Virus record (IMG/VR): IMGVR_UViG_3300026078_000017
Coordinates: 248,001 to 312,000 of that record
Length of the DNA stretch: 64,000 nucleotides
Strand: one strand, 5' to 3'
Shown here: positions 1 through 64,000 of the stretch, piece by piece
Layout of the letters: each line of letters begins with the position of its first letter
Numbering within the stretch: the first letter of the stretch is position 1
The notes under the pieces: model-generated
Seen by the model: only the letters and a program-made list of their open reading frames with translations
Database searches by the model: none
What the model was told of the DNA's origin: nothing
Program-made: the position numbers and the translations under genes

Positions 1-1
1 A

Positions 2-175
2 GCTTTCGCCATTGACCAAAACTACAAGCCGTGGCGATTTGTACCAGGTATGTATATTCTCTTCCTTGATACAGTCAGGTCACTAGACATAACAGATGAA
101 TCAACACCCATTCTGTGTCAAGGTGTACGTTATCACATCATGCGACTCTATATCAGGGCCTTAGTACCTCTGTGA
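2..175 (+). CDS. partial small protein (5' truncated), probable GD-family member
   Basis: Open frame ...FVPGMYILFLD...LVPL* running off the window start. Confidence 0.5.
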   Translation, partial: AFAIDQNYKPWRFVPGMYILFLDTVRSLDITDESTPILCQGVRYHIMRLYIRALVPL

Positions 176-182
176 GACACAA

Positions 183-512
183 ATGGAATTTCATAAATCA
201 AAAATGATAGAAGTCAAAGTTGGTCAGGTGTATCAAATTCGAGAAGAGACAGATCCGGATCTGTGGTGTCACCTAATGATTTTTCAAGACGAAAGAGATA
301 GTCAAGGCAACTATCCCCACAAGCACTTGGAATACCCTTCTAAGGTCGTAATAACCCGTGAGAAGCATATTTCAAACGGACGTTGGGTGATTGAGGTTCA
401 GGTGGCAAATGTCATCTCACCGCTTCTGAGTGACCTGGAAAAACGTTGGATTTGTCGAGAAGGAGATCTCAGAGAAGATACAATTCAACTGGTAGATCAT
501 GGAACCCCATAA
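183..512 (+). CDS. small SH3/KOW-like protein (expanded GD family)
   Basis: VKVGQVYQI motif; coupled to next gene. Confidence 0.65.
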   Translation: MEFHKSKMIEVKVGQVYQIREETDPDLWCHLMIFQDERDSQGNYPHKHLEYPSKVVITREKHISNGRWVIEVQVANVISPLLSDLEKRWICREGDLREDTIQLVDHGTP

Positions 513-789
513 AAATCATAGACACTATGTGTCAAGGAAAAATCTCCCTAGTGTTGGTGACATAATCCAGTGGGGCGAATGTAAGCCCGGTGAGCATTAT
601 TTGCTGGTTTTGGAAGAGCCAAAGTTGATACAAGAAGCCAAAGATTTTTCCAGTCCCCTATTAAATGCCATAATAGACACACATTGGCAACTTTTGTGTC
701 TCGACATTGATTCTGGAACCCTGGCACACAATTGGTTTTGGGATGATGTTATCAGCGACTATGTGTTCATTAGTCGACTTGACCCATGA
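499..789 (+). CDS. small SH3/KOW-like protein (GD family)
   Basis: PSVGDII...YLLVLE...LCLD...FISR. Confidence 0.75.
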   Translation: MEPHKNHRHYVSRKNLPSVGDIIQWGECKPGEHYLLVLEEPKLIQEAKDFSSPLLNAIIDTHWQLLCLDIDSGTLAHNWFWDDVISDYVFISRLDP

Positions 790-817
790 CCAAAGCCATG
801 CTAGACTATTTGGTTCT

Positions 818-1111
818 ATGTTTCACAAAGGTACAGTAAAAAAACTGAAACTGCTTAAAGAAGTTCCCAAGAATGGCACGCTTCTTGTTCAGCAGCACAA
901 CAATGGCAATAATGTGTCGCTTGATTTTTCTCTCTATCTGGTCTTGGATTCTGAGTATATCGCGACTCGACGTGACTGGCGCTTAAATCTATGGTGTATC
1001 ACAGCAGGATATAACACAAGGTGGAATCCTCCGGGCTTTCCAAATGGAAAGCTAAATCTTGACTGGACAACAGGACCCGTTAAGTGGTATGTGTTTAGTG
1101 AGCCCGAATGA
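818..1111 (+). CDS. small SH3/KOW-like protein (GD family)
   Basis: PKNGTLLV...LYLVLD; ATG 818 follows promoter TTGACC(779)-TGCTAGACT. Confidence 0.65.
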   Translation: MFHKGTVKKLKLLKEVPKNGTLLVQQHNNGNNVSLDFSLYLVLDSEYIATRRDWRLNLWCITAGYNTRWNPPGFPNGKLNLDWTTGPVKWYVFSEPE

Positions 1112-1413
1112 CACGTCAGAAGAAAGTCAAGCATTTACCTGGCAAGATTCTTGAAATGCGTGCCAATGGATGTGTGATGTATTTTTTCTCAGATGAAGAC
1201 AATAATACTTCCAACCTCAAACACCTTCACAAGGGAAATCTCTTTATGATACTTGACACGGTCAAGTCAGAGGATGTTCCAGGCGAAGCCTGGCAAAAAA
1301 GCAACCCTCAAGAAAAGTGGTGTCGAGTTTGGCACTTCAAGTCTAATCTGATTGGATACATTGCCCTAGAGGACATAATCGTCTTCACAGAAGAAACTCG
1401 GTGGTTGACATGA
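1108..1413 (+). CDS. small SH3-like protein (GD family)
   Basis: LPGKILE...GNLFMILD; ATGA overlap. Confidence 0.65.
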   Translation: MTRQKKVKHLPGKILEMRANGCVMYFFSDEDNNTSNLKHLHKGNLFMILDTVKSEDVPGEAWQKSNPQEKWCRVWHFKSNLIGYIALEDIIVFTEETRWLT

Positions 1414-1622
1414 GCACTATTCTGCGAACAGGAGACATTATCCGTTATCGGCCAGCAGCCCTTGGTACAGTATCCTTGGTTTTGACAGAACCAATTTTGG
1501 TAAACAGTCGTTGTTGGCGTGTTAAAACGTGGGACCTAACCCGAAATGAACTGTCGGGTGCAGTCTTTTACACAATCAAGAACAATGCCGATCCCAACTG
1601 GGAAGTTATTTACCACATATGA
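1401..1622 (+). CDS. small SH3/KOW-like protein (GD family)
   Basis: RTGDIIRY...LVL...WDL...DPNWEVI; tandem paralog of next gene. Confidence 0.75.
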   Translation: MVDMSTILRTGDIIRYRPAALGTVSLVLTEPILVNSRCWRVKTWDLTRNELSGAVFYTIKNNADPNWEVIYHI

Positions 1623-1978
1623 CCAAAGGTGACAACAGGTATTTGCCAGAAGTAGGTGACTTGATCCGTTACCGTCGTCAGGAGTTTATCGAAGGTTTGC
1701 ACCTGGTTCTTTCTACTCCAGAAAAAGCCAGAAATTCAGCTTATGCCATGTATGTGGGTGGCGTGCCTGTGCATATGGACTCTTGGGTTGTGTCAGTTTG
1801 GGAATTGACTGGAATGTGTGAAAGCGGTGCAAGCTTTCAGAAGATCAACAGTCCAGATCCCAATTGGGAAATCGTCCTCAAGTTCAAGCCATCACACACG
1901 AGTCACCAGACACAGGTGCAAGGTGCAAGTATTCCGGAATGTCCTGATTGCTCAGGAAGTACACCAGACCGTCTGTAA
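1619..1978 (+). CDS. small SH3/KOW-like protein (GD family)
   Basis: PEVGDLIRY...LVL...WEL...DPNWEIV. Confidence 0.7.
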   Translation: MTKGDNRYLPEVGDLIRYRRQEFIEGLHLVLSTPEKARNSAYAMYVGGVPVHMDSWVVSVWELTGMCESGASFQKINSPDPNWEIVLKFKPSHTSHQTQVQGASIPECPDCSGSTPDRL

Positions 1979-2177
1979 GGGCGTTGCGAATCTCTTCCAC
2001 CCACAGAGCCTCGGTTTCCCGAAACTGGCTCAGATCGTCTTCTGTGGTCGCGAACATGGCACTGGCGAGCAGTAGTCCAGTCTCGTCAGAGGTTTCGTCG
2101 AAAAGAACCTTGACCGACTTGACGCCATTGGTGATCGAAGCGGTGTAGGTCGTGACGGCAGGCTGATTCATTTGCAA
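1884..2177 (-). CDS. hypothetical protein
   Basis: GC-rich codons, GAGGAG RBS, own promoter at 2200-2227. Confidence 0.75.
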   Translation of the reverse strand: MQMNQPAVTTYTASITNGVKSVKVLFDETSDETGLLLASAMFATTEDDLSQFRETEALWVEEIRNALTDGLVYFLSNQDIPEYLHLAPVSGDSCVMA

Positions 2178-2223
2178 TATCTCCTCAGTGAGTAAGAAGA
2201 GTATAACAAAAAACCCTCATGTG

Positions 2224-2457
2224 TCAAGGTGCTCTAGAAATCAACTTCCAATATTTCTGAGTTGATTCAACGATACCTAAGTCACGCTTTTCCATGGTTT
2301 CCAGGTCAAGGCCGACAAATTGGGTGTGAACGGGACTGACAGGAGTTACCGAAAGAACAAGCACAAAAAGCATGTCTCTTTCTAGAAAAGAAGATTCGTC
2401 TTCCTCGGAAAATCTTACCAGATCTCCGACTTTTATGCTGTCATGCCTAATCGTCAT
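2224..2457 (-). CDS. small SH3/KOW-like protein (GD family)
   Basis: IKVGDLVRF...VLVL...GLDL...WKLISR. Confidence 0.75.
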   Translation of the reverse strand: MTIRHDSIKVGDLVRFSEEDESSFLERDMLFVLVLSVTPVSPVHTQFVGLDLETMEKRDLGIVESTQKYWKLISRAP

Positions 2458-2677
2458 CTTCAATCCGAGCAACAAAGTGCCAACATTTTTCGGTTGACGT
2501 GATAATGCCACATTGGTCGTACTGCATGGTATCAAGATTCAGACCATCGAAATCTGTGTGACCTTCCTTGCGTGGAATCAGCTTCAAGATCAAGAAACAC
2601 TTGACATGGAAGTCACTTTCGGGCCTTGACTTGAAGGAAACAACATCCCCAACCCTAACTTCATTCCATTTAATCAC
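2447..2677 (-). CDS. small SH3/KOW-like protein (GD family)
   Basis: VRVGDVVSF...FLIL...GLNL...WHFVAR. Confidence 0.75.
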   Translation of the reverse strand: MIKWNEVRVGDVVSFKSRPESDFHVKCFLILKLIPRKEGHTDFDGLNLDTMQYDQCGIITSTEKCWHFVARIEDDD

Positions 2678-2683
2678 ATAAAC

Positions 2684-2746
2684 ACCTTAGCATATAAGCT
2701 TGTTCTTGTCAAAGGGTTTGACAAGACACAAAAACCGTGCTAAAGT
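2684..2746. promoter_or_regulatory. back-to-back divergent sigma70-type promoters
   Basis: Minus TTGACA(2712-2707)..TGCTAAGGT; plus TTGACA(2718-2723)-17bp-TAAAGT. Confidence 0.7.
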
Positions 2747-2756
2747 CTCAGGTGAT

Positions 2757-3035
2757 ATGAATCGACAAGATATTAAGGTAGGTGACTTACTTGAGTGGAC
2801 AGGTAAAATGATGAATGAGGTTGGCATCATTTTGGTCCTAGAGATTTACACTCAAGACTTTACGGTGGAAGATCCAAACCTTGGAATGAAACCAACCTTG
2901 ACGAAACATCGTTACATGCCTGAGAGAACAGTATTTCTTGGGTTGTCGCTCAAAGACAACGACAAGGAGGTTTATGCTCTCAATAAAGATACCGAATCTT
3001 TTTGGCGTCTTGTGGAGCGTGCTAAAACAACATAA
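2757..3035 (+). CDS. small SH3/KOW-like protein (GD family)
   Basis: IKVGDLLEW...ILVLE...GLSL...WRLVER. Confidence 0.75.
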   Translation: MNRQDIKVGDLLEWTGKMMNEVGIILVLEIYTQDFTVEDPNLGMKPTLTKHRYMPERTVFLGLSLKDNDKEVYALNKDTESFWRLVERAKTT

Positions 3036-3062
3036 GAGCCCACCGATTTCTCAGTAGGCTCT
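3035..3062. terminator. hairpin between convergent genes
   Basis: AGAGCC...GGCTCT inverted repeat. Confidence 0.45.
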
Positions 3063-3085
3063 CACTTGTGACTCACGGTTGAGAC

Positions 3086-3397
3086 TCAGGTTGCTTCGCC
3101 CTTGTACTCGCAATCCTGGAAGTATGCCAGAACCCAACCGTACTGTGCGTGCAAGCGCTGCTCTTCCGCCATCGAACGAACAGAAGCGTTTTGGGCATGA
3201 GCCATGCAGTGAACGATGTAGTACTGGTCGGTCTTCACGATCATGAGGTAGAGACAGTCCTCGAACATGTCGAAAAACTTGTCGTTTGCTGCCAACAGCT
3301 TCTCACGGGTGACGAGCGTGTTTGCAAGCTCAAGTGGCGCCTTCATGTCACCAACGTCGCTCGTCAAGTCGATAACCGAAACAGTGTTGTTGCTCAT
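3086..3397 (-). CDS. hypothetical protein
   Basis: GAGGAG RBS, own promoter 3421-3448, GC-rich codons. Confidence 0.75.
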   Translation of the reverse strand: MSNNTVSVIDLTSDVGDMKAPLELANTLVTREKLLAANDKFFDMFEDCLYLMIVKTDQYYIVHCMAHAQNASVRSMAEEQRLHAQYGWVLAYFQDCEYKGEAT

Positions 3398-3444
3398 ATC
3401 GCGATCTCCTCAGTGACTTTGTTTTAGCAGAATCCCAGGTTGGG

Positions 3445-3801
3445 TCAAGCGATTTTCTTAAGCCACTCAGTCAAAAGCTCAGGACGATCGCCCTTGATCC
3501 AGGGAGAAACTCCCTCAGGAATCTTCTCACGCGAGGAAAAGACCACCACTGGAAGTTCTTGCTCTTCCGCTTCCCAAAACACACGTTGACCCATGTTGTC
3601 TTCCGGCCATTGACTGTCAAGTCGGGCAGGAAACACCCAATCAGTAACCACAGCACAGAAGCCATGATCGGGTGCACGAAGGGCTTTAATGGCCTCATAA
3701 AGCGTGCCAACGTGTGTGACCTGAAGTCCCAGCGCTGCACACTCCTCCAAAACCATTTCCGCCTTGCTGAAAGTGTCCTCAACCAAAAGAATCTTTTTCA
3801 C
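3445..3801 (-). CDS. single-domain response regulator (CheY-like receiver)
   Basis: KILLVED acidic pocket, VVTDW phosphoacceptor Asp, PVVVFSS, IK. Confidence 0.85.
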   Translation of the reverse strand: MKKILLVEDTFSKAEMVLEECAALGLQVTHVGTLYEAIKALRAPDHGFCAVVTDWVFPARLDSQWPEDNMGQRVFWEAEEQELPVVVFSSREKIPEGVSPWIKGDRPELLTEWLKKIA

Positions 3802-3863
3802 CTTCTTATGGTAGCAGGCTGATTTCCCTTGTCAAGGCATATTCTGTGCACTAAGATTGGTCG

Positions 3864-4187
3864 ATGGTGGAAAAGAGAAAGCGAAAGAAAGAATTGGAAC
3901 CTGACTTCTGGATTGCCACGCACTGGATTGTTGAACGTGAGCAAGGTTGCTTTCTTGATCCCAACATGACTTCTATCAAGGAAGCCAATGAAGATCCGCG
4001 ACCTTTGACTATTGCCGATCACAATACCATCATGACCGTATTGACAGAACCTATTAACCCTTTTGCAGACCCGACAAAGGAAAGAGAACGAGTCGCAAAC
4101 AGTCCTTATGTTCAGGTTTTGTGGATGGGTCAAAAATGGCACATCTCTACCAGTCGACTTAAAGCTTACTGTCGGAGACTTAAGTGA
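3864..4187 (+). CDS. small SH3-like protein (WIV/VLWxG subfamily)
   Basis: HWIVE...YVQVLWMG; paralog of 4460..4720. Confidence 0.65.
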   Translation: MVEKRKRKKELEPDFWIATHWIVEREQGCFLDPNMTSIKEANEDPRPLTIADHNTIMTVLTEPINPFADPTKERERVANSPYVQVLWMGQKWHISTSRLKAYCRRLK

Positions 4188-4450
4188 TATTTTCAGTTGG
4201 TACTGTACTCAAAATTACCAGTCAGATGGATGGTAAGATTGCAGTAAACCAGGGTGCGGCATTTCCAGGCTTGCAGTGGCGTAATGTCAAGGGACCATAT
4301 ATTATCATTCTTGAGAAAATCCTGTCTTATACAGACAACCGCATTCCTGATACAAAGTATTGGGTCTTTGACCTCGGAGCCCAAAGAAAAACAATGGTGT
4401 GGGAAGAGGATTTAGAGGATTGCACTGAGACTCTCAGTGTGGTAGACTAA
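4184..4450 (+). CDS. small SH3/KOW-like protein (GD family)
   Basis: FSVGTVLKI...IIILE...VFDL. Confidence 0.7.
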   Translation: MIFSVGTVLKITSQMDGKIAVNQGAAFPGLQWRNVKGPYIIILEKILSYTDNRIPDTKYWVFDLGAQRKTMVWEEDLEDCTETLSVVD

Positions 4451-4459
4451 TAGGTCAAC

Positions 4460-4720
4460 ATGAATAATACTCTTCCAAGAGACGAGGATTTTGGTTGTGG
4501 GTGGATTGTTCGTGAAGGCGGATGTCTCTGGCTTGATATCTACAAAAACCAATCCACGTTTTCAAATCTCTTTCGTTCAGCCAAAGTGCCACCAAAAAGC
4601 ATAATATTCGTTATTGAGCCTTGTGTGACTCACAAGGGATACGTCAAGGTTTTGTGGAATGGAAGATTTGCTATGGTTCATGTCCACGTGTTGCAAGCTC
4701 GATGTGAGCCTTTGCCATGA
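4460..4720 (+). CDS. small SH3-like protein (WIV/VLWxG subfamily)
   Basis: GWIVRE...YVKVLWNG. Confidence 0.65.
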   Translation: MNNTLPRDEDFGCGWIVREGGCLWLDIYKNQSTFSNLFRSAKVPPKSIIFVIEPCVTHKGYVKVLWNGRFAMVHVHVLQARCEPLP

Positions 4721-4995
4721 CCGAGGAAACCATTTCTGAGGGTTCCTTGCCTGATGTGGGAGACCTTTTGATACACTCAGTGACTGGCGAAGTGGTGATA
4801 GTGTTGACTAAACCATCACAAGAATTAACTCGCAAGCTCAGACTCATAAAAGAATACAAGGAAGCGCCTTGGCGTTGGTGGTGTGATGTTTTATGGTTGA
4901 CAACCAAACACAGAACGTCTATAGAATTGAGCTTCGATATCTATCAATCAGGCATCGGATACGTGTGTCGAACATGGCGTTGGGTAAAAGAGTAA
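4717..4995 (+). CDS. small SH3/KOW-like protein (GD family)
   Basis: PDVGDLLI...VIVLTKP. Confidence 0.7.
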   Translation: MTEETISEGSLPDVGDLLIHSVTGEVVIVLTKPSQELTRKLRLIKEYKEAPWRWWCDVLWLTTKHRTSIELSFDIYQSGIGYVCRTWRWVKE

Positions 4996-5243
4996 AAGAA
5001 GAGATCACCATTGATTCCTTGTGGATTGTCACAAAGGGTGACATGGCTTTGTCCAATGCCATAGCGTTCCACGCTCAAGTTTGTCCAATCAAGGTGTATC
5101 ACACGACATTTTTGGTCGTAGACATTACGCCAAATATTTACCTTCCAAGTAGCTCACCTCACATAAAAGTCTTGTGTGAAGGTCGAACTTACTGGACGTT
5201 TCCTAGAGACATTAACAAGTGTTGCAGGAAGGTCAGCAAATGA
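4974..5243 (+). CDS. small SH3-like protein (WIV subfamily)
   Basis: LWIVTKG...FLVVD...IKVLCEG; start uncertain. Confidence 0.6.
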   Translation: MALGKRVKEEITIDSLWIVTKGDMALSNAIAFHAQVCPIKVYHTTFLVVDITPNIYLPSSSPHIKVLCEGRTYWTFPRDINKCCRKVSK

Positions 5244-5503
5244 AGCTTGACAATCCGGCCAATCACCCAATCCCAGGGGACATTATTTGCATGCGTGGAT
5301 CGATGCGTATATTTTTGGTGTTAACCAAAACGCGATGGATTGACCTACTCGAAAGAGATCTAGGATACAACGATTACCCAGATCAATACAAGCTTTGGGT
5401 TTTGGATTTACAGTCTCTTACCAAAAGAGAAATTGTGCTACATAACGCTTTTGGTAAAGCGTTATGGCACACGTACCTTGATCCCAATGATCCACGCGCT
5501 TGA
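5240..5503 (+). CDS. small SH3/KOW-like protein (GD family)
   Basis: PIPGDII...FLVLT...VLDL. Confidence 0.7.
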   Translation: MKLDNPANHPIPGDIICMRGSMRIFLVLTKTRWIDLLERDLGYNDYPDQYKLWVLDLQSLTKREIVLHNAFGKALWHTYLDPNDPRA

Positions 5504-5508
5504 TTGCG

Positions 5509-5787
5509 TCAGAATGGATCCCAAGTGCTGTAGTCGTCGAGTGCGCCCTCACGCGTGCGAAACTCGTACTCCTCACACTTGATTCCGACTGCATTCCTTG
5601 CAGCCATGAATCGACGCTTGGCATCGTAGATCTTGCCAGAACCCGGATTTTCATCCGAGAACACACCAACGATCGTCACCTCACGATCTCGATGATTCTC
5701 GATGTGATACAGAACCGTCACCATCTTGGCCGGCTGTGCAGAGATTTCGGTGGATCGAATGTGGGCGATGATTGCTTCGTTCAACAT
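5509..5787 (-). CDS. hypothetical protein
   Basis: GC-rich codon usage, coupled to upstream gene. Confidence 0.65.
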   Translation of the reverse strand: MLNEAIIAHIRSTEISAQPAKMVTVLYHIENHRDREVTIVGVFSDENPGSGKIYDAKRRFMAARNAVGIKCEEYEFRTREGALDDYSTWDPF

Positions 5788-6071
5788 GTCCAGATTATAT
5801 CAGTTTCCTCTGACCCGTCAAGTACTCGTTCACCATTTCTGATAAGATGAGCCTGAGGCTTTGCCTGGTTTTGTTCATCAAAGAACACACGTTGGATCTT
5901 TTGGGCTTGCAGAGAAAAGCCAAATATGTCAAGATAAAGATCTTCCTTGTTAAGGATATACGGTGCACCCAAATCCCCAAATCTCTCAGAGTTGATTTTG
6001 GTAATAATCCATGCTACCTTCTGGCGAGGGATTACAATCAAGTCACCAACCTGAACAGAACAAAGTTTCAC
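5781..6071 (-). CDS. small SH3/KOW-like protein (GD family)
   Basis: VQVGDLIV...LIRNGERV. Confidence 0.7.
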   Translation of the reverse strand: MKLCSVQVGDLIVIPRQKVAWIITKINSERFGDLGAPYILNKEDLYLDIFGFSLQAQKIQRVFFDEQNQAKPQAHLIRNGERVLDGSEETDIIWTC

Positions 6072-6304
6072 AACGGTATTCTCTCAATTGAGCTTGCATC
6101 CCAACCAAGAATATTGTAGTGTTTGACCTTGTGGCCTAAGTGAAAATCATACACCGTAATATTTCTTCCTGGATCATTGGGATCCTCAATGTCGATGTTG
6201 TCAACAGACAACACAAGGGAATATCTTTTCCCATATTTGTGGTCTTTTTGAATGAGTATGTCACCAGGTGATACATCACGTGCAGCAAGAAGAGTTGTAG
6301 TCAC
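6068..6304 (-). CDS. small SH3/KOW-like protein (GD family)
   Basis: RDVSPGDILI...LVLSVD...GWDA; tandem paralog. Confidence 0.75.
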   Translation of the reverse strand: MTTTLLAARDVSPGDILIQKDHKYGKRYSLVLSVDNIDIEDPNDPGRNITVYDFHLGHKVKHYNILGWDASSIERIPL

Positions 6305-6528
6305 AGAGAAATCCTTTGAGTGACCTCAGCATCCCACCCATCAATAATGTTTGGCTTGTATATAACACGTTCTTGGGTGTTTAGGTCGTATAAGGTGCAA
6401 CCTGGTCTATAACTGTTGACAGGATCAAAATCAACAGACAACACCAATAGACACTTGGGACCATTCTTGAGACCTGAACGAATGAGCAGATCTCCGAGTT
6501 TTAGGTCTCTGACGGGAAGGAGTTTCAT
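6301..6528 (-). CDS. small SH3/KOW-like protein (GD family)
   Basis: RDLKLGDLLI...LVLSVD...GWDA. Confidence 0.75.
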   Translation of the reverse strand: MKLLPVRDLKLGDLLIRSGLKNGPKCLLVLSVDFDPVNSYRPGCTLYDLNTQERVIYKPNIIDGWDAEVTQRISL

Positions 6529-6530
6529 TT

Positions 6531-6665
6531 TCAGTCACAGAAATCTGCGGTGGTACACTTATTGTCACCACTGCGAAGCTTTTGCGTCACTGACAAGTCC
6601 AGTGCAGCAACCGAAACCGCACCAAGGACCAATCCAAAGAGGACACTAGCCAGAAATCCACGCAT
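6531..6665 (-). CDS. small membrane/secreted peptide
   Basis: Hand-translated MRGFLASVLFGLVLGAVSVAAL...; follows promoter TTGACG..TGCTAAGGT. Confidence 0.5.
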   Translation of the reverse strand: MRGFLASVLFGLVLGAVSVAALDLSVTQKLRSGDNKCTTADFCD

Positions 6666-6684
6666 GAGAATACCTTAGCAGGAT

Positions 6685-6975
6685 TTATTTGAACGTCAAG
6701 ACTTTTTGTGTGGGAAGCTGCATTTGCCACACATTAGGTTCACTGTCTGGATAATCAACTGAAATCCACACATGACGTTTTATTTGCGCTGCGATGTCAA
6801 GAGCAAGGTATTCATTCGCTGACAGTTTTTTCAGTACGAGGTAAAAAGTAATTGTGGTAATATGACCTGGATCTGAATACTTTCTGAGATGATCAGAGTG
6901 AGCAAGAAGCGTACCACGAACAATTCGTTTTTTGTCTATCGGAATCACTGCCGTCGTCTCAGGTGAGGAAAACAA
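6685..6975 (-). CDS. small SH3/KOW-like protein (GD family)
   Basis: VRGTLL...FYLVLK...ALDI. Confidence 0.65.
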   Translation of the reverse strand: MFSSPETTAVIPIDKKRIVRGTLLAHSDHLRKYSDPGHITTITFYLVLKKLSANEYLALDIAAQIKRHVWISVDYPDSEPNVWQMQLPTQKVLTFK

Positions 6976-7142
6976 ATATGGCGTCTGACGTGTCGAGCAT
7001 GGTAATACTGAAGCGTCCCAAGGTTTAGTTTGTTGTTGTCAACGATCCACTTTCTCTTCTGTCGAGTGACCCATTTCTTGAGCCACGAGAATGGCCCAGG
7101 TGACACGACAGAGGGTTTAGACGACTCACGATAGGGTGTCAT
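6945..7142 (-). CDS. hypothetical protein
   Basis: MTPYR start like 38785; fills operon. Confidence 0.5.
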   Translation of the reverse strand: MTPYRESSKPSVVSPGPFSWLKKWVTRQKRKWIVDNNKLNLGTLQYYHARHVRRHICFPHLRRRQ

Positions 7143-7145
7143 GGG

Positions 7146-7277
7146 TCAACGGTTCCTAAGCCATTCTAGAGCCCACACGAGCACCTCAAAGAACACTGAG
7201 AGCAGGGTGACTCCAATCAAGAGTCCAAGACACAAAAATCCGATAGAAATCAACAAGGTTACCAAAAATCCAATCAT
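7146..7277 (-). CDS. small membrane protein
   Basis: Hand-translated 43 aa hydrophobic ORF, ATGA-coupled. Confidence 0.5.
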   Translation of the reverse strand: MIGFLVTLLISIGFLCLGLLIGVTLLSVFFEVLVWALEWLRNR

Positions 7278-7564
7278 AGCGTTACCTCTTTTCCTGTTCC
7301 AATGTGGTAGATTTTCCCATCTTGAGAGAACAACAATATAAAGTCATCTTCTATGTACAGAATTTCCTTTGTGTCTTTGTTCCGTGTGAGAACGTGCTCC
7401 ATCTTCATAAATTGAAGATGTAAACCATAGATCTTAATGGCCCACTGCGAACCCATTGTAGGGTTATTGTCAACCTTGCAGATTAGCCAAGATTCCGCAC
7501 GTGGCTTGCCATAATCCAGCCAGACAATATCGCCAGGAGAAACGATAAGGTTCGCATTTGTCAC
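7274..7564 (-). CDS. small SH3/KOW-like protein (GD family)
   Basis: VSPGDIVW...WLI; GTGA overlap. Confidence 0.7.
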   Translation of the reverse strand: MTNANLIVSPGDIVWLDYGKPRAESWLICKVDNNPTMGSQWAIKIYGLHLQFMKMEHVLTRNKDTKEILYIEDDFILLFSQDGKIYHIGTGKEVTL

Positions 7565-7881
7565 GGATAACCACAATCCTCTCTGAATCGAAGTTTTTGT
7601 CCGTCGCGCAAGAGATACCACTCGTAGGCATGTGTCAAGTTAATTTTCCCAAAATTACGTGAGAAAATCAGTGTGATGGTCCGATTTTCGAGATCCAGAC
7701 ACTGGACGTGTTCACAATCCCGCACCATCACAGACGGCACAAACTCAAGAAACAAATACATTTTCTCCTTAGGTTGTGCTGCGGCTTGATACGGGTCTGG
7801 ATATTGTCGATGGACAATCACATCACCAGGAACAAGCGTTCCATCACAGAAATAAGTCACTTCTTCTCGCTGGGCCGACAT
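7561..7881 (-). CDS. small SH3/KOW-like protein (GD family)
   Basis: LVPGDVIV...YLFLE...CLDL...LLRDGQKL. Confidence 0.75.
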   Translation of the reverse strand: MSAQREEVTYFCDGTLVPGDVIVHRQYPDPYQAAAQPKEKMYLFLEFVPSVMVRDCEHVQCLDLENRTITLIFSRNFGKINLTHAYEWYLLRDGQKLRFREDCGYP

Positions 7882-7898
7882 GTACTAAAGAATAGCAC

Positions 7899-7938
7899 AA
7901 AAAGAAACGGGAGCAAACCCTTTCGAGCTTGCTCCCGC
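7899..7938 (-). terminator. intrinsic terminator after khpA-like gene
   Basis: CGGGAGCAA...TTGCTCCCG stem plus U-tract on minus strand. Confidence 0.65.
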
Positions 7939-7972
7939 GGTATGGATCCTTTTGTCTCAGGTGTCCGATAGA

Positions 7973-8257
7973 TCAGGCATCCGAAGGATCCCAGGAAAGA
8001 CGCATCGAGGTTGCCAGCCCCCAGTTCCGCGCCTGACACAGGAAAATCCTGTGAAGCGCCTTAGCGGTGTCTCCACCCTTGCCGACGATCATGGCGAGCA
8101 TCGCACGCGGGGCAACGATGTCCACGATCAGTTCACCCTCGCACGTGGGATTCTGGTGAACGCCGATGGACACCGAGTCCGGATCGTTCACGAGAGCAAG
8201 AAGCGTATCTTCCACAAGGTCACCGAAATCCTCGAAAAGCGTCTGACTGTTGCTCAT
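7973..8257 (-). CDS. khpA: KH-domain RNA-binding protein, KhpA/YlqC-like
   Basis: LVxxLLALVNDPDSV N-terminus and IVGKGGDTAKAL GxxG loop; own promoter and terminator. Confidence 0.85.
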   Translation of the reverse strand: MSNSQTLFEDFGDLVEDTLLALVNDPDSVSIGVHQNPTCEGELIVDIVAPRAMLAMIVGKGGDTAKALHRIFLCQARNWGLATSMRLSWDPSDA

Positions 8258-8350
8258 ATCTATATCCTCTTTCTATTTCTTAGAGGCGGTTTCTTGTGCC
8301 ACCTCTTTCATTTGTTTGTTTTAGCAGAATCCGACCTAAGTGCAAAATCT

Positions 8351-8527
8351 TCAGGCGTCGGTTTCTTCTACGAAATCCACTTCCCAACGCGTGGCACGAG
8401 CCTCACAGAAATCGTCTCGTTCGATCAACTCTTCTGCCAGTTCTGTAGCATGCTCGTGATCTTCCGCCTCAACCTGAAAGGTCAAGCCACGTGTGACAGT
8501 CACGGTATACGTCTTCTTTTCGGTCAT
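8351..8527 (-). CDS. small acidic hypothetical protein
   Basis: Hand-translated MTEKKTYTVTV...VEAEDHEHATELA; RBS and own promoter. Confidence 0.65.
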   Translation of the reverse strand: MTEKKTYTVTVTRGLTFQVEAEDHEHATELAEELIERDDFCEARATRWEVDFVEETDA

Positions 8528-8588
8528 ATCGTCGACTCCCTATAGATTGAAGATAGCACCAAAATCCTCAGGTGCAAGGGGAAAATGT

Positions 8589-8654
8589 TTGTGCGTCCAA
8601 CACCCTCGGGTTGCCAGATTCTGCAAATGAATCGGAGTGAACACTAACGCACAA
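8589..8654 (-). ncRNA. degenerate tRNA-like cloverleaf
   Basis: TTGTGCGT/ACGCACAA closing stem; GATTC-7nt-GAATC arm; directly 3' of tRNA-Lys. Confidence 0.35.
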
Positions 8655-8655
8655 T

Positions 8656-8727
8656 TGGGCCATCGGGGTAACGATCCCCGTTCGTCGGATTAAAAGTCCG
8701 ATGCTTCACCATTAAAGCTTATAGCCC
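8656..8727 (-). tRNA. tRNA-Lys (UUU)
   Basis: Full cloverleaf GGGCTAT/ATGGCCC; anticodon arm TCGGA-CTTTTAA-TCCGA; atypical T-loop ATCGTTA; no encoded CCA. Confidence 0.9.
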
Positions 8728-9065
8728 TAAATCACCAAAACACCAGCATGAATCTCACCGTGACAATTAGAGCATACCAAAACGCACTTGTCAAGCTCTT
8801 CTTTTACTCGTTTCCACGACAGAGCCCAATTGCCGCTTATTTGAAATTCCTTGGTTGAGGGATCGAGATGATGAAAATGTAATGACTGTTTACATTTACT
8901 ATACCCGCAAACAATACATGAATCACCTTTGTAAGCGAAGCACTGTCGTGCTCTTTCTTTACGCCTGGCGTTGACAAGACAGGTATTACACTGCGTTTTG
9001 GTATGGCCTGCTTTTTTACTATAGCTATATGTGCGAGTGCATTGTGAACATTGATTCATGTTCAC
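8727..9065 (-). CDS. HNH homing endonuclease
   Basis: CxxC pairs, LHFHHLDP..K...KCVLVCSNCHGEIH. Confidence 0.9.
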   Translation of the reverse strand: MNMNQCSQCTRTYSYSKKAGHTKTQCNTCLVNARRKERARQCFAYKGDSCIVCGYSKCKQSLHFHHLDPSTKEFQISGNWALSWKRVKEELDKCVLVCSNCHGEIHAGVLVI

Positions 9066-9075
9066 AATTTAGATG

Positions 9076-9119
9076 AAGGCTAGAGCAATGTCTCACTCTG
9101 CCAACTGAGCTAACGCCTC
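9076..9119 (-). pseudogene. 5' tRNA fragment
   Basis: GAGGCGT-TAGCTCAGTTGGCAGAG acceptor strand and D-arm; no T-arm follows. Confidence 0.5.
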
Positions 9120-9134
9120 GAAAGAAGTTAAGTT

Positions 9135-9240
9135 AAGACACGTGGCAGTTTTGATTACCCAGGTACTGCCAGACCTTTTTGACAAAGTGGCTCACAGGGG
9201 ACACATTCCCACGACAAGTTATGTTGTCGTCCACCCGTCC
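9135..9240 (-). ncRNA. putative structured ncRNA / tRNA-operon leader
   Basis: Downstream of promoter 9245-9272; hairpins ACGACAA/TTGTCGT and TGGCAGT/ACTGCCA. Confidence 0.35.
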
Positions 9241-9260
9241 ATCTACTTTAGCAGAAAGAA

Positions 9261-9320
9261 GTGATGAAGCAAGTAGGAAGGGACGCAGCCTGGTGCTTGC
9301 CAACCTACTCGCCTCATCAC
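9261..9320 (-). ncRNA. putative ~60 nt hairpin RNA
   Basis: 17-bp stem GTGATGAGGCGAGTAGG/CCTACTTGCTTCATCAC just after promoter 9328-9355. Confidence 0.45.
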
Positions 9321-9434
9321 AAAGAACACTTTATCACAAAACCCTAAAGGGTCAAGAGAAAAGATTGGCTGTTTATCCTCCCCGCAGCCAAGGATCACGG
9401 GACACTTTCGTATCAACCGTGAGGAGTCTTTGTG

Positions 9435-9620
9435 TCAGATCGACTCGATGAAAAGCTCGATCTGATTCTGTTGTCCGGGCGTTGCCCCTGGAACTTCTGG
9501 CATCACACGACCATGCGTGTGATGCTCGCATGCTGCCGCAACCCATGCGCGACGTTCTGCGGTGTTCGGAATGAGACTGCGAAGGAAGGTCAGACCGGGG
9601 TGAACCGTTTCGTTTTCCAT
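9435..9620 (-). CDS. hypothetical protein
   Basis: Own promoter at ~9627-9654. Confidence 0.6.
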   Translation of the reverse strand: MENETVHPGLTFLRSLIPNTAERRAWVAAACEHHTHGRVMPEVPGATPGQQNQIELFIESI

Positions 9621-9665
9621 TTGAATATCCTAGCAGGCTGAAGGATTTTGTCAAGAAGATTTGTT

Positions 9666-9790
9666 GTTGTTGGCTTGAACCGGCGCACACAAGGCAAGAC
9701 AAGAGTTTCACGTGTCACTCGCTCCCACGAGTAAAAACGCTAGGCTTCTGTCAGGGGAGATCCCCATATGCGCCCATTCAAACCAACAAC
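9666..9790 (-). ncRNA. putative ~125 nt structured ncRNA
   Basis: ~25-bp closing stem with G-U pairs on minus strand; promoter TTGACA(9825-9820)..TGCTAAAGT. Confidence 0.55.
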
Positions 9791-9976
9791 ACTCTAGACT
9801 TTAGCACCAACTTAGTTTCTGTCAAGACCTTTGTGACCTTACAACCCCGATTTATTCCTCGCACCCAAACACATTAAAGGCATTTGACATATTCGTCTGT
9901 CATAGCCCAACGTGTTGTCGGGACCATACGAGGCAGAATCTCAGGTCACAAAAAGAAGCATAGCAGAGTTTGAGGC

Positions 9977-10393
9977 TTATGCAACGTCTCTTTGAAAATC
10001 TGTCGAGCTTGCCTCAAGCATGCTAGGAATATTCAGGTGGACATTGTGCGGGAATCTGATACCAAGACGACCCGTAACCGGACAAGGGAAGATAATCCCA
10101 GATTGCCACATCACGAGCATTTCTTCAAGAAGTTCTGTCAGAATGGCACTGGACGCTTTTCGCATGCCAAACTTGAGTGGACACCTTGACACAATATCCG
10201 CGATGATCGGGTCAAAGTGCCATTTCGCGACAGTGGGAGAAATCCAGTCGTCAGTTTCGTACTCGACTTCAGTGGACCTGTCGCCTTTCAGTCTCACGAC
10301 AAAATGGACCAAATGACCATAAAGTCGGATACAGGGACGCACAGTAACATCAGACTCACACAGGGATTCAGAGAGAGACAGGAAAGTATTCAT
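9977..10393 (-). CDS. hypothetical protein
   Basis: 138 aa ORF with GGAG RBS. Confidence 0.6.
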   Translation of the reverse strand: MNTFLSLSESLCESDVTVRPCIRLYGHLVHFVVRLKGDRSTEVEYETDDWISPTVAKWHFDPIIADIVSRCPLKFGMRKASSAILTELLEEMLVMWQSGIIFPCPVTGRLGIRFPHNVHLNIPSMLEASSTDFQRDVA

Positions 10394-10540
10394 GTCTCCG
10401 GGCTATGCACTCACCTTGCCAAGTAAACCCCAGGGGAAAACCCTAGTGATTTCGCGGGCTGTTCTAAAATGCCTTGTGGCTCATGCCGTACACGTGGGAC
10501 AAAGGGTGTGCCACGCAGAATTTTGCCCCGTGGGGATAAG

Positions 10541-10566
10541 GAGACGGCACGTTATTGCGCCGTCTC
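10541..10566 (-). terminator. hairpin terminator
   Basis: GAGACGGC...GCCGTCTC. Confidence 0.5.
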
Positions 10567-10603
10567 TATAATGCCTCAGAGGTGACTTCTGTATTCTTAC
10601 ACC

Positions 10604-10822
10604 CTACGACGTAAGCATGTCCGTCAAACGCTTCACAAGCTCTTGCGCTTCCGCAGGAGTGAGCGTAAGAACGTTTGCACGGGGCGCGTGCTCCATGAGA
10701 AGCGTGACGTCGATGGTGTCCGCACGGCGAGAAAAAACAACAGAGTCCTCGCCCATGTCGACTTCCGTGATTTCCGTCTTGCCCGTGTAGTCGTTGACAG
10801 TCGTTCGTACGTGAAAGCTCAT
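10604..10822 (-). CDS. hypothetical protein
   Basis: Own promoter, purine-rich leader, GC-rich codons. Confidence 0.75.
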   Translation of the reverse strand: MSFHVRTTVNDYTGKTEITEVDMGEDSVVFSRRADTIDVTLLMEHAPRANVLTLTPAEAQELVKRLTDMLTS

Positions 10823-10956
10823 ATCGTGGCTCTCTTTCTCAGTTACCTAATAATAGCACCTAACCTGAGGCATGCAAGTACTATTTTGACAAAAGAAAAT
10901 CGGGCACGGAAACCCAAAGGTCTCACATGTCCGATTGCGGCGCCTAGAAGGCTGTG

Positions 10957-11271
10957 TCAGTCATCGAAGTCGGAAAAGCTACCGTAGTCCTCGTCCGTTC
11001 CGAAACCGCAGGAAGCGAGCGCAGACTCCGCATCGCCATCCATGTCCTCACCGTAAAGGTAATCCTCGATTTCCCCTTCGGCCTCGATTTCCTCACGCTC
11101 ACGACGATTCTCTTCCTCATACGCCTCATCGAAGGCAATCTCGATGGACTGCTCGAAATGATGCGTCACGCTATTTGCGGTGGAATCCGCCTCACGCCAG
11201 GCATCGGCGTCAAGCTCAAGTGCCCGAAGATACGTGGAATGGCAGCACTGAATGGTGTGATTCTCGTTCAT
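10957..11271 (-). CDS. highly acidic hypothetical protein
   Basis: D/E-rich, C-terminal MDGDAESALASCGFGTDEDYG; own promoter. Confidence 0.8.
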   Translation of the reverse strand: MNENHTIQCCHSTYLRALELDADAWREADSTANSVTHHFEQSIEIAFDEAYEEENRREREEIEAEGEIEDYLYGEDMDGDAESALASCGFGTDEDYGSFSDFDD

Positions 11272-11359
11272 GGCATATTCTCCGTTGTTGAAGTGCCCTG
11301 CTGACAAAGAACATAATAGCAGAATGGGGTTGTCGTGCAACCCCTATTTTGCCAGATTT

Positions 11360-11599
11360 CTACCGAGCGAGTTTCTTGGCGAATGCCTTACGAGCACGCT
11401 TGTGGGCATCACGATCCGGCTTTGACATTCCGGCTTCCATACGATACCACTCGTGGACACTAAGACACTCGATCGGAACGATGATCTCGCCCCACAAGGG
11501 CGCACACAGTCCACAGTTGTCGATGTTCGGATTCGAGTGTGCCTCACCGGGACACTTGACCGCGTGATACCTGACAGCCTTCGTGGTCGACTTCGTCAT
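11360..11599 (-). CDS. hypothetical Cys/His-containing protein
   Basis: KCPGEAH...NCGLC; own promoter. Confidence 0.75.
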   Translation of the reverse strand: MTKSTTKAVRYHAVKCPGEAHSNPNIDNCGLCAPLWGEIIVPIECLSVHEWYRMEAGMSKPDRDAHKRARKAFAKKLAR

Positions 11600-11655
11600 G
11601 GCGTCCGTCCTTTGTTATGAGGATACTATAGCAAAATAGAAGACACGTGCAAGGA

Positions 11656-11880
11656 TTATTTTTCGGGAAACCACGCCTGAGTGTATCCGCCACAGTCATA
11701 CTCAAAGCTCGACACGCGCTTTCCTTCGTCGAAGCTTGCCAAGATCACACGATCGCCTGAATAAGTCGTCTGTGACAGTTTGCAAGCCTGTAGGTGTGCA
11801 GCTTGACGATCCGTGAAAACCGAAACCGTCGAAAGACCCTCGTAAGGAACATTGACTGCAACCATGTGTGCAAGTGCCAT
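11656..11880 (-). CDS. hypothetical protein
   Basis: Own promoter and RBS. Confidence 0.7.
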   Translation of the reverse strand: MALAHMVAVNVPYEGLSTVSVFTDRQAAHLQACKLSQTTYSGDRVILASFDEGKRVSSFEYDCGGYTQAWFPEK

Positions 11881-11938
11881 TTCGTCATCCGCCTTTCGAT
11901 AGATTCAATATAGCAAAAACCGAGAGTATGTGCAAGAA

Positions 11939-12100
11939 TTATTTTTCCTGCACCCGGAGTTTGTTTAGTGCGGCAAAAAACGCCACTAAGGACTCGGCAA
12001 TACACCGATTGATTGCCTTTGCGTCACCTGGACCAAAGGTGTATCCGCCAGCGGACAAAATCCGCTGTAACTTTCGGTAGTTATTTGGTCGTTTTGTCAC
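11939..12100 (-). CDS. hypothetical protein
   Basis: Hand-translated 53 aa GTG-start ORF after TGCTATTCT box. Confidence 0.45.
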   Translation of the reverse strand: MTKRPNNYRKLQRILSAGGYTFGPGDAKAINRCIAESLVAFFAALNKLRVQEK

Positions 12101-12112
12101 CTTTACAGAATA

Positions 12113-12146
12113 GCAAAACCCACTTGACTTTCAAGTGGGTTTTGCC
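12113..12146 (-). terminator. perfect hairpin terminator
   Basis: GCAAAACCCACTTGA..TCAAGTGGGTTTTGC. Confidence 0.6.
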
Positions 12147-12155
12147 AGAATGTTA

Positions 12156-12365
12156 TCAGTGGATTTCGATGCCCACACCGTAAGGCGTGAACGTTCCGCC
12201 ATCGGCGAGCTTGACGGGCCGAAGAGAAACCTGACCCGTGATCAGGTTCGTGATCTTCGCAGGAAACATGCCACGAAGGTCGGGCTTGTTGTCGAGGATC
12301 TTGACCTCACGGGTCCCACAAGCGAAAAAGAACGACCGACCAATGTTGAAATTGACGATGGACAT
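12156..12365 (-). CDS. hypothetical protein
   Basis: MSIVNFNIG start, own promoter. Confidence 0.7.
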   Translation of the reverse strand: MSIVNFNIGRSFFFACGTREVKILDNKPDLRGMFPAKITNLITGQVSLRPVKLADGGTFTPYGVGIEIH

Positions 12366-12415
12366 TTTCGACACCCTCACTTTCTGAATATAGTCTAGCA
12401 GGGTTTTGGTAAAGG

Positions 12416-12571
12416 TCAATGCAAAACGTTGGACAGAAGGGTAATCACACCCACGAACGCCAGCCAAGCAACCAAAACCCATCCAGCCGTCACGGTTGAG
12501 CCCGTGATCAAGAATGCAGCGAGGGTGAACAGAAACGCGAGAACGAAGGGGAGAGGATTCATGTTCTGCAT
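12416..12571 (-). CDS. small membrane protein
   Basis: Hand-translated 51 aa with two hydrophobic segments; stop lies within TTGACC. Confidence 0.55.
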   Translation of the reverse strand: MQNMNPLPFVLAFLFTLAAFLITGSTVTAGWVLVAWLAFVGVITLLSNVLH

Positions 12572-12595
12572 GATGATTTCTTTCTATGTTGGAGT

Positions 12596-12820
12596 CTAGC
12601 AGGATTCGGGTAAAAGTCGACCCAAATGCAGCAAAGGGTCAAAAAAACCTGAATCGGACATGAGTTGAAAGAAAAAGAACGACTGAGGCGTTTGGGTTCC
12701 AACAAATGTACTTGAACCACGACACCAAATTTCACCAACATATGAATTCCACGTCAGATATTCTTGCTCTGACAAGTCAAACTCATATGCCTCTGACACC
12801 TCAGGAAGTTCGATTCTCAT
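12596..12820 (-). CDS. hypothetical protein
   Basis: Follows promoter TTGCTT..TGCTAAGGT. Confidence 0.6.
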   Translation of the reverse strand: MRIELPEVSEAYEFDLSEQEYLTWNSYVGEIWCRGSSTFVGTQTPQSFFFFQLMSDSGFFDPLLHLGRLLPESC

Positions 12821-12858
12821 CGTAAGAAACCTTAGCACAGGTTTCATTGGAAGCAAGA

Positions 12859-13122
12859 TTACTTCTTCTCACCGTATTTCTTTTCGTAGTTTCGCACGTA
12901 TTCGGTCATGCTAGGACTGAGCAAGTCACAATCAGCCAGAAAGGTCAGACACCCTTCGTACTGTGTCAACTTGTCGCTGTCAAGCGTGCACTTGAATCGT
13001 GCATCCTCATGATTGCCACGGCGCAAGTGTGTCACAGCTTGCCTAAGCACTTCCGTGCCACGACCGTTGTTGACAGTACGATTGTAGGCTTCTACCTTAT
13101 CGGCCAGTTCATCGTTTGTCAT
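12859..13122 (-). CDS. hypothetical protein
   Basis: Follows promoter TTGCAT..TGGTAAGAT. Confidence 0.7.
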   Translation of the reverse strand: MTNDELADKVEAYNRTVNNGRGTEVLRQAVTHLRRGNHEDARFKCTLDSDKLTQYEGCLTFLADCDLLSPSMTEYVRNYEKKYGEKK

Positions 13123-13160
13123 GTGCTTATCTTACCAGGCTTTTGACAGAATGCAAGCCC

Positions 13161-13535
13161 TTACTTCTGAGATTCGTTGTAGGTTTGCCGAAGTAGGTGC
13201 TTTGCGTAATTTACACTACTCCGCAGAGAAGTTACCCACGTTGCACCGCATTTTCCTTCCATCTTGACTATGAATTCATGGTCATCCACGATATCACGAA
13301 GGAGTTGACGCATTGTGTCAAGCTCTTTCTTGAGCTTGACGATTTCGGTTTCTTCCTGTACGACTGGAGCGGTGTATTCCACTTCGGTCATCACGATCGA
13401 CAACCCTGCATCGGACGCCAGCGCCCAGAAACACCGTGCTTCATCCGAGAAAATCCACTGTTGAGCATCGGGCTCGATGAAAAACGAAGCGATCTCACGT
13501 CCAGTGGCAATGTCTTTGACAACGGCGATTTCCAT
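13161..13535 (-). CDS. hypothetical protein with coiled coil
   Basis: MEIAVVKD start, AAGGA RBS, own promoter. Confidence 0.7.
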   Translation of the reverse strand: MEIAVVKDIATGREIASFFIEPDAQQWIFSDEARCFWALASDAGLSIVMTEVEYTAPVVQEETEIVKLKKELDTMRQLLRDIVDDHEFIVKMEGKCGATWVTSLRSSVNYAKHLLRQTYNESQK

Positions 13536-13603
13536 TGTGTCCGTCCTTTGAATATAAAGAAAGCTTATCACGATTTTTCTGTCGTGCAAGCTTTCTTTTT
13601 GTA

Positions 13604-13694
13604 TGGTTGATTTCTGGAATCGAACCAGATCCGTTCCTGCGGTATGCCGGAACATGCTCCCTCTAGGACTTCCGCCCCTTACAACAAATCAACC
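13604..13694 (-). ncRNA. tRNA-like RNA with non-canonical D and anticodon arms
   Basis: Acceptor GGTTGATT/AATCAACC; perfect T-arm TCTGG-TTCGATT-CCAGA; GTTCC/GGAAC arm with 11-nt loop. Confidence 0.6.
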
Positions 13695-13711
13695 GTGACC
13701 CTAGGAACCTC

Positions 13712-13969
13712 TCAGAACGACTTTTCGATCGTCCAACCTGCCGACTTGAGGGTGATCTCGAAAGCCCGCAGAATCGAATTCTGGTGGCGCGTGGTGGTAC
13801 GCGAGCGCGTCTGACCAAAGAACCGAATCGACTTCTTGACACGATCGACGATCGCGATGTTCATGTCGTAGGAGTGAACGTGATCGCCCTTCATCGTCAG
13901 TGCGCCACTGACGCAACCAAGGCCAGTGTTGCAGAAATCGACGAATTCGGAGTCGCGATACTTTGCCAT
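13712..13969 (-). CDS. conserved phage hypothetical protein (SY...S-x-TT-x-H-Q type)
   Basis: HSYDMNIA...SRTTTRHQN; strong AAAGAAAGAGGATA leader. Confidence 0.75.
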   Translation of the reverse strand: MAKYRDSEFVDFCNTGLGCVSGALTMKGDHVHSYDMNIAIVDRVKKSIRFFGQTRSRTTTRHQNSILRAFEITLKSAGWTIEKSF

Positions 13970-14140
13970 TTCGATATCCTCTTTCTTTTCCGTGTCAGTC
14001 AGTGGATAGATATACTTTACCAGAAACCAAGTCAGAGTCAAGAACGATTTTGCTTTTTCTCGTGTTCCTGACGCATGGCAAGGATTTCCGACAGAGATCC
14101 GATTTTGTACTGAATCCCTGGGAAAATGCAAGAACCAAAT

Positions 14141-14335
14141 TCAGCGATTGACCATCGCATTGGCGAATTCCGTACCATCCATGCGGATCTCACGCTTGCA
14201 CGCGAGCCGTGAGACTCGACGCTTCATACGGGAATTCATGACCTTTGCCTGCTTGAGCGTGCCATGACGGCAGCACGAGCACTTGAAGCCACCAGGACCA
14301 CGATTGCACTTCTTGGCGGTGTCTCGGATATCCAT
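14141..14335 (-). CDS. small basic Cys-containing protein
   Basis: GPGGFKCSCC, K/R-rich; own promoter. Confidence 0.7.
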   Translation of the reverse strand: MDIRDTAKKCNRGPGGFKCSCCRHGTLKQAKVMNSRMKRRVSRLACKREIRMDGTEFANAMVNR

Positions 14336-14378
14336 GTTCTCAACCTCTGAATCTATATTAGCAGAATCAGGTAACCCG

Positions 14379-14576
14379 TCAACCGTTCTTTTTGGGATTC
14401 GGCAACCTGAGTACTTGCTTATAACCATCGCACGGACAGTGGGCACACGGACACTTTTCGTTGAAAGTGAAGTGATTACTACGTGGGTGCCCACACTCAC
14501 ACCCAACAATTCCAAGCATTTCCGCTTGTTCTTGGGTGAGATCGACTCGAATCTTTTTGCTCTTTTTCGTAGCCAT
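14379..14576 (-). CDS. small putative zinc-binding protein
   Basis: CECGH...H...CPCAHCPC. Confidence 0.7.
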   Translation of the reverse strand: MATKKSKKIRVDLTQEQAEMLGIVGCECGHPRSNHFTFNEKCPCAHCPCDGYKQVLRLPNPKKNG

Positions 14577-14578
14577 GG

Positions 14579-14974
14579 TCAATTCCCCACATGACCGCAA
14601 AAGGTCACGTCGTCATGGTTCGGTTGACACACAGCATAGCAGCGTCCAGCGGGGTCAAACTGACTCGAAAAGTCACAAACTCCATCGCTGGTGTCGCCAA
14701 AAAGACACGACTCGCACGCAACGAAGTGATTGATTTCGATATCTTCCATGCAGAAGTGTGCAGCATTGACCGGCGAAGCGTAGGTAAGACCCACACAAGC
14801 CTGCTCACACGTACGACCATTCGACGGATAACCGGCAATGTGGCAGTCGGTCTGCATGCGCTGACAGTCCGACACGCAAGCTTCCATGGCAGTCTCGTCC
14901 GTGTAGGTCATCGCCACCGGCGCGCTACAACCAACAACCGTCGCGAGCATCACGAGCGAAAATAGAGTCTTCAT
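14579..14974 (-). CDS. Cys-rich lipoprotein
   Basis: Signal peptide with VVG-C lipobox, many Cys; own promoter. Confidence 0.75.
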   Translation of the reverse strand: MKTLFSLVMLATVVGCSAPVAMTYTDETAMEACVSDCQRMQTDCHIAGYPSNGRTCEQACVGLTYASPVNAAHFCMEDIEINHFVACESCLFGDTSDGVCDFSSQFDPAGRCYAVCQPNHDDVTFCGHVGN

Positions 14975-15034
14975 ATTGGCATCACTCACTTTCTGAGTAT
15001 ATCTTAGCGGAAAATCTCGATCTGTCAAACTGAT

Positions 15035-15442
15035 TTATAGCCAGTCGTGACAATTGAGCGTTTGCGCCTGAGAGACAACACTTGGGCAATGTTCCAAGGC
15101 ATATGCCTGTAGTGCACTGTCGATTTGCGACACTGAGGCATCCTCGCACGAATTGTAGGACGAGAAGAAGCCTTCCACACACAGAATTTCGTCTTGTGAC
15201 AAGTCGACACACCCTGGAATTGCCGCATTGGCTACCGCAGTATCGTGACACTTCGTGCGATCTGCCTCGGTCGTCTCGTAACCGGGCATGGTGCAAGCAA
15301 ACACAACGTCAAGCATGTTGACGCAATCGGTCGTCAGAAGCGTGTCAGGCGCCAGCAATGGCGTACTACCAGGCGCACTTGCGCAACCGCTCGCCATCGC
15401 CACACCAACCGTCAGAAGAAATGCCATCGTGATTTTCGTCAT
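15035..15442 (-). CDS. Cys-rich lipoprotein
   Basis: Signal peptide with ASG-C lipobox, regularly spaced Cys; own promoter. Confidence 0.75.
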   Translation of the reverse strand: MTKITMAFLLTVGVAMASGCASAPGSTPLLAPDTLLTTDCVNMLDVVFACTMPGYETTEADRTKCHDTAVANAAIPGCVDLSQDEILCVEGFFSSYNSCEDASVSQIDSALQAYALEHCPSVVSQAQTLNCHDWL

Positions 15443-15495
15443 GTCGCTAACCTCAGAAGACAATATAGCAGGGTGAAGGGATCGTGCAAGGGATT

Positions 15496-15639
15496 TTAGG
15501 TAGAAAGCTTCTCTTTGTACTTTTCCAGGGCTTGCAGGAATGCCGACCCGTATCCATGACGAGCGCAAGCGCTCGAAAAGTCTCGCCCCTGGATTTCGTT
15601 GGTTGTGCCATCGAACCAAAACAGGATGAAAGTGCGCAT
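15496..15639 (-). CDS. hypothetical protein
   Basis: MRTFILFWFDG, own promoter. Confidence 0.65.
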   Translation of the reverse strand: MRTFILFWFDGTTNEIQGRDFSSACARHGYGSAFLQALEKYKEKLST

Positions 15640-15662
15640 GGTGTCGTTTCTCCCTTTGGAAT

Positions 15663-15968
15663 AACTAGCAGGAAAATACTTGCGTGCAACCTGCAATATG
15701 GCTTGCGGGGTTTTAGGTTTCTGCTATTATGATCTTACTCCAGAAGGAGGGGAGAATGAGGGATGGGAATTTTCAGGTTGGCACGGTTAGTGCTATCGCA
15801 ATCCCTAGACCATCGTACCAAACTCACTTGGCATAAAACTTTCCCAAAAAGATTTCTTGCTTCTGACGTCAAGCCTGCTAAAGTGTTGATTGTTGAAGGC
15901 GAGACGAAAGAGACGAGAAAAGAGACTCAAAAAAATCTCTTGACGAAGTTTCCGAGTCTGCTAAAGTA
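15663..15968. promoter_or_regulatory. divergence point with clustered promoters
   Basis: One leftward and at least three rightward TTG..TGCTA promoters in an ORF-poor interval. Confidence 0.6.
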
Positions 15969-16005
15969 ACCAAGTCCCAAACGAGAAAAGAAAGAGGATA
16001 TCAAT

Positions 16006-16557
16006 ATGACGAACGGAATCAAGGTCACGCGCAATGTCACGGGCTCGGTCGATGGCGCGCTTGTGCGTCTTTCCAAGGATGGCGAGATCGCCACGGTGCT
16101 CGTGCGTGACACGGGGCTTTTGGAGCGTGTGCCTGCCGCGACGCTCACGCCTGCGAAGGGTCGTCCGATCAAGCTCATTCGCGGTCTTTGCCGTGCGGAC
16201 GTGAACGAGCTTATCCGTGACGACGACGATTTCTGTCAGGACGCAATCGGCGAGCTTTTCGGTCGTCAGGCGTACGACGAGCGCGATGCGAAGGCGACCT
16301 ATCACGACAACGACGTGGGTTTCCGTGCGGACGATGCTCGCCGTGGTTCGATGCTCGCGGTCAAGTCGGCTTGTGCGTGGGGCGCGGAAGAGTACGCGAT
16401 GGCGCGTGGCATCCTTCGCAGCTACAGCGGAACGCAGCTTTTCGATATCGCTGCCGAGCGTCTTTCGGAGCGTGAGATCATCGAGGCGACGTCCAGCACG
16501 GAAACGCAGCGCTGTGTTTCGGAAGTGCTCGCCGACCTTCTGTCGATGGCGGCTTGA
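16006..16557 (+). CDS. hypothetical protein, N-terminal SH3-like KGRP domain
   Basis: Strong leader; N-terminus similar to 36179..36457. Confidence 0.8.
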   Translation: MTNGIKVTRNVTGSVDGALVRLSKDGEIATVLVRDTGLLERVPAATLTPAKGRPIKLIRGLCRADVNELIRDDDDFCQDAIGELFGRQAYDERDAKATYHDNDVGFRADDARRGSMLAVKSACAWGAEEYAMARGILRSYSGTQLFDIAAERLSEREIIEATSSTETQRCVSEVLADLLSMAA

Positions 16558-16571
16558 TTCTCTGACGAAAT

Positions 16572-16603
16572 GGGAAGGGCGGTTTATGTCGCCCTTCCTT
16601 TTT
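16572..16603 (+). terminator. intrinsic terminator
   Basis: GGAAGGGCG...CGCCCTTCC-TTTTT. Confidence 0.75.
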
Positions 16604-16641
16604 GTTTGACTTGTTCTCAAAACGTGGTAAAGTGTAGTGCT

Positions 16642-16920
16642 ATGTCCTCTCACACAATTTATCGCGAACCTTTTCGTCCGGTTGTGAAACCGGAAACCAT
16701 TTTGATCGTTCGACGTGAACTTGCGTTGTCGATCACGGGAATGGGTCAATACACGGTCGTAAATGGCTTCAAAGGTCCGGATGCACGGGTCAAGGCCAGT
16801 AAATGGCTCGGTGACTTTCTGCGAACCTTGCCCAAGTCATATTCGGCAACTTACATGGTTTGGACCTTGGAAGAGTACGAAACCCACACCGGGCGGAAAT
16901 GGGTTTGGCTTACCTTCTGA
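16642..16920 (+). CDS. hypothetical protein
   Basis: Follows promoter TTGACT..TGGTAAAGT. Confidence 0.7.
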   Translation: MSSHTIYREPFRPVVKPETILIVRRELALSITGMGQYTVVNGFKGPDARVKASKWLGDFLRTLPKSYSATYMVWTLEEYETHTGRKWVWLTF

Positions 16921-16947
16921 CCCCTACCTCCTAGGAGGATCTACAAC

Positions 16948-17238
16948 ATGCTTGAAAAGGATATTCAAGTTGGTGTTTTGGTAAGCACCATTAAAGGTGT
17001 TTACGAACTAAGTAATAACTTAGAATTAGACGTCAATTCTGTGTGGTTTCGTCAAATTCACAGAGAAAGTAAGGTCCACACATTCTTGATTTTGGATATT
17101 ATCCAAGGTCACAGACCTTGGAATATTGTTAAAGTGTTGTCAGTGGAGTTTCAGGATGTTTGGTGGATTAATCAAACTTGGCTTGAACCAATGTTTCAGG
17201 TTTTTGAGACCCCACCCTCCTCAGCTCTGTGGCGTTGA
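16948..17238 (+). CDS. small SH3/KOW-like protein (GD family)
   Basis: IQVGVLV...FLILD...VKVL. Confidence 0.7.
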   Translation: MLEKDIQVGVLVSTIKGVYELSNNLELDVNSVWFRQIHRESKVHTFLILDIIQGHRPWNIVKVLSVEFQDVWWINQTWLEPMFQVFETPPSSALWR

Positions 17239-17298
17239 TTTTTCTTGACCACCTCCTAGGTCCTGCTACAATCTGGTAACTTCTTCTCAGTTGGAGAC

Positions 17299-17730
17299 AT
17301 GAACATGAATGACTATACCTGGTTCGCTCAGATTCTGGTCGATGCGGATTACACGCCCCGCAAGTATTCTGGTCGTTTCATGTATGGAAAGCAGTGTCTT
17401 TCCATTCACCTCGATCGCGAGGATTCTCAGGCCCGGACCATCGGTCTGATTCTTGCGAACATGTCGATGGACAACAAGCATCCGGCACGGTTCAAGCAGG
17501 ATGTGCTTGATCTTTCGGAGATCTTGCAGGATGCTCGTGAGGATTCCATGGGCCTTGGAAGCGTCCTGTACTTCCCCAAGGTCACGTGGAAGGATTCCTA
17601 CGAGAATCCCACGGGCGAGGAAGAGGATTTCGACGAGGAAGACGAACAGAAGGAATGGGAAGACGAGCGTACCACGAACGCTCTTGAGTTGACCTGTTCC
17701 GATTCTGAGGAGATTTCTCCTAAGGGTTGA
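17299..17730 (+). CDS. conserved phage protein (YSGRxMYGxxC...DSMG motif)
   Basis: YSGRFMYGKQC, DSMGLGSVLYFP; acidic tail; own promoter. Confidence 0.8.
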   Translation: MNMNDYTWFAQILVDADYTPRKYSGRFMYGKQCLSIHLDREDSQARTIGLILANMSMDNKHPARFKQDVLDLSEILQDAREDSMGLGSVLYFPKVTWKDSYENPTGEEEDFDEEDEQKEWEDERTTNALELTCSDSEEISPKG

Positions 17731-17814
17731 CACCGGGGGTAGCTCCTGCTACCATTTCCTCTGTCCGTTTTGACATGTTTTTGAACATGTTTTGATGGAC
17801 GGAGGAAAACTGCT

Positions 17815-18075
17815 TTGAAGCCCACAGACATTTATACCAACGACTCGGGTAAGTCTTACATCATCACGTGGGTAAGCCCTGTCGAAAGTCTTATTTCTGC
17901 GGAGCCTGTGAGGGCTTTCCAGGGCATTTCTCTACCCCCCCACCTCCTAGCTCCTTCTAGGTTCCGCAGGATTTTCTGTGCGATTCTCGTGGCGCACTAC
18001 TGGTTAGTTCGTGGAGTCAAACGCCTTTATTGGGAGTTGATTTACCAGCCAGGGGTTTGGAAGAAACGTGGTTGA
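17815..18075 (+). CDS. hypothetical protein
   Basis: GGAGG RBS, TTG start. Confidence 0.5.
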   Translation: MKPTDIYTNDSGKSYIITWVSPVESLISAEPVRAFQGISLPPHLLAPSRFRRIFCAILVAHYWLVRGVKRLYWELIYQPGVWKKRG

Positions 18076-18322
18076 CTATATCTACAAACACTTAACGGTC
18101 GAAAATCGAACGATTGAAGTTGGAGACTTATTCAGCTTGCCTTCGGCAAGTAAGGTTTATCGAGAGGTTAATGGATTATGGCTGGTGATTGCCATTGAAA
18201 TCAGGGATAAACCTTTTGAAAATGGAGCCGTGTTTGTTTCCGCAGTAAACAAAAACAATCGAAAGGACCATTTTTGGCCTGAGATTGAAAACGTACAGGT
18301 TATTTCTCGTGTACCACCTTGA
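18068..18322 (+). CDS. small SH3/KOW-like protein (GD family)
   Basis: IEVGDLF...LWLVI...VISR. Confidence 0.75.
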   Translation: MVDYIYKHLTVENRTIEVGDLFSLPSASKVYREVNGLWLVIAIEIRDKPFENGAVFVSAVNKNNRKDHFWPEIENVQVISRVPP

Positions 18323-18536
18323 CAACACAGAACAGGTATATCGCTTTCAACCGGCAACCAATGAGGTTGTTCCTGGGGACTTGGTCATTCATAATACTGG
18401 AATGGTTCAGCTTTGGTTAGTTTTAGCAGTGTGGGGTCAGGCTCGGGACTGTTGGGTTGAAATGATGAGCTTAACCACTCATCGCAAAGTGCAGAATCCT
18501 ATTGAAGTCTTGATGGTTGCGACCCCCACCTCCTAG
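18285..18536 (+). CDS. small SH3/KOW-like protein (GD family)
   Basis: VVPGDLVI...LWLVL; start uncertain. Confidence 0.65.
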   Translation: MKTYRLFLVYHLDNTEQVYRFQPATNEVVPGDLVIHNTGMVQLWLVLAVWGQARDCWVEMMSLTTHRKVQNPIEVLMVATPTS

Positions 18537-18544
18537 GTGCTCCT

Positions 18545-18802
18545 ATGTTCACCAAGCTTAAACAAAAAATAATCTACAAGCTCACACGTGTGTTAAACAA
18601 GGCAATGTGGGTTCCCGAGAAGGGAGACCTTGTCAAGGGAATTTTCCTAAACCCAAAAGAGCTTTGGCTTGTGATGGAAGTGAACGACTCAAGCAGTGGG
18701 TATGGAAAAACTTTAACGCTCCTGAACTTGAACAGCAATCATATTTTGCAGTTTGGGTGGACAGAAGACATTGAAATTGTTACGAAGGCGGATGACCAGT
18801 GA
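18545..18802 (+). CDS. small SH3/KOW-like protein (GD family)
   Basis: PEKGDLVK...LWLVM...LLNL. Confidence 0.75.
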   Translation: MFTKLKQKIIYKLTRVLNKAMWVPEKGDLVKGIFLNPKELWLVMEVNDSSSGYGKTLTLLNLNSNHILQFGWTEDIEIVTKADDQ

Positions 18803-19044
18803 GAGTCAATCCCAAAGTGGGCGACTTGGTTAAACTTGATCGTCAAGATCTTACCAACAGATACGCTTCTGTCAAACAGGAAAATGAACCCACGTGGCTC
18901 ATATTGGATCTGGTTGAGGACAGAACAATATCGGGCACCAAAAGGTGGACACATAAAGCCTTGAACTTGCGGTCAAATGATGTTATGTGGTTTGGCCTTG
19001 AAGGAACTGTGTGGATTGTTGTGTCCTCAGCAGGTCAGAAATGA
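18799..19044 (+). CDS. small SH3/KOW-like protein (GD family)
   Basis: PKVGDLVK...WLILD...ALNL. Confidence 0.75.
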   Translation: MRVNPKVGDLVKLDRQDLTNRYASVKQENEPTWLILDLVEDRTISGTKRWTHKALNLRSNDVMWFGLEGTVWIVVSSAGQK

Positions 19045-19304
19045 TTACCTTTGAACAATTTGAGGCACTTGTCCCTGGGGACATATTCTCCCGTGAGTGG
19101 ACCGAACTAGATCAAGATGGCAATAAGTTGCTTTTACGCGATGTGTGCATGGTGCTTGAAAAACCCCGAATGCACGATAGACCCCACCCACACATGTTGA
19201 CCGTGTGGTGTCACAGACTAAATACAAACACCAAAATGACATATGTGTGGGCTAGAGAACTAGCTCACACATACACCTTTTGGGTTGGTCAAGAAGACGA
19301 GTGA
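19041..19304 (+). CDS. small SH3/KOW-like protein (GD family)
   Basis: LVPGDIF...MVLEKP. Confidence 0.7.
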   Translation: MITFEQFEALVPGDIFSREWTELDQDGNKLLLRDVCMVLEKPRMHDRPHPHMLTVWCHRLNTNTKMTYVWARELAHTYTFWVGQEDE

Positions 19305-19540
19305 TTGTCTGTCGAGAAGCGTGACATTCTGATCTTTTGGGTTGCATCATAGGTCACGGGAAACTTCGTGTGTGACTTCATCATGAAGTAAGTGACAACC
19401 ATGTACGGCTTACCATTCTGCTTTCTCGCGTAGTGGTGAATTTCCAGAACCAACATTGCTGCATCCGGGTTGAATTCTCCGGACAAGGACAGCATGTCGC
19501 CAACCTGTAGATCCGTAACACTGGTGAATCCCTGAGACAT
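19289..19540 (-). CDS. small SH3/KOW-like protein (GD family)
   Basis: LQVGDML...MLVLE; own promoter. Confidence 0.7.
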   Translation of the reverse strand: MSQGFTSVTDLQVGDMLSLSGEFNPDAAMLVLEIHHYARKQNGKPYMVVTYFMMKSHTKFPVTYDATQKIRMSRFSTDNHSSS

Positions 19541-19578
19541 GAGGATATTATAGCATCCTCATGATTTAGTGCAAGGGA

Positions 19579-19824
19579 TTATTCCTTGGGCCAGATTTGC
19601 ACGCCATCACGAAATACTATCTCAGGACTTTCAATAGGCGTGGCGACTAGACTAAGTGAGCTTTTTTTAGCTCCACTTTTACCAAAAACAAACGCTTCAC
19701 CTTGACCAATCAAGGAAATGATGAGATACCAGTCATGGGTGTCGTAAATTAAGTCACCGACTTGAAGCTCATCTCTAAAGTCACCAAAAACAAGTCTATC
19801 GACATACTTGATAGGAAGTCCCAC
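19579..19824 (-). CDS. small SH3/KOW-like protein (RDGxxIWP subfamily)
   Basis: LQVGDLIY...FRDGVQIWP. Confidence 0.75.
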   Translation of the reverse strand: MGLPIKYVDRLVFGDFRDELQVGDLIYDTHDWYLIISLIGQGEAFVFGKSGAKKSSLSLVATPIESPEIVFRDGVQIWPKE

Positions 19825-19826
19825 AG

Positions 19827-20132
19827 TTAGATTTGTTCCTTAGGCCAGATTTTCTTTCCATCTCGCCAGATTTCATCATAGGACAACAAGCCAGGTTCTA
19901 GGTCCCATGAACAGGTTTCGTGTGTGGTGAGACACCACAACTTCATGTAACGAGTCATGTCAGTACCAAAACGTGAGGAGTCTTCTGGTTCATATTCCAA
20001 ACACAAAAACCAACCTTTATTACGGGTTTCAGGAAAATCATTTCTGGTAAACCACAGGTCACCAGGCTGGACTACTTCTCTTGCGGACATACCTTCTTGT
20101 TCTTCGTTTTCGACAATGTCCCAGTTGGCCAT
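19827..20132 (-). CDS. small SH3/KOW-like protein (RDGxxIWP subfamily)
   Basis: VQPGDLW...WRDGKKIWP. Confidence 0.75.
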   Translation of the reverse strand: MANWDIVENEEQEGMSAREVVQPGDLWFTRNDFPETRNKGWFLCLEYEPEDSSRFGTDMTRYMKLWCLTTHETCSWDLEPGLLSYDEIWRDGKKIWPKEQI

Positions 20133-20413
20133 ATTTTCTTTCCGTCTCGAAAAATCTGCATGAGTCTCTTAGACAACAAGGCTGAGGTGTAAATCAGGTG
20201 TTTGGTATTATCTTCAAGACACAAGACATTCCAATAAACGTCGTCTGGAAGACCCATGAATTCTGGTGGTGGCATGTGAGGTGACACATCCAAAATAAGA
20301 TATTTTATCCACGTCTCCTCAGAGCCCTGAATTTTTAGGTACAGCAAGTCACCAATCTGACATACCGTACAAATCCTGAGCTTGTCATCCATCGGCATCC
20401 ACAAGAGTACCAC
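20072..20413 (-). CDS. small SH3/KOW-like protein (RDGxxIWP subfamily)
   Basis: QIGDLLY...YLILD...FRDGKKIWP. Confidence 0.75.
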   Translation of the reverse strand: MVLLWMPMDDKLRICTVCQIGDLLYLKIQGSEETWIKYLILDVSPHMPPPEFMGLPDDVYWNVLCLEDNTKHLIYTSALLSKRLMQIFRDGKKIWPTGTLSKTKNKKVCPQEK

Positions 20414-20433
20414 AAGAATTCAGGTGGTCAAGG

Positions 20434-20892
20434 TCATTTTTTCTTGGAGGGTGTTCCGGTAGATGAGAGAGGAAATGGATAACTTGTTGAATTGGTTATC
20501 ATCGCCGGAAAAGAAAAACTGGTTGCAGAGCTATTTGTAGTGGTTGATGTGGCATACATCATCTCACGAGGGTCAACTGGCTCACCTGTTTCCTCTGTAG
20601 AAGCAAGCAGTTCAACGCCAGAGTCATTGATTCCATTTGAAGAAAAATAAAATGTGGTTCTCTTGAAGTTGTTGACACCAGAAGTAAGCCACATGACCTG
20701 ACATACAAAATACACACTGCCATCAAACTTAGGTTGCGTGATTACCAGAAAGGTAATAGGATCTGGACTCACAGGAACAGGTCCGTTGTTCTGACTTTGT
20801 TGATATTTTACATGCGTGAACATGTCGCCCTTCTTGAAGCGACGTCTTTTCACGGGTAGACTCTTTACTATGTTGAAATTTACCACTGTCAT
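20434..20892 (-). CDS. SH3/KOW-like protein with S/T-rich tail (GD family)
   Basis: FKKGDMF...FLVITQP. Confidence 0.7.
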   Translation of the reverse strand: MTVVNFNIVKSLPVKRRRFKKGDMFTHVKYQQSQNNGPVPVSPDPITFLVITQPKFDGSVYFVCQVMWLTSGVNNFKRTTFYFSSNGINDSGVELLASTEETGEPVDPREMMYATSTTTNSSATSFSFPAMITNSTSYPFPLSSTGTPSKKK

Positions 20893-21122
20893 TCCAGGTT
20901 CTGCAACAAAATAAATTTCTCCAAGAGACTTTGTTGAAATCTTATCTTTTGCTGCTTCTTGAAGTCAAAGACCCTGTAGGAAGGTTCTCGGGTCATGCCC
21001 AATGCATTTTTCCCGCCCGCCACGTGCTCTAGGACAAGCCATCTTGGCTTAGCTGGGCTGCCATCGTCTCTCACAGTCACGAGGGCTACAAGGTCCCCAG
21101 GAGCGAACTTAAACTTGGTCAT
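20889..21122 (-). CDS. small SH3/KOW-like protein (GD family)
   Basis: FKFAPGDLV...WLVLE...VFDF. Confidence 0.75.
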   Translation of the reverse strand: MTKFKFAPGDLVALVTVRDDGSPAKPRWLVLEHVAGGKNALGMTREPSYRVFDFKKQQKIRFQQSLLEKFILLQNLE

Positions 21123-21403
21123 TGGACATCCATCAAAAGACGATAACATGTGCTGTTGTCAACTTGTAGTGAATATCTTTTGTTTTCGGTGAGACTATAA
21201 ACGATTACGACATACTCACGGAAATATTGTTCCTTACCGCTAGAGGAAAGCCATCGAGCCCTTTCTGTTAGCTCCTTTGGTTCATCCACGACCAAGTAGG
21301 TCAGTTTCTTACTGTCACCAAGGAATTGGAATATGTCACCCATTTTCAGTGGGTGACTCTTGAACTGAAACTCTCCATCGCCCTCAAGGAAGTTAAATGG
21401 CAT
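21119..21403 (-). CDS. small SH3/KOW-like protein (GD family)
   Basis: LKMGDIF...YLVVDEP. Confidence 0.7.
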   Translation of the reverse strand: MPFNFLEGDGEFQFKSHPLKMGDIFQFLGDSKKLTYLVVDEPKELTERARWLSSSGKEQYFREYVVIVYSLTENKRYSLQVDNSTCYRLLMDVQ

Positions 21404-21635
21404 TCATTTCTTCCCCTGTTTCGCCTGCCCACACACAGTTTGTCTCCAAAAAGTGTTTTCGGACTCGTGATCGTCTGTTTAGACTAAGGTCCCAAATCAA
21501 GTAGTAGTCCACTGCATATTCCTCATATGTGGCTTCCACGGTCTCGGAGCAAATCTGCTCTAAGACCAAGTAATAGTGCGTTTGGGACAAGTTTGACACA
21601 ACATCCCCACGTTGATATTTGAACCTAGAAGTCAT
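21393..21635 (-). CDS. small SH3/KOW-like protein (GD family)
   Basis: FKYQRGDVV...YLVLE...IWDL. Confidence 0.75.
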   Translation of the reverse strand: MTSRFKYQRGDVVSNLSQTHYYLVLEQICSETVEATYEEYAVDYYLIWDLSLNRRSRVRKHFLETNCVWAGETGEEMNAI

Positions 21636-21832
21636 TCGGTTTTCATCTTTAGAAGGCGTGCGTTTACGTAAAGGTAGTCATACCAAACAATTTTGTTTGG
21701 TTTTAAGTCCCAAAGGACGTATACTTCTTCCTGTAAATCTGTATCCAAGACCATCCACAAGTGTTTGGTTCTTATTCCAAGCTGTTCCATTTGGAGAAGT
21801 TCGCCCACCTTGAATTTGAAGTTAAGGCTCAT
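21632..21832 (-). CDS. small SH3/KOW-like protein (GD family)
   Basis: FKFKVGELL...WMVLD...LWDL. Confidence 0.7.
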   Translation of the reverse strand: MSLNFKFKVGELLQMEQLGIRTKHLWMVLDTDLQEEVYVLWDLKPNKIVWYDYLYVNARLLKMKTE

Positions 21833-22136
21833 ACTTGAAATTTTGGTCTGTGTCAAATGACCAAAACAATTCTCCATCTCGATAGACCTTGTCGCTTTTG
21901 TAGATGGAGTCAAAGTGGGGATGTTTCCATCCAGACTGGATATCCATAACTTCCCATCGGATGGAATTCCAATAGTCCCTTGGACTGCGACGTAATACCA
22001 GGAAATTAATCCCTCCGGAGTCGACGACGATGTCTCCTGGCACAAGGTTTGCCACAATGGTACGAGCATACTCAACCCACTGCGCGTGGATTCTTTCACG
22101 TTCCTCTAGGGCAAGCATTTCTTCTTCGGGAGTCAT
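21822..22136 (-). CDS. small SH3/KOW-like protein (RDG subfamily)
   Basis: LVPGDIVV...FLVL...YRDGELFW. Confidence 0.75.
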   Translation of the reverse strand: MTPEEEMLALEERERIHAQWVEYARTIVANLVPGDIVVDSGGINFLVLRRSPRDYWNSIRWEVMDIQSGWKHPHFDSIYKSDKVYRDGELFWSFDTDQNFKYEP

Positions 22137-22396
22137 AGTCGTTGTTGAATTCTAAAAGCTTCCTGGATATGGATCATCTCATAATCCTTATATCCGAAAC
22201 TGGAAAATCCATCATTGCACCAAAAATAGACCTGCCAGAAACTTATTTCGTTCCAATTTTGCCAAGTGCACTTAGTAATAATGGCCCAGCACTTTATGGC
22301 ACCTGGACGTTTGAATTCGACCAAGTCACCAGGAGTGTAAAGACACTTGTAGAAGAGAGGATCTTCTGTTGGTTGAGTTTCAGAAATCATAGGCAA
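22133..22396 (-). CDS. small SH3/KOW-like protein (GD family)
   Basis: YTPGDLVEF. Confidence 0.65.
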   Translation of the reverse strand: MPMISETQPTEDPLFYKCLYTPGDLVEFKRPGAIKCWAIITKCTWQNWNEISFWQVYFWCNDGFSSFGYKDYEMIHIQEAFRIQQRL

Positions 22397-22652
22397 GAGC
22401 CTGAGCCAGGTGACTCAGGAAATCCATCACGTCACCATTTGCGAAGTCGATGCGACGAAGCATATCGGCGATCTTCTCCTGTTCCTGAGCAGGAGCCGAG
22501 TACAGAATGGTGTCGATCACCACACCAGCCTCGATCACATTCTCCGTGCCAAGAGGTGCCGTGACGTGGAACGTGTGGTCACGATCCAGGTCCTTCTCGG
22601 CAAAGAAATCGGTGAGGTACTTCTTCGTGGACTGCGTCTTGGTGTTGGACAT
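22380..22652 (-). CDS. conserved phage hypothetical protein
   Basis: FFAEKDL...IDFANGDVMDFLSHLA; GC-rich codons; own promoter. Confidence 0.8.
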   Translation of the reverse strand: MSNTKTQSTKKYLTDFFAEKDLDRDHTFHVTAPLGTENVIEAGVVIDTILYSAPAQEQEKIADMLRRIDFANGDVMDFLSHLAQALAYDF

Positions 22653-22735
22653 GAGGTTATGATAGCACCCAACAAAGAAGGCGCAACAAAAATCTTTTTG
22701 TGGCAGTTCAAGACCCTTCATGATAGACTTGTCTC

Positions 22736-22990
22736 GTGGCCTTTAATTTTCTTCAGGAAACAATTGAAGTCGGAGACATGCTCAAGTGGCAATATATGCC
22801 AAACGGACTACCAGAGTATTTTCTTGTGGTTTCCGCATCATCGATGATAGTCACCGAAAATCAGTTTAATCTCAGGTTTTTCTGTGAGATTGGAATCCAG
22901 GTCTTAGACTTGAAGACTTCACATGTTGAGGTTGACTTGGTGATTGACTCAACAAATCAAGCTTATTGGACTAAGGTTTATCCAACCTAG
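22736..22990 (+). CDS. small SH3/KOW-like protein (GD family)
   Basis: IEVGDMLKW...FLVV...VLDL. Confidence 0.7.
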   Translation: MAFNFLQETIEVGDMLKWQYMPNGLPEYFLVVSASSMIVTENQFNLRFFCEIGIQVLDLKTSHVEVDLVIDSTNQAYWTKVYPT

Positions 22991-23204
22991 ACATCAGAAG
23001 GTATTTCTTCTGGTAGTCATCTTGATACATGTTGAAGTCGTGAAATTGTCTTGTAGTGAGGTTGACACAGGTAGCTCGAATGCTACCTCGACTTTCATGG
23101 TCAACAGCCAAAACAAGCCAACAGTGCATCGGATTAACGGGATTTAATGGAACCGGATTGAAGTACCGGAACAAATCACCGACAATCGGATATCTGACTG
23201 TCAT
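22971..23204 (-). CDS. small SH3/KOW-like protein (GD family)
   Basis: PIVGDLF...WLVL...LMSR. Confidence 0.75.
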   Translation of the reverse strand: MTVRYPIVGDLFRYFNPVPLNPVNPMHCWLVLAVDHESRGSIRATCVNLTTRQFHDFNMYQDDYQKKYLLMSRLDKP

Positions 23205-23223
23205 TTCCCTAAATAGGGAAACC

Positions 23224-23532
23224 TTAGGCCGATTGTATCAAAATGTAGGCATGCTGAACAGAATCATCATCCCAAACCATATGAGGAATAAGTCTACTTT
23301 GATTGAGGGTGTCCTTGATTAGCAGAATCCTAAAAACCCAAACAAACTCTACATCATTCCCAAATGCATATTTTTGGTCATAGCTTTTTTCTACATTTAA
23401 CATAAGCCAGACACAGTCCCACAGTTCATCCTTGACTGGTTCTGGTTTTTTGCCAGAAATACCATCACGAATTGGCACTCGTTGATCTCGCCAGTAGAAC
23501 AAGTCACCAACCTGAGGGATTTTGGGTGTCAT
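23224..23532 (-). CDS. small SH3/KOW-like protein (GD family)
   Basis: PQVGDLFY...VWLML. Confidence 0.7.
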   Translation of the reverse strand: MTPKIPQVGDLFYWRDQRVPIRDGISGKKPEPVKDELWDCVWLMLNVEKSYDQKYAFGNDVEFVWVFRILLIKDTLNQSRLIPHMVWDDDSVQHAYILIQSA

Positions 23533-23824
23533 CTGTTGCCTGCATCTCAATCATGGTACGCTTTGATTCCGAAATGGTGATCTTTCGAGTTATGTTATCT
23601 TTGGTCAATATTGTCATTTGAACCCACTTCTTGCATCGTTTGTGGATTTCAAGAACAAGGTAATACGAAAACTCAGGCATGTTCCTTTGCCAGGATTGCG
23701 TGGCATAGTCCCAAGAAATGCCTTTGTGTTTTTTACGAACAAGCCATCCTTCCTGGACTTTTTGCGTGTCGAATAAAATGAACATGTGTATGTCAGACTT
23801 TAGCACCGAACCCATAGAGATCAA
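23504..23824 (-). CDS. small SH3-like protein (GD family, divergent)
   Basis: MGSVL...YYLVLE. Confidence 0.6.
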   Translation of the reverse strand: MISMGSVLKSDIHMFILFDTQKVQEGWLVRKKHKGISWDYATQSWQRNMPEFSYYLVLEIHKRCKKWVQMTILTKDNITRKITISESKRTMIEMQATDDTQNPSGW

Positions 23825-23828
23825 ATGG

Positions 23829-23863
23829 AAAAGGATGGAACCCCATTTCGGTGTTCCACCCTT
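23829..23863 (-). terminator. intrinsic terminator of the 24 kb ncRNA unit
   Basis: AAGGGTGGAAC...GTTCCATCC-TTTT on minus strand. Confidence 0.7.
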
Positions 23864-24190
23864 CTCAGCAGATTATTGCGACTTTCGACATTGCTGGCAC
23901 TTGTCTAAAGCCTAACTGACTTCGGTCCAGCCCCGGTCAGCGTAACAGCCTCGCTTATCTATGAGCACAGTTGTTTCTCTATTATCTTAATTAGAGGGTT
24001 GCTAGTTTATTGGTTTGAGTGAGGGAACTATGTTCCTGAGCTGAATGCACCGAGCCTGCTCGTAATCGACCCTACTTGCCTAAAATTAGGGTGGCTTTCA
24101 TGCCGACTACCAAGGACTTTATGTGCGCACATACACCTAGGGAGCGTCCTCCAAGGTCAGGTTAGGTGCATTCAACTCAGGAACATCATG
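23864..24190 (-). ncRNA. putative promoter- and terminator-bounded structured ncRNA(s)
   Basis: ORF-free; promoter TTGACA(24223-24218)-16bp-TACAGT; 22-bp inverted repeat 24030-24051/24165-24186. Confidence 0.6.
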
Positions 24191-24219
24191 AACTTACTGT
24201 AGCAAGACTTTTGGAAGTG

Positions 24220-24543
24220 TCAAGCTGTTTCCTGCTCGGTCTGCTTGAGCCAGAGACACGAGTTTGCGTCCACACCCTTGACGATGAACGTCACGTGATC
24301 GACGGAGCACTCACGCGGATACATGGTCACATCCGTAGGCTGGATGTTGAAGTGTGCGGCAACAACCGGAATCAGACGACTCACCACCTTGCGATAGGCC
24401 GTAGACTGACCAATATTTGCCATCTCCGCGTACTGGTCGCCCGTAAGAGCCACACGAACACGACCATTCTTGCGCGGTCGACCCTTCATGCCGGTCTGCG
24501 AGGGAAGCGAAGTGGTCTGCTCAAGAGAAAGAAGCGTCGTCAT
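24220..24543 (-). CDS. hypothetical protein with AT-hook-like motif
   Basis: KGRPRK; GC-rich codons; own promoter. Confidence 0.75.
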   Translation of the reverse strand: MTTLLSLEQTTSLPSQTGMKGRPRKNGRVRVALTGDQYAEMANIGQSTAYRKVVSRLIPVVAAHFNIQPTDVTMYPRECSVDHVTFIVKGVDANSCLWLKQTEQETA

Positions 24544-24618
24544 TTGGGAATCCTTTTGTTGGTGACTTCGAACTCATTTGTTTTAGCGTATTTTCCGAAA
24601 GGCGCAAGAAGTTTTTTT

Positions 24619-24849
24619 TCACTCAGTCCTAGACAAAATTTTGTAAAACCTTATTTGATTCGGCCAGATATGAAAAGATCTTGCAAGACCTGCATAGTTG
24701 TCAGACAGAAAAAAGGCATGCCACACACGACAACTTTCTCGCCATCCTAAATCCTTTAATAGCAAAACCCGATAATAACCAGTGTCATAGTCAACAATGT
24801 CACCAACTCGAAATCTTTCAATGTCTTCAAGGTCTTCTTGATTATTCAC
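24619..24849 (-). CDS. small SH3/KOW-like protein (GD family)
   Basis: FRVGDIVD...VLLL...ILSR. Confidence 0.7.
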   Translation of the reverse strand: MNNQEDLEDIERFRVGDIVDYDTGYYRVLLLKDLGWRESCRVWHAFFLSDNYAGLARSFHIWPNQIRFYKILSRTE

Positions 24850-25121
24850 TGGTTATCCTCAGACAACAAAAAATATTCATGAGAACGGACATTCCCAATC
24901 CACCAACACTCACTGATGGTTTTGTGAAACAGGACTGGAATCTGATTGATTATCCAGCCTTTTCCCTTCCATCTTTCTGTTGCACGACTGTAATCGTCAA
25001 CAGTGAAATTTTCAAGCACCAAATAAGTGACTTTGATGAGTGAGCCATCAGACATGGTCTGACGGAGGAAAATCAAATCACCTGTTTTAGGTGGTCGAGT
25101 TAGAGTCTTCATCACATTCAT
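24846..25121 (-). CDS. small SH3/KOW-like protein (GD family)
   Basis: PKTGDLIF...YLVLE. Confidence 0.7.
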   Translation of the reverse strand: MNVMKTLTRPPKTGDLIFLRQTMSDGSLIKVTYLVLENFTVDDYSRATERWKGKGWIINQIPVLFHKTISECWWIGNVRSHEYFLLSEDNQ

Positions 25122-25545
25122 CCCACGAGGTCTGACTCATGACTACCTCAGTTGGTACAACAACGCACAGAATGCCTTGCATCTTGGCAACCCTGACCTT
25201 ATGTTCCGTCCAACCTTCTGGACTCACCCGATCCCACCCATTTCGCTTGGCATCGCCAACCGACGAGAAAATCTTGAGAGTGCCGAGAATCTTGGCAAGG
25301 TTCCAGTGCCTTGGACACTTGAAAGCAGGCGCACGGGTCAAGTGTAGGTCACTGGTGAGGGATTCCTTCCAGCGTTCGTCAGGGATTTCGTCAAACCCAA
25401 CAAAGACCGTCCCAAAGAAGGGCATCCGAATAAGGTGCGTCTTTTCTTTGTTCAGAATTTGAGAGGAATCAAGGTGATCCTGACATGCCTTAACCCACTC
25501 GGGAAGGTCAAAAGGCTTCTCTTCAAGATTTTGTAGAGGACGCAT
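25087..25545 (-). CDS. protein with S4-like RNA-binding motif
   Basis: LAKILGTLKIFSSVGDAKRNG resembles S4/TyrRS C-terminal motif. Confidence 0.55.
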   Translation of the reverse strand: MRPLQNLEEKPFDLPEWVKACQDHLDSSQILNKEKTHLIRMPFFGTVFVGFDEIPDERWKESLTSDLHLTRAPAFKCPRHWNLAKILGTLKIFSSVGDAKRNGWDRVSPEGWTEHKVRVAKMQGILCVVVPTEVVMSQTSWDECDEDSNSTT

Positions 25546-25583
25546 GATTCACCAATCTTAGCATTTAGAGCATGGGTGTCAAG

Positions 25584-25615
25584 AAAAAAGCCCACCAGTT
25601 TTTATCCTGGTGGGC
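25584..25615 (-). terminator. intrinsic terminator
   Basis: GCCCACCAG...CTGGTGGGC-TTTTTT. Confidence 0.8.
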
Positions 25616-25624
25616 CAAAAGGGG

Positions 25625-25789
25625 CTCCTCGTAAAGGACTCGAACCTTCGATAATCGAAACTCTCGGACTCTACAGCTTCTAGAACACTGCCTTTCAGCA
25701 CAGAAATTTTCCATTGTTGTACTTCCAACGGATCCAGTCTGACTTACTCGCCGACTCCTACTAGTTTCTCTCACCCACCATGACGAGGC
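25625..25789 (-). ncRNA. tRNA-like RNA with ~100 nt central expansion
   Basis: CCTCGT/ACGAGG acceptor, T-arm GAAGG-TTCGAGT-CCTTT; own promoter (25825-25798) and terminator. Confidence 0.6.
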
Positions 25790-25821
25790 ATGAAGTTGTT
25801 TTAGCTCATTCCTTGGACTTG

Positions 25822-26190
25822 TCAACCACCAACGACAACACATGGAAGCTCGCGAACGCTTTCTCGATGCAGGTAAAACCGGCAATAACGTACCGGAAAC
25901 TTCTGCCTGTAGTTCTTGTGCGACGAGAACGTTTCCACTTCTACCATGAACTTCTCGTCTTGCCAGTTGATGTTCTTCGTGATAACACGATGCGTACCAT
26001 AACCATGACCGCAAAGAATATCACCCGCTTCAGCCATACGCCAGGGCGTATATTCGCGCTTCTCGGGACTACGAGTTTGGTCGAGATATCGACTAGGTCC
26101 CGGTCGGACATGCAGCGTTCCCGTCTGCATGTCCATATTCGCCGAGAAGATACTGTGTCCCATTTGAATCTTGAACGTTTGAGGAGTCAT
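25822..26190 (-). CDS. hypothetical protein
   Basis: GC-rich codons; TGCTAAAAC box upstream. Confidence 0.7.
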   Translation of the reverse strand: MTPQTFKIQMGHSIFSANMDMQTGTLHVRPGPSRYLDQTRSPEKREYTPWRMAEAGDILCGHGYGTHRVITKNINWQDEKFMVEVETFSSHKNYRQKFPVRYCRFYLHRESVRELPCVVVGG

Positions 26191-26220
26191 TTGTCACCAC
26201 CTGTGTTTTGGTTTTAGCAT

Positions 26221-26916
26221 TTATCTCGTGGTCGTCAATGGATATCTTTCAAGTCGGTGGCGAATGTCCTCACGACCATAAGGACGTTCCCGTGGAATCA
26301 AGGGATTTACCGTACAGGTGTCATCCTCGATTTCAATCGGCACAAAGGAAATTCGGAAGAACGTCCGTTCGGTTCCCAAAGGAATGTTGTTTGGACGCCG
26401 ATGAATCACATAAGGGTCAATGCCATAAATGTGCTCAGCACGCAAGGTGCAAATGTTCGACTCATCTGCCACATCCTGGAAATACTGGTGGATGTTGTGA
26501 CGCAGTGGGTCAAAGTCCTCAGGAAGAGTGACTTCCTGGTCAAGCAGTTCTGTGGGATACCTGTTTGTCCAAATGTAGTTCTGTTCCGGATTGTGGGGAA
26601 CCCGCATGGAGAAGCCATCCACGTGCCACAGGTCATCCGTAACCGTGTTGATGACACCATGACGAACGGTGACATAAACAAAGGGATTGTAGATCTCCTG
26701 AGTAAGCTGAACCGTGTTGCAAGCCACGATTGCCGTACGAAGCCACTCCAGTTCTTTCGGAATCTGAAATCCCTCTGACCAAGGATTGCGGACCATCATT
26801 CGCAGGATCATCTGTGGGCCAGCAGGAAGCTCCAAGTCCAACGTTCGACCAATAAGCACAGCGGGCTGCCCAAAGGTTTTGCGAGGCGTCAGAAGGTCAT
26901 GTGCTCGTTCGTACAT
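26221..26916 (-). CDS. putative 2OG-Fe(II) oxygenase-like protein
   Basis: WHVD (HxD), distal H (VIHRRP), RTFFRIS. Confidence 0.6.
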   Translation of the reverse strand: MYERAHDLLTPRKTFGQPAVLIGRTLDLELPAGPQMILRMMVRNPWSEGFQIPKELEWLRTAIVACNTVQLTQEIYNPFVYVTVRHGVINTVTDDLWHVDGFSMRVPHNPEQNYIWTNRYPTELLDQEVTLPEDFDPLRHNIHQYFQDVADESNICTLRAEHIYGIDPYVIHRRPNNIPLGTERTFFRISFVPIEIEDDTCTVNPLIPRERPYGREDIRHRLERYPLTTTR

Positions 26917-26952
26917 AAGAAGACTATACCAGATTTTTCTGAGAGGTCAAGG

Positions 26953-27195
26953 TCATTCTGGAAGTACTGGTTTCCATGCCTGTCGCTGTTTGTAAAAGTC
27001 GTATAGAATTACTTTTTCATTGGTAGTGGGTGACCAACACTCATAAACGAAGGCTGCGTCAAAAGGGTCATCCTTACGAAAATGGGAACAGTATTTCAGG
27101 ACCAATAAAGACTTAAAGGTTTTCGTGTAAAGATTTACGCCTTTTGCGGTTCTGACCAAAAGCGTTCCTGGAACTTGTGGTTGTGGCAATTTCAT
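26953..27195 (-). CDS. small SH3/KOW-like protein (GD family)
   Basis: VPGTLLV...LLVL. Confidence 0.65.
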   Translation of the reverse strand: MKLPQPQVPGTLLVRTAKGVNLYTKTFKSLLVLKYCSHFRKDDPFDAAFVYECWSPTTNEKVILYDFYKQRQAWKPVLPE

Positions 27196-27455
27196 GTAGA
27201 ACTCAAGAGGAAATATTCCTCTTCATAAATCTGAAGCCAGTCCATTGTGCCAACATGTGACTCACATGTTTGTGAGTTTACTATGAAAAACAACACAGGG
27301 TAACGAATAGGTTTATCTGCTCTTGCTTCCACAGTTTTGCCTTTTTCAAGCACCAAAAACAAATAGTGCTTTCCTGGCATAAGAGGGGATTGGAATTTAA
27401 TCAAGTCTCCAACTTGCCAGTTTTTGTAACAGGCGACTTCTTCACCACTCCTCAT
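27192..27455 (-). CDS. small SH3/KOW-like protein (GD family)
   Basis: WQVGDLIKF...FLVLE. Confidence 0.7.
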   Translation of the reverse strand: MRSGEEVACYKNWQVGDLIKFQSPLMPGKHYLFLVLEKGKTVEARADKPIRYPVLFFIVNSQTCESHVGTMDWLQIYEEEYFLLSST

Positions 27456-27621
27456 TCCGCCATTCCTTCTTGTGTTCCTTGCGGTCACGCTTGTCAGCAT
27501 GAACACCGCCACCCGAACGGTGAATGGCACTCAGGGCAATGTCAGAACGCACACCCTGGAAAATCTCCACGGTGGTCGGAAGGCTGTTGTTCTTCTTGCG
27601 CTTGTTCTTCTTGCTTGCCAT
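27442..27621 (-). CDS. small basic protein
   Basis: Hand-translated MASKKNKRKK...GGGVHADKRDRK; own promoter. Confidence 0.65.
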   Translation of the reverse strand: MASKKNKRKKNNSLPTTVEIFQGVRSDIALSAIHRSGGGVHADKRDRKEHKKEWRNEEW

Positions 27622-27658
27622 GATGACCAGAGTCTATCAGAGATTATTCTGGAGTCAA

Positions 27659-28033
27659 CTAAATATCGTTGTCTGGTAGGTTTTTGGTCATTGCTCCATA
27701 ACACCAGGAGGAAGTAATCCTGTACTTCTCGTTACTTCCAACACTTAGAACAAGAGCACCAAACTCACAATTGTCCTTAAAATACTCAAGGACAAGGTAA
27801 GTCTGTCCAGTAAGGGCAGTCTCAGAGTTAACCCATCCCTCACAAGCAATAAATGCAGCGTCAGTAAGTGGATGAGCCTTTTCCAGGTCTTTGGGATCAG
27901 GAGCAACAAGACGCCAGTGTTCCTTAGTTGATACCATCAGCGTGCCAACAGGAAAGCTCTTAGCAAATGCCTGTGCAGTCAAGCTTCCATAGAGGTCGGT
28001 TATGCCTAGAAAAATGTCACTCATGATGCTCAT
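27659..28033 (-). CDS. small SH3-like protein (PVGTL subfamily)
   Basis: FPVGTLM...YLVLEYF. Confidence 0.7.
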   Translation of the reverse strand: MSIMSDIFLGITDLYGSLTAQAFAKSFPVGTLMVSTKEHWRLVAPDPKDLEKAHPLTDAAFIACEGWVNSETALTGQTYLVLEYFKDNCEFGALVLSVGSNEKYRITSSWCYGAMTKNLPDNDI

Positions 28034-28322
28034 ATGGTTTTCTAAAGTGTAGCATAAGTTGCGACCAATACAACCACACAACCTTATTTTCCGTCAGGTT
28101 CCAAACCTTAAGACCCTGATAATTTACCAGCTTAGGTCCTTGTTGAACCGAAAAATAACCAAGAACCATGAGTTGATCACCTGAATTTCCAGAATACCCT
28201 TTCTCATGACCATCAGTGGCAGTGTTTTGGGGTTTATTCAACCCTACAACATATCCGAATTCGGCTTGCAAAAGCGTGCCGACCGGGTATCCTTCTCTCA
28301 AAATCAACATGCGATCTTTCAT
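28017..28322 (-). CDS. small SH3-like protein (PVGTL subfamily)
   Basis: YPVGTLL...MVLGYF...VWNL. Confidence 0.7.
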   Translation of the reverse strand: MKDRMLILREGYPVGTLLQAEFGYVVGLNKPQNTATDGHEKGYSGNSGDQLMVLGYFSVQQGPKLVNYQGLKVWNLTENKVVWLYWSQLMLHFRKPYEHHE

Positions 28323-28597
28323 AAAGTACTTGACACAACCTCAATTTTACTTACACCACTGTTCGTGTAGGCATTTTGACTATTGCCAGGCCAAAATTTG
28401 ATTAACTTAAAGTTGTCCTTCGCCAAGAGTCTAAACTCCAAAAATTGATTTTCAGGCCAAAGAAAAAATCCCTTGTTTGTCACTATAGCCCGATGTACAC
28501 CACCTAAATCTGTGTTTGAGATATAAAGAAATCGAGGCGAAATCGTAACTTCAATCAAGTCACCAATTTGGATGTTTTCGATGTTGATACCGCTCAT
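28319..28597 (-). CDS. small SH3/KOW-like protein (GD family)
   Basis: IQIGDLIE. Confidence 0.7.
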   Translation of the reverse strand: MSGINIENIQIGDLIEVTISPRFLYISNTDLGGVHRAIVTNKGFFLWPENQFLEFRLLAKDNFKLIKFWPGNSQNAYTNSGVSKIEVVSSTL

Positions 28598-28878
28598 AAA
28601 ATGATTGGTAGCCTTACCCAATCCCCACCTGGATAAGCCTCACCACCCTCACAAAGATAAAGTTGATTGTTCTTGGGATTTATTTCCACAGTATCTTGTA
28701 TCTTTTCCAAGTTCCTAAGATTTAGGTAAGTGATCGTAACCTGTCCAAAGTGCTCTTCGATGTCAATTACCAACAAAGCAGTTTTTTGTTGACGACCGCC
28801 TTTGATTATGGAAAATCCCTCCTTGGGATAAATCAAGTCACCAATTGCTAAATTCTCGGGCATCATAAAGTTTACCAC
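28594..28878 (-). CDS. small SH3/KOW-like protein (GD family)
   Basis: LAIGDLIY...LLVID...YLNL. Confidence 0.7.
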   Translation of the reverse strand: MVNFMMPENLAIGDLIYPKEGFSIIKGGRQQKTALLVIDIEEHFGQVTITYLNLRNLEKIQDTVEINPKNNQLYLCEGGEAYPGGDWVRLPIIL

Positions 28879-29016
28879 GCAAAAAAAGAGCTGTCAAACA
28901 CGTTGACGCTCTTAGTAAAATGTGGCACACTATAGTTAAATGTATGTTGTGGTATGGTTGGGTAGCTTTAGGATATTTGACCTTGGTCTTTGTCAGCTAC
29001 TCTTGGTTGATTCTCA

Positions 29017-29262
29017 CTAAGGCTGGTCAGAGTCTTCTCCATCAGTCGAAATAACCATCCAACCCTGTAAAATAACATCAAGTCTCTGAGAGTTTTCAAA
29101 CTTCTCATTGGTGTTTAGATCAAGCCAAGTCATGGACTTATACAGTCCACTTGACTCGTCAAGTTCACAATTGGAGATTTTCAACAACATATAACAGCCA
29201 CTAGTAGCGTTTTTAAGAACGTCTCCAACATGAAGATCTGAAAATGTTGTTGCTTGTTTCAT
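29017..29262 (-). CDS. small SH3/KOW-like protein (GD family)
   Basis: FSDLHVGDVL...WLDL. Confidence 0.75.
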   Translation of the reverse strand: MKQATTFSDLHVGDVLKNATSGCYMLLKISNCELDESSGLYKSMTWLDLNTNEKFENSQRLDVILQGWMVISTDGEDSDQP

Positions 29263-29489
29263 TCTGGTGACTCAACGGTAAAGTTGTCCCAAAGCTCTTC
29301 ATCACCAATCCAAGATGCTTTCATGGTTGTTATGTGTTTTAGAGACAGAACCCTAAAGAGATAATAGTGCTGATACTCAGGTGTGGTAAAAGGTTCTTTA
29401 CTTAAGATCAACCAAAAGCTTTTATCATGCTTGTTTGTAATCAAGTCACCAGCTTCAAGATCGCCAAATTTCTCTTTACGTTTGGTCAC
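29259..29489 (-). CDS. small SH3/KOW-like protein (GD family)
   Basis: FGDLEAGDLI...WLIL. Confidence 0.75.
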   Translation of the reverse strand: MTKRKEKFGDLEAGDLITNKHDKSFWLILSKEPFTTPEYQHYYLFRVLSLKHITTMKASWIGDEELWDNFTVESPE

Positions 29490-29751
29490 TAGATTTGACC
29501 TTGTGCAACCTGCAATGAGTTAAGACCTCTGAGCGTCCATCACCGAACAAACCAGAAATGTGGTTGTTTTCCATTTCAAGAATTTTTACATACCAGGTAT
29601 TTTGCAGTCGCTCTTTTACTTCCAAGACCATCCAGAAAATAGAGAAGTTTAAGCCAGTTTCCTGACTTATCCTAAGCAGTTCCAGAATATCCCCAGGTTC
29701 CAGATCCTGGAAATAAACGGGTGGTGGAAGGCGGCTATCGACAGAAGACAT
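29476..29751 (-). CDS. small SH3/KOW-like protein (GD family)
   Basis: FQDLEPGDIL...WMVLE. Confidence 0.75.
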   Translation of the reverse strand: MSSVDSRLPPPVYFQDLEPGDILELLRISQETGLNFSIFWMVLEVKERLQNTWYVKILEMENNHISGLFGDGRSEVLTHCRLHKVKSSDQT

Positions 29752-29759
29752 AGTGATAT

Positions 29760-29987
29760 TCACTCGGGCAAAAGAAAACTCCACATGCTCTGATATCCCT
29801 CAGACTCAAATGCAGAGCTGTGTGTATCACACAGACTATTTAGATGCCAAGTCTTGTAGTGATGAAAATAGGGTCGTGAACTTTCATACTTCAAGATCAA
29901 TTCATATGGTTTATCACCATAGAAAAGTAAAGTCCCTGGTGGCAATGGCGACTTAGGAAAAACGTGAGATGGCTTTTTCACGGCCAT
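29760..29987 (-). CDS. small SH3/KOW-like protein (GD family)
   Basis: LPPGTLL...ELILKY. Confidence 0.65.
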   Translation of the reverse strand: MAVKKPSHVFPKSPLPPGTLLFYGDKPYELILKYESSRPYFHHYKTWHLNSLCDTHSSAFESEGYQSMWSFLLPE

Positions 29988-30382
29988 TCGGGGAGGGTAG
30001 GGTCCTCCTGGAAGGAAGCACGCATCTGTGCAACCTTGTCGTCAGGAACACCATGCGTGTTCTGAAATTGAGTCTTGAGACACTTCTGGAAAACCGTGTA
30101 ACCTGCCTTCTTGGCAAGGTCAACGTATTCCTTGTAGTGTTTGCGGATCAGGTTCGTGTTGTCCACGACGATCAGGTCATCACCACGAGCAAGAGCCTGC
30201 TCGAAAGCATAACGACACGACCCATGTGCCTTGCCCAAGAGAGCAGAATCGAACTGGTAGGTTCCTGAGCGTTCGAAATACAGGTCAGCGGAACACACGG
30301 TAGCCTGAGGAACGTGCGTCTTGATCCAGGTGGATTTACCCGAGCCACTCGCCGCACGCATGAGAATAACTTGCTTAGTCAT
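29978..30382 (-). CDS. P-loop kinase (AAA_33 / polynucleotide kinase-like)
   Basis: Walker A AASGSGKST, CSADLYF, VVDNTN, HGVP. Confidence 0.85.
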   Translation of the reverse strand: MTKQVILMRAASGSGKSTWIKTHVPQATVCSADLYFERSGTYQFDSALLGKAHGSCRYAFEQALARGDDLIVVDNTNLIRKHYKEYVDLAKKAGYTVFQKCLKTQFQNTHGVPDDKVAQMRASFQEDPTLPEWP

Positions 30383-30599
30383 CTGGTTATTGTACCTTGC
30401 TTTCTATGATTGTCAAGGTATAGTTACTCCTATGGCAACGATCGGTTCACAACCGAAATCTCAGAGCTTTTATTAGCGACCAAGAGATTGCTCTCAAGCT
30501 TGTCAGTGCTGGTGAAGCAACGCCTGAGCAGGTTTTCTTGGCTTTGAAGGCTGCCAAGGTACTTGACGGCGAAAGTCCTTAGTGATATAGTCACTCGTT

Positions 30600-30872
30600 A
30601 TGATTCTGGATCTTGTTCCTGGGGACTTTTTGTCAAACAATGATAAACCAAACTATACCAAGTTTTTGGTATTGGCGCCAATTCAATTGTTTTTTGTCCA
30701 TACAACAGGGTTTTGGTCATCCTCAGGAAAGACAATTGACTTAATGGAGTTTCGTCACGAATATGGTAAAGTTTTGATAGGGAGATGTACCAGGCACTTG
30801 GCTTTGTATCCAGGAATGAAGATCTACCGTGATGGCGAAGTGCTGGACCCATTTAACTCTTCTGGTTCATGA
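30600..30872 (+). CDS. small SH3/KOW-like protein (RDG subfamily)
   Basis: LVPGDFL...FLVL...IYRDGEVL. Confidence 0.7.
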   Translation: MILDLVPGDFLSNNDKPNYTKFLVLAPIQLFFVHTTGFWSSSGKTIDLMEFRHEYGKVLIGRCTRHLALYPGMKIYRDGEVLDPFNSSGS

Positions 30873-30897
30873 AGCAACTTACAATGCCTCGTGGCAG

Positions 30898-31206
30898 TCA
30901 TTCGGGCTCTGACACAATCTCGCATGTCTGCCAGAATGCTCGATTCAAAAGCCACACGTTGATGCCAAGGCGGCAGGAATAGAGTTTCCAGGTTGCCCCT
31001 CGTGTTGGATGAGCCGTTAGCAGGACGAACATGTCATCCGGTCGCGTTTGAATATTGAACTGATAACCCTGCTTCAAGGGTGCAATGGTGACCGGATCAT
31101 GATCTGCACAAGAGTACAGATTCAAAAGTCGGGTGCCAAGTCGGGAAGGAGTTGCCTTAGTTCCCCACTTAACCAAAGTTCCAGGCTTGAGAGTTTTCGG
31201 GTCCAC
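30898..31206 (-). CDS. small SH3/KOW-like protein (GD family)
   Basis: LKPGTLVKW...RLGINVWL; AGGAGG RBS. Confidence 0.7.
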   Translation of the reverse strand: MDPKTLKPGTLVKWGTKATPSRLGTRLLNLYSCADHDPVTIAPLKQGYQFNIQTRPDDMFVLLTAHPTRGATWKLYSCRLGINVWLLNRAFWQTCEIVSEPE

Positions 31207-31450
31207 ACGTACCTCCTACCACCTTCTACGTCAGGAGTCAATCATTTTCTGCAAAGGCAAAAAACACCACAAGCTGAATCAAAGCCCAATGGCACAAAAA
31301 ACTAACAAGAGTGAGAGGGTAGGGTACCAGGAACCCAATAAAGACCGTAATTAATACCGTTAGTTGCAGAAACGTTTCCAGGGGGAGTCCAATAACTTTC
31401 ATGAGATAAGTCTAGCACATTCTTTGATGGAGTGCTAGACTTATCTTGTA

Positions 31451-31777
31451 ATGCAACGAGAAGACTATGTTGGACTGTTAAGGATGGGATGTCACACAAC
31501 CCAAACATCCCGTCAGTGGTTTTTGCCTGACGTTGGCGATTTGTTTTTTACATTTTCTAGAAGTGGCGCAGAAGCACGTCGTGTTCTTGTAACAAAAAAG
31601 CCCGTGTTGGTTGATCAACACGAGTCAACCGCTTTCTCTTTGTGGAAACTGGAGGGTCTTGGACTTTTTTCTCTTGACTCTCCAGAGAAGGTCGGGATTG
31701 TGTCAGAGTGGATGTTCAACCTAGGTTCGTTCGATAGTTCTGGACATTACCACTATTATATCACTCGTCACCCGTGA
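31451..31777 (+). CDS. small SH3/KOW-like protein (GD family)
   Basis: LPDVGDLF...VLVTKKP; start uncertain. Confidence 0.65.
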   Translation: MQREDYVGLLRMGCHTTQTSRQWFLPDVGDLFFTFSRSGAEARRVLVTKKPVLVDQHESTAFSLWKLEGLGLFSLDSPEKVGIVSEWMFNLGSFDSSGHYHYYITRHP

Positions 31778-32072
31778 CAGCTTCCACCAGTAATTCGTCA
31801 TCAACACACATCCACACAATTTGGTTGGTCTTAACCACAAGGACCTTTACCCACGTCCACAAAGTGGCAGAGCCATTCAATGGCTCGTGATCAAGAACCA
31901 AAATATGATTTCCGGCCTTTAAGCCTCTAGTCATGGCACCATCTATGTTGCCAAATTTGTACATTGATTTCTTAAGCTCTGTGTCTTCAACAACCCACAG
32001 GTGTCCAACAGATAGAAACATGTTTCCAACAGGAAACAGCTTCTGTGCCTTTTCTTTATTTTCGATCAGCAT
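31761..32072 (-). CDS. small SH3-like protein (PVG subfamily)
   Basis: FPVGNMF...ILVLD...VKVL. Confidence 0.7.
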   Translation of the reverse strand: MLIENKEKAQKLFPVGNMFLSVGHLWVVEDTELKKSMYKFGNIDGAMTRGLKAGNHILVLDHEPLNGSATLWTWVKVLVVKTNQIVWMCVDDELLVEAVTGDE

Positions 32073-32479
32073 TATTCCACATCCAATGTAGCAACCAACT
32101 GCCACCGTCCATGGCTATTCCAGTAACCATCGAAAATGTTGTTGTGATTGACACTTTCGTCAAACTTTCTGTGAGTGACCATGTCAATGAAGTCAAAGGA
32201 CGTATACATGCCATCACCAACATGAGCCTTGATGAACATGCAGTTGTTGCCAGAGGGTTGGCCTAGATGATTCAACTTGACATACAAGTTGCCGTAAAGG
32301 GAATCAAAATAGGCTTGACGAACCTGCTTAGTGAACTGTGGCTTAAGGGAAACGATATTGTTGGCAATCTGCGCCTGATAAGCGAGATTTTGTTCATACC
32401 ACTCAAGAGGAACAAGAGAGTTGCCGGGTTTGTTTCTACGACGATTCTTACGTCGCCAAGCTTTGTATGCCTTGCTCAT
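32072..32479 (-). CDS. hypothetical protein
   Basis: Coupled in operon; basic N-terminus. Confidence 0.65.
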   Translation of the reverse strand: MSKAYKAWRRKNRRRNKPGNSLVPLEWYEQNLAYQAQIANNIVSLKPQFTKQVRQAYFDSLYGNLYVKLNHLGQPSGNNCMFIKAHVGDGMYTSFDFIDMVTHRKFDESVNHNNIFDGYWNSHGRWQLVATLDVE

Positions 32480-32862
32480 TGGTCTTCTTGGATCTTAGCA
32501 TTTGTTTCTGGAATTGCAACATTCTTTTCCAGAGGCCAAATCAGTCGTTCCATGTCAGACTGACACAACCAAACTGTGATTCCAAGTCTCAATGAGATAA
32601 AAGCAAAAAGTCTTGTCTTAAGGCGACTTCTGAGAGGCTTTTTGAAATCTGTCTCATGTGGACTAATCACTCGGAACGAGTGAACGTTTCCAAGGAAGAT
32701 CAAAGTATCACTTGTTTCAAGTCTGATTTCGGACTTACGAGTACCAAAATGGGATGTAGCAACCTTTTTGGAAAAATCAACACTTGTGGCAGCAAAGATC
32801 CAACCCAAATTGGTGGATTTGAGGGCATATAGCTCGCCGATGATAAGGTGTTTAGGTAGCAC
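32476..32862 (-). CDS. small SH3-like protein (GD family, divergent)
   Basis: LIIGELY...LIFLG...RLGITVWL. Confidence 0.65.
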   Translation of the reverse strand: MLPKHLIIGELYALKSTNLGWIFAATSVDFSKKVATSHFGTRKSEIRLETSDTLIFLGNVHSFRVISPHETDFKKPLRSRLKTRLFAFISLRLGITVWLCQSDMERLIWPLEKNVAIPETNAKIQEDQ

Positions 32863-33109
32863 TTTGCACCCATTCCAAGCATCCCATCACGATAAACTCC
32901 TTGTCAACAAAAACAATTCGTTGGGTCAAGGGCAGGAAGAATTTCACATACCTGCGGGTTTTCTTTTCAGGACGCATGTCGACATGAACCATAAAGGTGT
33001 TAGTTGCCCAATATCCTTGTTCGGTCCCATGATAGGTAAACTGAACCCAACAACTACGATCCTTCTTGATTCTGTAGAGTCTCCCCAGTTTCAAGCTTTC
33101 CAGTTTCAT
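32852..33109 (-). CDS. small SH3-like protein (GD family, divergent)
   Basis: LKLGRLYRI. Confidence 0.65.
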   Translation of the reverse strand: MKLESLKLGRLYRIKKDRSCWVQFTYHGTEQGYWATNTFMVHVDMRPEKKTRRYVKFFLPLTQRIVFVDKEFIVMGCLEWVQSAT

Positions 33110-33111
33110 TG

Positions 33112-33444
33112 TTATTCTTCAACCCGAGTCATCTGCGTGCCGAAGAGATAGGTTGGCACATAAACCTTCTTTTGTAGACGCAAACAAAACATCAAGCAAA
33201 ACTCACGCCCAAACTTGAACTTTCTGTTATCCACATACAACAGAAAGTCACCCTTCAAAATCGCTGAGTCATAACTGTTGATGTTGATGACACCTTCCAC
33301 ATATTTCATGTAGTATTCGTCTTTGAGACCAAATCTTGAGCTGTTGATTTCTCCAATCACATGGAACATTTCTCCATACTTCGGATATTCTTCCACGGGC
33401 ATGCTTTGAAGAGCCAATTTCCTTAGCTGGTACTTGGTTGCCAT
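33112..33444 (-). CDS. small SH3-like protein (GD family, divergent)
   Basis: PKYGEMF...KGDFLLYVD. Confidence 0.65.
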   Translation of the reverse strand: MATKYQLRKLALQSMPVEEYPKYGEMFHVIGEINSSRFGLKDEYYMKYVEGVININSYDSAILKGDFLLYVDNRKFKFGREFCLMFCLRLQKKVYVPTYLFGTQMTRVEE

Positions 33445-33472
33445 GTCGGTCTGGACATGATATCATACAAGA

Positions 33473-33811
33473 ATGACCAAGACAACCTCGTGGAATCTTT
33501 TTCTTGATGATCTTCGAATTCCACCTGAAATGCATCAACCTTCTCTTGAAAATCCGGCTTTTTGGACCCTTGCGCAGTCCTCACAAGAAGCTATGGATCT
33601 GGTTCGGGAAAAGGGCATGCCAGCATTTATGAGTCTTGATCATGACCTCGGAGGTGATGATAAGTCTATGGTCTTCCTAAATTGGCTGGCTTATGAGTAC
33701 TGGAATGGAGAAGACAACATTCCGCTTTATGTAGTTCACAGTGCAAATCCCGTAGGTGCCGAGAACATTGAGTCATTTATGTTGTCTTGGGTTAGGAGCA
33801 TGGAATTGTGA
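33473..33811 (+). CDS. cyclic-phosphate-processing receiver domain protein (cREC-like)
   Basis: LFLDDLR-x-P, SLDHDLG, VHSANPVG. Confidence 0.8.
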   Translation: MTKTTSWNLFLDDLRIPPEMHQPSLENPAFWTLAQSSQEAMDLVREKGMPAFMSLDHDLGGDDKSMVFLNWLAYEYWNGEDNIPLYVVHSANPVGAENIESFMLSWVRSMEL

Positions 33812-34053
33812 AGATTGGTGGACACAGAACCAGCAATAATTGGGACTGTATTGAAGTTGATGTTGGGGATGTTTTTTTGGCACAACGAGAGGATGGTCAA
33901 GAAATGTTCATGGTTCTGAGTATCAACGTTGGCTACATGCACCAGCCAGACATAATCGAATGCCTTAACTTAACTCAGAATGTCAAACGCAGATATACGT
34001 TTAATCATTGGTACAACCCTAAGATGGTCTGCAAACTTAATGGAGAAAAATGA
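33808..34053 (+). CDS. small SH3/KOW-like protein (GD family)
   Basis: VDVGDVF...FMVL...CLNL. Confidence 0.75.
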   Translation: MKIGGHRTSNNWDCIEVDVGDVFLAQREDGQEMFMVLSINVGYMHQPDIIECLNLTQNVKRRYTFNHWYNPKMVCKLNGEK

Positions 34054-34346
34054 GCTTATTTGGTGACCTTGTTCCGGTTCTGTCGGTTGGTGACATGATC
34101 ACGCATCGCAAGGATGATGCGAAGTACGGTCGCCTGTATTTGATTTTGGGACCTGGCAAACACGTCCGGAACACATTTGTTTCGAGATATCACCAGAGGT
34201 TTGAATATCCAGTTTATCGATACTTGGTATGGGATATTACCAAGGGCAGAATCCACGATGCAGAAGTTGCACCAAACTCAAACTGGTCCGTCTTTGCAAT
34301 GTTTAAGGAAAGTGCTACAGTGCTACATCATGTGGAAAACGATTAA
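34050..34346 (+). CDS. small SH3/KOW-like protein (GD family)
   Basis: LSVGDMI...YLILGPG...VWDI. Confidence 0.75.
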   Translation: MSLFGDLVPVLSVGDMITHRKDDAKYGRLYLILGPGKHVRNTFVSRYHQRFEYPVYRYLVWDITKGRIHDAEVAPNSNWSVFAMFKESATVLHHVEND

Positions 34347-34497
34347 CATCTATATCCGTGCCGGGTTCATTTCTCTTGGCCTTGGATTGGTCTTGGTACT
34401 TTTGCTGCCAGTGTTTGCCTTGTTGGTGATTGGGGATTATCTCTACCCAAGCAAGGACCCTCGCAAGGACTTTTATGACAACGAAGAAGAAGGTTAA
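34330..34497 (+). CDS. small membrane protein
   Basis: Single long hydrophobic segment. Confidence 0.55.
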   Translation: MWKTINIYIRAGFISLGLGLVLVLLLPVFALLVIGDYLYPSKDPRKDFYDNEEEG

Positions 34498-34750
34498 ACC
34501 TGGATACATTTCACCTAAAGAACTAATGGTGGGTGACATTGTGTCAACTTCTGATCCAGCAGAAGACAAGTCACAGTACAAACTTTCTGGCATGTTTCTT
34601 GTGTTGCAACGAAATGACTTAGGATTTGCGGATTTTCACCTGGGTGTGCAAATCAAGTACATGCAGTTTCAATCCAACATAAAAACTGAAATCATCTATT
34701 CTGATAGTGATGTCAAGCCTCTATATTTAGTGTGTCGGACAGATAAATGA
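34475..34750 (+). CDS. small SH3/KOW-like protein (GD family)
   Basis: LMVGDIV...MFLVL. Confidence 0.75.
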   Translation: MTTKKKVKPGYISPKELMVGDIVSTSDPAEDKSQYKLSGMFLVLQRNDLGFADFHLGVQIKYMQFQSNIKTEIIYSDSDVKPLYLVCRTDK

Positions 34751-35016
34751 TCTATTGCAGCGAAACTGAGAAGTTTGTCAGTCAATTTCCTCTTGTTGAA
34801 ACTTCAAAGGTTGAGGTTGGTGATATTGTCACTTATCACAATGACGCCTTCAAAGACAGCATGTTCCTGATCCTCAAAATCTTCAAGGGACAAAAGGACC
34901 GTTTCACTTTCCATGCGATGGAAGTTCGATGGGGAAAGTCAGGTAAGCTTAATGTTTTCCTGGAACTTGATCCAGAAGCTCGGGGATTTCGACTGGTACA
35001 AAAAGCTGGTAGTTGA
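34747..35016 (+). CDS. small SH3/KOW-like protein (GD family)
   Basis: VEVGDIV...MFLIL. Confidence 0.75.
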   Translation: MIYCSETEKFVSQFPLVETSKVEVGDIVTYHNDAFKDSMFLILKIFKGQKDRFTFHAMEVRWGKSGKLNVFLELDPEARGFRLVQKAGS

Positions 35017-35049
35017 CACCTCCAAGACACATGCTAAGACTAGTGAACA

Positions 35050-35298
35050 ATGACAACGTCAGTAGAACTTAAGTCTGGTGTTGTTTATACCGTGGCATCA
35101 GACTTTATCTTTGTGCCATGTAGTGGCGGATATAAAGCCGCTGTGTCGCCTGGACACAAGTTTCTGTTGACAGTACACAGTTACTTGCACGATCCAAAAC
35201 GTCGCGGGGAATGTTTCCACATGATTGGCGAGGAAACTAGTCATGTTTTTGTTATCGAACGCAAATACTTGGATAGATTGATCGAGGTAGAAAAATGA
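35050..35298 (+). CDS. small SH3-like protein
   Basis: LKSGVVY; own promoter. Confidence 0.65.
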   Translation: MTTSVELKSGVVYTVASDFIFVPCSGGYKAAVSPGHKFLLTVHSYLHDPKRRGECFHMIGEETSHVFVIERKYLDRLIEVEK

Positions 35299-35477
35299 AT
35301 TCGTCGCTTCGTAGTACCATCTTTGATATCGCTCTTGGGGCGGGTTTGGTGTTGGGGTTGTATAGCAATCCTTATGCCTGGGCTTGTGTGGTTCTCATGG
35401 TCATCATGTCATTGATTAATCCCGTGGTGCCAAAGTCTGTGCAATGTTCGTGCCAGAAAGAAAAGACTCAGGGCTGA
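35295..35477 (+). CDS. small membrane protein
   Basis: Two hydrophobic segments. Confidence 0.6.
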   Translation: MNSSLRSTIFDIALGAGLVLGLYSNPYAWACVVLMVIMSLINPVVPKSVQCSCQKEKTQG

Positions 35478-35487
35478 AAGAAACGGG

Positions 35488-36039
35488 CTAATATTTATTT
35501 GCTCGTTCTTTCCGTGTGTAGGTTGGCAAAAGAAGTGTATTATCACGATACGCAAATACCCAACCATTACATTTTTGAATGCGATTTTTGCACATACTAA
35601 CAATAGCTTCATTAGGAATATTACAGGCCCGAGATGCTTCACGAATACCGTTAAATTCCTTTATTTCTTGTGTGGCAATATTGTAACCATGAACAGGTTT
35701 CCGTTGATCTTTTTTAATCTTCATCACAACTGGAATTCCAGTCCACCTGTCTGAAACTGCTTTCCTTAGATTATAGCACGATCTCTGATTGTCATAAAAA
35801 AGGTTCAACCAGTCCTGTTCTCTCAATTCAAGATTTTCAATACAAGAAATTTCCAAGATTTGGGTACTGAAATGTTCAGTACCTGACTTATTGAAGTCAC
35901 GTTGTAAAAATATGTTTGGATGCCGATTCCTTCGTAAGTCTCTAAAATGCCTATGCATTCGTGCCTCATATGAACGTGTACTTCCGACATAAAATCGACC
36001 ATTCAAATTGTTGTTGATAACGTAAACGCAAGAAATCAT
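35488..36039 (-). CDS. GIY-YIG homing endonuclease with NUMOD1-like C-terminus
   Basis: CVYVI...FYVGST...R...H.N..LQ...E; EFNGIREASR; AT-rich and antisense to neighbours. Confidence 0.9.
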   Translation of the reverse strand: MISCVYVINNNLNGRFYVGSTRSYEARMHRHFRDLRRNRHPNIFLQRDFNKSGTEHFSTQILEISCIENLELREQDWLNLFYDNQRSCYNLRKAVSDRWTGIPVVMKIKKDQRKPVHGYNIATQEIKEFNGIREASRACNIPNEAIVSMCKNRIQKCNGWVFAYRDNTLLLPTYTRKERANKY

Positions 36040-36178
36040 AGAGTTATTGTTGTTGCACACATGATTTGATGGGTAAAGAAGAAAGAAAGAAGTTGACTTC
36101 CTAAGCTCAGGTGCTAAACCAAGGTAATCGGAAAGCGGAACCCCGCTAACAAACAAAAGAAGAAAAGAGGATACAGTA

Positions 36179-36457
36179 ATGAAGATTGGAATGCATGTTT
36201 CGGTGATCGAGTCGGGTGCGCGTGGTGTGCTTGTCGGCCTTGAGGGTGAGACGGCTACGGTTCGTCTCCGCAATGAGGACAAGACGCTTTCGGCCAGCGA
36301 GAGCACGTATGCGGTGAGTGCACTCAAGGGTGAGAAGGGTCGTCCGGTTCGTCTGGATCGCCTTGCCGCTCAGGATGCCACGGTGACGGCTGAGGCTCCC
36401 GCTGCGGAGACGGCTGTCGAGTCGGAGACGTCCACGGATGAGGTTTCGGCTGCCTGA
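36179..36457 (+). CDS. small SH3-like KGRP protein
   Basis: MKIGMHV...GETATVRL...KGRPVRL; strong leader. Confidence 0.8.
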   Translation: MKIGMHVSVIESGARGVLVGLEGETATVRLRNEDKTLSASESTYAVSALKGEKGRPVRLDRLAAQDATVTAEAPAAETAVESETSTDEVSAA

Positions 36458-36459
36458 TT

Positions 36460-36680
36460 AGCAGGTTGTCGAACACAAAAAGCAAGAACAAGAAAACAAA
36501 AAACGTTGTAATGTTCGTGTAGTCTATACTTTGTAAGCTGCATTTCTTACGGGGGATGTAGAGAACGACGTAGGGTTAGGTGTTGGAAGTGACATCGACG
36601 CGAAACGTACTTGTATGATTTGGTGAGGGAAAGCCGCCGTTGATCTGGCTTGACTCTGGGGAGAGACCTCGGCCAATTTT
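36460..36680 (+). ncRNA. possible structured non-coding RNA
   Basis: No plus-strand ORF; several short hairpins (GTAAG/CTTAC, GGTG/CGCC, GGG/CTC around GAGA). Confidence 0.3.
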
Positions 36681-36683
36681 CCA

Positions 36684-36872
36684 ATGTCGAAAAATAAGAA
36701 AGAAGCTCATGCTCAGTCTGTTGACATTGAGTCCCTTGTGTCTGATCTAGTTCAAGAACTGGATTATGACATGTGGAAGTCGCTCTTTGACGAGGAGTGC
36801 ATGGAAGATCCTGAGGCTGCCGCAGAAACGCGTGAGGCACTCTGTGAGATTGTTCGTAAACACTGTTCATAA
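36684..36872 (+). CDS. small acidic hypothetical protein
   Basis: D/E-rich 62 aa. Confidence 0.65.
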   Translation: MSKNKKEAHAQSVDIESLVSDLVQELDYDMWKSLFDEECMEDPEAAAETREALCEIVRKHCS

Positions 36873-36888
36873 GTGTTTAGCTCTGGTA

Positions 36889-36973
36889 ACTCCTGGATCC
36901 AGCGGGTAAGGAACCGTCCTCTTAAACGACAGTGGGTGATAACCCAATGCAGGTTCGAATCCTGCCAGGAGTC
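36889..36973 (+). tRNA. type II (long variable arm) tRNA, probably Leu-derived, aberrant anticodon arm
   Basis: ACTCCTG/CAGGAGT acceptor; GCAGG-TTCGAAT-CCTGC; variable arm TGGGT/ACCCA; anticodon loop CTCTTAAAC ambiguous. Confidence 0.7.
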
Positions 36974-36974
36974 T

Positions 36975-37196
36975 ATGTACAAAATGTTTGAAGACAATTT
37001 GGGTTGGGGGTTGGTCATTGTTTTTATTTTGTTTGCATTGTTTGGTGGACTCATGGTTTCCATGATTCAAAGCACTTACACACAGGACTGTCAGGAAATC
37101 TGCGATTCCCGTGGCACAGAAATGCGTCGTGTAACTTCGTTCGGATGCCTGTGCGAGAATGGCGAAGTTGTCAACCACTCCTCCAATCGGCGTTAA
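36975..37196 (+). CDS. membrane protein with Cys-rich C-terminus
   Basis: TM helix then C-x3-C...CLC; similar layout to 57859..58044. Confidence 0.65.
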   Translation: MYKMFEDNLGWGLVIVFILFALFGGLMVSMIQSTYTQDCQEICDSRGTEMRRVTSFGCLCENGEVVNHSSNRR

Positions 37197-37448
37197 ATGC
37201 TTGATCCCAATTATTACCTTGACGCAAGAGTTGGGGACATTTGGGACATTGAAGGCACAGCTTGGCGCATTGTAGTCTTGGTAATAGAACCACTTGACTC
37301 AGAAGGTCGTGCCATGTGTCTCAAGTTGAGATTTTGGAATGATGGGAACGATGAAACTCATCGTGGTCCTAGAATATCTGCCACTGCATTTGTTCATGGC
37401 CGTAAAAGATCGACCTTGATCGCAAGGATTGACGACGAAAATCCTTGA
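37197..37448 (+). CDS. small SH3/KOW-like protein (GD family)
   Basis: ARVGDIW...VLVIEP...LIAR. Confidence 0.75.
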   Translation: MLDPNYYLDARVGDIWDIEGTAWRIVVLVIEPLDSEGRAMCLKLRFWNDGNDETHRGPRISATAFVHGRKRSTLIARIDDENP

Positions 37449-37478
37449 CCAAAATCGAGAGTCTGCTAAGACCTAGTC

Positions 37479-37850
37479 ATGCGAAACAACACGACTCAGG
37501 TTATGTGGATCAACCCGCGAGCAAGCCTTACCATCGTCGCCAAGGAAAGCCGTCAGCTTGGTCGGTGCTATCATGGCACGACCTATGAGGTTTCCAGCAC
37601 CAAGGAAATTTCTCCTGCGACTCTTTACCAGCTTTTTCTCCTGGGCTTTTTCGGAGCCGGTCAGGAATTCAAGGTGGTCAGCTCGGAAGAGCACAAGGAT
37701 TCGATTGCCCCGTGTGTGGTTGACCTGACAACGAACAAGATGATCGAAGGTGCAGTTGCCACGAATCAGTATTCCGGCAAGCCCTACGAGCCCATGAACA
37801 TGTCCTATTGGGTTTATCAGGTAGAGCGTCGAACCGACAGTGGTGACTGA
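37479..37850 (+). CDS. hypothetical protein
   Basis: Own promoter, GC-rich codons. Confidence 0.75.
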   Translation: MRNNTTQVMWINPRASLTIVAKESRQLGRCYHGTTYEVSSTKEISPATLYQLFLLGFFGAGQEFKVVSSEEHKDSIAPCVVDLTTNKMIEGAVATNQYSGKPYEPMNMSYWVYQVERRTDSGD

Positions 37851-37904
37851 CCCTGTTGACAACTGTCATTTGCCATGCTAGAAGACTTCTAAGGAGTTCA
37901 AGGC

Positions 37905-38291
37905 ATGGCAAATTCAGATTCAGACTCGGGTTCGATTGCAGCATTTCTTGGCAAGGGATTGCTGAAGGTTGTGTTGCATTTCTTGTACACCGTTTACGGT
38001 GGTTGGGTTTTGACGATTGCATGGGGTTGGTTCGCTGTGGCATTTTTCCACATGGCACCCATTACGATTCTTGGGGCAATCGCTCTTTCTCTCTTGCGGA
38101 GTGTTTTTTTCATGGACATTGCCACCATGCGAGTGGCACTGGCTGTGGACAAGCATCTTAAGTTGGACAACACGACTAAGGGACTTGTTGACTGGATTGG
38201 TCAACCTCTTTTGGATACCATGGTTCTGATTGCCTGCATTATGACACACTTTGTCCTCTTCCCCTTGCTCATAGCTTTTGGTCTTTCCTGA
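37905..38291 (+). CDS. multi-pass membrane protein
   Basis: Three hydrophobic segments; AGGAG RBS; own promoter. Confidence 0.7.
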   Translation: MANSDSDSGSIAAFLGKGLLKVVLHFLYTVYGGWVLTIAWGWFAVAFFHMAPITILGAIALSLLRSVFFMDIATMRVALAVDKHLKLDNTTKGLVDWIGQPLLDTMVLIACIMTHFVLFPLLIAFGLS

Positions 38292-38298
38292 GAAGTGC

Positions 38299-38553
38299 AT
38301 GACCGAGCCCGAAAACATTGACAAGTCTCTCATTGACGTGGGGGACTTGCTTTGTTTTAAGTCTTTCAGAGACGATTTTTACTTGGTTGTGAAAAACAAC
38401 GACATGGTTGAAGTTGGCTTTGGGGACGACCTTTATTGTATTGCTTATCATCGAATATTGAATCTTCGTGATTTTCGGTGTGAGCGTATCACAGCGGCAA
38501 ACTTCGTAGCCAACCCAAACTTTTTTCTTGTAGCAAAAGCCAATCTAGAGTAA
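38299..38553 (+). CDS. small SH3/KOW-like protein (GD family)
   Basis: IDVGDLL...YLVV...ILNL. Confidence 0.75.
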   Translation: MTEPENIDKSLIDVGDLLCFKSFRDDFYLVVKNNDMVEVGFGDDLYCIAYHRILNLRDFRCERITAANFVANPNFFLVAKANLE

Positions 38554-38564
38554 GATAAGAAACC

Positions 38565-38828
38565 ATGACCAAGACCAACTATCTATACACCCACGAGGCT
38601 CTAAAAGGTCTTTGGGAGCTTTATTGGGACGCACGGATGCCTAACCACATTCCTGGTGCGGAAGTCCCTAAAGAGAACGTGGTGTCTCTAAAAATCAAGA
38701 CTAACATCGAGCAGGTAACCCGAGCTATGACCGAGGCTCTCAATCAGGTTATCGAGGAAAAAAAGAAGAACAAGAAGGAAGCAAATGACGGATCCGTATC
38801 GAGTGAGTCAAAAGCCAGAAACGCCTAA
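38565..38828 (+). CDS. hypothetical protein
   Basis: In operon. Confidence 0.6.
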   Translation: MTKTNYLYTHEALKGLWELYWDARMPNHIPGAEVPKENVVSLKIKTNIEQVTRAMTEALNQVIEEKKKNKKEANDGSVSSESKARNA

Positions 38829-39273
38829 AGTTGAACTTGACCCGAGTCTAAAGCCTTATTTTATTTATCTCGACATTGAGATAGAAAATAAAAAGACCAA
38901 GGCAACCACAGCGGCATATCATCCAGAGTACGAAATGGCTCGTGATAAATACGAGGCGTTTCAGTATGTCTTGACAAAGCTCAAGAAGATTCACTCTGTT
39001 GTGAAGATTAAGGGATTTATGGTTATAGGGCTTGAGGACTTTGGGTGGTTTGCCCCTAGTTCTGCGTCTTTCTTTCCAGTTCGTCTCATGGCTTTTGGAT
39101 GTTTTTCCACCCGTGGAATCATCTTGGAACGATTTACTTCTAGTGACAAATATGCCGCACTCAAAAAGATGAGTGATAAACATGAGTTTGGTCATGAAAA
39201 TGTAGTTATTGTCACGGCAGATGACCTTCGACAGGTGGTCAAGAATGCCATAGAAAATGCCAATTCAGAATAG
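38785..39273 (+). CDS. hypothetical protein
   Basis: MTDPYR start, AAGGA RBS. Confidence 0.7.
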   Translation: MTDPYRVSQKPETPKVELDPSLKPYFIYLDIEIENKKTKATTAAYHPEYEMARDKYEAFQYVLTKLKKIHSVVKIKGFMVIGLEDFGWFAPSSASFFPVRLMAFGCFSTRGIILERFTSSDKYAALKKMSDKHEFGHENVVIVTADDLRQVVKNAIENANSE

Positions 39274-39553
39274 CATTCCTGTCACACTGGATGGATTCAC
39301 CGAACACCTGACCAGGAATCCAAGAGTTGGTGACGTTATTTACATGCCTCACCCTAGCGGACGTCCATATGATCCAGGGAGAAGCAAGTTGCTTTTTGTC
39401 ATCGAAGTAAAAGCGACAAAAGAAAATCAAAACACGAAACTGGATCCCCTGCATGTTCGAGTGATAAACTTGTTCACCATGGAAAAGTTTGGCATGTGGA
39501 TATCGGATTTTGAATATTATCGTCTGATTGCTGAGTTAGAACTTGAAAGATAG
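39257..39553 (+). CDS. small SH3/KOW-like protein (GD family)
   Basis: PRVGDVIY...LFVIE...VINL. Confidence 0.75.
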   Translation: MPIQNSIPVTLDGFTEHLTRNPRVGDVIYMPHPSGRPYDPGRSKLLFVIEVKATKENQNTKLDPLHVRVINLFTMEKFGMWISDFEYYRLIAELELER

Positions 39554-39590
39554 TCCTTGACGCCATCTTGAAATCTGGTAAGATACTCCT

Positions 39591-39893
39591 ATGCAAACGC
39601 TCAAGCTTGAAGAGAAGGTCATCAACGTGGTCGACTACAACGATCTCGATGATTTCATCAGTTTTCACTACGGAGTCCCTTTCGAGGTTGTTGCCGACCA
39701 GGAAATGAACAACTATTCTTCCAAGCTGATCAAGGTCGAGAAGGAAAACCTTGATCAGTGGCAACAGGAAGATTTGAATTACCTCAAGGAATCGGGGGAC
39801 TATAAGGGTGGGTCACTTCGTACACTTTTGGCAGATCTGTGCAACCGTGGACACCTCGCACCCGGAAACTACCTGATTCAGGTGTTCTGGTGA
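39591..39893 (+). CDS. conserved phage hypothetical protein
   Basis: LLADLCNRGHLAPGNYLIQVFW; own promoter. Confidence 0.8.
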   Translation: MQTLKLEEKVINVVDYNDLDDFISFHYGVPFEVVADQEMNNYSSKLIKVEKENLDQWQQEDLNYLKESGDYKGGSLRTLLADLCNRGHLAPGNYLIQVFW

Positions 39894-39898
39894 CCTGA

Positions 39899-40177
39899 GT
39901 GGGACCAGGAGAAAAAGCAAGGATTCGTGTAAGAGGTGGTCAAGTTCCAGAACTTGGTGACCTCATTTACATTGAAGAGAACTTTGTTGACTCCTTGTCG
40001 ATTTATGGCATAGTGTGTAGCGAACCAGTACCGATTAGTTTTATTGGACCACCATCCAAAAAATTGCAAACAGAGGTTTTTAACCTTTTTACGCAACAAA
40101 AAGAACGGTTTCTATTCACGACAGACACCTATGGTTCTTGTTTAGTTCAAACATATGAAAGCAAAGAACGGACTTGA
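39899..40177 (+). CDS. small SH3/KOW-like protein (GD family)
   Basis: PELGDLIY...VFNL. Confidence 0.7.
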   Translation: MGPGEKARIRVRGGQVPELGDLIYIEENFVDSLSIYGIVCSEPVPISFIGPPSKKLQTEVFNLFTQQKERFLFTTDTYGSCLVQTYESKERT

Positions 40178-40415
40178 GGTAGAGATTGGGGACTTGTGGT
40201 CTTGGAAAATGGCGCCACTCAACGACAAAACAGATAACATCTTTCTTATTTTGAACGCAGAAATCGAAACACTTAAAGTAGATGGCGTTACACACGAACA
40301 AATAGTTTTCGAGGCATTTTGTTTTGAATACCACAAACGACGAAGGTTTCTGTTTCGAAACGATGCTAGATTTTACACTCTCATTTCAAGGTTAGACAAT
40401 GGTAAAGACGGTTAA
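40155..40415 (+). CDS. small SH3/KOW-like protein (NGLEVExGDLWS subfamily)
   Basis: KNGLEVEIGDLWS...YTLISR. Confidence 0.75.
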   Translation: MKAKNGLEVEIGDLWSWKMAPLNDKTDNIFLILNAEIETLKVDGVTHEQIVFEAFCFEYHKRRRFLFRNDARFYTLISRLDNGKDG

Positions 40416-40614
40416 TGGACTTGAGGTTGAACTTGGTGACCTTTGGTCATTTAGAACCGTAGACGAAGAAGACAAGTTGATTATGATTATCAGACTTGCC
40501 AAACTTCCAGGTGGAGATTCATCATTTCAGGTTCTCGACATGTCAACCAATGAAATCAAGAACTTTGGTTTTGCTCTGTTGCCTTGGAGATATGCCCTTA
40601 TTTCGAGAACTTGA
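40399..40614 (+). CDS. small SH3/KOW-like protein (NGLEVExGDLWS subfamily)
   Basis: VNGLEVELGDLWS...YALISR. Confidence 0.75.
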   Translation: MVKTVNGLEVELGDLWSFRTVDEEDKLIMIIRLAKLPGGDSSFQVLDMSTNEIKNFGFALLPWRYALISRT

Positions 40615-40650
40615 CATCTGATTTTAAGTGCGCTAACCTCTGGGTTCCCT

Positions 40651-41199
40651 ATGAGTCCAGCAGAAATTGCCTTAGTCATGATGTTGACCCGTGTGTGTAT
40701 TTCGGAAGGCGGGTTCGATGGTCATAAAGAGTGTGCAGTAATTGTACATGCCTTGACCGAACAAGCTGCCGAAAGAGGAATACCTCTCAGAACACAGGTT
40801 TGTTTATATGCTCCAAATTCTTGCCTGAGACACCGAACCGATGCACGAAGGTGGATCAATGACCTTGATCCAGAACGACGTTCTAGGCCCTCAGGATTTC
40901 CTAGAATGCTTTCTTGGACCACATACCGTCCGATGGTGGCTGCCATGTATGTGACAGCTTACAGGGCTTATACGGGCGCCATTGCAAGTCCATGTCCAGG
41001 AGCATTTCACTGGGGTGCCTCCTGGTGTCGTTCTTGTAGAGTCCGAATGCGAGAAGCAGGATTTCAGAGAATTCAGTGTGAAGGCGTAGGAAATCACTGG
41101 TGGGGACACCCTCAGGATTTTAGAAAACCTGAGCCAGAGACATTTGACCCCGTAGCATTTTGTGCTATCTCTTATTCATGGATGCCACCGAGCCAGTAG
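40651..41199 (+). CDS. putative SleB/Hydrolase_2-like cell wall hydrolase
   Basis: LTRVCISEG (catalytic Glu position), PCPGAFHW, VGNHWW. Confidence 0.55.
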   Translation: MSPAEIALVMMLTRVCISEGGFDGHKECAVIVHALTEQAAERGIPLRTQVCLYAPNSCLRHRTDARRWINDLDPERRSRPSGFPRMLSWTTYRPMVAAMYVTAYRAYTGAIASPCPGAFHWGASWCRSCRVRMREAGFQRIQCEGVGNHWWGHPQDFRKPEPETFDPVAFCAISYSWMPPSQ

Positions 41200-41546
41200 A
41201 ACACTGCCGAATCTGTCGTCACCCATTCAAGGATTTTGGATGGGGCAAACAGTCGTTGTGTTTTGGATTTGCCTGTTCTCGGTGTGTGAACAGGGCTTGT
41301 CGACTTGTTCGACGTCATAATCGTCGTGCACGGCTTGCGGACGTGAAGGGAAAGATTTTTGCTTTTGACTGGTTGTCGATCTTGTTTGCGCATGCATTCA
41401 AGTGTGCTACATGTCAAAAGGAAAAGGAGTTGACTCTTGATCACATTCGACCACTGTCGACAGGCGGCCAAAATTTGTCATGGAATATTCAGCCTCTATG
41501 CCTCTGCTGTCATGGCGAGAAGGACAATATCCGAAAGCGAGTTTGA
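41178..41546 (+). CDS. HNH endonuclease
   Basis: CATC...LTLDHIRPLSTGGQN...NIQPLCLCCH. Confidence 0.9.
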   Translation: MDATEPVEHCRICRHPFKDFGWGKQSLCFGFACSRCVNRACRLVRRHNRRARLADVKGKIFAFDWLSILFAHAFKCATCQKEKELTLDHIRPLSTGGQNLSWNIQPLCLCCHGEKDNIRKRV

Positions 41547-41895
41547 GGCGATATTCTATCCGGTAGGACGAACTTACCGGATTAGTCCTAAGTCTCTTGC
41601 GTCAACCTATTTTCATGGTTGGCCTACGGCAGAGTCACTTTTCAGTGAACTTGACGACCATTCTCAGCACTTTAACGTGAGAGCTGAGAAGGTGACATTT
41701 AAGTCTGGCGATCTTTTGTTATTGCTTGGACATGAAAAGCGTATCCAACCAGATGGTTGGCCCATGGTTATTTGGCACGTGTTTCACCTGGGTCTACAGA
41801 AAAACATGTGGATTCTTGAAAACATTGAGCCACTTGAGCCAACTCTGCTTGATAAAATCCGACAGGCAACAGACAATGACTATTCGTTTCCTTGA
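41512..41895 (+). CDS. small SH3-like protein (PVG subfamily)
   Basis: YPVGRTY...FKSGDLLLLLG. Confidence 0.7.
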   Translation: MARRTISESEFEAIFYPVGRTYRISPKSLASTYFHGWPTAESLFSELDDHSQHFNVRAEKVTFKSGDLLLLLGHEKRIQPDGWPMVIWHVFHLGLQKNMWILENIEPLEPTLLDKIRQATDNDYSFP

Positions 41896-41934
41896 GGGTT
41901 GCATCCCTTTAGAAACCTAGTATAGTGTGTGGGT

Positions 41935-42264
41935 ATGTCCACAAAAAGATCCCGCAAGCTACAAATTGGTGACTTCATCAAGTTTGATCCAAATGCTGTC
42001 GTGAAGAAGTTTCACAAGCATCCGATGGACGTGATGCACTACCTTGAAGACATTAACAACCCCAAGTTGGTTTACACTGACTCAGAAAATATTTTTCCTG
42101 AGGTTGAGCAGAACTATCTCATTTCAGATGCCCGAGACTACTTTGACCGTTTCGGTTATCGTACACGGGTCTGTAAGGTCGTAGGACTGGTCGATTCCTT
42201 GGATGGGTGGATGCCTGCTGCGAGTCTAAAGCTCGTGTATGAAGGCTCTGAGGACCCACAATGA
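41935..42264 (+). CDS. small SH3/KOW-like protein (GD family)
   Basis: LQIGDFIKF...GWMPAASLKL. Confidence 0.7.
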   Translation: MSTKRSRKLQIGDFIKFDPNAVVKKFHKHPMDVMHYLEDINNPKLVYTDSENIFPEVEQNYLISDARDYFDRFGYRTRVCKVVGLVDSLDGWMPAASLKLVYEGSEDPQ

Positions 42265-42431
42265 GCAAACCTCGGTCAGGTCACATTGGACCTGTTGGAT
42301 ATCTTTGGATTCCATACGATCCAGAGTATCACCAGTCACGATTGCAGTGGGCATTTTATCCCGAGTGTGACTCTGACTGGTGGTGGGTTCGGGTGCTTGG
42401 AGTAGAATTCTGTGTCGAACGCAAGCACTAA
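42261..42431 (+). CDS. small Trp-rich hypothetical protein
   Basis: Hand-translated 56 aa, ATGA-coupled. Confidence 0.5.
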   Translation: MSKPRSGHIGPVGYLWIPYDPEYHQSRLQWAFYPECDSDWWWVRVLGVEFCVERKH

Positions 42432-42432
42432 A

Positions 42433-42690
42433 ATGGAGTCAGATTTAGAAATTGGTGCCTTGTATAGGTGGAAACGAACACCTAAAACCTGGAATTCTTG
42501 GGAAATAACAAGTGTTATTTTTGAAGGTTCAACCACTCAACGATTTATGTTTCTTAAGGATATCCAGCGTCCCAGCACATATCCACACAGTCTTCCTTAC
42601 CTACCTCGTTACAAGTTTTGGTTTCTTGATCAAAATAAACTTGTAGAATTCGATCAAAGAGATATAGCAAGATTGGAAATGGTAAAGTGA
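42433..42690 (+). CDS. small SH3-like protein (GD family)
   Basis: LEIGALYRWK...FMFL. Confidence 0.7.
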   Translation: MESDLEIGALYRWKRTPKTWNSWEITSVIFEGSTTQRFMFLKDIQRPSTYPHSLPYLPRYKFWFLDQNKLVEFDQRDIARLEMVK

Positions 42691-43079
42691 CACTGCCTGA
42701 CACAATTGGTGAAATCTACAAGTGGAAACCTTCTACCGTCAGATTGACATATTGGGATGCATGGGTAGGAAGCACAGACAGAAATACTGACCAACCGCCA
42801 GTTTCTGCTTATGGTTACTACAAGAGAGTCGATCTCAAGGATCAATTTTTGCTCACAGACATTGTTTCCTGTCAAAACATTTTCTCAGACTCTCGTGACT
42901 TGTTTGTTTTCCTTGATGTGCTAAGAAACACCAAGGTCCGAATGTTTCCCATGGACGCAGAAGGGTTGATGTTGGCATATGACCAAAAAGAAGACACTCA
43001 GACAACGGATTCGTCAACTCGACAAGATTCTGGCGAAATGGCACTTCAAGACGTCAAGGGTGACGTTTCGGGTGGGTGA
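42687..43079 (+). CDS. small SH3-like protein (GD family)
   Basis: IGEIYKWK...FLDV. Confidence 0.65.
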   Translation: MTLPDTIGEIYKWKPSTVRLTYWDAWVGSTDRNTDQPPVSAYGYYKRVDLKDQFLLTDIVSCQNIFSDSRDLFVFLDVLRNTKVRMFPMDAEGLMLAYDQKEDTQTTDSSTRQDSGEMALQDVKGDVSGG

Positions 43080-43362
43080 TGTTTGGGAAGTGAGTCCAGA
43101 TGCCACTGTCAATTTTGATGTGGCAAACACTGATGAACAGCGTGATATTATTCAGTGGTGGGCAACACCCTTTCCTCCCAAAAGCGCTTTTTTGCTGCTT
43201 GCCAAGTCTTCTAGAGAAATGAGAAGGCAGAATGGAATCAACACAGACAGATTTACTTTCTTTGCATTGGAGCTGAAATCTCAGATGAAGTACGAAATTG
43301 TTTTCTCTCGTAAGGATGTGACAGACAAAGTCATCCGTCGGATTTCTTCCTTGCCTATCTAA
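42979..43362 (+). CDS. small SH3/KOW-like protein (GD family)
   Basis: FRVGDVW...FLLL. Confidence 0.7.
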   Translation: MTKKKTLRQRIRQLDKILAKWHFKTSRVTFRVGDVWEVSPDATVNFDVANTDEQRDIIQWWATPFPPKSAFLLLAKSSREMRRQNGINTDRFTFFALELKSQMKYEIVFSRKDVTDKVIRRISSLPI

Positions 43363-43387
43363 CCAATATCTGCTAAAGTTCCCTTAT

Positions 43388-43840
43388 ATGGAGTGCAACT
43401 TCTATAAAATGTGCGAGAAGGTTCGTGCAGATCTCGTTGAGATTTACACGGGAAATCCTTTTCCTGTAAAAGGCATGGAAAACTCCCTGATGCTCCTGAA
43501 CAATGGGCGTTGGCGTTTTTTCGATGAGCAGTTTGGTGGTGCGTGTGGTGTTGGCGCCTACATGTTGACCATTCTTGCACGACGACACAATCAGACATTG
43601 GTGCTTGCTGGACACCAGGCTCACTTTTGGTGTCAGACACCAGAAGGAACTATCGTTGACCCAACCTATGAGCAGTTTGACCCTCGTAGGCCAATTCACG
43701 TTGGTGCACCTTTGAAGTGGCATCATGGTTCTGAGGTTGACACTCGTGCCAAGGAAATTCTCAAAAGGTATCCTGAGACACAAAATCCGTTTTCACGATA
43801 TCATCGCCGGACACTTGAACGATGGATGAATACGCTGTAA
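43388..43840 (+). CDS. transglutaminase/papain-like Cys-His-Asp protein
   Basis: GACG...HFW...IVDPTYEQF. Confidence 0.65.
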   Translation: MECNFYKMCEKVRADLVEIYTGNPFPVKGMENSLMLLNNGRWRFFDEQFGGACGVGAYMLTILARRHNQTLVLAGHQAHFWCQTPEGTIVDPTYEQFDPRRPIHVGAPLKWHHGSEVDTRAKEILKRYPETQNPFSRYHRRTLERWMNTL

Positions 43841-44028
43841 AGTTTGCTGTTGGAAATATTCTTGTGTGGCATAATGTGCCATGTTATCTAATTTTAAGCG
43901 TAATGTTGCAGGATCCTATGAATTTGGGCTTTACCTGCAAAGTGTTAAATTTAAGAACACAAAAGAAAATACACAAAATTACAATTGTACCAGAAGCTTG
44001 GGAAGTTTGGAAACCAGATGACAAATAA
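43822..44028 (+). CDS. small SH3/KOW-like protein (GD family)
   Basis: FAVGNIL...YLIL...VLNL. Confidence 0.7.
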   Translation: MDEYAVKFAVGNILVWHNVPCYLILSVMLQDPMNLGFTCKVLNLRTQKKIHKITIVPEAWEVWKPDDK

Positions 44029-44455
44029 CTTAGAGACCTCTGACGTTCCAGAAGAAGAGGAACTTTCAGAAGAAGAAAAAGAACTACGCAAGATTGCTGC
44101 AACCCTGTACAGCATTCGACTTGACTCGCTTGCTCCCGTCAAGGACATAACGCCTGTTGGTTATAGAGTTATGTCACAACGTGGGTCAGACAAGTCAGGA
44201 ATCTATCTCAGTCGTTCTGCGGTTTTTATCTCTCTTGATGCATTTGAGATTTCTGGTGAGGTTATCACGGTCCACAATCTTGCCAAGTTTTCTTATGTGT
44301 ATCTCAAGTCTGACCAAGATGGCAAGGAAATCATGGTTGAAGTTCCTTCCCTTCAAGGATATCGAATCAGAAACGGAAGCCACTACTCAGGACGTGCAAA
44401 TAGGTTGTGGGTTGAAGGAGACGCACAACCCGGTGGTTTTATTCAAGTCCGATGA
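44018..44455 (+). CDS. hypothetical protein
   Basis: In operon. Confidence 0.65.
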   Translation: MTNNLETSDVPEEEELSEEEKELRKIAATLYSIRLDSLAPVKDITPVGYRVMSQRGSDKSGIYLSRSAVFISLDAFEISGEVITVHNLAKFSYVYLKSDQDGKEIMVEVPSLQGYRIRNGSHYSGRANRLWVEGDAQPGGFIQVR

Positions 44456-44712
44456 CAGCTCGGTCTAAATTCGCCCAAGGTGACATAATCAAGTGGATAG
44501 ACAAAGATCCACCTGACTATGAGTGTTGGCCTCATTTTGACTTTATTGCAAGGAATGATCAGTTTCTCATCCTCTTTTTTCACTCATACCCTGCCAAACA
44601 GTTCAACCAATATAAGGTGCTTGACCTAACACGGAACAAAATCATTTGGTTAGATCAGGACATGGTAGAGTGTAAATCCTGGATGAAGCGAACAATGAAA
44701 GTCTCAAAATAG
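44452..44712 (+). CDS. small SH3/KOW-like protein (GD family)
   Basis: FAQGDIIKW...FLIL...VLDL. Confidence 0.75.
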   Translation: MTARSKFAQGDIIKWIDKDPPDYECWPHFDFIARNDQFLILFFHSYPAKQFNQYKVLDLTRNKIIWLDQDMVECKSWMKRTMKVSK

Positions 44713-44761
44713 ACCTTGCATCCCTCAGGCATTTTGCTATAGTATCCTCAGAGGTTGAGAC

Positions 44762-45073
44762 ATGAGCACCAAGGATTTCCGAATCGTTTACATTGTTTGG
44801 TACCAGGCTGGTGGGATCGACGGACGGAGCACCGAGCCTCGGTCGATTGCACTCGCTACCTTTGACGAAAAGGAAGCGGAGATCAAGGCAAAGGCTGGTT
44901 GGTGTGAAGAGGAAGTCGAGGTGCGTGCAGTGGACATGCACGATGCCAAGAACAACGCACTTCGGAAGCTTTCGCCCCTTGACAAGCTTGCTCTTGGCCT
45001 TGGTACGCCTCCTGCAAAGGAAGAGCAGACCAATCGGTCACCCGACAAGTTCAACAACCCTCCCCGTTGGTAA
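44762..45073 (+). CDS. hypothetical protein
   Basis: Own promoter; ALRKLSPLDKLALGL. Confidence 0.75.
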   Translation: MSTKDFRIVYIVWYQAGGIDGRSTEPRSIALATFDEKEAEIKAKAGWCEEEVEVRAVDMHDAKNNALRKLSPLDKLALGLGTPPAKEEQTNRSPDKFNNPPRW

Positions 45074-45134
45074 ACATTTTCCTTGCACACAACGCGCATT
45101 CTGTTAGAATGTTCTTTGTCAAAGGGAGCTAGAT

Positions 45135-45839
45135 ATGGCCTACAAGATTGCAACGCTTGTTCTCAAGTCCAAGAACGTCAAGATCGGTGAGGTTTCTGCA
45201 ACCTACGCCAGCATTGACGGGTCGTGTCCCTCGGATTGCATGCACAAGGGTGCGGGTTGTTATGCTCAGGCTGGCAACGTGGGAATCCACGTGTCACGCA
45301 TGAATGCAACCAATAACGTGCGTACCCGTCAGGATGCTCGTGAGGTTGCTCGTGAGGTTGCTCGTGAGGAAGCACGTCAGATCAAGGCTGCAATCGCCAG
45401 CGGAGACGACACGCGCCCCTTGCGAGTGCATGTTTCTGGTGATTGTCGTACGCCTTCCGCAGCACGTGAGATTGCAACGGCAGTGGAAAATTGGAAGGCT
45501 CCCGTGTGGGGCTACACTCACGCGTGGAAGAAAGTCTCACGTCAGGATTGGGGACGTGCTAGCGTTCTTGCCTCGGTGGATTCTGCGGAAGACCTTCCCC
45601 TGGCATTTTCTCGTGGGTATGCGCCTGCTATCGTGGTAGAGAAGCACCCAGAGAATGGCAAGGCTTTCCTTCGTGAGGATGGTGTCAAGGTTATTCCTTG
45701 CCCTGCACAAACCCGTGAGGACGTGACGTGTGTCAAGTGTGGTCTGTGCATGAATGCCGACAAGCTTCATGGCATGAACGCTGCTATCTCGTTCGCGGCT
45801 CATGGAGTTTCCAAGCGAAAGTTGACCGTTATCAAGTAA
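45135..45839 (+). CDS. gp88-like Cys-rich Fe-S / radical-SAM-like phage protein
   Basis: SCPSDC...GCYA, RVHVSGD, WGYTH, CPAQ...CVKCGLC. Confidence 0.7.
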   Translation: MAYKIATLVLKSKNVKIGEVSATYASIDGSCPSDCMHKGAGCYAQAGNVGIHVSRMNATNNVRTRQDAREVAREVAREEARQIKAAIASGDDTRPLRVHVSGDCRTPSAAREIATAVENWKAPVWGYTHAWKKVSRQDWGRASVLASVDSAEDLPLAFSRGYAPAIVVEKHPENGKAFLREDGVKVIPCPAQTREDVTCVKCGLCMNADKLHGMNAAISFAAHGVSKRKLTVIK

Positions 45840-45858
45840 CGTGCTAGGGTGTTCCCGT

Positions 45859-46137
45859 ATGTCACGAAATAAATACGGGAACGCTCTCTCGCTTGCTGAG
45901 GCATGCGTTTTGACTGTTGGTGATAAGGTTTGGTATCAGTACGTGAAAAACGGAAATGTTCGGATTTCCGAGGAAGTTCTCGTAAACTACAACGACGGCA
46001 GAAATATCCTGTTTGACAACGGATATGACTTCGAACTTGGTAGAGCCCTGAGAACCTCCGGAGATCTCACTCTCATTCCAGCGAGAGTGGAATGTCATCC
46101 TGGTGAGTGTACTTTGTTTCACTTGACCAAGGTGTGA
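45859..46137 (+). CDS. small SH3/KOW-like protein (GD family)
   Basis: LTVGDKVW. Confidence 0.6.
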   Translation: MSRNKYGNALSLAEACVLTVGDKVWYQYVKNGNVRISEEVLVNYNDGRNILFDNGYDFELGRALRTSGDLTLIPARVECHPGECTLFHLTKV

Positions 46138-46187
46138 CTCCAAGTTATCAGGTGGACAACATTTGTACAGGTTGATACACTATGTGA

Positions 46188-46604
46188 ATGGCATTTTACG
46201 GTCCACCGACTTCCTATCCGCGGATTTATCCACACTTACCTGTTGTTAGTACTACAAGCGAATATTTGTCCACAGTTTGGATTAAGAGAAAAATTTGCAA
46301 GAGGAAAAAGCCCAAGTATATCTCAAAGCACGAAAAAGTTTGTCCGTTTTTGGTAGGGCAGATTATTTTCAACAAGAAACGTCCAACGATTCGCAGACTT
46401 GTTATTGGTGAGCCAAGACTCATTAACAAGACCGTGTGGAGTCGTCATAGAACCTGTTGGGAAATTCCAGTGTTGAATATTCGCAAGAGTGCGAATAACG
46501 GGAAAAAATCTATGTTGGTGATTGAACTAACACGGATTAAGAACTTTGAGATTTTCTCAGACTCTGAGGTTGCCTCTGTTTTGGAGTGTGCTAATATCGA
46601 GTAA
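46188..46604 (+). CDS. SH3/KOW-like protein (GD family)
   Basis: PFLVGQII...LVIGEP...VLNI. Confidence 0.6.
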   Translation: MAFYGPPTSYPRIYPHLPVVSTTSEYLSTVWIKRKICKRKKPKYISKHEKVCPFLVGQIIFNKKRPTIRRLVIGEPRLINKTVWSRHRTCWEIPVLNIRKSANNGKKSMLVIELTRIKNFEIFSDSEVASVLECANIE

Positions 46605-46628
46605 CTCCACAACAGGTTGAGGTCACTC

Positions 46629-47513
46629 ATGGGTTGTCTGAATTCGCAGGGTCAATTCTCTCACTGGTTTGCAAATATACACCTGAGTGGGGCTTGTAAT
46701 CGATCCTGTTACTTCTGTATCGGGCAACACATGCCCGGTCTTGACCCGATCAACAACCTGGACACTTGGCCTTTGCCAGGCATGGACGAGTTTTTGACGA
46801 AGTGTCGAGAGCAGGGCGTTAAGGAAATTAACCTGACTGGCTCTGACACCGATCCCTTGCTCTATCGTCATCTTCCTGAGTTGACGGCATTTCTCCGAAA
46901 GGAGATTCCTGGTGCCATCCTCGGAATCCGGACGAACGGGGTTTTGGAAGAGCGGCACCCTGACTTGATTGACCTGTTTGACAAGGGAAGCATTTCTGTC
47001 ACTTCCTTTGACTCGGCAATCTACAAGAAGACCATGGGTCATGGAAGCCCGCCAGACGTCGCAGGATTTCGTCAGAGGCATCCGGGGTTCCGGGTGAAGG
47101 GGAACGTGGTCCTATGTCCTGAGACCGTCACAAAGAATTCTAATGGCTTCTGTGACCTTGATGCGACCTTGAAATACTTCGCTTCCAATGGATTTGAGAA
47201 GGTCAACATCCGTGAGCCTTACGGGCAGACTCATATTGGTGATCCGCTCAAGGGATCTCAGTTTGAGCAGATTGGTACGATCTATGCCATGCCGATTTAC
47301 AATGTCTATGGCATGCAGGTTACCTATTGGGATGTTCACTACGTGGAGGTTGAATCTGTCAATCTCTATGCCAACGCCAACGTGTCTGTGACTTATCCAG
47401 TCACACTTGGACATGACCCTGTTCTTGGCACGGTGTTTGACCAGAGCAAGTTCTTGCAGGGTCGTCAGCATGAACAGTGGAAAAACAAGCGAAAGCTTTC
47501 GGTGGTGAGGTAA
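46629..47513 (+). CDS. radical SAM enzyme
   Basis: CNRSCYFC (CxxxCxxC), NLTGSDTDP, IRTNG. Confidence 0.9.
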   Translation: MGCLNSQGQFSHWFANIHLSGACNRSCYFCIGQHMPGLDPINNLDTWPLPGMDEFLTKCREQGVKEINLTGSDTDPLLYRHLPELTAFLRKEIPGAILGIRTNGVLEERHPDLIDLFDKGSISVTSFDSAIYKKTMGHGSPPDVAGFRQRHPGFRVKGNVVLCPETVTKNSNGFCDLDATLKYFASNGFEKVNIREPYGQTHIGDPLKGSQFEQIGTIYAMPIYNVYGMQVTYWDVHYVEVESVNLYANANVSVTYPVTLGHDPVLGTVFDQSKFLQGRQHEQWKNKRKLSVVR

Positions 47514-47795
47514 ATGGCCAAAAAGAAACTGAAAGTTGGCGACCTTGTCTACATCAACAACACGAGATATGGGTCAATTCGTGCCATGGAGTGTGATGTA
47601 AATTCCATAACAAAATCAAGTTTCGTTTATGTCCACTACGGAATGTTTTTGATTTTGGATACAGAGTCCTTACCACCTGGTTACTTTTCGAAAACCTCAA
47701 TGTGGCTTGAGGCTCTAGACTTGAGAAACAACACCAAGATTTTTTTGAACACGGATGACATCATGAAATATGTGGAGAATTTTCCTGACCCATAA
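47514..47795 (+). CDS. small SH3/KOW-like protein (GD family)
   Basis: LKVGDLVY...MFLILD...ALDL. Confidence 0.75.
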   Translation: MAKKKLKVGDLVYINNTRYGSIRAMECDVNSITKSSFVYVHYGMFLILDTESLPPGYFSKTSMWLEALDLRNNTKIFLNTDDIMKYVENFPDP

Positions 47796-47831
47796 GGTGG
47801 CATGTTGTTTGTTGTGTGCTAAAGTAATCCT

Positions 47832-48203
47832 ATGCCTCTTTTCTATAGAAACAGTTTAACTCAGTTGAGTCTGCCATTTCCTGAGTCGGAACGTGTGTTG
47901 ATTAAAGGCTACAACCAAGCATTTTTATTTGACCTGGTTGAGTCAGACACGTGGATTGCAACCAAGACCGTTTTATTTCTAACAGAAACCACTGATTCTG
48001 ATGGTTCGCCTTATGGTCCAGAAGTGGTTGTTCTTCAAGAAACTTGGACACAAGGTGCATTCTATGTGAATGGCAAAATCCAAGCATATACTACCACTGT
48101 CAATGAAGCCATAAGAAAATACATGATTGGCGTTTTTTCCTATGAGCGAAATCAGCACGGATGGCTGTGGGCTGGTGACTTTAAGGCAAAGTTAGAACAA
48201 TGA
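47832..48203 (+). CDS. hypothetical protein
   Basis: TGCTAAAGT box upstream. Confidence 0.65.
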   Translation: MPLFYRNSLTQLSLPFPESERVLIKGYNQAFLFDLVESDTWIATKTVLFLTETTDSDGSPYGPEVVVLQETWTQGAFYVNGKIQAYTTTVNEAIRKYMIGVFSYERNQHGWLWAGDFKAKLEQ

Positions 48204-48478
48204 CTGACATATGGAGCGACAATCCACCTTTGGCAAAGGTTATGCCAGCAGGCACCTTAATCATGCGAACAGGTGAATATGGCAAAGATATCTCATCGAC
48301 ATTTGCATTTATTGCCTTACAGCGTTTTGTTACGCCATCTTGTCGTGAGTATAATCAAGAGAAACCTGGGTTTCTCACTGGTGTGTGGGCTTGTGTCTAC
48401 GACATAGAACAACAACGTGTGCGAGACATTATGATCGATTTTTCGACTTCTTGGAAATATACTTTCCAAGAACCGTAG
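48200..48478 (+). CDS. small SH3-like protein (GD family)
   Basis: PAGTLIM...VYDI. Confidence 0.65.
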   Translation: MTDIWSDNPPLAKVMPAGTLIMRTGEYGKDISSTFAFIALQRFVTPSCREYNQEKPGFLTGVWACVYDIEQQRVRDIMIDFSTSWKYTFQEP

Positions 48479-48516
48479 ACCCTTGCATTCATGTGAAAAG
48501 GTGCTAAAACACCACT

Positions 48517-48714
48517 ATGACCACATCACAGAAGTCGCTAGAGGATGACATTCAGATTCTTGGTGGACTTGCAGAAGTTCACATGACTGCCACGACCAAG
48601 GAAGACTTTCAGCTTTGTCAGCGTGTTCGGGCCACGATCACGTGCTACATGCTGAATCGTCCAGGCTGGATCAAGATTGAATCTGGCTTGAACCTTTCCA
48701 CGTCCATGACGTGA
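48517..48714 (+). CDS. hypothetical protein
   Basis: Own promoter TTGCAT..TGCTAAAAC. Confidence 0.65.
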   Translation: MTTSQKSLEDDIQILGGLAEVHMTATTKEDFQLCQRVRATITCYMLNRPGWIKIESGLNLSTSMT

Positions 48715-48998
48715 CAATGGAAAACAAATTTCCATTTGAGGTTGGAGATCTCATTGGCTTCAAGCCAAACATGCAGCCAGGAAAAATGGTGCCAGATTGG
48801 CTTGGACTGGTTTTGACAGCAACAAAACCATATCGCTCATCCTTAGACGACATGGAGGATGAGGATGGCATGTTAGTACGATATAAGATTTTCTGTTTTC
48901 AAACAGAAAACGTGACCTCCTGGTACCATTATGAAGATGACATGCCTCGTTGGTACTTGGTTGCCTCACCCATCGAAAATCTTGTGAGACATGACTGA
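48711..48998 (+). CDS. small SH3/KOW-like protein (PFxVGD subfamily)
   Basis: PFEVGDLI...LGLVL. Confidence 0.75.
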   Translation: MTMENKFPFEVGDLIGFKPNMQPGKMVPDWLGLVLTATKPYRSSLDDMEDEDGMLVRYKIFCFQTENVTSWYHYEDDMPRWYLVASPIENLVRHD

Positions 48999-49206
48999 AC
49001 GAACAAAACCTTTTGGTGTTGGTGACATTGTTGGCAACATGTGGATTGAACCACCAGAGTTGGTCTTGGTTGTTGAGGTTAGAGTTGCTAAGTCATTTTT
49101 TGAGTATGACGTGATTTACCTAGACAAGAAACAGGGTGGACATTCGACTTGGGCAGAACTTTCTGACTTTGATCCCATGTTTAAGCTTTTTTATGAGGCA
49201 GATTAA
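48991..49206 (+). CDS. small SH3/KOW-like protein (PFxVGD subfamily)
   Basis: RTKPFGVGDIV. Confidence 0.75.
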   Translation: MTERTKPFGVGDIVGNMWIEPPELVLVVEVRVAKSFFEYDVIYLDKKQGGHSTWAELSDFDPMFKLFYEAD

Positions 49207-49461
49207 ATGTTAAAGCCTCGTACAAAGCCCTTTAAGGCAGGAGACGTTATCGAGTGGAGGTGGGAACAGAGTTGGTCCCGAGTTTTGGTCCTTGATGTAA
49301 CCTATGAGAAACAAGTAGCTAATCCTATATGGGTTTATTCTGTTTTGCATCTCAGCGACTCAAATCCACATTGTATTTATTTGCAGACCAAGTCTATTTG
49401 GCATGAAAATGAATTTCCGTTTGCGCAAAACATCAACCTGGTGTATAGTGTTGAAGAATGA
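49207..49461 (+). CDS. small SH3/KOW-like protein (PFxVGD subfamily)
   Basis: RTKPFKAGDVI. Confidence 0.75.
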   Translation: MLKPRTKPFKAGDVIEWRWEQSWSRVLVLDVTYEKQVANPIWVYSVLHLSDSNPHCIYLQTKSIWHENEFPFAQNINLVYSVEE

Positions 49462-49709
49462 TAAGAAGGCATCCATTTAAGGTTGGCGACCTAGTCAAGT
49501 TCAAGGTTGACAATGACGACTTCATTACAGCCCTTGTTGTCGACGTGAACGTCAGAAGTACCAAAAATATGGGCTTTCACTATTTCTACGATATTGTCCA
49601 CATTGGTGGAAGCACTCATGGAAGCAAGGGCATTTGGAATGAGTGTCCAGGTTTTGGAATAACGTTTTCAAATGACTTTATCCTGGTGTCATCATGCAAG
49701 ACAACTTGA
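49458..49709 (+). CDS. small SH3/KOW-like protein (PFxVGD subfamily)
   Basis: PFKVGDLV. Confidence 0.75.
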   Translation: MIRRHPFKVGDLVKFKVDNDDFITALVVDVNVRSTKNMGFHYFYDIVHIGGSTHGSKGIWNECPGFGITFSNDFILVSSCKTT

Positions 49710-49948
49710 AGTTTGTGCCATTCAAGGTTGGTGACATTGTCGAGCGTGACCTAGAAGGTGCTCCGAAGCGACTAGGATTAATTTTAGATATTTGGCCTTT
49801 TAGAACCAACACCACTGAAAGACAGTGTTTGCTTTACAAAGTGTGTCTTTTGGATGTGGCTATGTGGCGAATAGTCTCTTGGCAACATGAAAATTTGCCA
49901 AGATGGCCAAATATTCACTACAGGCTTATTTGTGGAACTGACACATGA
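49694..49948 (+). CDS. small SH3/KOW-like protein (PFxVGD subfamily)
   Basis: PFKVGDIVER...GLILD. Confidence 0.75.
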   Translation: MQDNLKFVPFKVGDIVERDLEGAPKRLGLILDIWPFRTNTTERQCLLYKVCLLDVAMWRIVSWQHENLPRWPNIHYRLICGTDT

Positions 49949-50187
49949 GAAAGACTTTCGAGATTGGTGATGTGGTCGAACGAACCTTTCGAGGCAATGT
50001 TCGTACCACATACACTGGTTTGATTTTGGATGTGACAAACACCAAAACAAACAAGTTATATACGGTTTTTGTTTTTGGTGCTAATCAGAAAGTCACCTGG
50101 ATCCACGACTTGATGTATCGTGATACAACAGTCACCTACAAACTCTGTTCTGAGGATTCCGAAAAAGAAGACAAAGAAACCGTTTGA
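49945..50187 (+). CDS. small SH3/KOW-like protein (PFxVGD subfamily)
   Basis: FEIGDVVER...GLILD. Confidence 0.75.
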   Translation: MRKTFEIGDVVERTFRGNVRTTYTGLILDVTNTKTNKLYTVFVFGANQKVTWIHDLMYRDTTVTYKLCSEDSEKEDKETV

Positions 50188-50269
50188 CAAGTTCCTGAAT
50201 GGTGCTAAAACAAAATGGTGATGAGGAGGTGACAATCAAGTCGCCCTCAAACAAATAGAGAAAAAGACA

Positions 50270-50452
50270 ATGAAGATCGGTATGATGGTTGAGACGGCTC
50301 GTTCGTGTGGCGCTCTTGGTGAGCGTGGTGGTGTGGATCTCGGCGCGGAGACGACGGGCAAGCTGCTCGGCATTCGCGGAGATCACTGCAAGTTGGAGCT
50401 TGCGGATGGCAAGGTCGTTTACCTTGCGACCGAATATCTGAAGTGGCGTTGA
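50270..50452 (+). CDS. small SH3-like protein
   Basis: MKIGMMV...; GC-rich, purine-rich leader, own promoter. Confidence 0.75.
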   Translation: MKIGMMVETARSCGALGERGGVDLGAETTGKLLGIRGDHCKLELADGKVVYLATEYLKWR

Positions 50453-50528
50453 GCCCAAAAAGACGTTCTCACGTTCGATTCGGCGCTGTTGTGGCGTTTA
50501 GGGTTGACAGCGTGAGTTGATCACCTGG

Positions 50529-50566
50529 AAGGGTGGCAGGAGAAATCTTGCCACCTTTTCTTTTTT
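50529..50566 (+). terminator. intrinsic terminator
   Basis: GGTGGCAGG...CTTGCCACC-TTTTCTTTTTT. Confidence 0.75.
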
Positions 50567-50782
50567 GTTCTTCTCCTGGGATTTTTAACCAGGTTGCACT
50601 AAAATCTAAAGGGTGATAGTCTTAGGTATCATGGAAACTCTACTGGTTGTCTCTGGCTGGTCTTGCCTCGTGACTGGTTTCTTTCTGTTTGTGCCGCTCA
50701 TGATCCTTGGATCCAAGGCAGGTTACAGTATCGGTGCAGCCATTGGTGGAAGTCTTGGAAGATTTTTTAGGTCCTTTGTTGA

Positions 50783-51142
50783 ATGACTAAATCACCCTTT
50801 GCTAAGGTTCAGGCAGGAGACATGATCCAGACAACAAAGTTTGGGGCATGGACTTTTTTGAAGAGAAACGACTACAGGAAGAATTCCCGAGATTGGAATC
50901 ACTGTGAAGGGTGGTTTTTGGTTATTGAAACAAGAACCTGGAAAATCAGTGACGAGCATCCTTGGATTTTAACCTTAGATCTTTGGTCACCCAAGGAAAA
51001 TTACTGGTGTGACATTAGAGTGTACTTATATCAAGAAGATATTCCAAAGGATGTTGAAAGTCAATTGGAGATGGTTGAAGTTAATGAACTCAACAACCCA
51101 AAATTGCTGACACATATACCTTGTGTCTCTGAGACAAAATAA
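50783..51142 (+). CDS. small SH3/KOW-like protein (GD family)
   Basis: VQAGDMI...WFLVIE. Confidence 0.7.
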   Translation: MTKSPFAKVQAGDMIQTTKFGAWTFLKRNDYRKNSRDWNHCEGWFLVIETRTWKISDEHPWILTLDLWSPKENYWCDIRVYLYQEDIPKDVESQLEMVEVNELNNPKLLTHIPCVSETK

Positions 51143-51153
51143 AGGAAAACAAA

Positions 51154-51546
51154 ATGAACGTTATTCAAGTAGTTATGGGCGATTGGTCACAGGATGGTCA
51201 CAACCACACAGAAACTGTGGTCATTATGAGCGACCACACCGCAAAGCAAATGGAAAAGGCATATAAGGCAGGTGTCAAAAAGTGCAAGTTTGACATTTCT
51301 TCATTCTGTGAGGAATATGAAGACAACACCATTTCCAATAAAATGTTTCTTTATTTTTTCAATTGGGGTGTGGAGATGGAAGAAAACTACGACGAAGATG
51401 CCGACCATCAGCCAATTGGTTATTCTGACTTTGCCAACATTTACTTGAAGACGTGCGAAATTGGAGATCCGACATTTAAGTACGTGAGAGTTGACTCCAA
51501 TGCTTCTTCGGTCAATATTGGCGGATATGGGTTGTTTTCGAATTGA
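51154..51546 (+). CDS. conserved phage hypothetical protein
   Basis: GDWSQDGH...CEEYED...IGGYGLF. Confidence 0.8.
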   Translation: MNVIQVVMGDWSQDGHNHTETVVIMSDHTAKQMEKAYKAGVKKCKFDISSFCEEYEDNTISNKMFLYFFNWGVEMEENYDEDADHQPIGYSDFANIYLKTCEIGDPTFKYVRVDSNASSVNIGGYGLFSN

Positions 51547-51625
51547 AAGTAAATTTGATACAACGCCAAACCAATCTAGATACTACTGCTTAGAGCATCC
51601 ACATTTGCTCTAGAAAGTAGTTAAA

Positions 51626-51781
51626 GTGAGAAAATACGAATACAAAATCGAGTCTTTTACAAGTAATATGTACCAGCCTACATATCTGGAAAATCATCTC
51701 AATAAACTTGGAGAAGACGGTTGGAAACTGATCGATAAAGACAAAGAGGTTATCATCCTCAGGCGTCGTAAACAGGCTTAA
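51626..51781 (+). CDS. DUF4177-like small protein
   Basis: Hand-translated KYEYK...LNKLGEDGWKLI...LRR. Confidence 0.65.
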   Translation: MRKYEYKIESFTSNMYQPTYLENHLNKLGEDGWKLIDKDKEVIILRRRKQA

Positions 51782-51791
51782 TTAACTTGAC

Positions 51792-52442
51792 ATGTTTTGG
51801 ATTTACGCGCTTCTTGATGAAAAAGGTTTTCCTAGATATGTTGGAAAAACCTATGACTTGAAAGAACGACTGAGAAATCATCTCAAAGAGAAAGGTCGTT
51901 GTCATCGAATCTGTTGGCTTAAATCTATGAAATCTAAGGGACTCAATCCCACATTGATTGCATTGGATTCTAAGCCAACAGAGCAAGAAGCTTTGGATGA
52001 AGAAGTTTTTTTGATATCTTATTTTCGTTATTTGGGTGCTGATTTAACCAACGGAACAGATGGTGGTGAAGGAATCTCTGGACACAAACATTCCTTAGAA
52101 ACAAGAAACAAAATGTCCAAAAGTCGGATAGGACATATAACTTCACCTGAAACTCGACGTAAGTTGTCTGAATCAAACAAAGGTAAACCACATAAAGGTG
52201 GATGGCATCATAATGAAACAAGTAAGAAAAAAATAACAGGTAGAAAACCAAGGCAAATTCAAGACTCGCATGGAAAAGTCTTTGCGTCTGTTCGTGAAGC
52301 TGCTAAAGTGTTTGGTGTAAGCATCGATCAAATCAAATATGCCCTTCAAAAGGGCACTCCCACCCACAAAGTACCAAGGTTACATTATGTTGAAGGTTCA
52401 AGAATATCTACTGACGCACACATTGAACGATTTAGCTCGTGA
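51792..52442 (+). CDS. GIY-YIG homing endonuclease with NUMOD3 repeats
   Basis: WIYAL...RYVGKT...R; LTNGTDGGEG; HSLETRNKMS / SPETRRKLS. Confidence 0.9.
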   Translation: MFWIYALLDEKGFPRYVGKTYDLKERLRNHLKEKGRCHRICWLKSMKSKGLNPTLIALDSKPTEQEALDEEVFLISYFRYLGADLTNGTDGGEGISGHKHSLETRNKMSKSRIGHITSPETRRKLSESNKGKPHKGGWHHNETSKKKITGRKPRQIQDSHGKVFASVREAAKVFGVSIDQIKYALQKGTPTHKVPRLHYVEGSRISTDAHIERFSS

Positions 52443-53568
52443 ACATGGCGTCTATTCTCGCTTCAGCACGAAAAATCCTTTGAAGTGGTCTCTAAATTAC
52501 GACCAGATCGAAGCGAAGGATGCAGATCCGATCGCTCAGGAGTGTCGTGGTCTGGTTCTTGCGACGGAAGAGCCGTTGGCAGACATGGATCCGACGCTTG
52601 GCGCAATGGGCGTTACGGTTGGCGAGACGAAGATTCGTGGTCTTCCCATGGGACGGTTTTTCAACTACGGCCAGGGCTCTGCCGCTACGGTTGACCTGGA
52701 TTCGCCTGACACGCGCTTCTGTGAGAAGCTCGACGGAACCCTGTGCATCATGTATTGGGATCGTCACCTTGGAGAGTGGTCCATTGCCACGCGATCTGTT
52801 CCAGACGCTGACCTTCCTATGGATGGTTTTGGCAATCAGACGTTCACGGATCTCTTCTGGAAGGCTTTTAAGGCTTCTGGTGGAATGATTTCGCAGTTGG
52901 ACTATGCACGTGGGTGGCATACCTTCTGTTTCGAGCTTTGCACGCCCGATAACCAGATTGTGGTCAAGTACCCGGACTACAAGGTTTATCTCCTGGCTGC
53001 TCGTGAGAACGAGACCGGAATCAACATGGATCCTCAGCCTTGGGCGGTCCAGATGTCGGTGGAGTGTGCTCCGACGTATCGTTTCGGCTCCACGGACGAA
53101 ATGCTGAATTTCGTTTCCTCGCGAAATCCCTTGGCTCACGAGGGAATCGTCGTTGTTGACAAGGACTTCAATCGAGTCAAGGTCAAGAATGCGGGATATC
53201 TCGCTTACAACAAGATCAAGGACTCTGTTGCAAAGTCTCCTCGTGCGGTAATGGAGATCGTTCTTCTTGGCAAGGAAGACGACGTTATGCCGCTCGTTCC
53301 CGAGCATGTGCAGAAGGTCATCCTTGACACCAAGGATCGCCTGGCGGCATTTTTGCGAGTCACGGACGAGGAATACACGGCTTGCTATCACACGGACCGT
53401 AAGACGTTTGCTCTTGCCATTCAGGCGGGTTCTGGTAACATGGGACCACAGATGGCACGATGGTCGGGAAAGTGTGCTTCTACCAAGGACTGGATCTTCT
53501 CTCAGCGGAAGGATGGAAATTGGTCAGATGGGTTCCTTGACTCGCTTATGCGTATGTGTAAGGAATAA
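52387..53568 (+). CDS. T4 Rnl1-like RNA ligase
   Basis: RFFNY, EKLDGT (motif I), FEL..P.NQIVV.Y, EGIVV (IV), RVKVK (V). Confidence 0.9.
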   Translation: MLKVQEYLLTHTLNDLAREHGVYSRFSTKNPLKWSLNYDQIEAKDADPIAQECRGLVLATEEPLADMDPTLGAMGVTVGETKIRGLPMGRFFNYGQGSAATVDLDSPDTRFCEKLDGTLCIMYWDRHLGEWSIATRSVPDADLPMDGFGNQTFTDLFWKAFKASGGMISQLDYARGWHTFCFELCTPDNQIVVKYPDYKVYLLAARENETGINMDPQPWAVQMSVECAPTYRFGSTDEMLNFVSSRNPLAHEGIVVVDKDFNRVKVKNAGYLAYNKIKDSVAKSPRAVMEIVLLGKEDDVMPLVPEHVQKVILDTKDRLAAFLRVTDEEYTACYHTDRKTFALAIQAGSGNMGPQMARWSGKCASTKDWIFSQRKDGNWSDGFLDSLMRMCKE

Positions 53569-53843
53569 TGGGAACAGACTGGCGGATTGAGGTAGTCCCT
53601 GGTGCTCATCCAGAGCATGTCGGGGACTATTTTCAATTGACAGCATATCGCGTGAATCTCATGTGGCTTCCCAAAAACACCCTATCTGCCTTAAATGAAA
53701 CATGGAGGGTTTCTGACATAGCCCTTTATCTAGGAAACAATGAGTTTCTGGTTAATGGAGAAAGGCTTGTTATGTTTAATGACCTTCATCTTGATTGGAA
53801 TTTCTACTTGACGCCAGCAAAGATCCTACCGAAGGACGACTGA
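53568..53843 (+). CDS. small protein (YLG subfamily)
   Basis: HVGDYF...LYLGNNEF. Confidence 0.7.
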   Translation: MGTDWRIEVVPGAHPEHVGDYFQLTAYRVNLMWLPKNTLSALNETWRVSDIALYLGNNEFLVNGERLVMFNDLHLDWNFYLTPAKILPKDD

Positions 53844-53845
53844 AA

Positions 53846-54130
53846 ATGTCACAGGATTTGAATCAAACACGTCCAATTGGCGGACATGCTGATAAAATCG
53901 GTGAGCTTTTTGTCATGTGTGTGGATCGTCCAGGTCCAATAAGGTGGAATTCCTCAGACTTGTTAGATGATGCCTGGTATCCTGAGGATGTTGTCATGTA
54001 TCTTGGTGACAACATGTTTTGGTGGATTAAAGGAAATTACTTGCGCGAAGTTTATTCTAAGCTAGAACCTTGGGACGACTGGTTTAGTCCTTGGAAGCCC
54101 ACATGCACAACTTCACAAAAGTCAGGATGA
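53846..54130 (+). CDS. small protein (YLG subfamily)
   Basis: IGELF...MYLGDNMF. Confidence 0.7.
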   Translation: MSQDLNQTRPIGGHADKIGELFVMCVDRPGPIRWNSSDLLDDAWYPEDVVMYLGDNMFWWIKGNYLREVYSKLEPWDDWFSPWKPTCTTSQKSG

Positions 54131-54402
54131 ACAAAAAGGCCAAGAAGATCTGGGACCAACGGATTGGAAGCCTCTTTGTTTTCAACAAAGAGGGCTACAA
54201 ATATCCTCGATGGGACCTTGAGCCTATCGTTCCTATCGAGTCAAGAAGTTCAACTCTAAAAAAATCCTCGGTGGATCATTGGGGATTTATTTTGTATCTT
54301 GGTGAAGACCTGTTTTTCTCTTATGGGCTTAACCACAAGATTAGGATGATGAGTGACATGTTTGAGTGGGATGGTTGGCTCAAGTCTGTCGATCAGGAGT
54401 AA
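54127..54402 (+). CDS. small protein (YLG subfamily)
   Basis: IGSLF...LYLGEDLF. Confidence 0.7.
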   Translation: MNKKAKKIWDQRIGSLFVFNKEGYKYPRWDLEPIVPIESRSSTLKKSSVDHWGFILYLGEDLFFSYGLNHKIRMMSDMFEWDGWLKSVDQE

Positions 54403-54406
54403 GACA

Positions 54407-54820
54407 ATGGGAGCTTGGGGAACAGAACCAAAAGATAATGACGAGTCAGCCGACTTGTTTTACGAGATTGAGACCACGTGGGATGCTTGTGGTCTTGAAA
54501 TTGCTACTCGTAATCTTCATGGACAACTCAAGACCACCGAAACGAATTATTCGGATGGCACACAACGCAAGTTTGAACTACTTGGAATGACTCAGTTGTT
54601 TTTCGACAAACTTGAAGAAGGTTACGAAGGATCTCTTACCTACGACAACCTGTGGAAAGATGAACTGATTCCTGACATTTTGTGGACATGTCATCAATAT
54701 GCCCAGGATTGCCTAAACGACACACCCTGGCAAAAGCAGTGGATGGAAACACAAAAACTGGTGGACAATCTTCATCTCTTCAAAAAGAACACCCTGGAAC
54801 TTGTCAAGAAAACATTGTGA
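54407..54820 (+). CDS. DUF4259-like protein
   Basis: MGAWGTEPKDNDESAD N-terminus; AGGAG RBS. Confidence 0.6.
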   Translation: MGAWGTEPKDNDESADLFYEIETTWDACGLEIATRNLHGQLKTTETNYSDGTQRKFELLGMTQLFFDKLEEGYEGSLTYDNLWKDELIPDILWTCHQYAQDCLNDTPWQKQWMETQKLVDNLHLFKKNTLELVKKTL

Positions 54821-54875
54821 GCATTGACAACATTTAATGGACATGATAGACTTGTTATCTTAATGGAGAAAAATA

Positions 54876-55073
54876 GTGAAGATCATTATTCGTGAGTCGG
54901 ATTTTTCAACTGGAACTTCAAAGAGTGTTGCTGGTCAGGCGGTTCGTTATGCTGTCATTGACCTTATGAACTCTCATCAGCTTGACAGATTTTTCCGTGC
55001 CAAGCGAGTGTGGTGGGATTCTTCCAAAGTAGTCAACAAGAATATCTTGTCTGGCCTTGTGTTTGAGGAGTGA
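54876..55073 (+). CDS. hypothetical protein
   Basis: Own promoter, GGAG RBS. Confidence 0.6.
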   Translation: MKIIIRESDFSTGTSKSVAGQAVRYAVIDLMNSHQLDRFFRAKRVWWDSSKVVNKNILSGLVFEE

Positions 55074-55076
55074 CAT

Positions 55077-55301
55077 ATGAGAGTACTTGCCAAAAACTAT
55101 GCCATTTTTGAGCGTGACAAGAGAAAGAAAACCGCTCCAAAACGCATCCATAACTCGATGCTTCCAGCCGGATCTCCGATGTATTTCTATTGTCTGTCAT
55201 GCAATCACCTCTGTGATGTTTTGCCAGAATCCTACACCTGTCGCCCAAAGAACTATTGTGAAGAGTGTCAGCCTTTGGTAGACAAAGGTTGGATTCGATG
55301 A
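55077..55301 (+). CDS. small zinc-finger protein
   Basis: AGSPMYFYCLSC...CEEC. Confidence 0.75.
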   Translation: MRVLAKNYAIFERDKRKKTAPKRIHNSMLPAGSPMYFYCLSCNHLCDVLPESYTCRPKNYCEECQPLVDKGWIR

Positions 55302-55498
55302 AGAATGTGCCAGAAATTGGCGACGTCTACTTAAACGAAGCACAGTTGCCCCAATATGGCAACACCATTCTGATTTTAGACATAATGCTTAATCAAACAA
55401 TTTTGTGGTTTCAGGTATACGAGTTAGACAGACAAAAAAAGGCTATGAGGTCAGAATATGAAATCTCCTCATATTACAAAAAGGTAACAGAAACATGA
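55298..55498 (+). CDS. small SH3/KOW-like protein (GD family)
   Basis: PEIGDVY...ILILD. Confidence 0.7.
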   Translation: MKNVPEIGDVYLNEAQLPQYGNTILILDIMLNQTILWFQVYELDRQKKAMRSEYEISSYYKKVTET

Positions 55499-55704
55499 CA
55501 AATCCATTCGCTCCGCACACCAAGTTTATCATCGAAGGCACCCAACAGGAGCTTGAGACGCTTCACAAGGCTCTCAGTGCCGTTCTGAGTGACCCAAATA
55601 ATGGTCAGGCTCAGGTCATCACAGACAAGTTCAACGTGATTTTCCGCAAGGATGACTCAAGCGGAACCCAAGGTGGCTTGGATGAAGTTGACGACGGCAA
55701 CTGA
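55495..55704 (+). CDS. hypothetical protein
   Basis: ATGA-coupled, GC-rich codons. Confidence 0.65.
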   Translation: MTNPFAPHTKFIIEGTQQELETLHKALSAVLSDPNNGQAQVITDKFNVIFRKDDSSGTQGGLDEVDDGN

Positions 55705-55722
55705 ATCTGCTAATCTTCAAGA

Positions 55723-55998
55723 ATGCAACTAACCCTTGAAGACCTCAAAGACTTGAAAAGTGCTGATGACTTCAAAGAATGGGGTTGGCTAATTTTTAAT
55801 CGTGGTGGTCAAGTTAAAATCCTTGAACCAGGAAGTCAGCCGCTAAAACTCAGCGAAGCATATAAAGCCACTGTCATGTTGCGTTGGCATTGGGATGCCG
55901 ATGACATGTGGGTTTTCAAGAATATGTGGGGCGAAACTGGAGTTTGGGTTTCACAAACCACCATTAGTCAAAGACCAAATCATGACAACCTTGGTTGA
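55723..55998 (+). CDS. hypothetical protein
   Basis: Follows promoter TTGACG..TGCTAATCT. Confidence 0.65.
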   Translation: MQLTLEDLKDLKSADDFKEWGWLIFNRGGQVKILEPGSQPLKLSEAYKATVMLRWHWDADDMWVFKNMWGETGVWVSQTTISQRPNHDNLG

Positions 55999-56257
55999 TC
56001 TCACACCTTTGGATGAGCCTTTGGTTCATGGCGACTTGTTGCAACATCGTCTCAATGAACGATATTATGTTGTCATTCTTGGTCCAGGAAAAGACTGGCA
56101 TGTCGAGGATGACGAAAGATTGCGTCAAACCAAACTTGAGATAAAGCAAGGAAAAACCTGGAATATCTTCATGATGATCGATGAAGGTTTCAGGTCTAAC
56201 ATGTGTGAGGAAGCTATTCGACTTGACTTCCAAAAGGTGCTATTGGAAGAGAAATAA
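55982..56257 (+). CDS. small SH3/KOW-like protein (GD family)
   Basis: LVHGDLL...YVVILGPG. Confidence 0.7.
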   Translation: MTTLVDLTPLDEPLVHGDLLQHRLNERYYVVILGPGKDWHVEDDERLRQTKLEIKQGKTWNIFMMIDEGFRSNMCEEAIRLDFQKVLLEEK

Positions 56258-56260
56258 CCC

Positions 56261-56509
56261 ATGTCAATCCCTAACAGTTATGTTTTTTGTCCTGGTGATA
56301 CTTGCATTAGGTTTCTTGATGATGGCCGTGTTTATGACACCTATTTGTTGCTTGAACACAATAATCACAATGATTGGAAGGTTCTACAACTTTCTGACAA
56401 TAAAATATTGGGCTTGTCAAGACTCTATTGTAAAACGTATTGGTTTCTTCTTGACGACCCTATGGTTGTAGAGTATCTTACACAGAGTTTCCCAAAGGAA
56501 GAGAAATAA
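56261..56509 (+). CDS. small SH3/KOW-like protein (GD family)
   Basis: FCPGDT...YLLLE...WKVL. Confidence 0.7.
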   Translation: MSIPNSYVFCPGDTCIRFLDDGRVYDTYLLLEHNNHNDWKVLQLSDNKILGLSRLYCKTYWFLLDDPMVVEYLTQSFPKEEK

Positions 56510-56511
56510 TC

Positions 56512-56796
56512 ATGAGTAAAAAGACGAAGGCAAAGGCGAAGGACAAGCGTGCAGCAGAGAAGCGCTCGCGGAAGGCGAGTCAGAAGGCTCAGTATCAGGC
56601 ATGGGCAGCGGCTGGTGTGACGAAGGGCAGCAAGCGTCAGCGAAGCAAGAAGGCTTCTGACTACAAGCTCTTGAATCCCCGCAAGAAGGGTCGTACGAGG
56701 ATTCCGTTCCCGGTTCACCTGTGGTTGGACAAGAACGGCAAGCTCAAGGCTGGTGCTCCGCATCGTGCTTGGCTTGAGCTTAATCGTCAGTCGTGA
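56512..56796 (+). CDS. highly basic protein
   Basis: K/R-rich, GC-rich codons. Confidence 0.75.
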   Translation: MSKKTKAKAKDKRAAEKRSRKASQKAQYQAWAAAGVTKGSKRQRSKKASDYKLLNPRKKGRTRIPFPVHLWLDKNGKLKAGAPHRAWLELNRQS

Positions 56797-57095
56797 CGAT
56801 TGAGAGACAAATTCCGGAAGATGTACGTGTGGGTGATATTGTTGAATTCACCTTCACGTACATCTATAAAAGTCCCACATCCTTGCCGCCAGTAAAAGAA
56901 ATCTGGCGTGCACTGATTTTAGAGCTTGTTGGTAATGATGAGTGGAAAGTGTTTGTTCTCAAGAACGACACATATCCTACACAGAACAATAGCGTTCACT
57001 TTTGGAGCACCAAGCAAGCTAGTAACGAAACAGTAGAAATTATTGGGTCAGTTGACATGGAAGATTTTCCTGCTAGTCTTAAGGAAAGAGGGTAA
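56793..57095 (+). CDS. small SH3/KOW-like protein (GD family)
   Basis: VRVGDIVEF...LILE...WKVF. Confidence 0.75.
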   Translation: MTIERQIPEDVRVGDIVEFTFTYIYKSPTSLPPVKEIWRALILELVGNDEWKVFVLKNDTYPTQNNSVHFWSTKQASNETVEIIGSVDMEDFPASLKERG

Positions 57096-57099
57096 ACTC

Positions 57100-57441
57100 A
57101 TGGAACTCACGAATCGAATGTTGATTGGCCTTGGACGCGCAATTGGCGCTACGACGGAAGCTGGTCGTAGTGCTCATGGGTGGATTCGTCTGGCACGGGT
57201 TCGCTCACGTCAGGATGAGAACAAGAATACCTACGTGATCGCCATCCGTGAGACCAAGCAGGGACTTCAGTTCGGATGTTCTTGTCCTCATTGGATCTAT
57301 CGTGTGCGACACAACCCGGGCGCCCTTTGCAAGCACCAGGAGCTTTTTCTAGGCCACACGGCAGGAACCGCACCCAAGACCGGGGTTTGGCTCTATCGTG
57401 CCGGGAAGGCATTTTTGCAGCAGACGCAGAAGGGTACGTGA
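57100..57441 (+). CDS. SWIM zinc-finger protein
   Basis: GCSCPHWIYR...CKH. Confidence 0.8.
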   Translation: MELTNRMLIGLGRAIGATTEAGRSAHGWIRLARVRSRQDENKNTYVIAIRETKQGLQFGCSCPHWIYRVRHNPGALCKHQELFLGHTAGTAPKTGVWLYRAGKAFLQQTQKGT

Positions 57442-57445
57442 CCTC

Positions 57446-57844
57446 ATGACCTACGCAATCGCAAACGTGGTGTATGGCATCGACCTCACCTATGATGAGA
57501 ATTGGCTCAAGGAACTGCCCAAGGAACTTGAACAAAGTTTCGATGACAATCCTGAGAACATTGGGATTACCACCGACTACTCGGGAAATGGTGAGCGTCC
57601 CATGTGGTTTGGGATTAAGCTGTGTGAGTTTGACGAGTGTCAGACCATTCGTCTGGACGAGATCGCCAAGTACAACAATCCCACGGATGAAATCAAGCAA
57701 AAGTGGGCAAAGAAGGTTGAGAATCTCGACCCCGAGCTTCACAAGATTTTGATTGATCATTTCGGTAGGTCAAATCCGGTTCCGGATGGAAGTGGCGGTC
57801 ATTCTTTGAGGCCGGAAGTTCTTATTATTTGGAGTAGCTCTTAA
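57446..57844 (+). CDS. hypothetical protein
   Basis: VVYGI...WFGI; GC-rich codons. Confidence 0.7.
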   Translation: MTYAIANVVYGIDLTYDENWLKELPKELEQSFDDNPENIGITTDYSGNGERPMWFGIKLCEFDECQTIRLDEIAKYNNPTDEIKQKWAKKVENLDPELHKILIDHFGRSNPVPDGSGGHSLRPEVLIIWSSS

Positions 57845-57858
57845 CAAAAGGGAAAACA

Positions 57859-58044
57859 ATGAAAACATACATGCAGGCGGTGTGGATTTTGGCTTTTGGC
57901 ATTGCTGGTTACATGATTGGAGAGGCAGTGTTTTCCACTCCAACTGAACGTGCAGAAACCGCATGCCACCAAAGCTGTGGGTATCATGGAGTTGCCAGCT
58001 TTTCCTCTGACTCTAGTGGCAATGTGACTTGTACCTGTCGCTAA
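57859..58044 (+). CDS. membrane protein with Cys-rich C-terminus
   Basis: TM helix, C-x3-C...CTC. Confidence 0.65.
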   Translation: MKTYMQAVWILAFGIAGYMIGEAVFSTPTERAETACHQSCGYHGVASFSSDSSGNVTCTCR

Positions 58045-58086
58045 TTCTGCTATCTTTTGACTTCACCTGGTCAAAGGAGCAAGGCA

Positions 58087-58734
58087 ATGAGTTTTCGCGA
58101 TAATCAAGTTGCACGTGAGGAACGTGAAAAGGTTGAGCTTCGGGATCGTGTTCTTTCCTTGAAAGAGGAGAATGAACGCCTTGCCCGTGAGCTTGCAATT
58201 GCCAAGCACAAGGAAGAGCAGACGGCTGAGGAAGATGCAATCGTCAATCGGCACAAGTACCTTGACAAGGTTGCTGTCCTTTTCGAAAAGATTTCCTATC
58301 CCTTCGTTGCCCTTGGCCGAGGGATTTTCGCCGTTCTTTCCTTTCCTGCAAGGATTTTCTCCTCACGACCAAACAAGGCTGAGGCTTTGGGTGGTATGTT
58401 CATTGCCTTGACCATTCTGACCATTGTTGGTTGTCTCGTTTGGCAGGAGTTTTATGCCGAGCGTGATGGTTATGTGGTTGGAAAGAACTACTATCCCGAG
58501 CATGAATCTTGTTCTTGGGAAGAAACCTGCACTGGTTCTGGTTCAACCCGATCCTGTACCAGCAACTACGTGTGTCACACTGTGCCTCCACAGTGGACTC
58601 TTGACATTGCTTATCAGGGCAATTCTGCCACATGGTCAGTTTCTGAGTCAGACTACGAAGCCACACAATATGGTGAGTGGTTTTGTGCTCGCGACCTTCT
58701 CCACACGGACCCTTGTGTCCAACCCCCACGATGA
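58087..58734 (+). CDS. coiled-coil membrane protein with Cys-containing extracytoplasmic domain
   Basis: N-terminal coiled coil, TM helix, C-terminal beta domain. Confidence 0.75.
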   Translation: MSFRDNQVAREEREKVELRDRVLSLKEENERLARELAIAKHKEEQTAEEDAIVNRHKYLDKVAVLFEKISYPFVALGRGIFAVLSFPARIFSSRPNKAEALGGMFIALTILTIVGCLVWQEFYAERDGYVVGKNYYPEHESCSWEETCTGSGSTRSCTSNYVCHTVPPQWTLDIAYQGNSATWSVSESDYEATQYGEWFCARDLLHTDPCVQPPR

Positions 58735-59042
58735 CTCACAATTCACTCATTTACTTCAATCACTCACAAACTGCTGATTGGAGAAATTTAAATCTGGAGT
58801 ATGCCTCACGGCTTTTCGATCGATGGATTGGAGAAGTCTTTGTGTGCCATGCCAATTATGTTGGTATGTCATCATCCAAGCCGACATTTTGGATTTATCT
58901 AGATGAGGGTAATTTCCTTGTTTGTTGTGGAAATTACGGCGGCATAGATGGAACCCTTGAATTTTTGATTGCCAAATCCTCAGCCAAAGTCTTGGTTAAG
59001 ATTAACGATTTCGACAATTTCTTTAAGAAGGCTGATGACTGA
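58731..59042 (+). CDS. small protein (YLG-like subfamily)
   Basis: HSQTADW...IGEVF...IYLDEGNF. Confidence 0.65.
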   Translation: MTHNSLIYFNHSQTADWRNLNLEYASRLFDRWIGEVFVCHANYVGMSSSKPTFWIYLDEGNFLVCCGNYGGIDGTLEFLIAKSSAKVLVKINDFDNFFKKADD

Positions 59043-59295
59043 CCTTAAGGATTTTTGTGCCAACACAACCGTGTTGGTGAGTACGGACAACATCAACTTC
59101 TGTGACCACACAGAGGCTGACTGGATGCGTTTTGCTGGTGAGTTTTATCAGCATGCTTACACAAACGACACATTTATGTTCCTTGGCAAGTTTGTTAATA
59201 GTTGTTTGATATTTTGGAACTTGAATCAAAATACCATCGTAGAAATTCCTCTCTCTGGTTTTTACCGCCTTTTAAGGATATCTAAAGAACCTTAG
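59035..59295 (+). CDS. small protein (YLG-like subfamily)
   Basis: HTEADW...AGEFY...FMFLG. Confidence 0.65.
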   Translation: MTDLKDFCANTTVLVSTDNINFCDHTEADWMRFAGEFYQHAYTNDTFMFLGKFVNSCLIFWNLNQNTIVEIPLSGFYRLLRISKEP

Positions 59296-59319
59296 ATGCT
59301 GTAAACTGACCCTAAGACG

Positions 59320-59589
59320 ATGAGCAAACCACTCCTCTTAGATAAACGCCAAGTAAAAGCCTTAAAAACAGGTGACCTGATCGAAATTGACTTCACACAG
59401 TTTCGTAGGATGAAAGACTCTCAGGTAGGCCAGTTTCTCTTTCTGAGTCACTGCAAGGTAACAGACTTCATCTCTGGCAAAACTGCCAGGGGAGTTGAAC
59501 TGGTGGCATTAACTACCGAAAGGAAGTGTTATCTTACCTATGAGCATCTGTGTGGACTATGGACAACGAGATTAGTTTCGAGAATTTAA
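59320..59589 (+). CDS. small SH3/KOW-like protein (GD family)
   Basis: LKTGDLIE...FLFL...LVSR. Confidence 0.75.
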   Translation: MSKPLLLDKRQVKALKTGDLIEIDFTQFRRMKDSQVGQFLFLSHCKVTDFISGKTARGVELVALTTERKCYLTYEHLCGLWTTRLVSRI

Positions 59590-59876
59590 CTCCAAGTGAC
59601 CTAATAGGTTGTATTCTTTGGACAACAGAAATGTTTTCTGAGTCAACTCCTAAAAATGGAGATCCTCATCTCATTCTTGAAGCTGGATATGACCACATCC
59701 AAAATGTCATAAGACCACCCGTCTTTCAGGTGAAGCTTCTTCATATCGCCCGTAACTTTGTTTTCAAGACTCGATGGGATGGTTATGAAAACTGGAGTCA
59801 CATGTTATTGCAGAGTGTCAACGGTCAAACCTTCCAGGTGATTGGAAGGGGAGAGGTCTTGACCAGATTTAGATGA
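59559..59876 (+). CDS. small SH3-like protein (GD family, divergent)
   Basis: LIGCIL...HLILE...VKLL. Confidence 0.6.
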   Translation: MDNEISFENLTPSDLIGCILWTTEMFSESTPKNGDPHLILEAGYDHIQNVIRPPVFQVKLLHIARNFVFKTRWDGYENWSHMLLQSVNGQTFQVIGRGEVLTRFR

Positions 59877-60190
59877 CTTATAAGCTGCCACCTGTTGCAT
59901 ACCAGTGGGATCCCAAATACAAAGTCGACCCACCATTTGAGGTGGGTGATCTGGTCATGCTTAAAGAAGCAAAATACATCATGAATCCAGCAACCAAGAT
60001 GTATTTTCCAAAGTTCTTTTATGGAATGGCGATTGTCCTTGAAAACAAAAAAATCACTCTGTCAAGCGGAGAAAACTCCGTTGAGGAGTTTTGCTTTACT
60101 GTATTTTGGCACCTTAAGGAACAGATCAAAATCGCCACATATGTGTGGGATGGCTCTATCACTCTGGTGAGTCATAAACCCGAACAATAA
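59873..60190 (+). CDS. small SH3/KOW-like protein (GD family)
   Basis: PFEVGDLVM...IVLE. Confidence 0.75.
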   Translation: MTYKLPPVAYQWDPKYKVDPPFEVGDLVMLKEAKYIMNPATKMYFPKFFYGMAIVLENKKITLSSGENSVEEFCFTVFWHLKEQIKIATYVWDGSITLVSHKPEQ

Positions 60191-60389
60191 ACACACGCCC
60201 GTATTCGCGTTTGGTCACAGGGTTTGTTACCATGTTGCCAATAATGTCAAACTCGGGCTGAATGAGGATTTTCTCTATATAGCCATCAGCTTCTGATGCC
60301 AGCCACACGTCATTCCAGGAAAGGAACTTTCCATCCTTTTCTACCTTGTAAGACAAATATCCTATCTGACCACGTGTCATCGTTTCCAT
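60159..60389 (-). CDS. hypothetical protein
   Basis: In operon. Confidence 0.6.
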   Translation of the reverse strand: METMTRGQIGYLSYKVEKDGKFLSWNDVWLASEADGYIEKILIQPEFDIIGNMVTNPVTKREYGRVFIVRVYDSPE

Positions 60390-60390
60390 G

Positions 60391-60654
60391 TTACTCGGTC
60401 ACTTTCTCCAACCACCACTCCGGATATAACTTGATGGACATTTTGGTTTGGGTGTTCAGATTCAACAGAATTATGCGTTCAACCTGAATTGGTAGTCCAG
60501 ACGGGTGGGTTAGAGGACGTAACTCGCCTTCAGAAACACCAAGTGTTGGTACTGTCTCAATTGCAAGAACCAAGTATTTTGTGTTAAGTAAGTTGCCTCT
60601 GTAGCGAACTTGAACAATGTCAGAAAGGGCAATGCCCTGAGAAAGAGTGTCCAT
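60391..60654 (-). CDS. small SH3/KOW-like protein (GD family)
   Basis: LSDIVQ...KYLVL...LLNL. Confidence 0.65.
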   Translation of the reverse strand: MDTLSQGIALSDIVQVRYRGNLLNTKYLVLAIETVPTLGVSEGELRPLTHPSGLPIQVERIILLNLNTQTKMSIKLYPEWWLEKVTE

Positions 60655-60694
60655 CTTTTGGAAGCTTAACACTTGTCACACCAAAGTGCAATCA

Positions 60695-60732
60695 AAAACA
60701 AATCGAGCCACCCAGCTTTATGAGTGGCTCGA
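60695..60732 (-). terminator. intrinsic terminator
   Basis: TCGAGCCAC...GTGGCTCGA then U-rich on minus strand. Confidence 0.7.
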
Positions 60733-60759
60733 CTTGGAGATTGGAACCTTTGCAGGTTT

Positions 60760-61068
60760 TCAGGCAGCCGTCACCGGCGCAGGGCGAACCGTCACGGCCA
60801 GGTCCGTGAGAACCTCACGCGACTTGATCATGAAGTACCCGTGCTCGTGGCGCGCAATCACGGTCGTGTTCGGCAGGCCGAGCTGAGCACGAAGCAGCGC
60901 GAACGCCTGGCGCCGAATCTGCTTCTCCGTCGCACCCTCGCGCATGAGGCGCTCACACCCGACCAGCGAGAGGTACACGCGGGCATTCGCCTGCGGGCGA
61001 CCAGCGCCCTCCGAGTGAGCACTACGAGCAACCTGAGCAGCCGTCACAGTAAGATTCATCGTCGTCAT
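60760..61068 (-). CDS. hypothetical protein
   Basis: Very GC-rich, AAAGAAAGAAGGATA leader, own promoter and terminator. Confidence 0.8.
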   Translation of the reverse strand: MTTMNLTVTAAQVARSAHSEGAGRPQANARVYLSLVGCERLMREGATEKQIRRQAFALLRAQLGLPNTTVIARHEHGYFMIKSREVLTDLAVTVRPAPVTAA

Positions 61069-61220
61069 TGTGGTATCCTTCTTTCTTTCTTGTTTGGTTT
61101 CTTGTTGTTTGGGAACAGGCACTAGAACTTTTGCTTCTTCTTTTTCTCTTCGGCGATCTCGCCAACAACTTAGGTTTAGCAGAACTCCCATTGTGGTCAA
61201 CCTCTTTCTGATCTTTTCTT

Positions 61221-61568
61221 TCAGACCACCGTTTCAACACTAGAAACGGTCATGGATTCAGTCACTTCCGAAAGCGCCTGAACAATCCTAAGCTCATCAG
61301 AATGAAAGAACACACGCAGTTTCATTCCGGGACATTCCGGTTTGACCTGAGACATAAGCGTCTGATCGGCCCACAAAACAAGAACGTCATACTGATAGGC
61401 GTTCGGGTCACCATCAGGCCAAACGAGGTGAGAACGCGTCAGTGTTGTCTTAGAAAGGCACTCAGACAGCACCAGGTACTTGGCAAGAAGACTCTTGGTG
61501 CTGTTGACACGTACTATAATGTCACCAGTGTGACATGGGGGCTGACACACCCAAATCTTGGCAGACAT
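61221..61568 (-). CDS. small SH3/KOW-like protein (GD family)
   Basis: HTGDIIV...KYLVL. Confidence 0.7.
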   Translation of the reverse strand: MSAKIWVCQPPCHTGDIIVRVNSTKSLLAKYLVLSECLSKTTLTRSHLVWPDGDPNAYQYDVLVLWADQTLMSQVKPECPGMKLRVFFHSDELRIVQALSEVTESMTVSSVETVV

Positions 61569-61897
61569 TATTCAATCCTCTGGACGAGAGACCAAGTGCC
61601 ACTTTGAATCCTTTTGTCGCGGGATTCGGGCACAGTAATCATGCCTCTTGCGCCTGCTCCTCTTGGCGCAGCAGGCCCAATATAAAGATTCTTCAAGTCA
61701 CCGCCCAAGTTTATGACTGTATAGGTGTGCAAAGGAATCTTCATATGAGAAGATTCAGCAGGAACTGTGCCAGCATACTTGATGACGAAAAATAAATGAC
61801 TGTCAAAGTCTAAACCCGTGTCAGAGATGAAATTATATGAAATAATGTCACCAGGTTGGAAAGGTCCACGGTACTTGGGTGGGTTGATTGTCACCAC
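61568..61897 (-). CDS. small SH3/KOW-like protein (GD family)
   Basis: PFQPGDII...FFVI...VINL. Confidence 0.7.
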   Translation of the reverse strand: MVTINPPKYRGPFQPGDIISYNFISDTGLDFDSHLFFVIKYAGTVPAESSHMKIPLHTYTVINLGGDLKNLYIGPAAPRGAGARGMITVPESRDKRIQSGTWSLVQRIE

Positions 61898-62145
61898 TCC
61901 GTTTTAGCAGAAAGCTCTTCCATGGCAAGTTTTTCTTGCCAGTCATTAAATAACAAGTCACTATATGACAGACGGACAACTTTGTTGTTTTTTAAATCCC
62001 AAGCCCTAAGGCTTGTATGTTTTATTGGACTTTCCAACAACAAATAAAGAGAAGGTATTGAATCTTTCTTTGATTCCTTGAGATCGAGACTGTAAGTCCA
62101 CCCATTGTATGACACTAAGTCGCCACACTTATGAAAATGTGTCAC
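61891..62145 (-). CDS. small SH3/KOW-like protein (GD family)
   Basis: KCGDLVS...YLLLE...AWDL. Confidence 0.75.
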   Translation of the reverse strand: MTHFHKCGDLVSYNGWTYSLDLKESKKDSIPSLYLLLESPIKHTSLRAWDLKNNKVVRLSYSDLLFNDWQEKLAMEELSAKTEW

Positions 62146-62489
62146 ACCTCATCCTTACGGTCGTAATATTTCCAGAAGAGGGTTGGATCCTTGAACCAAA
62201 CCGTGTCAAGCTTCTTGTTGTCGTCACACTTGAGGATTTTCAGGCGAACCCTTGGTGAAGCTGTAACCGGAGAATTTTCCTCTACCTTATCCAAGGACAC
62301 TTCAAGAATCGTGTAAAACCGATTCTGATCGTGCTTTGGTACAATAAGCATGCCAACGACCGGCACATTTGCTGGAATCGTATAAGGTAACGAGTTTGCC
62401 ATATCCACTTTCTCTTCTTCTTCCTTTTGTTCTGCTGGTTCATTTGCTCCAATGAACCTATCAATCATTGACCTAAGCATATTTTTCAT
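62142..62489 (-). CDS. small SH3/KOW-like protein (GD family)
   Basis: PVVGMLIV...YTILE. Confidence 0.7.
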   Translation of the reverse strand: MKNMLRSMIDRFIGANEPAEQKEEEEKVDMANSLPYTIPANVPVVGMLIVPKHDQNRFYTILEVSLDKVEENSPVTASPRVRLKILKCDDNKKLDTVWFKDPTLFWKYYDRKDEV

Positions 62490-62728
62490 TCTAATGTACT
62501 CCAAACTTCTACACGAAAACCTTCATTTACGTACCAATAGTCAAGTTCTGACCTTAAAATTATCAGGAGATGTTGTGTAAATGATGACTTTCCAAGACGA
62601 ACCACCTTGAAATAATGTGCGTACTCATGAAGTACACCATTATCAAGAGCCAAAAATAACAGGTCATTTGAATCGATACCGATGATACCGATGATTATGT
62701 CGCCTGCTTTGGCTGGAAATGGCTTCAC
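62486..62728 (-). CDS. small SH3/KOW-like protein (GD family)
   Basis: AKAGDII...FLALD. Confidence 0.7.
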   Translation of the reverse strand: MKPFPAKAGDIIIGIIGIDSNDLLFLALDNGVLHEYAHYFKVVRLGKSSFTQHLLIILRSELDYWYVNEGFRVEVWSTLE

Positions 62729-62732
62729 GAAG

Positions 62733-63128
62733 TTAGACTAGCACATGGAATGGCAATGTGCCATTGTAATCAGTCAAGTTTATTAGGTACTCATAGTGTG
62801 AGTGATTGCACCAAAACACAAACCGAATACAAGATTCCATTTGACGATTCTCAAGAACGACAGGCCAGTAAATGTTCATCAACATTGCACCTTGCCCACG
62901 TTTGGCAGTGTGCCATCCTAGGATTTTACCTTGACCTGGAGAAGAGTTGCCTCCAGATTGAACTTGACACATCGTACATGCAAAATCAAAGGCTACAGCA
63001 GTTCCACGAGGCAACTTGTCCCAATAGCCCCTAAGATTTTCCAGTTTCTTCGTGCGAGCCTTCGTTCCGTTGAATAAATCTTCGGCTATCGACTTAGCCA
63101 AATTTACCAAAATGGAACGAACCGTCAT
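62733..63128 (-). CDS. hypothetical protein
   Basis: In operon. Confidence 0.6.
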   Translation of the reverse strand: MTVRSILVNLAKSIAEDLFNGTKARTKKLENLRGYWDKLPRGTAVAFDFACTMCQVQSGGNSSPGQGKILGWHTAKRGQGAMLMNIYWPVVLENRQMESCIRFVFWCNHSHYEYLINLTDYNGTLPFHVLV

Positions 63129-63141
63129 TCCATTAAATATG

Positions 63142-63441
63142 CTATCTCTTTTGAACCAACTTCAAAAACTTGTAAACCATGTGGTCAGGGACGGTCATGA
63201 CAACGATCTGACCTTGGTCAATCATTTTGACTCCCACAAGCTCCATAAGCTTGTAGTCACCATTGCAATCGGTGTCCCAATCAAGAGACGGGGTTCGTTT
63301 GGCGCCCATGAAAACAACTGTGCTTCCAGCCTTCAACACCCCTTTGACTCTTTTTTGACCTTGAGCTATTTCACACACGTGTTCTTGCTTGACCTTAAGC
63401 AAGTCCCCGTTACGAAAGAAGTTCAGACGTTTTTTAGGCAT
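63142..63441 (-). CDS. small SH3/KOW-like protein (GD family)
   Basis: FRNGDLLKV...VVFMG. Confidence 0.7.
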   Translation of the reverse strand: MPKKRLNFFRNGDLLKVKQEHVCEIAQGQKRVKGVLKAGSTVVFMGAKRTPSLDWDTDCNGDYKLMELVGVKMIDQGQIVVMTVPDHMVYKFLKLVQKR

Positions 63442-63733
63442 GTGAAACCACTAGAAAGTCATCAATGTCCGAAATGTGACTCAACACAAAGTAACACACA
63501 ACCCGATTGTTGCTCAAGTCTAAAAGTTTCATACTATGGAAGTTTGGTGGTACTTCAAGTACAGTTCCATCAAAAAACGGAACTTTTTCCCCAAGACCAA
63601 TTTCTAAAACCAAGTAATTGCTGGAACTGTTAACAAACATATGGTCATAGGCGAAACCAGCAAATCGATGTTCTTGGTCCTTGTTTACCGTAACAATGTC
63701 TCCAACTTGATATTTGTCACACAAGGTCATCAA
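63434..63733 (-). CDS. small SH3/KOW-like protein (GD family)
   Basis: YQVGDIV...YLVLE...LLDL. Confidence 0.75.
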   Translation of the reverse strand: MMTLCDKYQVGDIVTVNKDQEHRFAGFAYDHMFVNSSSNYLVLEIGLGEKVPFFDGTVLEVPPNFHSMKLLDLSNNRVVCYFVLSHISDIDDFLVVSHA

Positions 63734-63749
63734 CTAGTACCTTAGCATC

Positions 63750-63785
63750 AAAAAGAAAAGAAGGCAAGAATCCCTGCCTTCTTCT
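63750..63785 (-). terminator. intrinsic terminator
   Basis: AGAAGGCA...TGCCTTCT then U-tract on minus strand. Confidence 0.65.
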
Positions 63786-63812
63786 CGTTAACAAAGTTAT
63801 GTGATTTTGGGT

Positions 63813-64000
63813 TCAGCGCCCAAAATGCTTGGAGAGTGTTTCGTAGAGTGCGCGTGCCTGACGTCCCGACATTTCGACCTTGACCACACGCTTGCCGCCT
63901 GTAATCGTGGTCGAAGGCAAAAGAACCTCAACACTTGAACCCTTCTTGGTTCCGTGCGACTCTACACGAACACCTGCGGCAGTCGAGTGAGTGGTGCGAA
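63813..64000 (-). CDS. partial hypothetical protein (5' outside window)
   Basis: Hand-translated ...VKVEMSGRQARALYETLSKHFGR*. Confidence 0.65.
   Translation of the reverse strand, partial: RTTHSTAAGVRVESHGTKKGSSVEVLLPSTTITGGKRVVKVEMSGRQARALYETLSKHFGR

Follow-up and report, generated by a model that had tools for sequence, protein, structure and literature searches.

In phages, the early region is usually a mosaic of orphan genes that are unrelated to each other. In eukaryotic DNA viruses, multigene families such as the ankyrin, BTB and F-box families of giant viruses, the MGF families of asfarviruses and the US22/SUKH families of herpesviruses are linked to host interaction; in SH3 domains, ligand specificity is determined by the RT and n-Src loops, the very loops that are randomised in engineered SH3 binders. 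We know of no one-family expansion in a phage larger than the one described here, nor, to our knowledge, have DUF1653, DUF4314 or similar phage barrel families been expanded. Bacillus phage G carries ~35 copies of a Zn-ribbon, a number called 'unprecedented' by authors who proposed binder or regulator roles for them (PMC7824862), while a counter-defence binder with predicted SH3-like domains is already known from phage phi3T, namely Nip (PMC11984713). Here we analyse a 64-kb window (the whole stretch of DNA under study) from the complete 320-kb genome of an uncultured jumbo phage, which carries an array of small and extremely divergent paralogs.

A bounded array of divergent paralogs

An iterated profile HMM, seeded with 35 ORFs of the 64-kb window that carry the G-D motif, converged on 67-68 ORFs. 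Leave-one-out at E<=0.01 retained 63 of these 68 ORFs and lost 5; target-decoy iteration gave 75 real against 2 decoy matches (1024 decoys); the best decoy of the family HMM among 1024 shuffled/reversed sequences reached E=0.028; and split-half cross-validation recovered 13 and 8 members from the unseen half, with 0 decoys. These separate tests therefore place the family at 63-75 members, perhaps ~85 with marginal matches. The sequence-only reading had counted 100-110 paralogs, which is too many, and had them as more than half of all genes, where a crude gene map of the window gives about half (75 of ~153 genes, 49%, and 34% of the bases). It had located the family correctly, the first member lying at 499-789(+) and the last at 63434-63733(-), and the HMM built from aligned members confirms that the family is real, converging with clean decoys. 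Pairwise identity among members has a median of 17% and a maximum of 40%, a range in which synonymous sites between paralogs are saturated. All-against-all BLASTP clustering of 512 ORFs was discarded as too insensitive for the family, because it recovered just 7 tiny clusters.

The array is bounded and occupies ~70 kb of one genome arm, with ~75 copies in the window and ~7 directly upstream, that is, ~80 copies in a count that covers the array and its surroundings, all but ~215 kb of the genome. The last member marks its right edge, the 20 kb beyond it holding no family member. A microdiversity comparison between assemblies gave 0 differences in 20 kb and was uninformative. Members are arranged as short same-strand blocks with overlapping stop and start codons (Table 1), and at 16-24 kb they account for 20 of 24 genes. 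The stop/start coupling noted earlier was measured with longest-ORF starts: of 88 same-strand junctions, 53 overlap (22 of the 88 by 4 nt) and 63 are <=15 nt apart. Start codons were left at this crude level because for most genes the Shine-Dalgarno motif is weak or missing. Members are also more AT-rich than non-members, as had been claimed, if modestly so (GC 42.1% versus 45.2%, Mann-Whitney p=7e-6). Adjacent pairs are 20.0% identical versus 17.5% for distant pairs (p=0.005); sequence comparison indicates that the copies were born of old tandem duplication and then underwent extreme divergence.

Table 1. Family genes and associated features, in positions of the window (w, weak member)
Feature	Coordinates	Strand	Evidence or remark
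4 family genes	499-789; 1108-1413; 1401-1622; 1619-1978	+	HMM E<=7e-10; 499-789 is 36% identical to its ortholog in locus L024
2 family genes	2224-2535; 2447-2677	-	BLAST-level paralogs; ortholog in L024; longest-ORF start of 2224-2535 over-extended
4 family genes	2700-3035; 4184-4450; 4717-4995; 5219-5503	+	HMM E<=2e-10
5 family genes	5781-6071; 6068-6304; 6301-6528; 7274-7621; 7561-7881	-	HMM E<=7e-9; 4-nt overlaps among the first three
5 family genes	18068-18322; 18285-18536; 18545-18802; 18799-19044; 19011-19304	+	HMM
Densest run (19289..22396), 11 family genes	19289-19540; 19579-19824; 19827-20132; 20072-20413; 20434-20892; 20889-21149; 21119-21403; 21393-21635; 21632-22099; 21822-22136; 22133-22396	-	HMM; headed by promoter-like site 19547(-)
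Single family gene, opposite strand	22736-22990	+	HMM E 5e-8; extended -10 site 15 nt upstream
14 family genes, 5 weak (22971..32105)	22971-23204; 23224-23550; 23504-23824(w); 24619-24849; 24846-25121; 26953-27195(w); 27192-27530; 27659-28081(w); 28017-28322(w); 29017-29262; 29259-29489; 29476-29784; 29760-29987(w); 31761-32105	-	HMM, target-decoy; weak members have a G-T turn in place of G-D
4 family genes	33808-34053; 34050-34346; 34430-34750; 34747-35016	+	HMM
GIY-YIG/NUMOD1 homing-endonuclease-like gene inside array	35488..36327	-	Pfam PF01541, E 3e-7
8 family genes (38278..44712)	38278-38553; 39257-39553; 39899-40177; 40155-40415; 40399-40614; 42979-43362; 43822-44028; 44452-44712	+	HMM; syntenic ortholog of 38278-38553 in L029
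8 family genes (47514..51142)	47514-47795; 48711-48998; 48991-49206; 49207-49461; 49458-49709; 49694-49948; 49945-50187; 50783-51142(w)	+	HMM; 48711-48998 modelled; P-F-x-V-G-D start common to six tandem copies
Second homing-endonuclease-like gene	51792-52442	+
4 family genes	56261-56509; 56793-57095; 59320-59589; 59873-60190	+	HMM
5 family genes (60391..63733)	60391-60672; 61221-61568(w); 61568-61897; 61891-62145; 63434-63733	-	HMM
Example sigma-70-type promoter-like site	19547..19574	-
Other promoter-like sites	11625, 11907, 12392, 15462, 26923, 27631	-
Other promoter-like sites	4440, 30583, 41899, 44735, 45102, 54844	+

Several blocks are preceded by a recurring sigma-70-type promoter-like motif (TTGCA/TTGAC, ~17 nt, then TGnTA(T/G)AnT, an extended -10), the sites being intergenic and at block heads; strict matches number 9, against 0.86 expected. 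The array arm also carries accessory genes, namely an Rnl1-type RNA ligase, a tRNA-Lys and the homing endonucleases, and in locus L030 an ArdC-like gene lies ~2 kb from the closest family member; these were counted as an accessory/counter-defence flavour on the side of a binder role. Besides one tRNA, no Rfam RNAs were found, and no structural genes are recognisable in the arm.

Among 1.84 billion representative proteins there are just 8 outside matches to the family. A few related environmental contigs hold smaller arrays with conserved synteny, in which syntenic orthologs of individual copies are 32-37% identical and neighbour genes 37-63%; on the basis of three loci, the family orthologs are slightly more diverged than their neighbours. 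Neither the region nor two of its members found a match in 50,697 GenBank phages (megablast, tblastn), 22 other large-phage loci contained 0 family members, a word-indexed protein search with the family profile returned the window's own proteins only, and searches of genome, metagenome and viral collections with the conserved neighbour genes led back to the source contig alone. Clustered, bounded and rare elsewhere, the copies are a lineage-specific multigene expansion. Pfam, PHROG, NCBIfam and PDB-sequence searches left the family unmatched, one member giving a marginal match to a PHROG 'virion structural protein' (E 0.011). The protein family is new and previously undescribed and, since it is missing from Pfam, PHROGs and NCBIfam, it fills an annotation gap for a soil/groundwater large-phage clade.

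Sequence layout and predicted fold

Members are proteins of 70-150 residues, predicted to be soluble. Secretion or membrane location was rejected, as they have no signal peptide or membrane segment, and so was fusion to other domains, as the long members carry no Pfam domain and the proteins are single-domain. The family alignment bears out the shared layout first noticed by eye: a Gly-Asp turn (G 100%, D 93% conserved) is followed in order by two hydrophobic positions, an aromatic-L-V/I-L strand, a V-L/F/W-D/N-L strand and an aromatic-x-L-V/I-S-R end. The terminal S-R motif does exist, but it is a minority feature and not a frequent one as had been said, its relaxed form occurring in 18/75 members versus 4/80 controls and its strict form in 6 members. 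Conservation is confined to this turn and the hydrophobic cores of the strands, no polar residue outside the turn being conserved; it is located in strands b1, b2, b3 and b5, and insertions reach 22 residues in the b1-b2 loop and 18 in the b2-b3 loop. Describing the family as a fixed scaffold with variable loops is thus accurate. Such loop variability is expected of any old divergent barrel family, and does not demonstrate directed diversification. The larger scanned ORFs include no reverse transcriptase, no template/variable repeat pair was found, and the longest direct repeats are <=40 nt or coding echoes of the G-D motif, so that hypermutation of the DGR type was rejected. Because hypermutation machinery was not found, the 'antibody-like repertoire' of the sequence-only reading goes no further than an analogy with a V-gene array.

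AlphaFold models of two members, 48711-48998 (pLDDT 83, pTM 0.70) and 24619-24849 (pLDDT 76, pTM 0.60, with a short helix before b5), both had the family's own alignment as input and are both five-stranded barrels, in which b1 and b5 are adjacent. In three Foldseek searches the high-probability matches were SH3-like barrels only (EF-P domain I, eIF5A, KOW, PWWP, spectrin SH3), with weak E-values (0.002 to 0.3), a common outcome for barrels this small; the EF-P match 5wxk_B had E 0.03 and a TM of 0.69 on the target, and one weak match was a Lon specificity factor (5ycq). The two modelled members thus share one barrel rather than falling into unrelated folds, and the models support a family of stand-alone small beta-barrels with a predicted SH3-like fold.

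At the level of sequence families the SH3/KOW assignment made earlier does not stand. At E<=0.1, 0/68 members match Pfam KOW (PF00467), whose first G-D turn alone is conserved in the family, and 0/68 match EFP_N or Sm. Classical SH3 (PF00018 and relatives) gives no Pfam match, and the ALYDY and WW signature columns are missing from the alignment; with the EF-P/eIF5A N-domain there is no sequence match, the hairpin tip being variable (T, S, N or K) and the members single-domain. Since the KOW and SH3 Pfam models match no member, what the family has is a fold resemblance and not family membership.

Candidate functions of the array

The best explanation, to which we assign a probability of about 0.45, is that this lineage-specific barrel expansion is expressed early and acts as a germline-encoded set of soluble binders for host takeover or counter-defence. 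Host RNA polymerase would transcribe the blocks early from the sigma-70-type promoter-like sites, which are consensus-like; each copy would be a non-enzymatic binder, with specificity probably located in the two long variable loops, counterparts of the SH3 RT and n-Src loops; and jointly the copies may form a germline-encoded repertoire neutralising or redirecting different host proteins. As a counterpoint, neutral divergence of any barrel also yields variable loops and conserved cores. A bolder version, which we hold to be doubtful, makes the array an innate binder library consisting of a constant barrel, possibly a shared docking face, and ~80 loop pairs, in which each copy would have its own target among the defence and housekeeping proteins of the host, to be neutralised or delivered to a common effector; this counterpart of a V-gene array would have been built by duplication, perhaps with the aid of the resident GIY-YIG endonucleases, much as SegB helps to build anti-defence loci in T6 (PMC13096335).

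The structural matches could be taken at face value: the top ones are barrels of translation and transcription proteins (EF-P domain I, eIF5A, Spt5/MutS2/RfaH KOW, ribosomal proteins), as would suit RNA- or DNA-binding barrels that regulate translation, transcription or RNA stability of the phage's own gene blocks. However, not only do the KOW, EFP_N and Sm models fail, but the alignment has no conserved basic residue, net charge runs from -10 to +11 and the pI is <6 in 31/75 members, so we consider nucleic-acid binding unlikely. Less likely still is a repertoire of adaptors, whose constant face, made of the G-D turn and the b5 end with its S-R, would dock one and the same partner, for instance a protease or a machine of the phage, while the loops recruit targets. 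The almost invariant G-D, the recurring C-terminal L-V-S-R end, the proximity of b1 to b5 and the Lon-factor match are consistent with it, but the S-R end is limited to a minority of members, and barrels of this kind commonly have a structural G-D turn followed by hydrophobics.

Paralogous sets of virion proteins are carried by phiKZ-like phages, and together with the marginal PHROG match they evoke decoration proteins or ejected internal proteins, as in some jumbo phages. We give this very little credence, given an arm devoid of recognisable structural genes, promoter-like sites that look early and host-type, and members far smaller than known internal proteins. Nor is it at all probable that we are dealing mostly with decaying duplicates of little present function, or in part with profile drift: divergence is extreme, the split-half profiles find only part of the other half and leave-one-out costs 5/68 members, yet the ORFs are intact and tightly packed, decoys stay clean, syntenic orthologs persist in other phages and both modelled members give the same barrel. 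Tandem, tiny, divergent and non-enzymatic paralogs are a known signature of immunity clusters (PMC3482391, PMC3113570), and the copies might accordingly be antidotes to many toxins, of host abortive-infection systems or competing elements, like the orphan immunity genes of polymorphic toxin systems; we think this improbable, as the scanned neighbours contain no toxin genes or toxin domains, and it largely overlaps the counter-defence reading. An early set of soluble binders remains our preferred reading of the array.

Comparison with known systems

The family resembles several described systems and departs from each of them: (i) The translation SH3-like/KOW barrels (EF-P domain I, eIF5A N-domain, Spt5/NusG/RfaH KOW; PF00467, PF08207) are likewise five-stranded, with a Gly turn and hydrophobics opening strand 1; unlike them, our family has no sequence match, conserved modified-lysine loop or basic surface, and its members are stand-alone and acidic to basic. 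(ii) Classical SH3 domains have the same strand order, and the two most length-variable loops of the family match their RT and n-Src loops, but the ALYDY/WW signature and a Pfam SH3 match are lacking. (iii) Small single-copy phage barrels (DUF1653, DUF4314, unnamed BFVD entries) are alike in size, fold and phage origin (Foldseek best E 2e-3), although no sequence relation was detected. (iv) Nip is also a phage protein with predicted SH3-like domains, and it binds a host defence protein, which it blocks (PMC11984713), but it is a single multi-domain protein of 279 residues. (v) The giant-virus, asfarvirus and herpesvirus families likewise consist of a duplicated, diverged binding scaffold in a variable genome arm (for SUKH, PMC3113570), whereas the present family differs in fold, has much smaller proteins and belongs to a virus of bacteria.

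With ~80 genes of a single fold, the array offers a natural series in which the scaffold stays constant and sequence differences can be read against it. Should its members prove to be binders, they would constitute a natural collection of small and stable affinity domains of the cytoplasm, and would show directly how a jumbo phage deals with many host systems simultaneously. Both they and the Zn-ribbons of phage G are tiny domains that expanded within one jumbo-phage lineage, but the fold differs, and the copies described here are concentrated in a single arm of 70 kb. The earlier statement that no phage family of this copy number has been described is in line with the one comparison found (PMC7824862), the number of copies here being at least twice that of the Zn-ribbons, the largest phage expansion found described in the literature searched.

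Size and anatomy of the barrel family

The window carries a new SH3-like barrel family that expanded through old tandem duplication and whose copies have persisted as separate genes in related phages. The massive paralog expansion proposed by the sequence-only reading is genuine, as judged by profile searches and decoy controls, but its count of 100–110 copies was too high. In all-against-all BLASTP of the 512 ORFs that reach 45 aa, no more than seven clusters formed, each a pair or a triplet of ORFs, and the proposed Gly-Asp (G-D) motif selects 35 ORFs. The profile built from these 35 seeds grew to 54, 64, 67, 67, 67 and 68 ORFs and then stopped, while the best E among 1024 shuffled or reversed ORFs searched with the family profile was 0.028. 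Leave-one-out analysis retained 53 of the 68 at E ≤ 1e-3 and 63 at E ≤ 0.01; target-decoy iteration with relaxed inclusion gave 75 real versus 2 decoy matches; and profiles trained on half of the window recovered 13 and 8 members in the opposite half, with 0 decoys. Based on these and the other controls, the family has 63 robust members in the window; the converged profile raises this number to 68, and about 75 are likely, plus a handful of marginal candidates. Homology among the copies was also borne out by profile-profile comparison of the BLAST-defined mini-clusters (E < 0.02 in 9 of 15 pairs versus 0 of 15 reversed controls). On a crude map of 153 genes, 49% are members, which cover 34% of the bases; their density is uneven: none lies in 8–16 kb, and 20 of the 24 genes in 16–24 kb belong to the family.

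These proteins have a median length of 92 aa and a median pairwise identity of 17% (maximum 40%), adjacent copies being slightly more alike than distant ones. The layout described beforehand, a G-D turn with hydrophobic strand motifs, matches the conserved profile columns: G is invariant, D is present in 93%, and the remaining conserved columns are all hydrophobic (two after G-D, aromatic-L-V/I-L, V-L/F/W-D/N-L and aromatic-x-L-V/I, the latter followed by S-R where the C-terminal end aligns). Insertions accumulate at two places in the profile, reaching 22 aa after column 14 and 18 aa after column 31. Members have no hydrophobic segments, and the long ones have no known extra domain. Their net charge ranges from −10 to +11, with 31 members at a pI below 6, 26 between 6 and 8 and 18 higher still, and their genes are, as had been noticed, AT-richer than the others (GC 42.1% versus 45.2%).

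Predicted fold and relatives in other phages

The best member (48711–48998), modelled with the family alignment as input (pLDDT 83, pTM 0.70), has five strands, located directly after G-D, in the L-V-L run, in the V-L-D-L run, after a 4-residue hairpin and in the C-terminal L-V run. From these positions, the variable regions are predicted to be the loops b1-b2 and b2-b3, which correspond to the RT and n-Src loops of SH3 domains. For 24619–24849, the member that scored weakest in leave-one-out, the model has the same topology, with a short helix added before b5 (pLDDT 76). In Foldseek searches of the PDB, the former model matched EF-P domain I and eIF5A N-domains (best E 0.03, TM up to 0.69), and the latter KOW domains, ribosomal barrels, PWWP/Agenet and spectrin SH3 (E 0.3 or weaker, query TM 0.5–0.6); in BFVD, the former matched small uncharacterised phage barrels, including DUF1653 and DUF4314 (best E 2e-3). 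Thus, the proposed SH3/KOW-like barrel holds at the level of the fold but not of sequence, where no relation to anything named was found in Pfam, PHROGs, NCBIfam or PDB sequences.

Among 1.84 billion representative proteins, the profile found 31 matches at E ≤ 1e-3: 20 were the window's own, 3 were unrelated repeat proteins and 8 were foreign. The foreign members sit in small-gene arrays, several per array, on environmental phage contigs: 16 in 20 kb of L026 (a Logan contig), six each in L030 (a 189-kb groundwater contig) and L036, and four each in L029 and L024. Two barrel domains in one polypeptide occur in L026:10001–10540 (P0009) and L030:8746–9102 (P0018), and L030 also has an ArdC-like anti-restriction gene (18187–19071), with the closest family member some 2 kb away. 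None of 22 large-phage loci sharing the radical-SAM gene has members. L024 and L029 are syntenic with the window at 0.5–4.2 kb and 37.9–38.8 kb, where family orthologs are 32–37% and flanking genes 37–63% identical. Judged from these syntenic orthologs, the expansion is older than the split of these phages, with individual copies retained.

Genomic setting and expression signals

The window corresponds to positions 248001–312000 of IMGVR_UViG_3300026078_000017 (320,479 bp). This source contig and other assemblies of the same genome (JGI 3300005614, 320,456 bp; Logan SRR5508097, 320,363 bp; Ga0207702_10000008) differ in start point and are nearly equal in length; this points to a complete genome, either circular or circularly permuted. 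The 20 kb compared showed zero differences. The window has no DNA-level match among GenBank phages, and its recognisable genes (listed in the table with other features) are phage-like in type. Leftward, about 7 further members lie within 6 kb, beyond which larger genes (RNaseH-like, PhoH/PIN) follow, with 0 members over 13 kb; rightward, 20 kb without members encode a sigma-70-family protein, NUDIX, NAD kinase, SpoU, RNase T and peptide deformylase. Since members stop on both flanks, the array is bounded: over the window and the flanks searched, about 80 copies occupy an arm of about 70 kb.

Features of the window other than barrel-family genes
Feature	Position	Strand	Remarks
tRNA-Lys(UUU)	8656–8727	−	Sole tRNA
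112-aa ORF	8727–9065	−	Adjoins the tRNA; HNH-like Cys/His pattern (by eye); Pfam, marginal Zn-ribbon match only
GC-richer island	8000–16000		48–51% versus ~43%; no barrel-family members; no Pfam matches among its ORFs; several minus-strand promoter-like sites
Cys-rich ORFs, side by side	14579–15028; 15035–15619	−	Internal Met, then signal-peptide-like stretch to lipobox-like Gly-Cys (by eye)
Inverted repeat	24030–24186		29 nt, 90% complementary, 99-nt spacer; in 0.8-kb stretch without convincing gene
GIY-YIG/NUMOD endonucleases (2)	35488–36327; 51792–52442	−; +	Inside array; homing-endonuclease-like, NUMOD1 / NUMOD3
DUF7227/GP88-like protein	45135–45839	+	44% identity to Tunturiibacter (Acidobacteria) phage gene annotated as DNA methyltransferase
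12-nt tandem repeat	45327–45374		~4 units, within DUF7227/GP88-like gene
Radical-SAM protein	46617–47513	+	22 IMG/VR contigs, some 231–456 kb long, encode relatives at 46–59% identity
T4 Rnl1-type RNA ligase	52339–53568	+	phrog_562, E 2e-39; ~30% identity to phage ligases
Two mini-families, three small paralogs each	53568–54402 (+); also 3864–4187, 4460–4720, 55895–56257		phmmer E 2e-6 to 7e-3; no relation to barrel family by profile

A motif consisting of TTGCA/TTGAC, ~17 nt and TGnTA(T/G)AnT occurs in its strict form 9 times in the window versus 0.86 expected; relaxed, it marks about 17 intergenic sites heading gene blocks, several of them directly upstream of family genes. Packing within blocks is tight, with 4-nt overlaps at 22 of 88 junctions. 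These signals would fit early transcription by a sigma-70-type polymerase together with translational coupling. Window-wide, most family genes lack a Shine-Dalgarno-like motif ahead of the start codon, which may mean that the host makes little use of SD sequences. The two Cys-rich ORFs lying side by side may encode lipoproteins, whose frequent roles in phages are superinfection exclusion or lysis.

Possible roles and known systems

That no polar residues are conserved speaks against enzymatic activity, and the spread of charge among members against a uniform role in nucleic-acid binding. Of what remains, it is most likely that they form a set of small putative binders, each with different targets. 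Hypermutation was ruled out as the source of this diversity, because the window showed no hypermutation machinery, neither a reverse transcriptase among its larger ORFs nor template/variable repeats; the diversity is therefore germline-encoded.

The accessory arm with the array also holds RNA-repair and tRNA functions, and the tRNA-Lys(UUU), the 112-aa ORF and the Rnl1-type ligase together resemble the anti-anticodon-nuclease toolkit of T4. In that phage, the toolkit counters anticodon nucleases cleaving tRNA-Lys.

The phage counter-defence protein Nip contains SH3-like domains (PMC11984713). Endonucleases resembling the two GIY-YIG homing-endonuclease-like genes inside the barrel array can amplify genome segments in T-even phages; in T6, anti-defence loci undergo segmental amplification driven by such an enzyme, a GIY-YIG homing endonuclease (PMC13096335). 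We regard both precedents as leads rather than tests.

Large viruses with expanded small-domain families are already known. The largest that we found described in a phage, the ~35 Zn-ribbons of phage G, was called unprecedented by its authors (PMC7824862), in agreement with the earlier remark that no described phage family was known to reach the copy number seen here; in contrast to those Zn-ribbons, the barrel array consists of a new family with a different fold and at least twice the copies, packed into one arm.

What the first reader, a model, noticed from the sequence alone, without database searches (positions are those of the whole stretch)
2222..50189. Stop codons fused to the -35 box of the next promoter (T-TGA-C)
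Seen: the TGA stop of the upstream gene is the TGA within TTGAC at 2224, 3445, 12416, 17730, 24220, 25822, 35016, 37448, 40614 and 50187, each followed by a properly spaced -10 box. Inference: either extreme compaction, or promoter-headed cassettes join at the -35 element, which then supplies the stop for whatever gene lands upstream. This would be a shuffling mechanism reminiscent of promoter-mediated module exchange reported in T4-type phages.
Basis: partly seen in the sequence, partly recalled or inferred. Interest (0 to 1): 0.6.

Follow-up and report, generated by a model that had tools for sequence, protein, structure and literature searches.

The report
Stop codons inside phage promoter boxes
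In the tightly packed early-gene region of a new 320-kb T4-like soil phage, many small genes end on the TGA inside the TTGACA box of the next promoter, which is mostly what tight packing and reading-frame chance predict, not a special joining mechanism.

Summary
All ten sites are real. At each, the TGA of a TTGAC ends an open frame, and an extended -10 (TGCTAnnnT) follows at the right distance. Nine are strong matches to a promoter motif with 96 copies in the genome (2-7 in shuffles). Two upstream ORFs (12416, 25822) are weak genes.

The count is about what chance gives. Among genes still open at the -35, the frames split 9:8:7 (p=0.41) or 11:6:7 (p=0.14). T-TGA-C occurs at 25 of 247 TGA stops against 19 expected. 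Adding a related phage, R, gives 18-20 of 37 (p=0.04-0.008), so at most a modest excess.

The real signal is packing: stops cluster from -25 to +17 around the -35. About 38% of promoters are followed by an ATG 4-9 nt after the -10, the layout expected for leaderless mRNAs.

The cassette idea is partly supported. Between the window phage and R, 21 of 49 gene adjacencies are broken, and one promoter core sits before unrelated genes in both. But:
- breakpoints are not enriched at promoters (57% vs 57%);
- homology edges range from the -35 to the ATG;
- the fused state flips at unrearranged junctions;
- C-termini shift by only 0-3 codons.

PeSL hallmarks (stem-loop, AT-rich flank, ~100-bp conservation) are absent.

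The parts
2200..2227 (-). Promoter P2227 (TTGACA-N16-TATACT with TG). Its TGA (2226-2224) is the stop of ORF 2224-2535.
   Evidence: PWM 11.7, but 11/12 to the generic consensus. The homologue of the ORF in R ends at the same residue position in a different context.
3421..3448 (-). Promoter P3448. Its TGA (3447-3445) is the stop of ORF 3445-3801, and an SD-led gene 3086-3397 follows.
   Evidence: PWM 23.4, coding score 22. The R homologue is 2 residues longer.
12392..12419 (-). Promoter P12419. Its TGA is the stop of the small ORF 12416-12571 (gene I), and gene J 12156-12365 follows.
   Evidence: The core is 24/25 identical to R promoter 9344, which stands before an unrelated gene. Homology to R's J promoter starts right after the -35.
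17727..17755 (+). Promoter P17727. Its TGA (17728-17730) is the stop of gene 17305-17730 (141 aa, phrog_14658).
   Evidence: The promoter is conserved in R, but there the homologue stops at a TAA 6 nt before the -35.
24196..24223 (-). Promoter P24223. Its TGA is the stop of gene 24220-24543.
   Evidence: The neighbours are the same in R, but there the homologue stops at a TAA 8 nt before the -35.
25798..25825 (-). Promoter P25825. Its TGA closes ORF 25822-26190, which is a doubtful gene.
   Evidence: weak coding score, no homologue. Promoter plus about 200 nt downstream are conserved in R.
35013..35040 (+). Promoter P35013. Its TGA (35014-35016) is the stop of gene 34747-35016, and the next ATG is at 35050, 9 nt after the -10.
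37445..37472 (+). Promoter P37445. Its TGA is the stop of gene 37197-37448, and the next ATG is at 37479, 6 nt after the -10, so the intergenic space is the promoter alone.
40611..40639 (+). Promoter P40611. Its TGA is the stop of gene 40399-40614.
   Evidence: PWM 17.8, coding score 14.
50184..50211 (+). Promoter P50184. Its TGA is the stop of gene 49945-50187.
   Evidence: PWM 20.3.
14355..14382 (-). The TGA of P14382 ends gene C (14379-14600), and gene D follows.
31237..31241 (-). A further fused site. This TTGAC ends ORF 31238-31402, and the junction is fused in R as well (R 33323).
10600..15700 (-). An array of 50-135-aa genes, most with their own promoter in a 35-60-nt spacer. Gene order here is scrambled relative to phage R.

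Best explanation
The window is the early-type, hyperplastic small-gene region of a complete, circularly permuted 320-kb T4-like jumbo phage from a rhizosphere metagenome. Most of its ~100-aa genes carry their own host-type promoter (C-TTGACA, 14-15 nt, TGCTAnAnT). The genome is packed so tightly that each promoter abuts or overlaps the 3' end of the gene before it.

TTGACA holds a TGA in one frame, and TGA is this phage's commonest stop (54%). So any upstream gene that runs into the box in that frame ends there. Genes in the other two frames end a few codons later, in the spacer. The fused stop is therefore a by-product of packing plus frame, and it comes and goes in place through point changes and small indels in the last few codons.

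Shown:
- the motif;
- the packing;
- the frame counts;
- the flipping between relatives.

Inferred:
- that the motifs are active early promoters;
- that selection for compactness positions them.
For: Identity of the phage:
- gp23-like capsid, T4-type DNA polymerase and RnlA-like ligase;
- 130-bp identical ends;
- a rhizosphere source.

Motif:
- spacing peak at N15/16;
- 96 sites against 2-7 in shuffles;
- information content confined to the two boxes.

Packing:
- upstream stops fall at -25 to +17 around the -35;
- promoter-bearing spacers are 30-60 nt;
- 30 of 80 promoters have an ATG 4-9 nt after the -10, replicated as 15 of 38 in R.

Chance level:
- frames 9:8:7 (p=0.41) or 11:6:7 (p=0.14);
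- T-TGA-C at 25 of 247 TGA stops against 19.2 expected;
- TGA is 247 of 457 stops.

Origin in place, at junctions whose neighbours are the same in R:
- 17730 is fused in the window, while R has a TAA at -6;
- 24220 is fused in the window, while R has a TAA at -8;
- the window stop at 26953 lies at -5, while R is fused;
- 31241 is fused in both.

Protein ends differ by only 0-3 residues between fused and unfused homologues.
Against: In the relative R the frame split is 9:4:0 (p=0.009). Pooled counts are 18-20 of 37 (p=0.038-0.0075). A real 1.5-fold preference for the fused frame therefore cannot be excluded.

Gene calls are home-made (a self-trained Markov model), and the coding model was trained on the window genome, not on R.

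No RNA data exist to show that the promoters fire.

Four of seven fused junctions in the window do lie at synteny breaks.
Confidence: 0.72

Rival explanations
1. Units of promoter plus gene move between loci and phages by recombination at the promoter, joining at or next to the -35. The invariant TGA of the -35 then closes whatever ORF lies upstream.
For: - 21 of 49 adjacencies of shared genes are broken between the window phage and R, mostly by moves of single genes.
- The core TTGACCTTTACCAAAACCyTGCTAG is 24/25 identical before unrelated genes at window 12419 and R 9344. In both places the upstream ORF ends in its TGA.
- Homology of the J cassette to R begins right after the -35, while the upstream genes differ.
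- Promoter/UTR modules are shared by unrelated genes: window gene A with R gene D', and E with the 183-aa gene.
- There is a modest pooled excess of the TGA frame.
Against: - Promoters sit at 12 of 21 broken and 16 of 28 conserved junctions (odds ratio 1.0).
- The 5' homology edges of moved genes lie at the -35 (J, g4, L), near the -10 (D, M, N), at the SD (E) or at the ATG (O).
- The fused state flips at unrearranged junctions.
- C-termini are kept to within 0-3 codons, so no foreign tails are capped.
- Promoters within the genome share only 11-12 conserved bases in two blocks, and no repeats longer than 30 nt join them.
- There are few paralogues.
Confidence: 0.15
2. Promoter birth is seeded by the stop codon. 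A TGA stop already supplies three of the six bases of TTGACA, so new promoters evolve most easily exactly on TGA stops. That would give a true excess of the fused frame.
For: - TGA is the commonest stop (54%).
- There is a pooled excess of the fused frame (18-20 of 37).
- The fused -35 sits at the natural protein end. In g3, for example, the end is at the same position in both phages although the contexts differ.
Against: - No excess appears in the window genome alone.
- T-TGA-C is barely enriched among TGA stops (25 vs 19.2).
- At 17730 and 24220 the promoter is conserved in R while the stop is a separate TAA upstream. There the promoter does not depend on the stop.
Confidence: 0.1
3. The result is an ORF-calling artefact. 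The open frames that end in TTGAC are not genes, and the pattern comes from reading any frame up to its first stop.
For: - 50 of 321 TTGAC in the window close some open frame of 50 codons or more, most of them non-coding.
- The ORFs at 12416 and 25822 have weak coding scores.
- P25825 is followed by a conserved non-coding stretch.
Against: - In eight of the ten upstream ORFs the fused frame is the best of six by coding score.
- Six of them (2224, 3445, 12416, 17730, 24220, and also 14382) have protein homologues in R at 34-62% identity.
Confidence: 0.03

Closest known systems
PeSLs (promoter-early stem-loops) of T4-type phages RB49/phi1, T4/PST, KVP40/nt-1 (Arbiol et al. 2010, PMC2839356; Comeau et al. 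2014, PMC4122927)
   Same: - Host sigma-70-type early promoters stand in front of small ORFan genes in hyperplastic regions of a T4-like phage.
- Single-gene units are gained, lost and moved between relatives.
- Some promoter or UTR modules are shared by unrelated genes.
- Crossover zones reported for PeSLs (upstream of the -35, between the -10 and the SD or ATG) resemble the homology edges seen here.
   Different: - There is no stem-loop excess at the promoters: 13.5% vs 12% of segments at MFE <= -8, with equal z-scores.
- There is no AT-rich block upstream (57% AT against 56% for the genome).
- Conservation is confined to about 12 bases, not about 100 bp.
- In PeSLs the upstream stop lies in the AT-rich stretch before the -35. 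Here it often lies in or after the -35.
- Breakpoints are not enriched at promoters.
T4 early promoters and early transcription units (review PMC2988021)
   Same: Many closely spaced host-polymerase promoters, each serving one or a few small early genes, with an extended -10 contributing to strength. This comparison rests on my own knowledge of T4. I listed the review in a search but did not read it.
   Different: - As far as I recall, T4's early -35 region does not carry TGA in the same way, so I did not test T4 for the same fusion.
- The high share of ATGs 6 nt after the -10 seen here is not, to my knowledge, described for T4.
Overlapping signals in compact phage and bacterial genomes (ATGA or TGATG stop/start overlaps, promoters inside the preceding gene)
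   Same: One stretch of DNA serves two functions because the intergenic space has been squeezed out. Which overlap occurs depends on the frame.
   Different: Here the shared triplet is a stop codon and the core of a -35 box. The arrangement recurs at roughly a quarter to a third of promoter-bearing same-strand junctions.
Morons of lambdoid phages (a gene with its own promoter and terminator inserted between older genes)
   Same: Autonomous promoter-plus-gene units lie between other genes.
   Different: Most junctions here have no terminator (27 terminator-like sites against 19.4 in shuffles over 20 kb). The units are packed head to tail with no spare DNA.

Membership tests
Sigma-70-type promoter with extended -10 | A TTGACA-like -35 box, a 16-18-nt spacer and a TAnnnT -10 box preceded by TGn | tested here: met
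   The position matrix shows C-TTGACA and TGCTAnAnT, with the spacing sharply peaked. The independent generic scan finds 45 sites against 21.5 in shuffles over 20 kb.
Sigma-70-type promoter with extended -10 | Transcription starts 5-9 nt after the -10 | not testable with these tools
   No RNA run holds this phage. The ATG peak 6 nt after the -10 is indirect support.
PeSL (promoter-early stem-loop) | A stem-loop within or overlapping the promoter that acts as terminator or attenuator | tested here: not met
   Folding energy of promoter segments equals that of random genome segments. A few individual cases do exist: the J-to-K junction with compensatory changes, and the sites at 16572-16599 and 25600-25583.
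PeSL (promoter-early stem-loop) | [quoted passage not shown] | tested here: not met
   AT content is 55-57% in the 60 nt upstream, which equals the genome average. Stops often lie in or after the -35.
PeSL (promoter-early stem-loop) | Sequence conservation spread over about 100 bp, enough for homologous recombination | tested here: not met
   Information content is near zero outside the two boxes. Self-BLAST finds no promoter repeats. Only a few promoter pairs share 25-40 nt.
PeSL (promoter-early stem-loop) | Indels and replacements between close relatives are bounded by the elements | tested here: inconclusive
   The only relative with a comparable region (R) is 30-83% identical in protein, so edges are blurred. 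Promoters are equally frequent at broken and conserved junctions. Some edges do lie at the -35.
PeSL (promoter-early stem-loop) | Mini-circles excised by recombination between flanking elements | not testable with these tools
   Only assembled contigs of the source sample are available, and they show no joints.
T4-like (Straboviridae-like) jumbo phage | A gp23-type major capsid protein, a T4-type DNA polymerase and other core genes | tested here: met
   Matches to phrog_138 (major head protein), phrog_405 (DNA polymerase) and the RnlA-like phrog_562. The capsid protein is 45% identical to that of Flavobacterium phage immuto and to uncultured huge phages.

The most novel reading that the evidence does not exclude
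In this lineage the 25-40-nt promoter core (-35 to -10) is itself a portable linker. Recombination on either side of it swaps genes and promoters between loci and between phages. The invariant TGA of the -35 acts as a built-in cap that keeps the upstream ORF closed after such joins. Together with leaderless starts at the transcription start site, this would allow gene units to be exchanged with no non-coding DNA except the promoter.
Probability: 0.15. Interest if true: 0.55.

Novelty: new member of a known kind. Interest (0 to 1): 0.3.

Why it matters
As stated, the finding is ordinary. A stop codon that coincides with the TGA of a -35 box is what tight packing gives in one frame out of three, and it needs no new mechanism.

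What is worth keeping is the setting:
- This is a previously undescribed T4-like jumbo phage lineage from soil.
- Its early region has roughly one host-type promoter per 100-aa gene.
- About 38% of those promoters are followed by an ATG where a leaderless mRNA would start.
- Gene order turns over very quickly against its only known relative.

That makes it a good natural system for asking how hyperplastic regions of large phages are rebuilt, and whether promoters serve as recombination linkers outside the enterobacterial T4 group.

Tried and rejected
Searches for relatives that gave little:
- Megablast of 42 kb of the window against GenBank phages found no match.
- IMG/VR searches with two small window proteins found nothing.
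- IMG/VR hits with RnlA (<=47% identity) and with the 231-aa protein (<=58%) lack the promoter motif.
- The closest capsid relative (92% identity, a 53.6-kb contig) overlaps only genome 139-150 kb, at 67-75% DNA identity with few promoters. That is too diverged to place breakpoints.
- L143, L144 and L147 looked like close variants of R with indels. They are 100% identical to R, and the differences were only in gene calling.
- The genome search could not reach R's record, so I extended R with two more exact-protein look-ups.

Sequencing runs:
- Only the source sample holds the phage, and only as contigs. It shows no variants, no joints and no RNA.

Other ideas checked and dropped:
- TGA or TAG recoding. 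A tRNA with a CTA anticodon exists, but in-frame coding extensions after TAG (3 of 35) are no more frequent than after TGA or TAA.
- Cassette duplication within the genome. There are few paralogues and no promoter-flanked repeats.
- PHROGs searches of the ten upstream ORFs. Only one has a family.
Full report
**What the window is**

The 64-kb window is bases 248001-312000 of a single 320,479-bp contig with 44% GC. The two ends of the contig repeat 130 bp, so the genome is complete and circularly permuted. It encodes:
- a gp23-type major capsid protein;
- a T4-type DNA polymerase;
- an RnlA-like ligase and a GroEL;
- 37 tRNAs and a tmRNA.

The capsid protein is only about 45% identical to any named phage. 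The DNA comes from a rhizosphere metagenome. The window is the part of the genome with about 100-aa genes, some 25 per 10 kb. That is the early-type, hyperplastic region of a T4-like jumbo phage.

At each of the ten coordinates the sequence is TTGAC, and its TGA closes an open frame of 55-156 codons. An extended -10 of the form TGCTAnnnT follows 15-16 nt later.

The motif is real, not a reading artefact:
- TTGAC-N15/16-GCTA occurs 51 times in the genome, against 1-4 times at other spacings.
- A matrix built from these sites finds 96 at >=14 bits, against 2-7 in shuffled sequence.
- A generic sigma-70 scan gives 45 sites against 21.5 expected in the first 20 kb.

Nine of the ten sites score 17.8-23.4 bits. 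Site 2224 scores 11.7 but is an 11/12 match to the generic consensus.

In eight of the ten upstream ORFs the fused frame is the best of six by coding score. The ORFs at 12416 (51-55 codons) and 25822 are weak.

**Is it more than chance?**

The right null is not a random position. Any ORF that reaches the -35 in the TGA frame must end there. So the question is whether that frame is over-represented among genes that run into the box.

| Sample | Method | Frames (TGA : other : other) | p vs one third |
|---|---|---|---|
| Window genome | no gene calls (best-coding ORF ending within 60 nt) | 9:8:7 | 0.41 |
| Window genome | self-trained gene set | 11:6:7 | 0.14 |
| Relative R, 40 kb | no gene calls | 9:4:0 | 0.009 |
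| Pooled | either method | 18-20 of 37 | 0.038-0.0075 |

Two further counts fit chance. Among 247 TGA stops, 25 lie in T-TGA-C against 19.2 expected from independent flanks, and 11 of the 25 are promoters. TGA is the commonest stop, at 54%.

My reading is that the window genome is at chance. Across both phages there may be an excess of up to 1.5-fold, and it is sensitive to the gene calls.

**What is truly non-random is the packing**

Upstream stops cluster between -25 and +17 of the first T of the -35. Genes in the other two frames end within five codons, inside the spacer. Promoter-bearing spacers are 30-60 nt.

Of 80 strong promoters, 30 are followed by the ATG of an ORF of 40 codons or more that starts 4-9 nt after the -10. 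In 18 of the 80 promoters an ATG lies at exactly 6 nt. R shows the same pattern, 15 of 38. This is the layout expected for leaderless mRNAs. Where both features meet (35016 to 35050, 37448 to 37479), the whole intergenic space is the promoter.

**Testing the cassette idea within the genome**

- Promoters share nothing beyond the two boxes. Information content is near zero elsewhere, and the upstream 60 nt are not AT-rich.
- Hairpins are no more frequent than in random genome segments.
- Self-BLAST finds no repeats that link promoters.
- Paralogues are few.

The defining features of PeSLs (PMC2839356, PMC4122927) are therefore not met.

**Testing the cassette idea between phages**

A search with the 141-aa protein, followed by exact-protein look-ups, recovered 40 kb of one relative. 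R is an 82-kb contig from another study. It has the same promoter motif (38 sites at >=14 bits) and 50 shared genes at 30-83% identity.

Gene order is strongly scrambled. Of 49 adjacencies, 21 are broken, mostly by moves, swaps or inversion of single genes. So modular shuffling is real here.

It is not tied to the -35, for four reasons:
- **Breakpoints.** Promoters sit at 12 of 21 broken junctions and 16 of 28 conserved ones (odds ratio 1.0).
- **Homology edges.** For moved genes the 5' edge lies at the -35 (J, g4, L), near the -10 (D, M, N), at the Shine-Dalgarno (E) or at the ATG (O). At this divergence, edges may also reflect loss of unconstrained spacer sequence.
- **Unrearranged junctions.** At the four junctions whose neighbours are the same in both phages, the state is as follows:

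| Junction | Window | R |
|---|---|---|
| 17730 | fused | TAA at -6 |
| 24220 | fused | TAA at -8 |
| 26953 | own stop at -5 | fused |
| 31241 | fused | fused |

  Fusion thus arises and decays in place.
- **Protein ends.** The ends of fused and unfused homologues differ by only 0-3 residues, so the box sits on the natural end of the protein.

**What does speak for promoter-linked exchange**

- The core TTGACCTTTACCAAAACCyTGCTAG is 24/25 identical before unrelated genes at window 12419 and R 9344, and both have a fused stop. Orthologous genes, by contrast, can carry different promoters.
- The window J promoter is a mosaic. Its -35 end matches R 9344. Its spacer and -10 match both R promoters. 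Its UTR and gene match R's J promoter.
- Promoter/UTR modules are shared by unrelated genes: window gene A with R gene D', and E with the 183-aa gene.
- Spacer pairs with at least 9 of 13 matches number 28 against 4.6 in shuffles. Part of that excess is positional base preference.

**Verdict**

The 'compaction' reading is right. The 'join at the -35' reading is not needed to explain the fused stops and fails its own refutation test on breakpoints. A looser version remains open: promoter modules as occasional recombination linkers in a fast-shuffling region, PeSL-like in effect but not in anatomy.

**Limits**

- Gene calls are my own.
- There is only one informative relative, and it is distant.
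- There are no RNA or population data.
- Promoters are so dense that the breakpoint test has little power.

Noticed in passing
whole genome and window, e.g. 37445-37481, 39557-39593, 5794-5821 (-), 26923-26950 (-): About 38% of strong promoters (30 of 80; 15 of 38 in relative R) have the ATG of a real-length ORF 4-9 nt after the -10, with a sharp mode at 6 nt. That is the layout expected for leaderless mRNAs, which I have not seen described for a T4-like phage.
   Followed up: partly
window 25583-25827 (-): Promoter P25825 is followed not by a gene but by a stretch of about 200 nt that is 75% identical in phage R. It ends in a strong intrinsic terminator (25600-25583) whose T-run abuts the -35 of the next promoter. 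This is a candidate small RNA, and no Rfam family matches it above threshold.
   Followed up: partly
window 13605-13694 (-): A tRNA-like element with a 9-bp acceptor stem, a long variable region and a canonical T-arm (CTGG-TTCGATT-CCAG). It gives a sub-threshold tRNA-Sec-like hit (22.5 bits) and is not called by ARAGORN.
   Followed up: partly
genome 139981-140057 (outside the window; locus L007:19981-L008:57): A tRNA with a CTA anticodon (amber suppressor type) lies among the 37 phage tRNAs, and there is a tmRNA at 165669-166047. TAG is only 8% of stops, but I found no sign that TAG is read through in genes.
   Followed up: partly
window 12100-12158 (-) and R 15449-15508 (-): The J-to-K spacer holds a hairpin that covers the -35 and is followed by a T-run leading into the -10. 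The stem differs between the two phages but stays paired (CCCACTTGA/TCAAGTGGG vs CCCGC/GCGGG). It is one of the few PeSL-like terminator-promoter composites here.
   Followed up: no
window 2705-2725, 12117-12141, 28890-28910; genome 6227-6245, 246780-246795: Divergent promoter pairs whose -35 boxes are back to back or overlap as a palindrome (GTCAAnnnTTGAC).
   Followed up: no
window 8656-9065 (-): A tRNA-Lys(UUU) gene next to an HNH endonuclease ORF (8727-9065). The ORF has paralogues at genome 159888, 164078 and 137541. A conserved HNH coding stretch gives two false promoter hits (window 8794 and genome 164139). This block is absent from phage R.
   Followed up: partly
genome 56565-56604, 87637-87668, 130665-130705, 178343-178380 (outside the window): A 30-40-nt repeat at 90-100% identity in four places in the late and structural part of the genome. 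Its function is unknown.
   Followed up: no
window 15940-16005 (+) and R 17901-17966 (+): The 5' UTR of the 183-aa gene is almost identical in the two phages (89% over 80 nt), more conserved than most proteins. Its last 24 nt also stand before the unrelated gene E (window 13969).
   Followed up: partly
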